Positions 1 through 27,891 of a stretch of DNA of 27,891 nucleotides are shown here, one piece after another. The translations under genes were made by a program, and so were the position numbers. How positions within the stretch are numbered: the stretch's first letter is position 1; the number at the start of each line of letters is the position of its first letter. The notes under the pieces are model-generated. The model was not told where the DNA came from and made no database searches. It saw nothing but the letters and a program-made list of their open reading frames with translations. Source of the DNA: a virus (Duplodnaviria; Caudoviricetes); IMG/VR virus record IMGVR_UViG_3300024287_000138, positions 1-27,891 of that record; one strand, 5' to 3'.

Positions 1-6
1 TTCTAC

Positions 7-51
7 TGTACAGAGAACAAAAAGATGAAAGTCGGGACAAAAGATGGAAGT
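7..51 (+). repeat. Probable left end: TGTACA terminus plus two direct repeats (candidate transposase-binding sites)
   Basis: TGTACAG at 7-13; 13-bp core AAAAGATGRAAGT at 20-32 and 39-51 (19-bp period); lies just downstream of the last early gene. Confidence 0.6.
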
Positions 52-167
52 ACGTGTCCCAGCGTTAACGGTAATGTAGTCTAGGTATAATTAGAGACGA
101 CCAGAGCTCAAATGGAGTGCCAACACGGCCCAAAAGGAAGACCAAAAACGTCCCGTTTAACCAGGCT

Positions 168-467
168 TTACAAGGGCTCTGCAACCATCGTTTCCGGGCC
201 ATGCAAGGGGTCAAAAAGATACTCCGAAATCGCCATTCCTGCCGCCGTTTTCCCACCCCGATGAAGGATGTTCATTTTGAATTTCTTTCGGCAATCCGCT
301 ACGCGGCTATGCACCGCCGCCCCGATGCCCGTTGGCGTGATTATTTTGGCCAACTCCGGCATCGGTAGCCACTCGTTCGGGCGGGCGCGGAAATAGGCTG
401 CCAGCTTTTCGTTTTGAGAAACGCCGCCACCCTGCGCTCGAAAGCAAAGTTCGACCTGTGAAGCCAT
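168..467 (-). CDS. Small putative winged-helix DNA-binding protein
   Basis: 99 aa; helix pattern WLPMPELAKI...AVHSRVADCRKK followed by a beta-hairpin; starts 4 nt after the gemA-like stop. Confidence 0.6.
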   Translation of the reverse strand: MASQVELCFRAQGGGVSQNEKLAAYFRARPNEWLPMPELAKIITPTGIGAAVHSRVADCRKKFKMNILHRGGKTAAGMAISEYLFDPLHGPETMVAEPL

Positions 468-471
468 ACTC

Positions 472-939
472 TCAAAAAGGGCAGTCCGCCGTCGCTACAG
501 CTCTCCGTTTTGCCTTCAATGTGCGCTCCAAAGCCGCCAGGTAAGCTCTGTGAGAATAAGGGACGATCTTCCTGTATATGGCGCGCGCGTAGCCATCTCC
601 GAACCCGAGCTCCGCGAGCTGCGCCTCAGCGCCGGCGATGCGCGCTGACAAATCCTGCTCGGTGAACCTATCCCGACTCGTGTTGCCGCGCCGATTCCTC
701 GAAGTCCAAAAGCCTGGCTCCCTGAAGATTTTGCCAGGCGCGGTTTTTCCCTTCCAATAGATGGCTTCAAAATAGGAAAGCAAATGGTCCATGTGCGCGT
801 CCATCAGCCGGCCGTCCTTGCTCGATCGGCAATCGGCCAGGCCTGTCACATCTGCAATCGCCTGCCGGTAGTCCGCATCGTTCAAACCCGCTTCGGCCTG
901 CGCACGCTTGATTAAGATTTGCTGGGCGCGGCTCAACAT
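472..939 (-). CDS. gemA: Mu GemA/Gp16-like regulatory protein (DUF1018)
   Basis: N-terminus QILIKRAQAEAGLNDADYRQAIADVTG...SSKD..LM matches the GemA pattern; typical position at the end of the early operon. Confidence 0.75.
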   Translation of the reverse strand: MLSRAQQILIKRAQAEAGLNDADYRQAIADVTGLADCRSSKDGRLMDAHMDHLLSYFEAIYWKGKTAPGKIFREPGFWTSRNRRGNTSRDRFTEQDLSARIAGAEAQLAELGFGDGYARAIYRKIVPYSHRAYLAALERTLKAKRRAVATADCPF

Positions 940-942
940 CTG

Positions 943-1182
943 TCAATAGGGCTCCCAAAAGTCGCAAATAGGTTCGTCGTGGACGCGTTGGATATAAACG
1001 CCCCCATCGCCGTCCTTCCCTTTGAATCGCTCGCGGCAGGCCTGGCAGTCGCAATACTTCGCATGCACGTGATACTTCACACAGTGGCAGTCGATGCAGT
1101 ACCAGACGTCGTAAATGTCCCCATCGCCCTGGCTCTCGGCGCCGTGATTGCTCAGCGTAGTTCCGCAGTCTGGACAGGTCAT
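943..1182 (-). CDS. Small Cys-rich (Zn-binding) hypothetical protein
   Basis: Start reassigned to ATG 1182, just after the PolX stop; CPDC, CIDCHC and CDCQAC motifs. Confidence 0.55.
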   Translation of the reverse strand: MTCPDCGTTLSNHGAESQGDGDIYDVWYCIDCHCVKYHVHAKYCDCQACRERFKGKDGDGGVYIQRVHDEPICDFWEPY

Positions 1183-1186
1183 AGTC

Positions 1187-1762
1187 TCAGCGCTTCCAAG
1201 GTTCCAGATAGGGCAAGCCCGCCAGGCTGAACACCTGATGCTCCGATTCCGCTCGGACCAGGTCGCCGGACTCATTGGTGAATCCGTCTCGATAAGGATG
1301 CCACTTCCAACCCTTCTTTTGAGCAGACGAAGCCAGCCGGATATTCGACTCTGCGCTTCCCGTCCTGCAGACGAGGTAATTAAACCAATTCCTTTCCGTC
1401 GCCATGAACAGATCCACTGGGATCCCGCTGGCGCGGTGGCGCGCGTATTTGTTTTTCAGTCCCCAACTGATGGTCCCCCGGCAGTTAACGCGCGGATGGA
1501 TTATCCCGCAGCGCAAAAGACTGATTATCGCCTCGTCCGCCTCATTCACACTCCGCTTATCAAACAGCCCATCCGCGACCTCGCTCAGCATTGGAATGTA
1601 GAGGATTTCCACGTCGCCCACCTCCTGCTTCCTCCTGCGCAAAGAGCCCGCAACGATGAGCTTGTGGCAAACCGGCTTCAGCGCCTCGACAATCTCGCGC
1701 GCCACATCAATCGCTTCACTCCTGGGGAACTTGATTTTCGCACCCGGCAAAGGAGCAGTCAT
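1187..1762 (-). CDS. Minimal X-family DNA polymerase (Pol beta-like palm + thumb)
   Basis: AGSLRRRKQEVGDVEIL, VDLF, LVCRTGSAESNIRL, and SEHQVFSLAGLPYLEPWKR are PolX palm/thumb signatures. Confidence 0.85.
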   Translation of the reverse strand: MTAPLPGAKIKFPRSEAIDVAREIVEALKPVCHKLIVAGSLRRRKQEVGDVEILYIPMLSEVADGLFDKRSVNEADEAIISLLRCGIIHPRVNCRGTISWGLKNKYARHRASGIPVDLFMATERNWFNYLVCRTGSAESNIRLASSAQKKGWKWHPYRDGFTNESGDLVRAESEHQVFSLAGLPYLEPWKR

Positions 1763-2166
1763 GCGAGCCTCTTCAGGGTTTCTGGGTCATAGAATCCTAA
1801 TGCTCCAGGGCAGCGAACCGTGGGCAATCCCGCGCTCTCTTCCAGCACAAAGCCATATGGCCCAGTGAACCATGGGCTTTCGTGCGATTTGACGCAGTCA
1901 ACCAGTTTTGCCTCTCCAACAATTCCTCCTTTAATCAGATCTTGAGGTTCAGGCAGTTCGATTGAACTGAAGCCATCAATGAAAATGCGGCATGCCTCAT
2001 AATCCTCAGACGTCATCTTGGCCGCGGCATGGACAAAGAATTTGCCGCGAAATCGCGTGGACCAAACCCGATTTTCTATCGGCTTAAATCCGTTGACGAC
2101 CAGCCAGGCCCAAGGCTGTCTCAGACTCAAGGCAGGCATTATCATCAGAGTAGGAACGATTTTCAC
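1759..2166 (-). CDS. ASCH domain protein
   Basis: ALSLRQPWAWLVVNGFKPIENRVW.T.FRG...HA and GGIVG motifs; 4-nt overlaps with both neighbours. Confidence 0.9.
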   Translation of the reverse strand: MKIVPTLMIMPALSLRQPWAWLVVNGFKPIENRVWSTRFRGKFFVHAAAKMTSEDYEACRIFIDGFSSIELPEPQDLIKGGIVGEAKLVDCVKSHESPWFTGPYGFVLEESAGLPTVRCPGALGFYDPETLKRLA

Positions 2167-2657
2167 AACAACCTCCCCTGCCTCTTCTTGTCCTCCCTCG
2201 AGGACCTCTCCGCCGCTCTTGCCTTCAACCGCATTCGACGCACGTCCCGATAGATCGACGCTGCCTGCTCAGTCGCGCTCGGCTCGACGATGGCTTTGAC
2301 CTGGTCAAGCTCATCCACAATCTTCCGCGCCAGCCGGCCCGGCCTCGCCGCCTTCGCCTTCAGCTCCTCCGCGTGCTCCCGAATATGCTGCCGAATCGCT
2401 TGCTGCAGGTAATTCGGCATCCATCGCACGTCTTCTCCCGTCGTCCTTCTTTTGAACGACTCCAACAACCGGCACAGCTCGCTATAAACAAAATCCAGAT
2501 CGAACTCCCAACCGCGGCCCTTGCACTCCCAGCCATAGGTCCCGATTGCCGCGATTAGATACTTCTCGTCCCGCTTGAAGTCCCGCCTCGGCAAATGAGC
2601 ATAGAACTGCCGCTCCAGCCTGGTCAGAATCTCCGAAATGAGCTCCTGCACGGTCAT
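2163..2657 (-). CDS. Hypothetical phage protein
   Basis: 164 aa helical ORF coupled to the ASCH gene by a 4-nt overlap; G-ending codon usage like the core early genes. Confidence 0.75.
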   Translation of the reverse strand: MTVQELISEILTRLERQFYAHLPRRDFKRDEKYLIAAIGTYGWECKGRGWEFDLDFVYSELCRLLESFKRRTTGEDVRWMPNYLQQAIRQHIREHAEELKAKAARPGRLARKIVDELDQVKAIVEPSATEQAASIYRDVRRMRLKARAAERSSREDKKRQGRLL

Positions 2658-2829
2658 TTGGGAGCGCGTCGATTACTGTGCCGAATAATTCGGATCGCGC
2701 TTCGAAGGGCGGCGATGGTTCGCAGCGCCGAAGCATTTCGCACCTTGCCATCCACTTCTCGGTAGGACGATCGATACATCCGAACCTCTTTTTGCAGCTC
2801 TCCAATTATTTGACGACTGCTGATAGCTT

Positions 2830-3069
2830 TTATCCTTTCGGCTTCCCGCTTGGCGCGGCTGCCATCGGCCTCTGTGCCGCCACCGGCGCGGCCGGCGCCG
2901 GTCCAAACGACATCGCCCTCAGCTCCCGCAAGTTATATTCGAGCGCCAGCTTCTTCTGGATCGCCAGCCTGAAAGCCGTGTCCTGGTCCGTTGGATGTTC
3001 GATTTGGCAATTTGCCTCGTGAATGCGCACAAGCTGCGCCCGTTCCTGCAGTTCTTCCTTCGTTATCAT
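2830..3069 (-). CDS. Hypothetical protein
   Basis: 79 aa; purine-rich GAAAGGGA just upstream of the ATG; Ala/Pro-rich tail. Confidence 0.65.
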   Translation of the reverse strand: MITKEELQERAQLVRIHEANCQIEHPTDQDTAFRLAIQKKLALEYNLRELRAMSFGPAPAAPVAAQRPMAAAPSGKPKG

Positions 3070-3274
3070 GGTCCCTTTCGTTTAATAGTTCATCTGCCAT
3101 TCGTTTGACTCGGTCGTGAAATTTTGAAAAAGCCAGCTTGAATCTATCGGTTTTGCGGAAAGGCAGGTTCACCGCCACGCAAAGGTCCTGAAAATCCTCT
3201 ACTCCCATGCCGACATAGATCCTTCCGGTGTGACGCATGTTGACAGTGATCTTGGGCCTCTTTTGAGCTGGCAT
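2933..3274 (-). CDS. Hypothetical protein (3' part overlaps the next gene)
   Basis: ATG overlaps the upstream stop (TGATG); the first about 70 aa look protein-like, but the last 137 nt overlap 2830-3069. Confidence 0.4.
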   Translation of the reverse strand: MPAQKRPKITVNMRHTGRIYVGMGVEDFQDLCVAVNLPFRKTDRFKLAFSKFHDRVKRMADELLNERDHDNEGRTAGTGAACAHSRGKLPNRTSNGPGHGFQAGDPEEAGARI

Positions 3275-3627
3275 CAGTCCTCCTCAAATCCCGTCCTCTC
3301 GCTATCCGGAGGTCCATTGAGCTGCCTGGTCTCCGGCACATACGGCAACACATCCCGAATCGTCTTCGCCGCGTAAACACTCCAGCGCCGGCACCAATCC
3401 TCCGTCGTCGGTTTGATCGCAAACACCGCCTTCGGGCTGTACAGCTCGCTATGGCTGAACTCCGTCGCCCCCCTCGGCACATCCACCTGGAACATGATCT
3501 CCGTCCCCAGCTTCCGAGACGTCAGCCGTCCCGCCACCTTCGAATGCCCAAACAGCTCCAGCAGCGCCCACGAATCGATACCGTCCGCCCCCGCGTCAAT
3601 CAGCGAGGGATTTTCAATGGTCTCCAT
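3274..3627 (-). CDS. Conserved phage hypothetical protein (WAxxELFGHxxxAG family)
   Basis: Start reassigned to ATG 3627 (METIEN) after an AGAAAGGA SD; WALLELFGHSKVAG...FQVDVP motif. Confidence 0.75.
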   Translation of the reverse strand: METIENPSLIDAGADGIDSWALLELFGHSKVAGRLTSRKLGTEIMFQVDVPRGATEFSHSELYSPKAVFAIKPTTEDWCRRWSVYAAKTIRDVLPYVPETRQLNGPPDSERTGFEED

Positions 3628-3853
3628 TTTTTGGTCCTTTCTCTTGTTTGTTTCTCCGCCTCGCCGTGTTGCGACGGATCGCATCCAGCTTCATGGGAAT
3701 GCAGAGGAAATGCTCGCAGTGCAGCAACTCATTGAGCCTTTTCAGCTCGTCCCGAATGTCCATCAGCACGGCAAGCTTGCCCTGTTCCCAGGTATAGCTT
3801 TGGATGACTTCGCCAACGTTCCACACCTTGTTCTTGTGCCGCGTGTCAGCCAT
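3614..3853 (-). CDS. Hypothetical protein
   Basis: MADTRHKNKVW...; short overlaps with both neighbours; AVLMDIRDELKRLN helix. Confidence 0.65.
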   Translation of the reverse strand: MADTRHKNKVWNVGEVIQSYTWEQGKLAVLMDIRDELKRLNELLHCEHFLCIPMKLDAIRRNTARRRNKQEKGPKNGDH

Positions 3854-4211
3854 CACACCCCCCATTCAACTTCGCCCGCAACTCCTTCTCGAGCTTCTCG
3901 TAGCGCAGCCTGGTCTTCGCGTTCGTTTCCAGCTCGCGCTTGAACGACGCCCGCATATGATGCGGCGCGGTCCTCTCCCTCTCGAGCACAGACGCAATGT
4001 CTTCGTTATCGATGCCCACCAACTCGAATAGCGCGTTGGCGATTGCCCACCGCGGCATCACAAACAGCATGTTCCGGCGCCGGCTCAGCACGTCCGAAAA
4101 CGAAACCTCGTAAGCCCGGCAAACCGTGTCGGCCACCATCCCGATCTTCTTCAGGATGCCGTTCGACAGCGTCGGCCTGGCCACCTTACCCTTTGGCCGC
4201 CCGCGCTTCAT
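3846..4211 (-). CDS. DnaA C-terminal (domain IV)-like HTH protein
   Basis: VCRAYEVSFSDVLSRRRNMLFVMPRWAI...IASVLERERTAPHH resembles Bac_DnaA_C; ATGA overlap with the ATPase stop. Confidence 0.7.
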   Translation of the reverse strand: MKRGRPKGKVARPTLSNGILKKIGMVADTVCRAYEVSFSDVLSRRRNMLFVMPRWAIANALFELVGIDNEDIASVLERERTAPHHMRASFKRELETNAKTRLRYEKLEKELRAKLNGGCDG

Positions 4212-5437
4212 CCGGCCACCTCCCCTTCCGCGGCCGCGGCCGAGCCCCGCGCCGCCTTCTCCGTGATGGCATACGCCTTCAGGAAATGCCCCCAATTCAA
4301 CTCCTGCCGTTTGTTCCGCGCGTAATCCTGCGCGTCCAACAACCGCAGTCGATACACCCCGATGCCGTCCGACTTCGCGATCTTCGTCACAATGACCTCC
4401 GCGTCCCCCTTCGCCGGGTCCAGCCCGAACTTCGCCGCAATCATATCCAGGTCCTTCCGCGGCGGGTCATTCGGCAACTGCAACTCATACGAGCGCCCGC
4501 GACGATGGAGCTGCTTCAAATACTGCATGAACTCGCCCGCCTTCACCTTGTCCCGGAAAACGTTCGTCCCGCACAACACCAACCCGCACCCCGTCTGGTC
4601 GTGGATATATCGCAACGTGTCCAGGCACCTCATCACCGACGTCCGCTGATACGTCGTGAACACCCGATGAATCTCATCCACCAAAAGCAGCTTGCTCGGG
4701 TCCAGCGCCTCCAGAACGTCCTCCAGCAACTTGTCAAACGTCGAAGCCGTCGGCACCAACAACGCCTTGCCGATGCACTTCAACATGAACTGCACACCGC
4801 TCGACGGCGGCATCTCCACATACGTCGTGATGCCCCCGTTATGCTCCGCCGCGTACTGCCGCAGCCCGAACGACTTCCCGATCTGCCCGTCCCCGTAAAT
4901 AAAACCCATCCGCCGGTTCCGACCGCAACGCTCGCAAAGCCAGAAAATCCGCTCCGCGATATCCGTCATCACGAAGTCCGGGTTCGCCGCCCGGCCGCTC
5001 GTCTCAGCCCGGCGCCGATACCGCGCGATCTTCCCGCACAACCCGTCAATCGAGATCCGCTCCAGCGCATGCGGATGCGGCTTGCGCACCTCATTGCCGC
5101 CGCGGTCCCGGCTCACCTCCTCCTTCGGATAGCGGTATTGGTCGCAGAACAACCGCCAGATCGTCGTCGGCGACAGCCCGACCTCGGCCGCCAGCTCCCG
5201 CGTCTGCAAATTATGCGTCCGCTGATGATGATACAGCCACCGGATCAACGTCCGCTGTTCCTCCGGCAAATGCTCCGTCGCCTTCGTGACCGTGTGGCCC
5301 CCGATATTGATTGCCGGCATCGGCCGCGCCGCCGACGGCTTCAGCTCATCCGACAACCCCACGACCTCTTCCTCAGTATCGATCAATCCCGTCGGACTGA
5401 CCTCCCGTTTCGGTGCTTCAAGTGTTGGTGCATTCAT
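4208..5437 (-). CDS. MuB-like transposition AAA+ ATPase with N-terminal HTH
   Basis: Walker A GDGQIGKS, Walker B LLLVDE, LVLCGT; HTH TRELAAEVGLSPTTIWRL; near the transposase gene. Confidence 0.92.
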   Translation of the reverse strand: MNAPTLEAPKREVSPTGLIDTEEEVVGLSDELKPSAARPMPAINIGGHTVTKATEHLPEEQRTLIRWLYHHQRTHNLQTRELAAEVGLSPTTIWRLFCDQYRYPKEEVSRDRGGNEVRKPHPHALERISIDGLCGKIARYRRRAETSGRAANPDFVMTDIAERIFWLCERCGRNRRMGFIYGDGQIGKSFGLRQYAAEHNGGITTYVEMPPSSGVQFMLKCIGKALLVPTASTFDKLLEDVLEALDPSKLLLVDEIHRVFTTYQRTSVMRCLDTLRYIHDQTGCGLVLCGTNVFRDKVKAGEFMQYLKQLHRRGRSYELQLPNDPPRKDLDMIAAKFGLDPAKGDAEVIVTKIAKSDGIGVYRLRLLDAQDYARNKRQELNWGHFLKAYAITEKAARGSAAAAEGEVAG

Positions 5438-5679
5438 AGAATTTCTGTAGCGCTTTGATGACTGATATCTTCGGCCTTTGCATTTATCCGGTCCGCCTTA
5501 ATCGAAGCCCGCAGCATCTGAAAGACCTGGCCCAGGTCAGCCTGTAGCTCGATTTTCGCCTCGCGCAGCGCGGCCGTCCTGCTCATTGATAGCCCGATGC
5601 AACGGCCGGTCTTTGAATCACCCTCTTGACAATCGGTCCAGACCGACCATTCGGCATTTTGCATATGAAGGTGGATCAT
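5434..5679 (-). CDS. Hypothetical protein
   Basis: Start reassigned to ATG 5679 (MIHLHMQ); ATGA overlaps at both ends. Confidence 0.55.
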   Translation of the reverse strand: MIHLHMQNAEWSVWTDCQEGDSKTGRCIGLSMSRTAALREAKIELQADLGQVFQMLRASIKADRINAKAEDISHQSATEIL

Positions 5680-5924
5680 ACCGCCCTCTCTGCGCTCTTT
5701 GCGTTCTTTGCGGTTAAAATCCCTGCCTTCTTCAAGCGAATTATCCGCGCGCTCGCCGCGATCTTCACCGTCAACTGCGTCTCCGGCCAGGTCAGCACGC
5801 GCCTCAGCCAATCGATATCCTCGCTTTTCCTAACCATCTCCTCCCGGTCAGCCACGGTGCAGGTCTGAGCGCCCGGATGGTATGCTTGTGCGCTCTCCAC
5901 CAACCACGGATTTCTCTTCTTCAT
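5676..5924 (-). CDS. Hypothetical protein; C-terminus encoded by a family-A repeat
   Basis: 82 aa; GGAAGGA SD; ends ILTAKNAKSAERAV, the antisense reading of the 9-mer repeat. Confidence 0.6.
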   Translation of the reverse strand: MKKRNPWLVESAQAYHPGAQTCTVADREEMVRKSEDIDWLRRVLTWPETQLTVKIAASARIIRLKKAGILTAKNAKSAERAV

Positions 5925-5996
5925 TCTGGTCCTTCCCGCCCGCTCCTGCGGGCCATTTTTGTTTTGCTATTTGCTATTTGCTATTGGCTATGCCCC

Positions 5997-8333
5997 TCAC
6001 AGCTCGTGCAGCTCCTCAAGCGTCAGCTCCTCTAGCTCCTGTAGCCGCTCACGCTCCGACTCTCCCACGCTCTCACGCTCCCCACGCCCGCCGCCCAGCT
6101 CAGACAAATCCCCCGCCTCCGCCAATATCCTCCGCTCCGTCCTTTCAACCGTTATCCGCCCAGCCTCCCGTTCATCAGCCTTCACCCTCGCCGCCTCGAT
6201 CCTCTCCCCAATTTCCCCTCGCCCCTCGTCCCTCTCACCTCTCACCTCTTCCGTCCGACTCGTCCTACCCGTCTGACTCGTCTGACTTCCCCTCTGCAAA
6301 AACTGCGCCAGGCTTTGGCTCTTACTCACCGCCAACTGTGCATGAAGTTTTTTGCGCGCCGCCTCACGCCCGAGTTCTTCCTCAGAGGCCCCGAGCCTGG
6401 GAATCTCTCGCACACGCTCGGCGACGCACAAAAATTTATCCGGCCGACCCGCCCTCACCGTGTAGATCACCGCGTCCGTGTCCGGGTTCGAATCATTCCA
6501 ATACGCCACCACCCGCCGCCCCCGCCACGTCTCGAGTACAGTCGGGCAATCGTAGCTGTAGGCCTGCTGAAATTTCCCTGTCCCCTGCGTCACCCGCACG
6601 CCGTTCCGCGTCACCTGGCACACCGCGAACGCTGACCGATACATCCACTTGTAAGCGTCCGGCATTTGCGCCAGCGCCGGCTTCTCGCTCGCCCACTTCG
6701 ACCAAGGCGATTGGCCCCGCAAAATCTTCCCGTCATTACGCTCGTTCAACAGACCTTGCATCGCTCCTGCAACGTGCTTGTCGTACTCGTGCAAATGCAG
6801 GAAATGCTCCCTTGGATGCGCCTTGCCCGACCGCACATCAGCCAGGTGTCGCTTCACGAGCTCCGGGCAATCCTTCATCTCCATCCGCCCGCAAAACCCC
6901 CGGCAATTATCCGCCGCATGCTGCAACGGATTGAACGCTCCCTCGATAATCTTCCCGCGCGGCGACCGCGTATGAATCACCTTCACCCCCAGCGACTTCA
7001 ACCCTCCCAACCTGGTCCCATCCTCGATCCCAGTCCTCTGGCCCCGGACCAGGTCCGACTGCCACGTGCCGCCCTCGAGTATCGCCGTCTCGAACAGCCC
7101 AAACGAATCGAACAAGTCCCCGATGAGCCCCCAAACATCATCCCGGTTATATTGCCCCTTCGGCCGTATCACCAACCGGTAGTTGAGGAACGCCATGCTC
7201 GCCACGTCCATCGTCACCAGCAACTGCGGCCGCAACAGCAGGAACCCGTCCTCATTCGGCCACTCCACCCACACATAGACATTGCACGTCATGTCATCCG
7301 CTGTGAACGCCTGCCCGCACCGCAACCCCGCGTAGCTCGATTCCGTGTAAGGCCCGTCCAACTTCATCGCCTTCGGCCCAACCTGAATCAGCTTCACCGT
7401 TGACACCGGCGCCAGCTCCCGCACCGCCGCCCTCACACTCGGCGGCACATAACTTTTGCTCGCATGCTCCCCATGCAACCACGTCGGACGACCCCGCTCG
7501 CTCCCGACCGTCGGATTACCCACCAGCTCCCGATACGCCCGCGCCATGTTCAACCGCCCCTTGATCCCGTACTCGATCGCCCCGGCCGCCGTCCGCAACA
7601 GCTCATCAGCCTCCAGGTCCAGAGCAAACCCCTTCCGCCCGCTCCGGCCCCGTTTTTGTTCCACCAACCCATCCAGCCCGTGCGCGCGATACGCCAGCTC
7701 CCACCGGCGCAGCGCCGACACCGACACCGCAAAAATCGGATGCTTCACCCGGAAATGACGCACCACAAGCTTCAGCGCCATTTCCTTCCCCAGATGCAAA
7801 TTATTCAAAAGCAACTTCACCGCCGCTTCCCTCAACAAAACGTTTTCCCTCTGCTCATCCGAGTGAGCCAGGTCCGCAAACCTCACCGTCAGTCCCTCTG
7901 CCTCTTCCCTCTGCCTCTCCCTCACTGGGCTCTCCACGATCGCCTCGGCGATTCTTCGCGGCGGCTGATATTCCACCCGATTCTCGAACACCCTTCTCGG
8001 CCAACCATCCCGTGCCGCAATCCGATGCACCCGCTTCTTATGCGTCCCCACCGCCCGCGCAATATCCGCCGCCACAAACCAACCCACCCGCTCTGCCTCT
8101 TTCTCTGCCTCTGCCTCAACTAGCTCCAAGAATGCCACTGCCCGACCTGGCTTCGATGACGATTGATCCAAGGCGACTGTCCTATCGCCAGAGACTTCCT
8201 CTGCGGCCTGGACGCGGCCCCTGTCACCTACCGATTCCCCTCGCGGGGCTTCCTGGAGCAAATCATTCCCATCCTGTCTTTGGATGTTGGATGTTGGATG
8301 TTGGACTTTTCGTTCTTCAAGGTTCGGGGCCAT
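5997..8333 (-). CDS. MuA-like DDE-family transposase
   Basis: 778 aa; HTH regions, SVSALRRWELAY...GLDGLVEQKRGRSGR, catalytic-type motifs FTADD, AILEGG, SPRGKIIEGAF; beta-barrel region VTRNGV. Confidence 0.9.
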   Translation of the reverse strand: MAPNLEERKVQHPTSNIQRQDGNDLLQEAPRGESVGDRGRVQAAEEVSGDRTVALDQSSSKPGRAVAFLELVEAEAEKEAERVGWFVAADIARAVGTHKKRVHRIAARDGWPRRVFENRVEYQPPRRIAEAIVESPVRERQREEAEGLTVRFADLAHSDEQRENVLLREAAVKLLLNNLHLGKEMALKLVVRHFRVKHPIFAVSVSALRRWELAYRAHGLDGLVEQKRGRSGRKGFALDLEADELLRTAAGAIEYGIKGRLNMARAYRELVGNPTVGSERGRPTWLHGEHASKSYVPPSVRAAVRELAPVSTVKLIQVGPKAMKLDGPYTESSYAGLRCGQAFTADDMTCNVYVWVEWPNEDGFLLLRPQLLVTMDVASMAFLNYRLVIRPKGQYNRDDVWGLIGDLFDSFGLFETAILEGGTWQSDLVRGQRTGIEDGTRLGGLKSLGVKVIHTRSPRGKIIEGAFNPLQHAADNCRGFCGRMEMKDCPELVKRHLADVRSGKAHPREHFLHLHEYDKHVAGAMQGLLNERNDGKILRGQSPWSKWASEKPALAQMPDAYKWMYRSAFAVCQVTRNGVRVTQGTGKFQQAYSYDCPTVLETWRGRRVVAYWNDSNPDTDAVIYTVRAGRPDKFLCVAERVREIPRLGASEEELGREAARKKLHAQLAVSKSQSLAQFLQRGSQTSQTGRTSRTEEVRGERDEGRGEIGERIEAARVKADEREAGRITVERTERRILAEAGDLSELGGGRGERESVGESERERLQELEELTLEELHEL

Positions 8334-8367
8334 AAAGAGCTTTCGTTGTTAATAGTTAGGGTCCCTT

Positions 8368-8829
8368 CTAAAATCGTTTCCTCAAATTCGCCTCCATCCG
8401 GTCATGCACCGCCCAAGCCTCCCGTTCCCGCTTGAGAGATCCGTCCGATACGTCCGATCGGTCTGACTCGTCCGACTTCCCTTCCCCAAACACCGTCTTC
8501 ACCAACCTCTCCGTCTGTTTTAACTCTCTCCAGGCGCAAGCTTCACAAATCGAATGACTCACCCTCGGCACCCTCTTCCCATTCGAAAACCGGTAAGCAA
8601 TCGGCAACCACGCCCGATGCAACCGCCTCCCGCACCAAGCGCAATCCACATGACACACCAGCCAAAACCAAACCATCCACCCCCAAGCCCTGACCTTCCG
8701 CCGCCAGTCCTCCATAGTGCTTTTGACGACGGAGGATTTGCTATTTTCTATTTGCGATTTGCTATTGGCTATCACCCACGCCGCCAGCAACACCAAAAGC
8801 CCCCAAACCAAAGTCAGCGTCAGCGTCAT
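8368..8829 (-). CDS. Putative membrane-anchored protein with CxxC...CxxC
   Basis: N-terminal hydrophobic helix, CAWC and CEAC motifs; ATGA overlap upstream; contains two in-frame repeats. Confidence 0.6.
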   Translation of the reverse strand: MTLTLTLVWGLLVLLAAWVIANSKSQIENSKSSVVKSTMEDWRRKVRAWGWMVWFWLVCHVDCAWCGRRLHRAWLPIAYRFSNGKRVPRVSHSICEACAWRELKQTERLVKTVFGEGKSDESDRSDVSDGSLKREREAWAVHDRMEANLRKRF

Positions 8830-9452
8830 ACGTCAATCGTCTCCTTCCCCAACTGCGCATCGATCTTCGCCAGCACCGACTTCATTTTCTCGCGCAGCTC
8901 CGTCAATCCCTCCTCCTCGCTCTTACCCTCCGGAAAATTCAGCGTGAAACCCGGCGACCCCAGCCGGTCCAGCACATCCACCGACGCAAACGCCTTCTCG
9001 AAATCCAGCTCAAACTCCAACTGCCCATTCCCAAGCCGCCTTTGCGCGTACTTCACCGCATCATACTCCCCAAACGGCCGCATCTCCCGCAGGTCCCGCA
9101 ACAGCGCGACCAACGGCTTCGGCGACATCATCATTACTTCCTTTGTGGCTACCTCCTCCAGTTTCCCCCCGGCTGTCTGCGGCTCAGCCATCCTGGCCCA
9201 TACCAACGCTGCTTCCGCGAGCTGCATATAAAGCCTCACCGTTCGCTCGCTGATGCGGCCGCCCGACTGCGCCTGGACGAACAGAGACCAGTCCCCATTC
9301 GGGCAGCTCTCACGCGCTCTGATGAAAAAGAATCCGGCTCGCATAACGTGTTCTCGCGCCTTCCGCCAGGCCGTCTTGAACAGTTCAGCTTCCTGCAGTC
9401 CGGATTCGAACCACTTCTGAGCAGAAGTCCGCGCGGGTCTCAATTGATTCAT
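8826..9452 (-). CDS. DUF3102-like phage protein
   Basis: AGFFFIRARESCPNGDWSLFV...ISERTVRLYMQLA matches the DUF3102 pattern seen in Mu-like early operons. Confidence 0.75.
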   Translation of the reverse strand: MNQLRPARTSAQKWFESGLQEAELFKTAWRKAREHVMRAGFFFIRARESCPNGDWSLFVQAQSGGRISERTVRLYMQLAEAALVWARMAEPQTAGGKLEEVATKEVMMMSPKPLVALLRDLREMRPFGEYDAVKYAQRRLGNGQLEFELDFEKAFASVDVLDRLGSPGFTLNFPEGKSEEEGLTELREKMKSVLAKIDAQLGKETIDV

Positions 9453-9461
9453 TGATTGCTT

Positions 9462-9683
9462 TCATGATTGGTCCCCAGCTCCGTTCTTTGGCTGTTTTCC
9501 TGCCGGGCTTTGCGCCTCCACCAATACCAGGCCCGATTTCTCCCATTCCGGCAATTGCCTCTCCACCGCCTGCCGGATGATCTCCGACGCCCCGATCCCG
9601 AACCGCTTTGATGCGCGCAAAATCCGCTTCCTCGTGTTTATCGGAAAGCGGACCGGCACCGGCATCGACAGCCTTCTATTCAT
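9462..9683 (-). CDS. Ribbon-helix-helix regulator (Ner/Cro-equivalent position)
   Basis: PVPVRFP-helix-GIGASEIIRQAVERQL is a CopG/Arc-like pattern; first gene of the early operon. Confidence 0.75.
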   Translation of the reverse strand: MNRRLSMPVPVRFPINTRKRILRASKRFGIGASEIIRQAVERQLPEWEKSGLVLVEAQSPAGKQPKNGAGDQS

Positions 9684-9779
9684 TGCGCTACCACGTATAT
9701 CAAAGCACTACGATGAACGTCAACAGAAAAAGTGAAATATATTTGCTTTTTTTGCTCTACCCTGCTATACAATCGCAAC
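9684..9779. promoter_or_regulatory. Divergent promoter/operator region (genetic switch)
   Basis: AT-rich; leftward TTGACG (9723-9718)-N18-TATACG (9699-9694); rightward TTGCTT (9743) and TACAAT (9768); GCNCTAC repeats at 9685, 9705, 9754. Confidence 0.65.
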
Positions 9780-10028
9780 ATGAGCTTAAATGCGGCTGTG
9801 GCAGTCAGGTTTGAGACTGACACCGCGACCCGTCTGGAAGCCGTGAGCAGGAGGTTCCGAATGCCCTCGGCTGTCCTTATTCGGATGGCGGTGGACAAGT
9901 TCCTGGACGAAGTTGAAAAGAGCGGGAAGCTGGAAGTGCCGGCGGCCTACCCAGGCCCAAAACCGGTAATTGTAGAACTCAACGAACGCGCGCGGAAGCG
10001 CCGCGCCTTGCTCCCCAAAAATATCTAA
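9780..10028 (+). CDS. Ribbon-helix-helix regulator (probable prophage repressor)
   Basis: Start reassigned to ATG 9780; AVAVRFE-helix-MPSAVLIRMAVDKFL; paralogous to 9462-9683. Confidence 0.72.
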   Translation: MSLNAAVAVRFETDTATRLEAVSRRFRMPSAVLIRMAVDKFLDEVEKSGKLEVPAAYPGPKPVIVELNERARKRRALLPKNI

Positions 10029-10142
10029 TTATACCTCGTTTCCGTTAGGCCGAAAATCCTCGTAACTACCTATCACTATAACAAACGACCGGCAATCCGT
10101 TGCCGATTTGAACTGCCTAAATGCGAGAAAGAATGAGTCAAA

Positions 10143-10424
10143 ATGGGATACAAACCACTCATAGATAGGCTCGCCAATTATCCGCGCCCTCTGCCAACCC
10201 ACCTGGTCCGACAGCTCGCCCGCGAGCAAATGGAAACCTTCAAGGCGGCCGGTATCAAGTTTGTCGAGTACCTCGGCGCAAATAACGACGAAGACGACTG
10301 CGAAGCCATCAAAGCCATGAAGAACGTAGCCGTGGAAATCCACTTCGCGCCCCTCCTGCCGCTACCTGGCTGTGACCGAAAATACTGCAAATGTATCCTC
10401 GGCGCATCCGAACGACAAAGATGA
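10143..10424 (+). CDS. Small protein resembling a stand-alone MuF/gp7 C-terminal metal-binding domain
   Basis: GIKFVEYLGANNDEDDC...PLLPLPGCDRKYCKC; ATGA overlap with the next gene. Confidence 0.55.
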   Translation: MGYKPLIDRLANYPRPLPTHLVRQLAREQMETFKAAGIKFVEYLGANNDEDDCEAIKAMKNVAVEIHFAPLLPLPGCDRKYCKCILGASERQR

Positions 10425-10882
10425 TTCAAGAAATCGCCTGGCTCCGCACCGAATGCCCAGCCTGCCGGCAGCCCATCGAAGTCGCCTCCGACACCGCTGC
10501 CCGCGGCATTGAATGTCCCTCCTGCGGCACCGGATTCGTTCCCGGCTCCAAGCCCCCCTCCAAGTTCAAACGCTTCCTCCGCGAATTCGACAAACGAATC
10601 ATTGCCCCCGAACAGCCCTCCAAGCCGATCCCCGTCAAATCCGAAGCCGATCGGATTGCAGGAACTGCAAATGCCGTCTCGTTTTTCGCCAAGCTCTGCT
10701 TCGCCGGCGTTGGCCTTTGTCTCATCCTGATAGCCTACGCTGGAGCCGACCCAAACTCCGGTCTTTCTGTGGGAGCCATTTTGTGGTTTGCCGCATCGCT
10801 ACTGACCTTCGGCCTGGTCCTCCTCTTTCTGTCCCAGCTAATCCACATCCGCGCCCTGCTCGAACGCCTCTCCGAAAAATAA
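10421..10882 (+). CDS. Zinc-ribbon membrane protein (2 TM)
   Basis: Start ATG 10421; CPAC...CPSC followed by two hydrophobic helices; co-oriented with the repressor (lysogenic cargo). Confidence 0.8.
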   Translation: MIQEIAWLRTECPACRQPIEVASDTAARGIECPSCGTGFVPGSKPPSKFKRFLREFDKRIIAPEQPSKPIPVKSEADRIAGTANAVSFFAKLCFAGVGLCLILIAYAGADPNSGLSVGAILWFAASLLTFGLVLLFLSQLIHIRALLERLSEK

Positions 10883-10883
10883 T

Positions 10884-11099
10884 CTCTGCGCTCTTCGCGT
10901 CTCTGCGGTTAATCCCACGCCTGACCTGAATAGCTTCAGCGACGGAGTGTCCGACTCCCCGTTCGACCCGGTCCGACTTCGTCCGACTTCGTCCGATTCT
11001 TACTTCTCACCTCGCCCCTCGCCCCTCTCACCTGTCACCTCCGTCCCCGCCCCGTCCGACCCGCTCTGCGTTCTCTGCGTTCTTTGCGGTTAAAATCCC
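10884..11099 (+). repeat. Intergenic cluster of several repeat families
   Basis: Family A at 10884-10912 and 11064-11093; GTCCGACTTC x3 at 10971-10999; CTCACCT/CGCCCCT 7-mers at 11006-11040. Confidence 0.9.
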
Positions 11100-11399
11100 G
11101 TTGAACATCTCTTGGCCATCTTCTCCTTCTTTTTCTCTAATTTAGACTCATAACTTTCCGCTGACCGTTCGCAGCGGTCAGCCTCAGCCCGCAATTCAGC
11201 GGGCCTGGTCTGATAATGCACTCAACCAAATGCGGGACCGACCGACAGCAGCGCGCCAGGCCAAAGCCGTCACTTATAGCTCCTCCAGCATCGTAGGCTT
11301 TGTCCTCTTCAATCCTAACGATGCACTCCGCCAGTCCCTTCCAACCCAACGCCGCTGTCCCGGTCGCGCTTGTAACTCTCAACTCCACAACTCTCAACC

Positions 11400-12077
11400 A
11401 TGAAAAACACTCTCCGTTCTCTGCGTTCTGCACCCCGAACACTTTCGGGGCTGCGGTTAATTCTCATCCTCTCTGCGCTCTTTGCGTTCTCTGCGGTTAT
11501 TCCCGTCTTCTCCCAGACCAGCACCAACCTCCTCTCCGACGGCCTGCCCGTCATGCCGCCCGACTTCCCCACCAACCAACTCCAGCAAATCGCCGGCGCC
11601 TCCGTCGTCGTCTCCAGCGCGCTCAACATGCTCCCCGCCTGGAACAAAAACCTTCCCTACTTCACCAACGCCCACGAGCTCGAACTCGAAATCTCGCCCA
11701 CCTGGAAATCCGCCACCGCCTCCGGCAGCACACCCTACGTCAGCTTCGGCGCTAATTACTTCATCACTCCAACCCTCGGCATCGGCGCCGACCTCATCAC
11801 ATTCGGCAACGGCACCGGAACCAGCGACCTCGACAGCGGCCACCTATTCGGCATCTTCAGAAAATCCGTCGGCAATATCGCCGGCCATCTGATGCTCGGC
11901 GGCGGCCGCGACAACAACCAGAACCTCTGGGTCGCCGAAGCCGGCGGCGGCATCGAATACCGCTACTCGACCGGCATCGGCATCCTCGTCGATACCCGCT
12001 ACGTCTACTATCCCTCGAGGACCGCGATCTCCGACCACGAATTCCTCACCCGCGTCGGCATCACCCTCCACTTCTAA
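11400..12077 (+). CDS. Exported outer-membrane beta-barrel protein
   Basis: Signal peptide ending PVFS-Q; about 8 amphipathic strands (VSFGANYF, LGIGAD, GGGIEYRY, LVDTRYVY); C-terminal beta-signal VGITLHF. Confidence 0.78.
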   Translation: MKNTLRSLRSAPRTLSGLRLILILSALFAFSAVIPVFSQTSTNLLSDGLPVMPPDFPTNQLQQIAGASVVVSSALNMLPAWNKNLPYFTNAHELELEISPTWKSATASGSTPYVSFGANYFITPTLGIGADLITFGNGTGTSDLDSGHLFGIFRKSVGNIAGHLMLGGGRDNNQNLWVAEAGGGIEYRYSTGIGILVDTRYVYYPSRTAISDHEFLTRVGITLHF

Positions 12078-12111
12078 CGATTCAACCATTTAACGATTTA
12101 ACCCTTTTAAC

Positions 12112-12729
12112 GTGCGCAGCGTACTGATTTTCGTCCCCGGCATCCTGACCTTCCCCGGTTCCGGCAAGAACTGGTCCGGACGCGCCGTCTCCTGGACCCA
12201 CAACCATTCCGGTGCTTGCGCCGAAAAGGTCGAATACTTCTGCGGCCCCATCGGACGCGCCTTCGGCCAGGTCGAACGCACCCGCAAACTCTTTCACACC
12301 ATCGACCAATACCGCGACGACTGGAAAATCACCCTCGTCGGCCACAGCAACGGCGCCGCCGTCATCCTCGGCCTCCTCGACTATCCCTGCCCGATCATCC
12401 ACTCCCTGCACCTCGTTTGCGGCGCCTGCGAATCATCCTTTCACGCCAACGGCCTCAACGCTCGTCTCCAGCACAACGCCATCGGCCACGTCTCCGTCTA
12501 TGTCGCCGCCAAAGACCTCGCCCTCGCCCTGGCCCACTCCTGGGCCGGCCGCCTCCTCGGCTACGGCACACTCGGCCTCCACGGCCCGCGCCACGTCTCC
12601 CCCATGGTTGCCAGCCGCGTCAAGACCATCACCTGGCCCGAGTTCGGCCATTCCGACTGCTGGTCCGACGACTTCCTCGACGAAACCCTCCAAAACTTTC
12701 TCCCACCCATCCGCCACTTCTCCGCATGA
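12112..12729 (+). CDS. Alpha/beta hydrolase
   Basis: IFVPGI oxyanion strand, GHSNG nucleophile elbow, KDLAL Asp, and GHSD His. Confidence 0.85.
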   Translation: MRSVLIFVPGILTFPGSGKNWSGRAVSWTHNHSGACAEKVEYFCGPIGRAFGQVERTRKLFHTIDQYRDDWKITLVGHSNGAAVILGLLDYPCPIIHSLHLVCGACESSFHANGLNARLQHNAIGHVSVYVAAKDLALALAHSWAGRLLGYGTLGLHGPRHVSPMVASRVKTITWPEFGHSDCWSDDFLDETLQNFLPPIRHFSA

Positions 12730-14246
12730 AACGCTATCTCCTATTGGCCATTCCTATCGCCTGTCTGGCCCTCTGCCTCGGCTTCGGAAACCTTCCTCCG
12801 TCTCCGCTGCCTCATCCGATTCTTCTTTCCCCAAAATCCCAGGAACAAAGCCTCAGCCTCGGCTCCCCCATGGCTCGCCCCTCGGCCCTCTCACCTCTCA
12901 CCTCTGCCCCTCCTCCCTCTCCCCTCGCCCTTCCCTCGGGCTTCCGCTTCACCGATAGCTTTTGCGCCGGCGGCCGTCTCAATCTCGCCTGGCAACAAGG
13001 CGACCCTCCCTTCCAGCTCCAATGCGCAAGCATCTTCTCCCCAAACAACTGGACAAACATCGGCGGCCCCATCCTCAACCGCTACGCCGCCATCTCCTTG
13101 ACTGGCAACGGCGGCCTCTCCGGTAACGCCTTCTTCCGCGTTCAATCCTCCGTCAGCCCCATTCTAGGAATCGGAACCTTCAATTCGCCGGAGAAGATCA
13201 TGGTCATGACCAATGGCACCTACGTATATCCGTACTCGGACGGCAGTTTCGCCCGGCTCGGAGTATGGACAAGCCTCACCGATTTCGTCGCCATCACCGT
13301 TCCCGGCTTCAGTGCCTTCCGCAATCCGACCTGCACGGTAGTGGGCGACAGGGTCATCATCGCCGACTCGACGATCAACGGCACCAACCGGCTCGCTGAA
13401 TACCAGCTCTCGGGCACTAACCTGACCACGGTGACGAATTTCGGCTTCGGCACGGCCAGCGGAACCGCCGCCTGCACGGTGAATGGTACCGCATTTGTCT
13501 TCTCGTTTCGGCCGAGCACCACCAATCATGTCTTTTTCACCTCCGTGATGCGCCAGGCCAACGGGACTTACAATGTCTCGGCGGAGTTCGACGAGGACTC
13601 GAGCACCGGGCAGACGCTATCCACGTTGATGACTGCCGTCGGCTACCACGGCTTGGCCTGGCTGTTCAATGTCGAGGATGGCGGCCAGTGCGTGAGCGTG
13701 AGCCAGTTCACGACCACCAATACGCTGCTCTTTTTCAAGCCGAATTTCATTTCCAGCGCCTCGGATCTCGGCCCTTCGGGAGAACTTCCCATCCCGACCT
13801 CGACCGTGGACACTTCAAACGACCGAATTCTCCTGGGATACGCAAGTTACCCCGAAGATATGACTTGCTGCGTAGGAGAAGGAGACTTCGACTGCAGTAT
13901 CGCCGGGCGCTCGTCCATCGTAAGCCTAACGGCAACCAATGATTTGAACGTTCAGAATAACGTCACTCTGTTGGGGACAACACCCTGGTGGGGATGGCAC
14001 TCCGATTATCCGCTCGTGAGCATGTTTCCACGATCGAGCAAAGTCGATACGGTAACGGAGAATGTGGTCATCGCCGGTTGCGATCGGAGCCAGATCGAGT
14101 TTCAGTTGGGCACATTTCAAGGAGGCATCTGCACCGGTGGCGCCGTGGTAGTTCAAGGCGCCAACGTGGACGTCGCCGGCTTTTCGTCCGACGGCTGGAT
14201 CGTCTATCGCTCAGCCGATCTCAAATACCGCCTCGCCAAATTCTGA
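12726..14246 (+). CDS. Large secreted beta-rich protein
   Basis: Start ATG 12726 (ATGA overlap); signal MKRYLLLAIPIACLALCLGFG; Pro/Ser linker; Thr/Ser/Gly/Asn-rich beta-strand body. Confidence 0.75.
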   Translation: MKRYLLLAIPIACLALCLGFGNLPPSPLPHPILLSPKSQEQSLSLGSPMARPSALSPLTSAPPPSPLALPSGFRFTDSFCAGGRLNLAWQQGDPPFQLQCASIFSPNNWTNIGGPILNRYAAISLTGNGGLSGNAFFRVQSSVSPILGIGTFNSPEKIMVMTNGTYVYPYSDGSFARLGVWTSLTDFVAITVPGFSAFRNPTCTVVGDRVIIADSTINGTNRLAEYQLSGTNLTTVTNFGFGTASGTAACTVNGTAFVFSFRPSTTNHVFFTSVMRQANGTYNVSAEFDEDSSTGQTLSTLMTAVGYHGLAWLFNVEDGGQCVSVSQFTTTNTLLFFKPNFISSASDLGPSGELPIPTSTVDTSNDRILLGYASYPEDMTCCVGEGDFDCSIAGRSSIVSLTATNDLNVQNNVTLLGTTPWWGWHSDYPLVSMFPRSSKVDTVTENVVIAGCDRSQIEFQLGTFQGGICTGGAVVVQGANVDVAGFSSDGWIVYRSADLKYRLAKF

Positions 14247-14248
14247 CC

Positions 14249-14677
14249 ATGCCCAAATTATTTTTCCTTCTCTCTGCGTTCTCTGCGTTCTTTGCGGTTA
14301 ATTCCTTCTCCGCATCGCCTCCCCTCCGCGATTTCCTCTCCCAACCGCGCTCCTTCCGTTGCGACTGGTGTGGCCTGGCCCAAACCAACCCGCCGATCGC
14401 CTGGTCCAGCTCCGGCGGCGCCGCCGATCGCCAGGACTTCACCCTCCAGCTCCGTTGCACCTGCGGCGTCACCAACAACCTTTCCATCATCCGCCACGTC
14501 CCGCCCGGCTCCGCCCGCGTCTCAGCCTTTCCTCTCGGACCCGGACCGCGGCTGTGGCGCAGCCCAGCCGCAGCGCATTCGTCTCAAAAAACCAAACTTC
14601 GTTCTCCCAAGATGAGCGAACTCTCATTCTTCCCTCGCACCTCTCACCTCGCACCTCTCACCTCGGCCCGTGGATAA
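14249..14677 (+). CDS. Small exported protein with CxxC...CxC
   Basis: Start ATG 14249; signal peptide MPKLFFLLSAFSAFFAVNSFSA; CDWC and CTC motifs. Confidence 0.6.
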   Translation: MPKLFFLLSAFSAFFAVNSFSASPPLRDFLSQPRSFRCDWCGLAQTNPPIAWSSSGGAADRQDFTLQLRCTCGVTNNLSIIRHVPPGSARVSAFPLGPGPRLWRSPAAAHSSQKTKLRSPKMSELSFFPRTSHLAPLTSARG

Positions 14678-15113
14678 ACTCGTCTCCATCAACATCGCCG
14701 GCTGGCTCGCCTGCCTTCTCTTCGTCATCGGCCTTGCCAACGGCCTCTTCAAGCTTCGCCGCTACCTCATCGGCGAACCGCCCGCTCCCTCCAACCCCGA
14801 GCTCGGCCTCACCCAGCGCGATCTCCGCGAACGCGTCGATACCCTCGAAGAAAACGTCGAAGCCGTCCGCGCCCAGACCGCCCGCGAACGCGAAGCCGAC
14901 CGCGTCTCCGCCACCGCCCGCTCCGCCGGCATCTACAAGAAAATCGACGAAGTCTCCGATCGCATGAATCAGAAAGTCGATAGCGTCGAACGCCGCCTCA
15001 CCGATGCCCAGCAACAGATGGAACGCCGACTCATCGACAAACATGAGCTCCTGCCCCAGAAAATCCTCGAACTCTTCGAGAATGTCTCCCGCCACCGATC
15101 CCATGAATCCTGA
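14670..15113 (+). CDS. Single-TM coiled-coil protein (Mu gp25-like position)
   Basis: N-terminal TM helix then a heptad-rich coiled coil; upstream of the gp26/gp27-like genes. Confidence 0.75.
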   Translation: MDKLVSINIAGWLACLLFVIGLANGLFKLRRYLIGEPPAPSNPELGLTQRDLRERVDTLEENVEAVRAQTAREREADRVSATARSAGIYKKIDEVSDRMNQKVDSVERRLTDAQQQMERRLIDKHELLPQKILELFENVSRHRSHES

Positions 15114-15537
15114 CCGCCCTAGCCATTTCAAAGTCCTCGTCGTCGACGACGACTCCGACTTCTGCGCCCTCATCAAGCGCGCCCTCGTCGCCGGCGGCTC
15201 CCACGTCGAAACCGTTTTCACCGCCGCCGATGCCGAAGCCAAATTCGTTCCGCCCTACGACCTCGTCATTCTCGACCTCAAACTCCCTGACAAACCCGGC
15301 CTCGAGGTCCTCCACCACATCCGCAAATTCTCCACCTCGCTGCCCGTCCTCATCGTCAGCGGCAGTTACAAATCTCCGGCGCTGCCCTTGGACCCCGCCA
15401 CTTTCTTTAGCGACAAACTCACCAACATCGACGCCCTCACCCGCGTCATTAACAACCACATCGAAAAACTCAAAACCTCGCACGACGCTCCCGATCCTCG
15501 TCCCTCGCCCCTCACACCTCTCACCTGTATCGCATGA
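15103..15537 (+). CDS. Stand-alone CheY-like response regulator receiver protein
   Basis: KVLVVDDD, YDLVILDLKLPDKPGLEVL, PVLIVSG, and a conserved Lys (SDKL); no output domain. Confidence 0.9.
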   Translation: MNPDRPSHFKVLVVDDDSDFCALIKRALVAGGSHVETVFTAADAEAKFVPPYDLVILDLKLPDKPGLEVLHHIRKFSTSLPVLIVSGSYKSPALPLDPATFFSDKLTNIDALTRVINNHIEKLKTSHDAPDPRPSPLTPLTCIA

Positions 15538-15791
15538 CCGACTCCCAAAAACTCCGCCACGAATGCCTGCTCTACCTCTACGGCTCCCGTCCGCTGGCCA
15601 TCTCCGCCGACCACATCCACCGCTCCAGCCGGCGCGATGGCGGCACTGACTTCGCCATTGCCGAGATCCGTGCCGAACTCGTTTTCCTCCTCGACGAAGG
15701 CCTCGTCGTCAAAATCACCGACACCGCCACCGGCGAGATCCGCTACCGCATCACCTCCAAAGGCTGCAACCACTGGGAAAACCGCGAATGA
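15534..15791 (+). CDS. Mu gp26-like winged-helix protein
   Basis: LRHECLLYL...EIRAELVFLLDEGLV...YRITSKG; directly before the gp27-like gene. Confidence 0.7.
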   Translation: MTDSQKLRHECLLYLYGSRPLAISADHIHRSSRRDGGTDFAIAEIRAELVFLLDEGLVVKITDTATGEIRYRITSKGCNHWENRE

Positions 15792-15976
15792 CTTGGGCCT
15801 CTGCCATTTGCTATTTGCTATCCGCTATTGGCTATTCCGCGGCGCGCCCTCTGCGCTCTTTGCGTTCTGCACCCCGAACACTTTCTGGGCTGCGGTTAAT
15901 TTCCGGTTCCGTCCTATCCCTCTCTGCGCTCTTCGCGTCTCTGCGGTTAAATCCTTTCCGTTCCCATGCGTCGTAG
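15788..15976 (+). other. Repeat-built linker mini-ORF (62 aa)
   Basis: ATGA overlap with the upstream stop; composed of TTTGCTA 7-mers and two family-A repeats; stop lies 11 nt into the next gene. Confidence 0.6.
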
Positions 15977-16541
15977 AACCGGCAAAATCGCCACCCTCCC
16001 CAAAGTCCTGCGCGACCAGGTCAACGCCATGCTCCGCGACGGCATCTCCTACGCGCGCATCGAACTCTGGCTCACCGAACAGGGTCATCCCGGCGTCAAC
16101 TCCGAAAACATCTCCCACTGGTACAAAGGCTCCGGCGCTCCCGAAGACGGCTCCGGCTATCAGGACTGGCTCAACGACCAGGTCCGCCTCGACGACCTCC
16201 GCATCAAACGCGAAGCCGCCATGGACTTCGTCAAACAAACCCAAGGCTCCGACCTCCAGGAAGCCGCCCTCCAGCTCGCCGCCTCCCACGCCTACGAAAT
16301 TTTCCTCGAAGTCGATCCCAAGGACGTCGCCGCCAGGTTCAAGGAAAACCCGGAACTGATCGCCCCGCTCGTCAACGCCACCGCCCGCGGCTTCGGCGAG
16401 AGCCTCAAATTCCAGCGCTACCGCGACGACGTCCAGCGCCGCAAAGAAACCATCCAGCGCGAACTCGACCAGGCCAAAGGTAAAGGCGGCATCACCCCCG
16501 AAACCCTCCACCGCATCGAACAGGAACTGAACTTACTATGA
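15966..16541 (+). CDS. Mu gp27-like protein (DUF3486; probable terminase small subunit)
   Basis: RRRTGKIATLPKVLRDQVNAMLRDGISY N-terminus and GITPETLHRIEQELNLL C-terminus; precedes the terminase large subunit. Confidence 0.8.
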   Translation: MRRRTGKIATLPKVLRDQVNAMLRDGISYARIELWLTEQGHPGVNSENISHWYKGSGAPEDGSGYQDWLNDQVRLDDLRIKREAAMDFVKQTQGSDLQEAALQLAASHAYEIFLEVDPKDVAARFKENPELIAPLVNATARGFGESLKFQRYRDDVQRRKETIQRELDQAKGKGGITPETLHRIEQELNLL

Positions 16542-16600
16542 TCTTTTCCTCCTCTGCGTTCTCTGCGTTCTCTGCGGTTAATTCCTTCTTCCCCGAGTGA
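16538..16600 (+). other. Repeat-built linker mini-ORF (MIFSSSAFSAFSAVNSFFPE)
   Basis: ATGA overlap with the gp27-like stop and GTGA overlap with the terminase start; contains a perfect family-A repeat at 16552-16581. Confidence 0.65.
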
Positions 16601-17994
16601 GCCCTCTCTCCAACAAATTCTTCTACGCCTCCCAGCGCGCCTGGATCACCGACGACGCCCCTTTGACAATCTGCGAGAAAGGCCGCCAGCTCGGCTTCTC
16701 CTATGCCCACTCCTACAAAGTCGTCCGCCGTGCCGCCAAAGCCGGCGCCAAAGACGAATGGGTCATGTCCCGCGACGAGATCCAGGCCAAACAATTCATC
16801 CTCTACACCAAGCGCTGGGCCAACGTCCTCAAATACGCCGCCCAGGATCTCGGCGAACAAGTCTTCACCTCCGATTCCGGCAAACAAATCTGCGTCCAGG
16901 TCCTCCGCCTCGCCTCCGGCGCATCCATCTATGCACTTTCGTCCAACCCGGACGCCATCGTAGGAAAAACCGGCCACGTCACACTCGACGAATTCGCCCT
17001 GCACAAAAACCAGCGCGAACTCTACGCCGTCGCCAAACCCGTCACCCAATGGGGCGGCACACTCTCAATCATCAGCACTCATCGCGGCATCGGCACACTC
17101 TTCAACGAAATCATCCAAAAGATAAAGTCCGCCCCGTCTGACCCGTCCGACCCATCCTATCAGTCCGACTCCGCCAAATTTGCCCGCTCCTGGTCCCTCC
17201 ACTCCGTCCCCGTCCAAAAAGCCGTCGAAGAAGGCCTCGTCGAAAAGATCGACCAGGTCGCCGGCCGAAAGTCCGACACGTCCGAAAAGTCCGACCAGTC
17301 CGACCGCCGCCAGGCCTGGTTACAGCAAATCCGCGCCGAATGCATCGACGAAGAACAATGGTTGCAAGAGTATTGCTGCATCCCTGCAGACGAAGCCTCC
17401 GCCTTCCTTTCCTACGACCTCATCAGCTCCTGCGAAGACCCGGCCGCCATCCGCGACTTCAACTACCTGCTCGACGCCAAAAACCCCCTATACGTCGGCG
17501 TCGATGTTGCCCGCAAAAAAGACCTCTTCGTCATCGACGTCGGCGAACTCCAGGGCGACGTCCTCTGGGACCGCTTCCGCCTCGAGCTCCAGAACAAAAA
17601 GTTCGGCGAGCTCGAGTACGAACTCCACCGCATCCTCACCTTGCCCCAGGTCAAACGCGCCTGCATCGACGCCACCGGCATGGGCATGCAACTCGCTGAA
17701 CGCGCCAAAGACCGCTTCGGCTACCGCGTCGAACCAATCACCTTCACCCCGTCAGCCAAAGAAGAGCTCGCCTTCGGCCTCCGCGCCGCCTTCGAGGACC
17801 GCCGCCTCCGCATCGCGCGCGACGACAAACTCCGCGCCGACCTCCGCGGCATCAAAAAAGAAGTCACACTCTCCGGCAACATCCGGTTCGTCGGCGAATC
17901 CGACGACTCCCACTGCGACCGTTTCTGGGCCAAAGCCCTCCGCCACCACGCCTATCAGCTCCGTGCCGTCACTTTCTCCAGCGCCCTGATATGA
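16597..17994 (+). CDS. terL: Terminase large subunit (Mu gp28-like)
   Basis: EKGRQLGFS Walker A-like, VTLDEFA Walker B, IISTH, nuclease motifs YVGVDVARKKD, IDATGMG and HCDRFWA. Confidence 0.95.
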   Translation: MSPLSNKFFYASQRAWITDDAPLTICEKGRQLGFSYAHSYKVVRRAAKAGAKDEWVMSRDEIQAKQFILYTKRWANVLKYAAQDLGEQVFTSDSGKQICVQVLRLASGASIYALSSNPDAIVGKTGHVTLDEFALHKNQRELYAVAKPVTQWGGTLSIISTHRGIGTLFNEIIQKIKSAPSDPSDPSYQSDSAKFARSWSLHSVPVQKAVEEGLVEKIDQVAGRKSDTSEKSDQSDRRQAWLQQIRAECIDEEQWLQEYCCIPADEASAFLSYDLISSCEDPAAIRDFNYLLDAKNPLYVGVDVARKKDLFVIDVGELQGDVLWDRFRLELQNKKFGELEYELHRILTLPQVKRACIDATGMGMQLAERAKDRFGYRVEPITFTPSAKEELAFGLRAAFEDRRLRIARDDKLRADLRGIKKEVTLSGNIRFVGESDDSHCDRFWAKALRHHAYQLRAVTFSSALI

Positions 17995-18428
17995 TTTTCC
18001 CAGTTTTTATTTTCCTCTCTGCGCTCTCTGCGTTCTCTGCGGTTAAATCCTTCTACCCTTTACCGCCCATGTCGTCTGGTCCCGCGTGGGCGGCCCCGGC
18101 CGGCGGCAGTGCCTCCCCCCATCCCCACTGCCGTCCGGCCTCCCCTTTTGCTATTTGCTATTTGCTACCTGCTCGCGATTTATCGGAGTTCGCTATTCCC
18201 CCTTCGCGCCCTTTGCGTGAGACCCTGCTTTCTCTAATTCTACCTTCCCCAGGACCACGCCTTAATTGCCCCAGGACGTTTTCCGGCCTGTCAACCCCCG
18301 TCCGCTCGACAAAAGCTTGTACGCAATGCGCTCCTGGCTCACTGCAATGCGCTCCCGTGCCTCTCGTAGCTCGTCCCTCGCACCTCTCCCCTCTCACCTC
18401 ATCCCCCGGAGGTCCCGATGCCCGCTAA
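17991..18428 (+). other. Repeat-mosaic linker ORF (145 aa) spanning the terL-portal gap
   Basis: ATGA overlap with the terL stop; ends 11 nt into the portal gene; contains family A (18017-18046), TTTGCTA (18147-18195) and CCTCTCA-type (18362-18400) repeats. Confidence 0.5.
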
Positions 18429-20712
18429 ATCATCCTTCCTCTCCCGCCTCGGCCAGGCCGCCTCCTACGTCCTCCGCGGCCAGGGCGTTCCCGCCTTCTG
18501 GTTCGCCCGCGCCATCGAAATCGGCTCCCAGGAAGTTCTCGACCGCCCCTATGCCTCCTCCGCCTGGGTCCAGGCCGCCATTGCCAAGATCGCCGGCCCC
18601 GTCGCCTCCGTCCAACCCTGCTTCTTCCCTCCCGACCGGGAACTCGCCGGCCTCAAACAACCCTTGCCGCGCTCAAAACGCTTCCACCGCTCCGGCCGGC
18701 TCGTCCGCCGTTCTCTCGACGAAGAAATCTCCATCCCCGGCATGGACGCCTTCCTCCGCTCACCCATCGACGGCCTCGGCTATTCCGACTTCGTCGAAGC
18801 CTCCATTGGCTGGCTCAAGCTCGCCGGCGAAACCTTCTGGCTCATCGACGACCAGGCCATGGTCCCTTTCCCTGCTCAGCGCAAAGGCCCGCTCCCTCAA
18901 ATCATCGTCGCCAGGCCCGACCGCATGAAACATATCGTCGAGAACGGCGAGCTCGTCGGATGGCAATATCGCGACGGCCAAAACAAACCCTACAACCTCC
19001 AGCCTGACCAGGTCATCCAGCTCAAATACTGGAACCCCTACGACCGCTGGCGCGGCCTCAGCAAATACGAATCCGCTCTCATCGCCGCCGAAGGCGACTG
19101 GCTCGCCGGCAAGTTCAAACGCAACCTCATGGCCAACAACGGCGATACCGGCCCCTACATCATCGCCAAAAACGGCATCCCCACTGACCCACAGCGCGAG
19201 CAAATTCTCAACGACCTCAAAGCCAAACGCGCCGCCCAGCAACGTGGCGATTTCCGGCCCATCTTCCTCACCGGCGACATCTCCGTCGAAGACCCAAAGG
19301 TCCGCACCGTCGATGCCGCCTACATCGCCGGCCGCACCGAGGACCACCACGAAATCTTCGTCGCCTTCGACGTTCCCCCTTCCCTCGCCGACGTCAAAGC
19401 CGCCTACTCCATCGGTTCCGCCTCCGACTTCTACCAGCTCATCACCACCGGCTGCATTCCCATTGGCGAAAAATTCGCCGACGGCCTCGAGCGCCTCACC
19501 CTCAAACTTACCGGCCAGGCCGTCGAGATCCTCCTCGACTGGGACGAACACCCCGTCATGCAGGAAGTCCGCAAAGAACGCCTCGATTCCGTCGATAAGC
19601 TCTGGACCAAGGGCATGCCCATGGAACAAATCTCCGACTACCTCGGCCTCGAACTCCCCGAATTCCTGGGCTGGGACGTCGGCTATCTCCCCTTCAGCGT
19701 CGCGCCCGTCTCCTCCGCCGAATCTCAGCAACCCGCCGTTCCTCCATCCCAGGATCAGGATCTCAGCGAAATGCCCTCCGCCGGCGAACCTTCATCTCCT
19801 ATCGGCGAAATGCTCGCCGCCCTCCGCCGCCGTCCGTCCGACCCGTCCGACCCGTCCGACTCTTCCGATCCGCACCCGCGCCAGCGCTCCCCCAAAAATC
19901 TCGCCCTGTGGGAATCCCACATGCGCAAACGCGCCCCATCGATCAAAGCACTCCGCTCCAAATCCGCCCGCGTCATCAACGATTGGCGCGTCTCCACCCT
20001 TCGCAAATTCGAATCCTACGCCTCAGCCCACAAATCAAAAACCGCCGCAGATGGAAACTCCTCTGCGCTCTCTGCGTTCTCTGCGGTTAATAAATCTCTA
20101 ATCGACTTCCTTTTCGACGCCGCACACTCCGGCAAAGAATTCTTCCTCCAAATCTCCCCTGTCCTCCAATCCGTCGTCCAGACCGCCGGCGACCAGCTCA
20201 ATGAAGAAATCGGCATTGACGATCCCTGGAAATATCCACCCGCCAAATCCATCGAATTCATCGCCTCACGCAAAGGCGCTCTCCAGGGCGTCGCTGACAC
20301 CGCCCGCGACCAGCTCAACACCGCCATCCAAAACGGCCTCAAAGAAGGCAAGACCATGGACCAGCTCGCCGACGACATCCGTGGCGTCTTCAATAACCTC
20401 GGCCGCTACGAAGCCGACCGCATCGCCCGCACCGAAACCACTGTCGCCTATGGTTTCGCTCGCGATGCCGCCATGCGCGACGCCGGCGTAGAATTCAAAT
20501 CCTGGCTCAGCTCCCACGGCCCCAACGTCCGTCCCGACCACGCCGATGCCGAGGTCGAATACGAAGCCAGCCCCATTCCTCTCGACGACCCCTTCATCGT
20601 CGGCGGCGAAGAACTCATGTATCCCGGCGACCCGGCCGGCAGCCCCGGCAACATCATCAACTGCCAATGCGTCTCCGGCCCCGTCCTCGCCGAGGAAAAG
20701 GAGCAATCATGA
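18418..20712 (+). CDS. HK97-type portal protein fused to a MuF (SPP1 gp7-like) head morphogenesis domain
   Basis: Portal motifs WVQAAIAKIA, LKLAGETFW, ARPDRMK, NPYDRWRGLS, FDVPPSL; MuF motifs ADRIARTET, KSWLS...VRPDH, LMYPGDP...NIINCQC. Confidence 0.9.
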   Translation: MPAKSSFLSRLGQAASYVLRGQGVPAFWFARAIEIGSQEVLDRPYASSAWVQAAIAKIAGPVASVQPCFFPPDRELAGLKQPLPRSKRFHRSGRLVRRSLDEEISIPGMDAFLRSPIDGLGYSDFVEASIGWLKLAGETFWLIDDQAMVPFPAQRKGPLPQIIVARPDRMKHIVENGELVGWQYRDGQNKPYNLQPDQVIQLKYWNPYDRWRGLSKYESALIAAEGDWLAGKFKRNLMANNGDTGPYIIAKNGIPTDPQREQILNDLKAKRAAQQRGDFRPIFLTGDISVEDPKVRTVDAAYIAGRTEDHHEIFVAFDVPPSLADVKAAYSIGSASDFYQLITTGCIPIGEKFADGLERLTLKLTGQAVEILLDWDEHPVMQEVRKERLDSVDKLWTKGMPMEQISDYLGLELPEFLGWDVGYLPFSVAPVSSAESQQPAVPPSQDQDLSEMPSAGEPSSPIGEMLAALRRRPSDPSDPSDSSDPHPRQRSPKNLALWESHMRKRAPSIKALRSKSARVINDWRVSTLRKFESYASAHKSKTAADGNSSALSAFSAVNKSLIDFLFDAAHSGKEFFLQISPVLQSVVQTAGDQLNEEIGIDDPWKYPPAKSIEFIASRKGALQGVADTARDQLNTAIQNGLKEGKTMDQLADDIRGVFNNLGRYEADRIARTETTVAYGFARDAAMRDAGVEFKSWLSSHGPNVRPDHADAEVEYEASPIPLDDPFIVGGEELMYPGDPAGSPGNIINCQCVSGPVLAEEKEQS

Positions 20713-20762
20713 TCCTCTCTCTGCGTTCTCTGCGTTCTCTGCGGTTAATTCCTTTCTTGTGA
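20709..20762 (+). other. Repeat-built linker mini-ORF (MILSLRSLRSLRLIPFL)
   Basis: ATGA overlap with the portal stop and GTGA overlap with the next ORF; family-A repeat inside. Confidence 0.6.
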
Positions 20763-20947
20763 ACCAGCGCCGCCTCAAACAAAAACTTCCGCGCTCCTGG
20801 ACAATTTCCCGCTCCGGCCGCGATCTCCACGTCACCACCGACCAGGGCGCCGTCTTCCGCGTCAACAAAGACGCCCGCTGGACCGAAGAAGACCTCGCCC
20901 TTTACCTCAAATCCAAAATCCCCATCCAAATCCATCGCCATGATTAA
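20759..20947 (+). CDS. Small hypothetical protein
   Basis: GTG start, 62 aa, C-ending codon usage like other late genes; overlaps the protease start by 8 nt. Confidence 0.6.
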   Translation: MNQRRLKQKLPRSWTISRSGRDLHVTTDQGAVFRVNKDARWTEEDLALYLKSKIPIQIHRHD

Positions 20948-21617
20948 GCGCACCCTCCATCCAGAAGTCCGCATCCTAGACGAAAAACTCGGCCTCGCCT
21001 CCTATATCGCCTCCGACGAATCCATCGACTCCTACAAAGAAGTCATCCGCGCCGATGGCTGGCGCTTCGATCACTTCCAGAAAAATTCCCCCTTCGTCGA
21101 TTCCCACAACTACGGCACCATCGCCCGGCTCGTCGGCAAAGTCGTCGATTTCCAGGTCAAAGGCCGCGAGCTTCACGAAACCGTCCAATGGGCCATCGAC
21201 GTCCCCGAAAACGATCTCGCCCGCATCGGCTGGTCCATGACCAGGGGCGGCTACCTCAAAGCCGTCTCCGTCGGCTTCTTCCCCGAAAAACTCGTCTCTG
21301 TCTATGACCGCGACCTCGGCCCCTATCGCGACGAGCTCAAAGCTCTCCACTACGAAGAAGGCAAATCCGCCCCGCGCGTCGTCTATCAGCAGCAACAGCA
21401 AATCGAGCTCTCCGCCTGCATCGTCGGCGCCAACCCCAATGCCCTCGCCAAATCCTACAAACTCGGCCTCTTGACAGATGCCGACCTTGATTTACTATCG
21501 TCCCAACAGCGTGAATACGCTTCTTCGGCTGTAGATGCCGCTGTCGCCGAAGAAGCCCGTCAGCGGACTCGCCTCTCGTTTCTCGATAGTTTCGCTCGCG
21601 CACTCAAAGCGCTTTAG
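20940..21617 (+). CDS. HK97-type prohead protease
   Basis: ASDESIDSYKEVI, FVDSH (His), GYLKAVSVGF (Ser), and IELSACIVGANPNA. Confidence 0.9.
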   Translation: MIKRTLHPEVRILDEKLGLASYIASDESIDSYKEVIRADGWRFDHFQKNSPFVDSHNYGTIARLVGKVVDFQVKGRELHETVQWAIDVPENDLARIGWSMTRGGYLKAVSVGFFPEKLVSVYDRDLGPYRDELKALHYEEGKSAPRVVYQQQQQIELSACIVGANPNALAKSYKLGLLTDADLDLLSSQQREYASSAVDAAVAEEARQRTRLSFLDSFARALKAL

Positions 21618-21663
21618 TTCAGTTCCCAACCATCAACTCAAACTCATTCTCTCCATCAACTCT

Positions 21664-23019
21664 ATGAATCCACTTCCTGAAACCGACTTCCAGCAAACCG
21701 TCCTCCGCGGCGTCGAGTCCCTCCAGACCGAACAAAAAGCCCACAAGACCCGCATCGACGAAGTCTATGCCAACTTCGATCGCACCGATAAAGAGGTCAA
21801 AAAAGTCACCGACGAACTCACCGTCGCCAAAAACAAAATGAACGAGACCTGGGAGGCGACCATGAAACGGATCGAAAAGGTCCAGCAAGCCGTCGCCCGC
21901 AATGTCCGCTCCTCCTGGCGTGACCCCATCGAACAGCTTCTCGATAGCAACGAGGAAACTCGTTTCTACCTCAATGCTCTTGCTCGTTATTGCAATGGCC
22001 TGAAGGACGGAACCGTCAATCGGTTATCCGGCGAAATGCGAAAAGTCGTCGAGGAAGGCACCGCCTCCTTCAAAGCCCTCACCGGCGTCGATTCCTCCCT
22101 CGGACAGGCCACCGTTCCTACCCAGACCTTCAACGAGATTTATGATCTCTTGCTCGAGTACGGCGATTGGTCCGGCCTCGGCGTTCAGCGCGTCGGCGCT
22201 CGCACCACCGTCCTGCCCGTCGGAACCGCCCGCCCGCAATTCTACTGGATCGGCTCGGGCACCGGTGGCACTGGCGAAGGTTCGGCCATTACCGAAGGCG
22301 CTTTCACCGGCTCCTCTGTCAGCCTCATCATCCAAACCCTGGCCGCCTATCTTCTGGTCGCGCGCGAGCTCCTGGCAGATTCCACCGTTGACCTGGCTCC
22401 CTACATCCTCCGCGAGATGGTCCAGGCCGTCGCCTTCGGTCTCGATACCGCCGCTTTCATCAGCGCCGGCGTTGCCAACCAGACCGATGCCGGCTACTAC
22501 GGCATCTTCAAGGCCGACTCCGTCAACGCCAACCTCGCCGCGGGCGCGGCCGCCGGCGGCACCAAAGTCTCCAAGCTCCTCCTGGACGACTTCGTCAACT
22601 GCCTCACCACCGTTTCGCCCATCGTCCTCAAGCGCAAACCCAAGTGGTGGATGCATCCCCAGGTCCTCGCCAGCATCGCCCTCATCCGCGACACTGTCGG
22701 TCGCCCCATCTTCCAGACCTGGCAGGAAGTCCCCAGCGGCACTCTAGCCTCCATCCTCGGCTATCCCGTCGTTTCCACCGCCGTCGCGCCCACTGCCGCC
22801 CTCACCACCATCAGCTCTCCGGCCGCCGTGTTCGGCGACCCCATGGGCCAGGCCGTCGGCATCCGCTCCGACCTCGAGCTCGCCACCTCCGACGACATCA
22901 AGTTCGCCGAAAACATGCGCGCCTATCGCACTCTCATCCGCGCCGGCGTCAAACTCAAAACCGCCACCGCCAGCATAACCCTCAAACCCTTCGCCGTCCT
23001 CAAAACCGCTGCCGCCTAA
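21664..23019 (+). CDS. HK97-fold major capsid protein with N-terminal coiled-coil (delta) domain
   Basis: Start ATG 21664; coiled-coil N-terminus, ATVPTQTFNEI, RELLADS, WWMHP, RDTVGRPIF, ILGYPVV, VFGD. Confidence 0.93.
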   Translation: MNPLPETDFQQTVLRGVESLQTEQKAHKTRIDEVYANFDRTDKEVKKVTDELTVAKNKMNETWEATMKRIEKVQQAVARNVRSSWRDPIEQLLDSNEETRFYLNALARYCNGLKDGTVNRLSGEMRKVVEEGTASFKALTGVDSSLGQATVPTQTFNEIYDLLLEYGDWSGLGVQRVGARTTVLPVGTARPQFYWIGSGTGGTGEGSAITEGAFTGSSVSLIIQTLAAYLLVARELLADSTVDLAPYILREMVQAVAFGLDTAAFISAGVANQTDAGYYGIFKADSVNANLAAGAAAGGTKVSKLLLDDFVNCLTTVSPIVLKRKPKWWMHPQVLASIALIRDTVGRPIFQTWQEVPSGTLASILGYPVVSTAVAPTAALTTISSPAAVFGDPMGQAVGIRSDLELATSDDIKFAENMRAYRTLIRAGVKLKTATASITLKPFAVLKTAAA

Positions 23020-23028
23020 CCCTAAATT

Positions 23029-23075
23029 CCTCTCCCCGCCTTCTCCCATCCCATGGGAGATGGCCGGGGTTGAGG
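23029..23075 (+). terminator. GC-rich hairpin after the capsid gene (terminator/RNA stabiliser or REP-like palindrome)
   Basis: TCTCCCAT-ccc-ATGGGAGA core with an extended outer stem; no clear U-tract. Confidence 0.4.
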
Positions 23076-23117
23076 GCTTCAACTATCAACTCATCAAACT
23101 ATCAACTCTCAACACCA

Positions 23118-23558
23118 ATGAAAAAACTCCTCCTCTCTGCGTTCTGCGCGTTCTCTGCGGTTATTCCCGCTTACTCCCAACTCTACGACACCTCCCAGCT
23201 CGTCAACAACATCGCCATCGCCTCCGGTGGCTCTTCCAACGTCGCTGCCGTCGTCGGCTGCACCCGCTACGACGAGTTCGCCCTCCAGATCAACTTCAAG
23301 CTCATGGCCTCCGGCACCGACCCCGTCACCTTCACCTGGTGTACTTCCAATGACGGCGTCACCTACTGCACCACCGGTTCAGGCCAGGGCACATTCACCG
23401 TCGCCGCTAATGGCACCACGCCCGTCGTTTTCACCACCAACATGGTCATGAACTCCGTCGGCTACTTCCAAATCAGTTCCATCGCCGGCAGTACCAACGC
23501 CATCACCACCAACCTCACCGTCAACGCCTTCTTCAAACCCAGAAAGCGCGGTCCATAA
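23118..23558 (+). CDS. Beta-rich protein with apparent signal peptide in head-decoration position
   Basis: Start ATG 23118; MKKLLLSAFCAFSAVIPAYS-Q; beta-sandwich-like body with a TSNDGVTY motif. Confidence 0.75.
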   Translation: MKKLLLSAFCAFSAVIPAYSQLYDTSQLVNNIAIASGGSSNVAAVVGCTRYDEFALQINFKLMASGTDPVTFTWCTSNDGVTYCTTGSGQGTFTVAANGTTPVVFTTNMVMNSVGYFQISSIAGSTNAITTNLTVNAFFKPRKRGP

Positions 23559-23569
23559 TCTGAGGAACC

Positions 23570-23612
23570 AGGTCCGGCGGCGGTTTTCCTCCTTTTTCCC
23601 GCCGCCGGGCCT
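23570..23612 (+). terminator. 14-bp hairpin with pyrimidine loop
   Basis: AGGTCCGGCGGCGG / CCGCCGCCGGGCCT immediately after the 23558 stop. Confidence 0.4.
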
Positions 23613-23659
23613 TCTCCTCAACTATCAACTCTCCAACACCATCAACCATCAACTAACCA

Positions 23660-23872
23660 ATGAGCCGCACCTTCAAAGACGCCAAAGACCGCATGGTCCA
23701 TTCCGACGCTACCGAAACCCGCTCCTCGTCCCTCGCCCCTCGTCCCTCTCGCCTCCGTAACTGGGGCTACTGCCAGACCTGCGGCGGCTTCATCCGCCGA
23801 CTCGGCAAATCCTGGGAGCATGATGGCCAGCGCCCGAACCATCCCGCGAAGCCGCTACCTTTCGAAGAATAA
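23660..23872 (+). CDS. Small hypothetical protein (CxxC...H...H)
   Basis: 70 aa; ATG follows a CAACTAT/CAACCAT repeat; in-frame 7-mer repeat at 23724-23752. Confidence 0.5.
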   Translation: MSRTFKDAKDRMVHSDATETRSSSLAPRPSRLRNWGYCQTCGGFIRRLGKSWEHDGQRPNHPAKPLPFEE

Positions 23873-23944
23873 CTCCCACCTCGCAACCTCGATGAACTCT
23901 GTTTCCCATTTCAGGTTTCAGCTTTCAGGTTTCAGCTTTTCCCC

Positions 23945-24604
23945 ATGATCGCCGGCCTCACCAACCTCGACACCCTCAAAAAAGCTATCCTGCCCTCCTC
24001 CATGGCGGCAGAGACCAAATTCGATCTCATGCTCCAGGTCGTCGGCCTCGGCGTCGCCGGCCTCTTCGATTCTTTCTGCAATCGCCGTCTCGCCTGGCAG
24101 GCCGCCGATAACATCGTCTTCTCTGGCGATCGCCCGCATTACTACCTCCCGCGCTTTCCCATCTCCGGCATCACCAAGATCGAAATGCGCTATTTCCAGA
24201 CCGACTCCTGGACCGAGATCACCGGTCAACCCATCTCCGTCAATTACGAAAACGGCCTCGTCCATTTCGGCTACACCCTCGGCCGCAACCCACTCGTCGT
24301 CCGCGCCACCTGGGACGGCGGCTACTGGTTCGAGACCCTCGAACCCGATGACGCCGCCTATCCAAGCACTTCGCCCGCCGTCACCGATCCCCTGGCCCTC
24401 GCCAATGGCGGCTCCGTTGCTCCGCTCCCCGGCGTCCTACGCGCCGCCTTCCTTCTTCAATGCGAAGCCGTCTGGGCCGCCCGCGACAAACTCGGTCTCG
24501 GTCTCACCGACAAACCCGGCGAACAATCCGGTATCACCAAACTCGATCTGTCGCCCCTCATCAAAACCATGCTCCAGCCCTTCATCCGCTATCAGCTCTC
24601 ATGA
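23945..24604 (+). CDS. Head-tail connector/adaptor (gp6-like)
   Basis: LTNLDTLK...FDSFCNRRL, YLPRFPI, VRATWDGGY, LPGVLRAAFL, IKTMLQPF; position after the capsid genes. Confidence 0.8.
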   Translation: MIAGLTNLDTLKKAILPSSMAAETKFDLMLQVVGLGVAGLFDSFCNRRLAWQAADNIVFSGDRPHYYLPRFPISGITKIEMRYFQTDSWTEITGQPISVNYENGLVHFGYTLGRNPLVVRATWDGGYWFETLEPDDAAYPSTSPAVTDPLALANGGSVAPLPGVLRAAFLLQCEAVWAARDKLGLGLTDKPGEQSGITKLDLSPLIKTMLQPFIRYQLS

Positions 24605-24697
24605 AGTCACCCCTTAGAGGCCCCGAGCCGTGTCAGACTGGTCCTACTGGTCTGACACGTCCGAGCCTTCAGCTTTCAGATTTCAGATTTTCCTAGC

Positions 24698-25210
24698 ATG
24701 CAGCTCAAAATCCAACTAACTCCCGAAGCCCAGGCGACTCTCCGCGCCGTCCAACGTCTGCCCCAGACCGCCCTCGTCGAAATCGCCAAAGCCATGGACC
24801 GCCAGAACGTCGCCACCGTCTTCCACATCCAGCGCGAATATCTCAGCTTTCCAAAGGACCAACCTCCGGTCGAAATGGGCCTGCGCCACGTCTCCGGCCG
24901 ATTGAAGAACTCTATCCACCCCAGCAAAGCCGAAGTCTCCGGCCAGAGCGTCACCGGCGCCATCGGTTCCAACGTCGTTTACGCCGCCATCCACGAATTC
25001 GGCGGCCACACCTCTCCCCACGACATCTATCCCAAAAACAAAGTCGCCCTCAAATTCCAGCTCGGCGAACGCACTGTCTTCGCCAAAGTCGTCCATCATC
25101 CCGGCTCCGAGATCCCCGCCCGCGCTCCCATCCAGCACGGCATCCAGGACCGCCTCGACAACTACTCCAAGGCCATCTCCGACGCCATCATCAACGCCCT
25201 CAACCAATGA
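24698..25210 (+). CDS. Virion morphogenesis/neck protein (Mu gpG / HK97 gp10-like)
   Basis: SGRLKNSI, GSNVVYAAIHEFGG, VHHPG.EIPARAPI motifs. Confidence 0.85.
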   Translation: MQLKIQLTPEAQATLRAVQRLPQTALVEIAKAMDRQNVATVFHIQREYLSFPKDQPPVEMGLRHVSGRLKNSIHPSKAEVSGQSVTGAIGSNVVYAAIHEFGGHTSPHDIYPKNKVALKFQLGERTVFAKVVHHPGSEIPARAPIQHGIQDRLDNYSKAISDAIINALNQ

Positions 25211-25262
25211 CTGACTATCTTTCCGATTTCAGCTTTCAGGTTTCAGGTTTCAGCTTTTCCCC

Positions 25263-26075
25263 ATGACCAGCTCCCTCGAAATCATCGACCGTCTCCCCTA
25301 CGAGCTCGCCGCGCGCCTCGAGGCCGATCCTTTCTTCATCGACATCCCCGTCGTCGTCTTCGAGGAAGGCAACCTCAAAGCCGAGATGGACCGTAAGCAA
25401 GCCCTGGTCACGACCAAGACCGGCCGCCGCGGCGTCGCCGTCATCGTCCTCCAGGTCGTCGCCGACGACCTCTATCCCGACGTCATGTTCAATCCCTTGC
25501 TATTGCACCCCGCCTTCCAGGTCGTCGAACTCGTCGAACTCAATCGCGACCCCAACGGCACCGGCAAATCCGCCCGCAAAGTCGCCCGCCGGATCCGCGA
25601 CCTCCTCAAAATCTTCGGCATGTATGGCGTCGCCAAAACCATGATTGCCGACGAACCCTGCATCGAACCCGTCAAACTCGCCGACGAACTCGGCAAATCC
25701 GTCAAAGCCTATCAGGTCAATTTCCGCTGCCTCGAGGACCACGACGAGCTCCTCAACCAATGCCTCCGCCCCACCTTCCAGGTCACCGGCGCCACCCTCG
25801 AGCTCCTGTCCGAAACTGCGGACGCCGAGATCTATTACACCATCGAAGGCGACCCCGCCGAATGCATCGGCTCCAAGACCTATCCCTCGAAGCAAAACCC
25901 TCTCGCCCATCTCTACAACACCGCGCTCCCGATCCCCGACGCCGGCTTCATCATCCGCGCTTGCGCCTATCCCGCCGGCACAACCAACGCCGGCAACGGC
26001 GGCGAACCCATCGATCCCGACTTGCTAAGCACCACCGCCTCCTGGGTCACCCGCGCCGAAATCTTCCCCTCATGA
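25263..26075 (+). CDS. Putative tail-completion protein with C-terminal Fn3-associated/chitobiase-type Ig-like domain
   Basis: Position between the neck and tail-tube genes; C-terminal PTF...LELLSETADAEIYYTIEG.P...Y...IRACAY pattern. Confidence 0.6.
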   Translation: MTSSLEIIDRLPYELAARLEADPFFIDIPVVVFEEGNLKAEMDRKQALVTTKTGRRGVAVIVLQVVADDLYPDVMFNPLLLHPAFQVVELVELNRDPNGTGKSARKVARRIRDLLKIFGMYGVAKTMIADEPCIEPVKLADELGKSVKAYQVNFRCLEDHDELLNQCLRPTFQVTGATLELLSETADAEIYYTIEGDPAECIGSKTYPSKQNPLAHLYNTALPIPDAGFIIRACAYPAGTTNAGNGGEPIDPDLLSTTASWVTRAEIFPS

Positions 26076-26278
26076 GAACAACCGCTCTTCCTCCGTCTCT
26101 GCGTTCTCTGCGTTCTGCACCCCGAAGACTTTCGGGGCTGCGGTTAATTCCTGCTTTTTCTGCTCCGTCTCTGTGCCTCCGTGCCTCTGTGGTTAAAACT
26201 CCGTCTCTGCGTTCTCTGCGTTCTCTGCGGTTAATTTCTGGTCCCGCTCTCAACTCTCAACCATCAACCATCAACTAA
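26072..26278 (+). other. Repeat-built linker mini-ORF (68 aa)
   Basis: ATGA overlap upstream; three family-A-type arrays plus CTCTCAA/CCATCAA 7-mers; stop 3 nt before the next ATG. Confidence 0.6.
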
Positions 26279-26281
26279 TCT

Positions 26282-27235
26282 ATGGCTAACATCGTCCTTC
26301 CCATCATCATCCAGGGCCCGGCCTTCATCTCCATCGCCGGCACCGTCCTCTACACCGAGCGCGACATCTCCGTCGAACAAAACACCGACGCCTGGAACCC
26401 CGAGTCCGCCTACGGCCCCCTGGGCCAGCGCCACAAATCCCGCAAGGACGTCCTCATCTTCAAACCCGTCGGCATGATAACCGCCGGCCTGCTCAATTTC
26501 TTCTACGCCGCCCACCTCACGCCCACCTCCATCGGCACATCGATCTTCACCGGCTCAGGCGTCGTCTTTGTCTCCTCGATCTCCGAAAACAAAACCTACA
26601 CCTGGCGCCGCGGCGGCATCTCCAAACCTCCCGGCCTGGCCGCCAAACCCACCTCTACTCTCTTCGGCTCCATGTCTGTCACCTGCATCGGTGCGCCGGC
26701 CGTCCAACCCCTCGACGCGCACTTCTGGCTCGCCGCCGAAGCTGCCGCCACCGCCGACACCACCTTCGACCAGACCAAAATCATCTCCGACATCTACAGC
26801 GCCGCCCTGGGCTCCCGCGGCGCTCCCTACAACGCCATGGGCGGCATCGAAGGCTTCGATATCGACTTCGGTTTCGAAACCGTGGACGTCCCCGCCTCCG
26901 ACCTCGGCTTTGCCGACATCATCCTCCGCGGCCTGTCCATCACAGCCAGCTTCCGTCCCTCCAACCTCACCGAGACCCAGGTCAACACCCTCGTCCGCCT
27001 CCAGGACACCACCGCCGTCCTCCCTGGCCAACCCTACGCCAAAGAACTCGAAGACCTCGTCATCACCGGCACCCAAATCGGCTGGGTCTTCACCCTCAAA
27101 GCCGTCGGCGCAAAACGCGCCGGCAAGATCTACCAGGTCGGTGTCCATCGCCATAACAACATCGAATTCGTCAACCAACGCACCTGGACCGCCGGCGTCC
27201 CCAATGCCCTCTTCGCCTACACCGCCCCCTCATGA
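26282..27235 (+). CDS. Putative major tail (tube) protein
   Basis: 317 aa, beta-rich; IIQGPAFI N-terminus; position after the tail-completion gene. Assignment is positional. Confidence 0.6.
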   Translation: MANIVLPIIIQGPAFISIAGTVLYTERDISVEQNTDAWNPESAYGPLGQRHKSRKDVLIFKPVGMITAGLLNFFYAAHLTPTSIGTSIFTGSGVVFVSSISENKTYTWRRGGISKPPGLAAKPTSTLFGSMSVTCIGAPAVQPLDAHFWLAAEAAATADTTFDQTKIISDIYSAALGSRGAPYNAMGGIEGFDIDFGFETVDVPASDLGFADIILRGLSITASFRPSNLTETQVNTLVRLQDTTAVLPGQPYAKELEDLVITGTQIGWVFTLKAVGAKRAGKIYQVGVHRHNNIEFVNQRTWTAGVPNALFAYTAPS

Positions 27236-27313
27236 ATTCTTTTCTTACTCTATCTCTGCCTCTGCCTCTGCCTCTGATTTCAGCTTTCAGCTTTCAGCTT
27301 TCAGCTTTTCTAT

Positions 27314-27715
27314 ATGTCTGACCGCGGCACATGGAAAATCCTCATCGGCGGCGCCACCCTCCTCGACTACGCCAACGTCGCCAACCCACGCGACAACGAC
27401 GGCGGCCCCGTCATCCAGCAGGAAGCACTCTTCCGCGCCCCCTCCCTCACCTTCCTCCAGCGCGCAAACTTCGGTCTGCACCTCGTCTTCGACATCACCA
27501 TCCTGCAGGCCAACAACGCCGACGCCATGGCTTTCTTCCTCACCGCGCCCCAGACCTGGTCCGGCGTCAACGACGTCGCCCTCACCCACAAAGATCACAC
27601 CGGCGCCGAGACCACAAAAAACCTCACCGCCGCCTCCGTCCGACTCAAATGCTCGCCCCCGATCGGCGTCACCAACCTCGCCACCCTAACCATCACCGGC
27701 GGCCTTATCGCCTGA
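27314..27715 (+). CDS. Hypothetical tail-region protein
   Basis: 133 aa, beta-rich, late-gene codon usage. Confidence 0.7.
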   Translation: MSDRGTWKILIGGATLLDYANVANPRDNDGGPVIQQEALFRAPSLTFLQRANFGLHLVFDITILQANNADAMAFFLTAPQTWSGVNDVALTHKDHTGAETTKNLTAASVRLKCSPPIGVTNLATLTITGGLIA

Positions 27716-27891
27716 TTACCCAACCTATGAAACCCCCTTGCAATCCCCCTTCAACTCCGCCTCCGTCTCTGCGTTCTTTGCGTTCTCTGCGGTTAAATCT
27801 TTTCCGTTCCCCATCCGTTCAATCCGTGCAATCCGTGGTTAAAAAGTCCCTTCTCTGCGTTCTCTGCGTTCTCTGCGGTTATTCCTCTAGA

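Follow-up and report, generated by a model that had tools for sequence, protein, structure and literature searches.

Among short bacterial repeats, the cyanobacterial STRR sequences resemble the arrays examined here, and Chi, KOPS and other replichore-polarised motifs are fixed short words that are strand-polar over long stretches; our arrays differ from the latter in belonging to many unrelated families and in turning over fast at single junctions. The closest described repeats are heptamers: GGGAATC and GGGGA(C/T)T in Xanthomonas and Nostoc, which show no leading/lagging strand preference (PMC4692102), and TAACTGA in Beggiatoaceae, Cyanobacteria and Bacteroidetes (PMC4679880). In these two papers, the heptamers form, as our arrays do, short 7-base arrays that are mostly intergenic and in some cases end at start codons; their origin is unexplained, and that of bacterial arrays of 7-10 bases in general is an open question. 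Families B, C, E and F of the present work, with 7-base units in short arrays, follow this heptamer pattern, and the Xanthomonas heptamers occur in inverted pairs, as do the cassette arms discussed below. In contrast to the described heptamers, ten families with units of 6-10 bases co-occur here as lone arms aligned with strand skew.

REP, BIME and REPIN sequences with their RAYT genes are likewise small, dispersed and intergenic, occur singly or as inverted doublets, and also bracket a small gene presumed to disseminate them (PMC3733652, PMC6006769). IS200/IS605 elements resemble our arrays in an orientation apparently set by the DNA strand and not by transcription, and offer a precedent for fork-oriented insertion (PMC5027513). 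However, the arms lack the GTAG tag and self-hairpin of REP elements, and the genes that they bracket are of the GxxExxY or four-helix-bundle type; unlike IS200/IS605, they consist of degenerate tandem units, 25-40 bases in all, and do not self-fold. An A array with its flanks folded no better than shuffled sequence (z 0.56 and 0.07) and carried no GTAG-type tag; subterminal hairpins of the IS200/IS605 kind were likewise lacking. A scan of 40 window ORFs turned up neither an HUH transposase nor a RAYT gene; a dedicated enzyme in the window, which the sequence-only reading had also failed to see, was not found.

Short arrays on one strand of a Mu-like phage

The window, by which we mean the whole stretch of 27,891 nucleotides analysed, is a partial Mu-like phage from soil, and its closest relatives are prophages of Verrucomicrobiota subdivision 3. 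The + strand of the whole window is C-rich, a point absent from the sequence-only reading: skew was negative in 27 of 27 one-kb intervals, and the C-richness extends to silent positions in genes of either strand and of both operons (73-88% C in six of seven + genes).

A de novo periodicity scan detected 18 arrays of period 7 and 17 of period 9 in the window, whereas 30 local Markov simulations averaged 0.4 and 0.23, with maxima of 2 and 1; TRF output lists the same arrays. A search with family patterns, for which less than one match per family and strand was expected (50 simulations), gave 47 arrays on the + strand and none on the - strand (Table 1). These fall into ten unit families: A (17 arrays), A2 (1), B (4), C (7), D (7), E (3), F (4), TTGGATG (1), CTCTGC (2) and TAACGATT (1). 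The earlier estimate of about 50 strand-polarised loci in at least six unrelated families was thus borne out, and its six coordinates in the early operon (5688, 5963, 6217, 6251, 8441, 8737) were correct. The family patterns were themselves derived from + strand arrays; the unbiased checks of strand are the de novo arrays, of which 31 were pyrimidine-rich and one purine-rich on the + strand, and the scoring of reverse complements, where none of 49 curated arrays had one clearly above control within 300 bp. As had been claimed, orientation is independent of transcription, the arrays lying on the + strand in the minus-strand early and the plus-strand late operon alike.

Inspection of the arrays confirmed near-constant unit numbers (mostly 3 in 9-mer arrays, 3-6 in 7-mer arrays) and fixed terminal units (GGTTAA/T; TTGGCTA in three of four B arrays; TTTT in all four F arrays). 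Contigs from the runs of other soil studies cross several arrays unchanged (17088-17579, 19632-20225, 20427-20785, 23696-24029 and 5983-6670). Since these independent contigs are identical across them, the arrays are not assembly artefacts.

Table 1. Arrays (arms), bridge ORFs and context genes of the window.
Feature	Position	Strand	Remarks
Mu-like transposable phage, partial	1..27891	no strand	C-rich throughout on +; skew -0.28
A arm	5686..5717	+	on - reads as left arm in C-terminus of ORF 5676-5924
B arm	5963..5991	+	directly beyond transposase stop
Mu-type transposase (context)	5997..8333	-	
C arm + D arm	6216..6287	+	within transposase C-terminal tail
TTGGATG arm	8280..8307	+	transposase N-terminus; G-rich though right arm
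D arm	8441..8477	+	within ORF 8368-8829 (-)
B arm	8736..8772	+	within ORF 8368-8829 (-)
A arm	10884..10912	+	
D, C, A arms stacked	10971..11093	+	
E arm	11374..11400	+	ends on ATG of gene 11400
A arms x2	11419..11500	+	predicted signal peptide of gene 11400; 20-base mini-hairpin in first arm
8-mer arm, TAACGATT type	12075..12112	+	intergenic
C arms	12880..12930	+	N-terminal part of gene 12726-14246
A arm	14271..14301	+	N-terminus of ORF 14249
C arm	14632..14665	+	precedes gene 14670
C arm	15496..15526	+	C-terminus of receiver-domain gene
Bridge ORF, 62 aa, with B, A, A arms	15788..15976	+	gene 15534 to terminase small subunit; junction 5 bp in L001
Bridge ORF, 20 aa, with A arm (16552-16581)	16538..16600	+	overlaps terS stop and terL start
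Terminase large subunit (context; orthology comparison gene)	16597..17994	+	
D arm, in frame, TerL loop 1	17127..17169	+	25 codons here, 11 in 32/35 rows
D arm, in frame, TerL loop 2	17265..17305	+	29 codons here, 19 in 33/44 rows
Bridge ORF, 145 aa, with A (18015), B (18147), C (18375) arms	17991..18428	+	terL-portal gap
D arm, in frame, portal gene	19834..19872	+	
A arm, in frame, portal gene	20061..20090	+	
Bridge ORF, 17 aa, with A arm (20718-20748)	20709..20762	+	
Degenerate E arm	21628..21662	+	precedes capsid ATG; curated by eye
E arm + A arm	23079..23164	+	E precedes ATG of gene 23119; A is the gene's predicted signal peptide
E arm	23619..23655	+	precedes gene 23660
C arm	23724..23753	+	within ORF 23660-23872
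Bridge ORF, 18 aa, with F arm (23909-23939)	23892..23948	+	
Bridge ORF, 31 aa, with D + F arms	24601..24696	+	junction at most 9 nt in 13/17 relatives
Bridge ORF, 19 aa, with F arm (25227-25257)	25207..25266	+	
Bridge ORF, 68 aa, with A, 8-mer, A, E arms	26072..26278	+	
Bridge ORF, 29 aa, with CTCTGC + F arms	27232..27321	+	junction 3 bp in L001
A, ATCCGTGCA-type, A arms stacked	27766..27882	+	contig end

The arrays are lone arms of hairpin cassettes

The window arrays are right-hand arms without their partners, from small hairpin cassettes placed around GxxExxY or four-helix-bundle genes in bacterial genomes. A link to such genes had been noted in the earlier reading, and it holds. All 15 GxxExxY genes listed among 19 matches had adjoining 8-10 base arms, about ten of them in left-gene-right order by eye, and some 19 of the 25 four-helix genes listed among 31 matches had heptamer arms on both sides (also counted by eye). 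These PF05635 four-helix-bundle and PF13366 GxxExxY-type cassettes have the arm families and the left-right grammar of the window. Of 27 inverted pairs, 23 had a purine-rich left arm; the partner of B, C, F and TTGGATG units was located upstream, and E flanks a four-helix gene as its 3' arm. Pair data support the assignment for A, B, C, E, F, TTGGATG and the 8-mer; for D it is uncertain. The co-occurrence proposed for reverse transcriptase genes, as expected of copying like that of diversity-generating retroelements, was not seen in the window, which has none; a PF00078 match was present in two of five arm-rich draft genomes. Literature searches returned no published description of GxxExxY or four-helix-bundle cassettes with repeat arms, nor of such arrays pointing one way or aligned with skew.

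Unlike the intact cassettes, nearly all arms in the phage and in skewed hosts are lone and point one way. A partner arm or its remnant was found at none of 49 window arrays. Elsewhere, inverted pairs accounted for 95 of 181 arms in unskewed DNA and, where flanks were strongly C-skewed, for 5 of 108. Arms are numerous in the draft genomes G177 and G275, although the former yielded a single, broken GxxExxY gene and no PF05635 match and the latter no GxxExxY match.

Arm polarity tracks strand skew in phages and hosts

The arrays had been read as a system of the phage, which is not supported: skewed host genomes and further skewed phages show the same polarity, and unskewed DNA lacks it. In nine whole or near-whole phage records with an absolute skew of at least 0.16, right arms on the C-rich and G-rich strands numbered 34:0, 52:0, 7:0, 8:0, 1:0, 18:1, 2:0, 6:1 and 7:0, about 134:2 combined, whichever strand bore the late genes. 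Flat phage records showed no polarity (14:12, 3:9 and 6:13), and the single arm of the G313 phage record (skew -0.11) lay on the opposite strand. In two skewed hosts 75 of 80 lone arms were on the C-rich strand (G177, 37/39; G275, 38/41), with ++ and -- flanking genes about equally frequent. By family, lone arms with C-rich and G-rich flanks numbered 37:4 for B, 21:5 for F, 22:0 for C and 19:0 for TTGGATG. Thus, arm polarity tracks strand skew and not transcription, in phages and host genomes. Unskewed DNA retained intact pairs, with about half of the arms in them, and in G097 pairs occupied the flat regions and lone arms the skewed ones. On the closed, weakly skewed G001 chromosome, the orientation of lone arms fitted neither a two-replichore layout nor the local skew, and right-then-left order was common among pairs.

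GTAG-type palindromes share host junctions with the arms and are polarised too, but with the left unit kept on the C-rich strand (G-rich units, 18:0). Because they keep the opposite side of the doublet, one rule fails to cover all small elements.

Orientation proved independent of transcription, as shown above; in the comparison with replichores, which had been proposed as well, there was no clean skew switch at dnaA in G275 and G177. Since the skew there is weak and patchy, leading and lagging strands are inferred, not mapped. This feature, together with skew whose strength differs from one gene to the next (-0.3 to +0.9) and whose sign, in certain contigs, reverses over distances of the order of 100 kb, would fit a local one-strand process, such as patchy repair or conversion tracts, that produced both skew and arm direction independently of the chromosomal fork, with the phage as one domain. 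We consider this improbable, because contig C1 of G275 keeps one skew sign across 1.19 Mb (18 of 19 samples, picked independently of arms), skew keeps its sign across arms (-0.34 on the upstream side and -0.31 on the downstream side), and the strand coding for ribosomal protein L2 was G-rich in five of five genomes. All 11 arms of C1 lie on one strand. Genes near arms were on the G-rich strand in 143 of 234 cases.

Filled junctions and the origin of lone arms

Comparison of orthologous loci revealed both empty and filled sites, in the TerL loops and at gene junctions. Sites in relatives are empty or occupied by another family, and four of the window's filled junctions are tight there; in the G-skewed L007 phage, TerL loop 2 has 27 codons and holds a reversed C-family arm. 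Presence/absence differences were found among orthologs in relatives; at strain level none was seen, matching contigs from other runs showing no copy-number change at low coverage. Local polymerase slippage from resident sequence would yield short units in tandem, as observed, but it is contradicted by empty sites whose sequence is unrelated to the units and by recurrence elsewhere: an estimated 700 metagenome stretches have the same 30-base arm, and 50 of 301 genomes contain a 21-base pattern. We regard slippage as next to impossible, and the case for insertion of pre-existing families, whose units recur in host-order genomes and other contigs, was upheld.

Nine filled junctions form mini-ORFs positioned so that translational coupling would be kept: all nine bridge ORFs stop -11 to +3 from the next start, compared with 0 of 18 other frames. 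These ORFs, the E and F arms that terminate at start codons, the scarcity of Shine-Dalgarno-like words (at only one of 20 + strand starts examined), and the translational signals proposed for TAACTGA repeats (PMC4679880) would all suit phage translation or transcription control sites held in orientation by selection. As the cause of polarity this is very unlikely and is contradicted on two counts: the same DNA orientation in opposite operons gives opposite RNA sequences, and most relatives have no arrays at those sites or have the reverse arm.

It is harder still to credit point-mutational erosion of whichever arm mismatches the strand composition. Most right arms share a richness in pyrimidines with the strand on which they lie, the silent sites of + genes are C-rich as given above, and one GTAG element in G275 has what may be a worn partner. 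However, surviving arms have kept their G's and agree with the consensus at every letter, partner remnants are absent, and G-rich TTGGATG arms and GTAG units also lie on the C-rich strand, which contradicts erosion.

Insertion of a whole hairpin followed by clean, replication-strand-dependent deletion of one arm, in DNA of long-stable orientation, is an unlikely alternative that nevertheless carries real weight. It would explain the drop in pairs between flat and strongly C-skewed DNA, within G097 as elsewhere, and the inner-side pyrimidine tract of many lone arms, which resembles the spacer half of a pair; palindrome deletion in E. coli is biased to the lagging strand (PMC1851657). The slippage geometry given there, with the donor repeat nearer the centre, would, as we read it, delete most of both arms instead of sparing one intact. 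Moreover, remnants are lacking, arm-only in-frame insertions in TerL would require two frame-keeping events, and GTAG doublets lose the opposite side.

Cassette right arms fill junctions and loops on the C-rich strand, and we place about even confidence in the reading that the host's machinery writes them in singly, with the replication fork setting their direction. The G-rich strand would be the leading strand; the purine-rich arm would be added to the nascent strand, beginning at its anchor, and an occasional slip back would duplicate 25-41 bases. The cassette proteins would work in trans, and selection would retain in-frame insertions or mini-ORFs joining one stop to the next start. Such single-arm birth is supported by the missing remnants, by the arm-only TerL insertions and by flush 25-41 base duplications at lone arms only (5 of 277, compared with 0 of 139 paired arms); the 35 window clusters had no flanking duplications. 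Against it, roughly half of the arms in unskewed DNA are paired, for which single insertion needs a second step; the absence of a clean switch at dnaA, the G001 arms, the GTAG palindromes, the scarce cassette genes of G177 and G275, the G313 arm, the rarity of the duplications and the lack of strain-level differences also count against it. Of the templated, strand-specific insertion first proposed, insertion stands, with single-arm insertion somewhat more probable than partner loss. Speculatively, and with rather low probability, the arms may come from an undescribed repeat-writing system present in many bacteria, in which GxxExxY nuclease and four-helix-bundle proteins would direct a host polymerase to add a templated arm at the nascent ends of the fork, a two-ended event giving a hairpin and a one-ended event a lone leading-strand arm.

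These results tie the repeat arrays to a measurable variable, strand skew, and predict that orientation flips at origin and terminus and that lone arms arise at empty sites or from pairs. The arms reshape essential phage genes: terminase and portal gain loops in frame, and predicted signal peptides and mini-ORFs that would relay ribosomes arise as well. Annotators should be aware that short ORFs and N-termini of this kind are made of repeats. If a repeat-writing system does exist, arms in chromosomes and phages would serve as a record of fork direction and account for the long-unexplained 7-base repeats of bacteria.

Strand-polarised arrays in a Mu-like phage

PHROGs and Pfam scans of 40 window ORFs identified a Mu-like transposable phage, with a transposase and its AAA partner on the - strand and a Mu gp27-type small terminase, large terminase, portal-F fusion, capsid and neck genes on the + strand; the window is the whole virus record of 27.9 kb. 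Its nearest terminase relatives in genome contigs are mostly from Verrucomicrobiota, several from subdivision 3 or Limisphaerales. The host genomes (G handles) are of the order of genome G001, reached via prophage loci, and we infer that this order is the Verrucomicrobiota subdivision 3/Limisphaerales lineage. Read matching detects this phage in further soil runs, without usable strain variation, and among the runs listed as carrying it none is of RNA.

The window contains 18 period-7 and 17 period-9 arrays where 0.4 and 0.23 are expected, so the arrays are real and above chance. The sequence-only reading had also claimed a single orientation, and this was borne out: the family patterns detect 47 arrays on the + strand and none on the -, and a de novo count on the + strand gives 31 pyrimidine-rich arrays versus one purine-rich. 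Several arrays are spanned by contigs of other soil studies without any difference. The + strand is C-rich in all 27 one-kb windows. Fourfold sites are 73-88% C in six of seven + genes and 61-76% G in four of six - genes, the remainder being weaker; since genes of both strands are biased alike, the strand bias, like the arrays, is independent of transcription. We class the arrays with dispersed short repeats; STRR, Chi and KOPS are names for comparison.

The left terminus of the record (table) is possibly a left end of Mu type whose flanks are mixed; the source run's contig begins at base 5 of the window. Were it such an end, skew this extreme in an active transposable phage would itself be a puzzle. 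The weaker silent-site skew of the 506-aa gene is as expected for a recent acquisition, and the mini-hairpin is a smaller element nested inside the A arm. A second phage with multi-family one-way arrays is the 46 kb virus record G308 (locus L142; 52:0, skew +0.31).

Features and their positions (window coordinates unless a genome contig is named)
Feature	Position	Strand	Observation
Left terminus	1-60		few bases after contig start, TGT, then two similar 18-base words
PolX-like ORF	1187-1762	-	palm and thumb domains only (Pfam/PHROGs scan)
Small repeated/hairpin element	8708-8736		matches many foreign contigs
Predicted signal peptide	11400-11500		hydrophobic stretch formed by A arm
Mini-hairpin, 20 bases	11432-11452, 15868-15888, 26117-26137		same spot in three A arms; fold z -4.35
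506-aa gene	12726-14246		53% C at silent sites, weaker skew than neighbours
Predicted signal peptide	14249-14301		hydrophobic stretch formed by A arm
Small repeated/hairpin element	14542-14575		matches many foreign contigs
Small repeated/hairpin element	23025-23075		folds at z -5.2
Predicted signal peptide	23119-23164		hydrophobic stretch formed by A arm
Head-tail cluster (L397)	G275:C3:688001-706000		syntenic in G177, G214, G131, G299, G068 and G307, at 76-93% identity; strongly skewed, arm-dense
Reversed arm pairs	G001:C1:343496-822138		many pairs right-then-left, anchors facing, about 19 bases apart; usual order reversed

Filled and empty sites, and the cassette arms of host genomes

The relatives' loci include none that is close at the DNA level, the nearest reaching about 70-75% identity, and empty and filled sites were therefore compared through proteins and junction lengths. 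Loop 1 of TerL has 25 codons in the window versus 11 in 32 of 35 rows, and loop 2, which holds a D arm, 29 versus 19 in 33 of 44 rows (the rows are partly copies of one phage). In the phage L007, loop 2 has 27 codons and a C-family arm in the opposite direction, on the G-rich strand. By tblastn estimates of the gaps, four late junctions are likewise filled: one has 93 nt where 13 of 17 relative rows have at most 9, one 52 nt where 7 of 7 have at most 23, one 78 nt versus 3, 3 and 45, and one 174 nt versus 5 in one relative phage. The comparison of orthologous sites proposed with the sequence-only reading thus indicates that the arrays are insertions. Among the junctions listed for a phage head-tail cluster in six related host genomes, orthologous junctions carry differing arm families, on the C-rich strand; the L397-type cluster is possibly a domesticated or gene-transfer-agent-like element.

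Of 301 host-order genomes, 50 contain a 21-base family-A pattern. It is frequently arranged as an inverted pair separated by 30-600 bases, and the left arm is purine-rich in 23 of 27 inverted pairs. Counted by eye, arms beside GxxExxY-type genes have 8-10 base units and those beside four-helix-bundle genes are heptamers, which upholds the link to these genes made in the sequence-only reading. The form on the window's + strand is the right arm for A, B, C, E, F, TTGGATG and the 8-mer family; the side of D is uncertain, its pattern scan being confounded by other GTCCGAC-containing repeats. An assignment of B and F as left arms was ruled out by partner data that show right arms, and two "downstream partners" of F were traced to neighbouring elements. 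In the 300 bases around each of 49 window arrays, neither a partner nor a remnant of one was found.

Strand skew, with proposed roles for replication and single-arm birth

When relatives are oriented by terminase, arms run as in the window in C-skewed phages and are reversed in G-skewed ones. In nine phage records with |skew| of at least 0.16, right arms lie 134 times on the C-rich strand versus twice on the other; three flat records give 14:12, 3:9 and 6:13, and one at skew -0.11 has a single arm, on the other strand (13 records, five read in part). Among 67 usable loci of the collection scan, arm-strand flank skew is below -0.12 in 14 (three paired) and above +0.12 in none, and 28 of the remaining 53, with intermediate flank skew, are paired. 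Lone arms, as judged by a loose partner test that missed at least one pair (locus L350), occupy the C-rich strand in 37 of 39 cases in G177 (41 of 63 matches examined), 38 of 41 in G275 (42 of 43) and 18 of 20 in G097 (30 of 66). The genes flanking G177 and G275 arms are ++ or -- in about equal numbers, and silent sites near the arms of all three genomes are biased the same way in genes of either strand.

Replication as the strand cue is supported by the 1.19 Mb contig C1 of G275, where 18 of 19 samples agree in skew sign and 11 of 11 arms share one strand, by a G-rich ribosomal L2-coding strand in five of five genomes, by the strand of genes near arms (143 of 234 on the G-rich one) and by the lack of a skew flip at arms. 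It is weakened by three results: no clean skew switch at dnaA was found in 20 short samples, skew on other contigs is patchy in strength and changes sign, and the 60 arms of the closed, weakly skewed G001 show no replichore pattern. PMC4692102 describes heptamer pairs without leading or lagging preference, and PMC4679880 describes arrays of TAACTGA that precede start codons and whose mechanism of spread is not evident. IS200/IS605 offers a precedent for fork-oriented insertion (PMC5027513, PMC6006769), and lagging-strand palindrome deletion is summarised in PMC1851657. A search of mainly open-access papers found no account of the cassettes, arm polarity or skew-aligned arms.

Pairing is common in flat DNA (95 of 181 arms) and drops to 5 of 108 arms where the flanks are C-skewed, many of the arms in these counts, as in those of GTAG elements and family sides, coming non-independently from G177, G275 and their kin. 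This drop fits equally well with lone arms being what remains after pairs lose one arm. Flush duplications of 25-41 bases occur at 5 of 277 lone arms versus 0 of 139 paired arms (the duplication score was passed by 13 lone arms, including these five, and by 13 of 2080 controls); none of 35 window clusters has target duplications. Because there are no remnants, arm-only insertions are in frame and flush duplications are limited to lone arms, the evidence favours arms born single over loss of a partner.

GTAG-type palindromes, of the kind covered in PMC3733652, and a CCCTCTCC-type element likewise occur singly in skewed DNA of G177, G275 and kin, in one direction and on the C-rich strand (loci L413-L434 and L393-L397; 18:0, 16:0, 14:1, 7:0, 9:1, 9:0 and 32:0). 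In flat DNA, some GTAG types form doublets. Since GTAG units are G-rich, composition matching is ruled out, and since they correspond to the left side of a doublet whereas arms are the right, so is a same-side rule for all hairpins. These results point to a direction that is element-specific relative to a shared strand cue.

Phage genes and candidate enzymes

At nine filled late junctions, the frame opened by an ATG that overlaps or lies close to the upstream stop ends within -11 to +3 of the next start, a range taken from the data, versus 0 of 18 for the other two frames; of the 16 junctions examined, five have no such ATG and two no defined next start. A Shine-Dalgarno-like word precedes 1 of 20 + starts versus 10 of 17 - starts (some starts approximate). 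We infer that selection retains insertions that preserve translational coupling. Orthologs of the genes at 11400 and 23119 were not found in the six relatives listed.

The scans of the 40 ORFs agreed with the earlier remark that no dedicated enzyme is evident in the window. The PolX-like ORF was rejected as the arm enzyme: of 26 phage records (most of them fragments) it matched 3, none of them array-rich. A suggested co-occurrence with reverse transcriptase proved weak, at two of five arm-rich genomes. The cassette proteins (GxxExxY, four-helix bundle) are natural candidates by position; two skewed hosts carry few intact copies of their genes. The feature is real, and the sequence-only reading of it, as templated, strand-specific and tied to GxxExxY and four-helix genes, is upheld in part; a system of the phage's own is not supported, the one-way arms being a host-wide pattern, which the strongly skewed phage displays very cleanly.

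Follow-up and report, generated by a model that had tools for sequence, protein, structure and literature searches.

The window, the whole stretch of 27,891 nt analysed here, is a single contig from a Mu-like phage whose relatives have Verrucomicrobiota genomes as hosts; the distal tail genes lie beyond its end. It carries a transposase (phrog_310), a transposition ATPase (phrog_296), and Mu-type head genes, with Gp27, MuF, and tail S in the order expected of a Mu-like phage (Pfam and PHROG matches). It differs from Mu-like phages in its heavy load of repeats in one orientation and its GC skew of -0.28, alike in the early and late regions, and is in this an outlier among its relatives. We use HTJ as a working label for the 219-aa gene, MCP for the major capsid gene, tailS for the tail-completion/Neck1 gene, t270 for the 270-aa gene, and MTP for the putative major tail protein (317 aa), a label taken from position.

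Eight short ORFs in the late gene run (linkers 1 to 8; Table 1) lead from the stop of one gene to the start of the next. The first-pass annotation had read them as a ribosome relay across repeat-filled junctions; all eight are open as it listed them, each with an ATG that overlaps the upstream TGA (ATGA). Relative to the next start codon, their stops lie, in order, at +10, +3, +10, +3, -2, +3, -4, and +7. The intergenic distances at their 3′ ends are -11, -4, -11, -4, +1, -4, +3, and -8, i.e., from 11 nt inside the start of the next gene to 3 nt before it. The bridged spacers are 46-423 nt long. In seven of eight cases, the downstream start has no competing ATG, GTG, or TTG from the previous in-frame stop to 60 nt inside the gene (for GTG 20759, an in-frame ATG is also present 213 nt upstream, within the portal gene), and all eight starts agree with the N termini of homologues. 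Two further ORFs, which the annotation had set apart as lacking the upstream overlap, are also as described: 23892-23948 ends in ATGA, and the ORF at 27727 is open to the window edge. Measured against the coupling range of -8 to +10 in the available text of PMC10666635, the upstream ends of all eight linkers (all -4) and the downstream ends of six fall within; the two at -11 lie beyond it, an observation against a relay.

Table 1. Linkers and associated features of the late region, in window coordinates
Feature	Coordinates	Strand	Length	Position	Details
Mu-like head/tail gene run holding the linkers	15966..27715	+		Gp27/terS, terL, portal+MuF, protease-like, capsid, Neck1/tail S	Pfam and PHROG matches
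Linker 1	15788..15976	+	62 aa	85-aa gene (15534-15791) to terminase small subunit (terS)	ATGA start; TTTGCTA 7-mers and 9-mer modules; 11-nt end overlap
Linker 2	16538..16600	+	20 aa	terS to terL	9-mer module; ATGA...GTGA
Linker 3	17991..18428	+	145 aa	terL to portal	Three repeat modules; short motifs common to some relatives' spacers; 11-nt end overlap; SD-like GGAGGT before portal ATG
Linker 4	20709..20762	+	17 aa	Portal-MuF fusion to small conserved gene	9-mer module; ATGA...GTGA
Conserved gene, not a linker	20759..20947	+	~62 aa		GTG start; homologues in other clusters; GC3 0.72
Unbridged, unstructured spacer	21618..21663	+		Before MCP ATG	1 G in 46 nt
Unbridged spacer	23020..23117	+		After MCP	Hairpin ~23028-23077 (z -4.7), then unstructured TCAACTA tract before ATG
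Unbridged spacer	23559..23659	+		After 146-aa gene	Hairpin ~23561-23620 (z -5.3), then TCAACYA tract before ATG
Half-linked mini-ORF	23892..23948	+	18 aa	Ends ATGA at HTJ start	Begins 19 nt past stop of 23660-23872
Linker 5	24601..24696	+	31 aa	HTJ to tailS	TTTCAG 7-mers; stop 1 nt before ATG; spans hairpin ~24629-24659 (z -3.9)
Linker 6	25207..25266	+	19 aa	tailS to t270	TTTCAG 7-mer module; ATGA...ATGA
Linker 7	26072..26278	+	68 aa	t270 to MTP (putative)	9-, 8-, and 7-mer modules; stop 3 nt before ATG
Linker 8	27232..27321	+	29 aa	MTP (putative) to 133-aa gene	CTCTGC 6-mers and TTTCAGC 7-mers; 8-nt end overlap
ORF open to window edge	27727..27891	+		Starts 11 nt after 133-aa gene; end beyond window	Three repeat modules

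Repeat DNA is inserted at start codons within the operon, a trait shared with the MIRUs (mycobacterial interspersed repetitive units). As had been noted, one repeat is read in several frames: the 9-mer module occurs in all three (SAFSAFSAV, LRSLRSLRL, LCVLCVLCG), with variable flanks, and linker phases 0, 1, and 2 are all present. The modules have no built-in ORF. The DNA of mini-ORF 23892-23948 resembles that of linker 6 (family D5, 80% identity). An exact 7-mer-plus-start module had no match in a genome-contig search, nor did two repeat patterns searched, for polarity, in five host genomes with long contigs.

None of the seven linkers tested has a homologue in other clusters, and window linkers have no match in Pfam (three of the eight tested), PHROG (five of eight), or NCBIfam (three of eight). 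C occupies codon position 3 at a frequency of 0.11-0.47 in the linkers vs. 0.64-0.72 in real genes (for linker 1, 0.30 vs. 0.64-0.67), and GC3-GC12 is 0.025 in 26 linkers vs. 0.147 in terL. Relatives were grouped into 126 clusters at 90% terL identity, which are not phylogenetically independent. The terL-portal linker shared by relatives L012 and L028 has three synonymous and 17 nonsynonymous changes, whereas the corresponding numbers for terL are 139 and 128 (P = 0.002); pooled over six pairs, 19 of 109 changed codons are synonymous. To judge from these comparisons, linker substitutions look neutral, and protein-level constraint appears to be absent. Phase is kept in 10 of 16 aligned segments of homologous linker DNA; weak peptide constraint could be another source of this, and in A/T-rich motifs the kept phase is probably forced in part by TAA in the other frames. 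Homologues together with purifying selection were found only for 20759-20947 and a few ORFs of relatives. Real genes do occur at positions of this kind, as 20759-20947 and its homologues show, and one might add an HTH-like ORF in L029 (PF01381, E = 8e-4, under the curated cut-off; L032 is similar) and the ORFs between host secY and map, which we take to be adenylate-kinase-like, but the missing domain matches and homologues, the low position-3 C, and the small synonymous share make it most improbable that the linkers are themselves small genes or morons with functional peptides, their ATGA overlaps being ordinary phage gene packing.

The annotation had also proposed a shuffle control, and bridging does exceed that of dinucleotide-shuffled spacers. 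The late region has 13 plus-strand junctions whose spacer is at least 20 nt, and eight of them are bridged; shuffles that hold the length constant give 3.4 (P = 2.5e-5), and those that randomise the phase give 1.6 (P = 6.5e-7). The bridging window of -5 to +10 was picked post hoc, and ±20 nt instead gives P = 2.5e-4 and 1.3e-5. The ATGA junctions of the window are bridged in eight out of eight cases. If stops were as frequent in the 383 internal linker codons as in the off-frames of the same DNA, approximately eight would be expected. An indel of 1-2 nt destroys the bridge in every trial for seven of the eight linkers; linker 7, whose bridge survives in 21% of trials, is the weakest case. None of the three early-operon spacers of at least 20 nt is bridged, and in 40 regions of host ribosomal-protein operons bridging is not enriched (28/83 vs. 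316/1244, P = 0.12).

Chance or misassembly on a stop-poor, C-rich strand is very unlikely to account for these frames and is already largely refuted. Off-frame stops are indeed scarce in the late genes (0.008 per codon), fixed-length shuffles leave short spacers open in 53-86% of cases, and the 9-mer modules are break points of assembly pieces. Against this, P is ≤2.5e-4 under all nulls tried; the excess is replicated in relatives and absent from host ribosomal-protein operons; a second assembly piece, possibly from the same sample, covers 20725-26120 with zero differences; and errors in 9-mer copy number would leave the phase unchanged. Sequencing runs compared with the late region showed no linker with a credible indel, and the insertions listed in 7-mer modules coincide with pile-ups of contigs from other organisms. 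We found no close strain variants with altered repeat copy number, the nearest relative having 77% terL identity.

The idea that relatives have direct gene overlaps at these junctions holds for the most part at terS-terL (48 of 84 relatives, 31 at -4), HTJ-tailS (21/26), and tailS-t270 (17/20), but not on the MTP side, where junctions are rarely coupled. At the linker 1 junction, 4 of 13 relatives have a direct overlap, all at -4, and at that of linker 4 the homologues of the small gene begin at or within a few nucleotides of the portal stop. RTGA occurs in relatives at the stops of terS (45/89), terL (67/123), portal (26/36), HTJ (24/47), and tailS (12/23), compared with MCP (1/52) and the 146-aa gene (0/12). 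It is found at the t270 stop in 4 of 23 relatives and at the MTP stop in 3 of 23; linkers 7 and 8 thus lie at junctions rarely coupled in relatives, a further observation against a relay.

Bridging is not specific to repeats. Between terL and portal, 28 of 60 relatives' spacers are bridged, by linkers of 6-160 codons that are mostly repeat-free and lack homologues; where the stop is ATGA, 21 of 27 are. Of 49 frames that have a start, 28 extend to the portal start, compared with 20 of the 114 that lack one (P = 1.2e-6). Shuffling these spacers gives an expectation of 4.5 for the repeat-free ones (26/43 observed) and 0.6 for the repeat-bearing ones (5/18 observed). Since 32 of the 60 terL-portal spacers are unbridged, and since across relatives only 11 of 41 repeat-bearing ones are bridged (repeat-free, 55/134), bridging is not obligatory.

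Insertion of a MIRU duplicates the tetranucleotide of the junction, and a mobile element that duplicated RTGA upon insertion would yield such ORFs as a by-product of its design, with little selection at each site. RTGA ends are found at three of eight window linkers and in 26 of 33 bridged terL-portal relatives, and linker 6 and mini-ORF 23892-23948 have common DNA up to the start codon. However, five window linkers lack a 3′ RTGA, the reading of one module in three frames amid variable flanks is at odds with such an element, 10 other module-bearing viral loci contain no stop-to-start linker (and one in-frame N-terminal extension), and the terL-portal linkers, mostly repeat-free, are connected by blastn in only a few pairs. 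For four linkers the phase is such that duplicating ATGA would create no stop, yet stops are present at +10, +10, -2, and +7; such an off-phase stop is found in 4.8% of interior windows, and a stop at +7 or +10 in 1 of 39 homologous starts with direct overlap. Because the modules lack a built-in ORF and these four off-phase stops are rare, simple junction duplication does not explain the linkers, and we regard a MIRU-like by-product as improbable.

The architecture is not new in kind. For MIRUs, carriage of ribosomes over repeat inserts has been proposed (Supply et al. 1997, as summarised in the available part of PMC12548453), and they are described there as discrete units with an ORF coupled at -4. 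By that description, the window inserts differ in being mixed tandem modules of 6-9 nt, in any frame; their downstream ends are at -4 in three of eight cases (others -11, -11, -8, +1, and +3), and the same geometry also spans repeat-free spacers in related phages.

The claim that late genes lack SD motifs stands: SD-type 4-mers precede 1 of 20 late starts (portal), on a C-rich strand that makes them rare anyway; host ribosomal-protein starts have them in 163 of 751 cases vs. a background of 81 of 751. Portal, whose start is preceded by an SD-like motif here and in 13 of the 33 relatives with a bridge, could therefore initiate alone, which counts against a relay. Five unbridged spacer junctions were missing from the first-pass annotation (11400 gene-hydrolase-like gene, protease-MCP, MCP-23118, 23118-23660, and 23660-23945). 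Unbridged junctions adjoin capsid genes, rarely coupled in relatives. Linker 5 is the sole linker whose fold is more stable than that of its shuffles, and Rfam gave no match in the window.

Taken together, these data suggest that the linkers probably carry terminating ribosomes across the insert to reinitiate at the downstream gene, preserving existing coupling and adding no regulation. The part of the earlier proposal that concerned continuity without a conserved peptide agrees with the shuffles, the direct overlaps of relatives, the absence of homologues and of a coding-type GC3 bias, and the neutral-looking changes; its tie to repeats is weaker, and nothing tested supports the suggestion that linkers tune structural-protein stoichiometry. 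The ancestral junction would have been an RTGA overlap, behind whose ATG host-type short-tandem modules, or other noncoding DNA as at terL-portal, were inserted. At coupling-dependent junctions, inserts would be kept only if one of the two proteins absorbed them in frame, as an extension at its N or C terminus, or if the orphaned ATG retained an open frame with its stop at the new start; a terminating ribosome would then reinitiate on the linker ATG, cross the insert, and reinitiate on the next gene. Capsid-region genes, with TAA or TAG stops, hairpins, and A/C-rich leaders, would self-initiate and need no linker. A bridge would be needed because coupling falls steeply with distance: ~20 nt of intervening sequence is enough to all but eliminate it in E. 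coli and H. volcanii (PMC10666635, available text). Selection would retain termination-reinitiation coupling over inserts, and a shield for C-rich RNA against Rho may be a further benefit.

Such shielding could instead be the main role of linker translation, with covering of C-rich, G-poor, unstructured inserts against Rho-dependent polarity foremost and handover secondary; this is compatible with a relay, yet we consider it unlikely. Bridged spacers have C:G ratios of 1.4-3.0 and for the most part are no more stably folded than shuffles, all of the five host-group genomes have Rho RNA-binding domains, and in M. tuberculosis overlapping ORFs suppress Rho termination (bioRxiv 10.1101/2022.06.01.494293, available portion). 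However, RNA cover requires no stop within -4 to +10 of the following start codon, C-richness is as high or higher in the five unbridged spacers (C:G 2.4-18), and the three shortest linkers cover only 46-55 nt.

The relay reading has parallels outside MIRUs. The available texts on termination-reinitiation at ATGA overlaps (PMC10666635; PMC12548453; PMC6728339) match the -4 geometry of all eight linker starts and genes encoding subunits of one complex, but concern two adjacent protein genes, whereas the window places a peptide-less ORF of 17-145 codons between the two. In integrons, as covered in part by PMC8876359, ORF-11, -17, and -18 (attI1) and short attC ORFs bring ribosomes to cassettes without an initiation region, and amino-acid changes in ORF-11 have little effect; there too, short ORFs over noncoding DNA feed the next gene, but ORF-11 has its own SD and lies inside a recombination site, whereas linkers would be fed by the upstream stop. 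Beggiatoaceae TAACTGA heptamers are likewise short oriented tandem repeats just before SD-less starts, with a suggested translational role; they have stops in all frames, with no bridging ORF described in the accessible part of PMC4679880, whereas the window modules have open frames. A literature search, covering subscription journals thinly, turned up no publication about relay ORFs in operons of phages, nor any about the repeats that flank four-helix-bundle and GxxExxY genes.

More tentatively, the phage family may keep peptide-less relay ORFs of up to 160 codons as a heritable cis-element, made anew at each junction and not brought by an element, and at terL-portal lasting across ~55-77% terL identity despite sequence turnover, which together with the uncoupled, hairpin-insulated capsid genes would set virion genes that have to be made by one handed-on ribosome apart from those that load their own. 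If the linkers are translated, selection maintains frames for ribosome traffic alone, natural variation would back a short-range termination-reinitiation model, tolerance of repeat invasion by compact, SD-poor phage operons would be explained, and "hypothetical proteins" between terminase and portal would probably not be proteins. Bridged and unbridged junctions predict which virion genes are translationally coupled, and a true relay would be a natural experiment on termination-reinitiation vs. scanning. The surprise is limited, since MIRUs were already proposed to work on this principle and short ORFs of integrons have been shown to do so.

A sigma-70 scan of 10800-27891 gave two promoter-like matches (2.8 expected) and 21 terminator-like ones (15.2 expected). 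A late promoter in the terL-portal spacer of relatives is suggested by a single hint, a phased TTAA motif that has no visible copy in the window and occurs in 7 of 65 such spacers, compared with nine matches in 819 kb elsewhere.

The first-pass annotation had described eight open frames between late genes that lead from an upstream stop to the next start, and all eight linker ORFs exist as claimed, every one starting in an ATGA over the upstream TGA. The starts downstream of them agree with homologue N-termini, with no rival in-frame start close by, and the ORF at 20759 is a conserved real gene. Of the late junctions, 13 have a spacer ≥20 nt (that of 11400-12112 included), and eight of them are bridged, i.e., have an open frame from the upstream stop to the next start; these eight are exactly the ATGA junctions. 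Dinucleotide shuffles give 3.4 expected bridges with length fixed (P = 2.5e-5) and 1.6 with random phase (P = 6.5e-7), under an acceptance window chosen post hoc, after inspection of the data; at ±20 nt acceptance the P values are 2.5e-4 and 1.3e-5, respectively. The bridging is genuine and clearly exceeds what chance would give. Over the pieces listed for them, contigs of run X1, possibly the source sample, show no difference from the window; one covers 20725-26120, and the others end at 9-mer modules, where a miscount of copies would leave phase unchanged.

Positions of features in the window, or in relatives' loci (L-numbers); for linkers, remarks give the intergenic distance (nt) from linker stop to next start
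Feature	Position	Strand	Remarks
Linker 1	15788-15976	+	-11
Linker 2	16538-16600	+	-4
Linker 3	17991-18428	+	-11
Linker 4	20709-20762	+	-4
Linker 5	24601-24696	+	+1
Linker 6	25207-25266	+	-4
Linker 7	26072-26278	+	+3
Linker 8	27232-27321	+	-8
Early-operon mini-ORF, 11 codons	5927-5956 region	-	ends in ATGA at 5924 start; stops short of reaching back to transposase stop
In-frame modules inside terL, portal, transposase	17127-17305, 19833-19872, 20061-20093, 6215-6287
Signal-peptide-like N-termini	11400-11520, 14249-14320, 23118-23170		9-mer module read as SAFSAFSAV
GCAATGCGCTC, twice	18323, 18344		terL-portal spacer
CCCCAGGAC, twice	18247, 18269		terL-portal spacer
Phased TTAA pairs	L012, L015, L020, L028, L050, L108		terL-portal spacers
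terL-portal ORFs with HTH-like domain at their end	L029:11317-11925, L032:11296-11832
Transposase (phrog_310), transposition ATPase (phrog_296)	among early genes	-
Mu Gp27/terS, terL, portal-MuF fusion, protease-like gene, capsid gene, Neck1/tail S gene	among late genes	+
Pol-beta palm/thumb fragment	1187-1762	-
ASCH domain	1759-2166	-
DnaA C-terminal part	3846-4211	-	weak match
Lone response-regulator receiver	15103-15537	+	late operon
Open frame upstream of capsid	21535-21663		129 nt

We examined 174 pooled loci of relatives, without L101 (the window's own contig); with the window they form 126 clusters at 90% terL identity, and the cluster counts are not independent. The linkers had been taken to preserve coupling across inserted repeats, and at the same junctions relatives frequently show direct overlap without a spacer: terS-terL in 48/84, HTJ-tailS in 21/26, and tailS-t270 in 17/20 (tailS being the tail-completion/Neck1 gene). 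HTJ (219 aa), t270 (270 aa), MTP (a 317-aa putative major tail protein), and the 146-aa gene are working names by position, with no family match behind them. A start overlaps the TGA stop (RTGA) in relatives at terS (45/89), terL (67/123), portal (26/36), HTJ (24/47), and tailS (12/23); this is rarer at protease (13/61), capsid (1/52), and 146-aa gene (0/12) stops. In the window, junctions of the first group are bridged and those of the second are not, linkers 7 and 8 being exceptions, with RTGA at the t270 stop in 4/23 and at the MTP stop in 3/23 relatives. The unbridged capsid-region spacers contain strong hairpins (z -4.7, -5.3) or are unstructured, followed by A/C-rich TCAAC tracts.

The terL-portal linker recurs across the family. 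There are 80 such junctions: 13 direct, 65 with a spacer, and two without a callable start. Under a criterion looser than that applied to the window (accepting every in-frame ATG/GTG within 150 nt upstream of the predicted start), bridges are present in 33 of the 65 spacers, or in 28 of 60 once five bridged clusters that could be real genes are removed (L029, whose HTH match is weak, L032, L024, L110, and L106/L107), with linkers of 6-160 aa. Where the terL stop is an ATGA, 21 of 27 spacers are bridged, and the portal start is reached by 28/49 frames that have a start vs 20/114 that lack one (P = 1.2e-6). Shuffles under a similarly loose rule, with the five clusters still in, give 4.5 expected bridges against 26/43 observed in repeat-free spacers and 0.6 against 5/18 in repeat-bearing ones. 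Across all junction types in relatives, 11/41 repeat-bearing and 55/134 repeat-free spacers are bridged; of the annotation's repeat-linked bridging, the bridging stands and the specificity to repeats does not.

These terL-portal linkers show no peptide constraint. Each of their ORFs has at most one homologue in other clusters, no GC3 excess was found in them (0.025 vs 0.147 in terL), and in the best-aligned pair (L012/L028) mismatches number 9, 7, and 11 by codon position, with three synonymous and 17 non-synonymous changes vs 139 and 128 in terL (P = 0.002). Several observations count against a relay of ribosomes: more than half of the relatives' terL-portal spacers lack a bridge, repeat-bearing spacers are bridged in the 11/41 cases given above, phase is kept in 10/16 aligned linker segments, and an SD-like 4-mer precedes portal in the window and in 13/33 bridged relatives. 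The terL-portal ORFs of L024 and L110 share DNA with those of L029/L032 while their C-terminal peptides read differently, a pattern that decay of a gene to a linker would produce. Phased TTAA motif pairs ~10 bp apart, which may mark a late promoter or an activator site, occur in 7/65 terL-portal spacers vs nine matches in 819 kb elsewhere; the window's spacer instead carries two duplicated motifs (see table).

As a control we used the ribosomal-protein operon regions of 40 genomes (of 57 with an L16 match) from the order of G001, a host-group genome. Of the frames that start at the upstream stop, 28/83 ran on to the next start, vs 316/1,244 of those lacking such a start (OR 1.5, P = 0.12); with no significant enrichment in these genomes, bridging is therefore not generated by the method itself. 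Host SD use is weak (163/751 starts vs 81/751 background), and leaders are A-rich.

Judging from sequence, the linkers would be translated and the ribosome handed to the next gene through termination-reinitiation. According to PMC10666635, coupling in E. coli and H. volcanii is almost lost once the spacer reaches ~20 nt; the bridged window spacers measure 46-423 nt, and an unbridged insert would therefore uncouple the SD-less packaging and neck genes. A rival compatible with this is that the linkers shield RNA from Rho, which was found in 5/5 host-group genomes and whose termination activity is reported to be suppressed by overlaps in M. tuberculosis (bioRxiv 10.1101/2022.06.01.494293); the unbridged spacers, however, are equally C-rich. 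The proposal that linker length tunes structural protein stoichiometry is unsupported here.

As to how linkers arose, a duplicated ATGA yields a bridge only with the two ATGs 2 mod 3 apart. Three linkers have that phase; one is in phase 0 and four are in phase 1, with stops at +10, +10, -2, and +7. Among 2,815 interior codons, 4.8% have a stop in the phase-1 frame within the acceptance window; of 39 homologous starts directly overlapping their upstream gene, one has a +7/+10 stop. The 9-mer module, a ~30-nt fixed core with variable flanks, is read in all three frames. The phases, off-phase stops, and three-frame reading speak against simple duplication. Elsewhere in the window, genes have taken up modules in frame, terminally or internally (11400, 14249, 15103, terL, portal, 23118, and 23660). 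Stop-to-start linkers occur in none of 10 other viral loci with the modules, one of which (L308) has an in-frame N-terminal extension resembling the window's signal-peptide-like ones but derived from a 7-mer.

The principle has already been proposed for mycobacterial interspersed repetitive units (MIRUs), and the phage linkers are a variant of it; they are not MIRUs themselves, since MIRUs have a built-in ORF that the window modules lack and junction duplication is not consistent in the window. New beyond MIRUs are the site-by-site origin of the linkers, the family-wide, repeat-free terL-portal linker, and the division of virion genes into bridged and independently initiated ones. The literature searched yielded no description of relay ORFs in phage operons. 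PMC4679880 describes oriented heptamers ahead of SD-less starts in Beggiatoaceae, like the window repeats.

The 9-mer module is present in 4/5 host-group genomes, at some sites as an inverted pair, and in five records of genome_contigs. Tandem 7-/8-mers, some of the same kinds as the window's, lie within ~200 nt of 16/20 PF05635 four-helix-bundle loci (20 examined of 29 matches), against 1/20 at 1 kb distance; 8-/9-mers adjoin 7/16 loci of PF13366 (PD-(D/E)XK_3, which we take to be GxxExxY), against 0/16 at 1 kb. In these host loci (L271-L306), 7-mer tandem arms, often inverted, flank the four-helix-bundle genes, and 8-/9-mer arms, some of kinds common to the window, the PF13366 genes; by their layout they look like cassette elements. 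The literature searched included no paper on repeats flanking either gene. In the window each repeat family has a single orientation (36 vs 1 regex matches) in early and late regions alike, despite their transcription from opposite strands. The GC skew is likewise one-sided, at -0.28 overall and below zero in both halves. On these counts the window is an outlier among relatives, and the pattern may reflect a replication-strand bias in module acquisition. From their presence at host loci and their single orientation in both regions we infer that the modules may be solo arms of host elements that settled regardless of translation. The linkers, in turn, appear to accommodate the inserted modules.

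The window record is a single contig of 27,891 nt. It carries early and late Mu-type genes, and most of the 45 genome loci with a terL relative are titled as Verrucomicrobiota or Limisphaerales MAGs; it is therefore a Mu-like phage, its host probably among Verrucomicrobiota. The capsid frame extends open upstream to an ATG at 21535, within the protease gene's end, which is probably not the true start. In L004, L010, L015, L018, L019, L044, and L051, the capsid apparently starts shortly after the protease stop, with an apparent long, hydrophobic, signal-like N-terminal extension.
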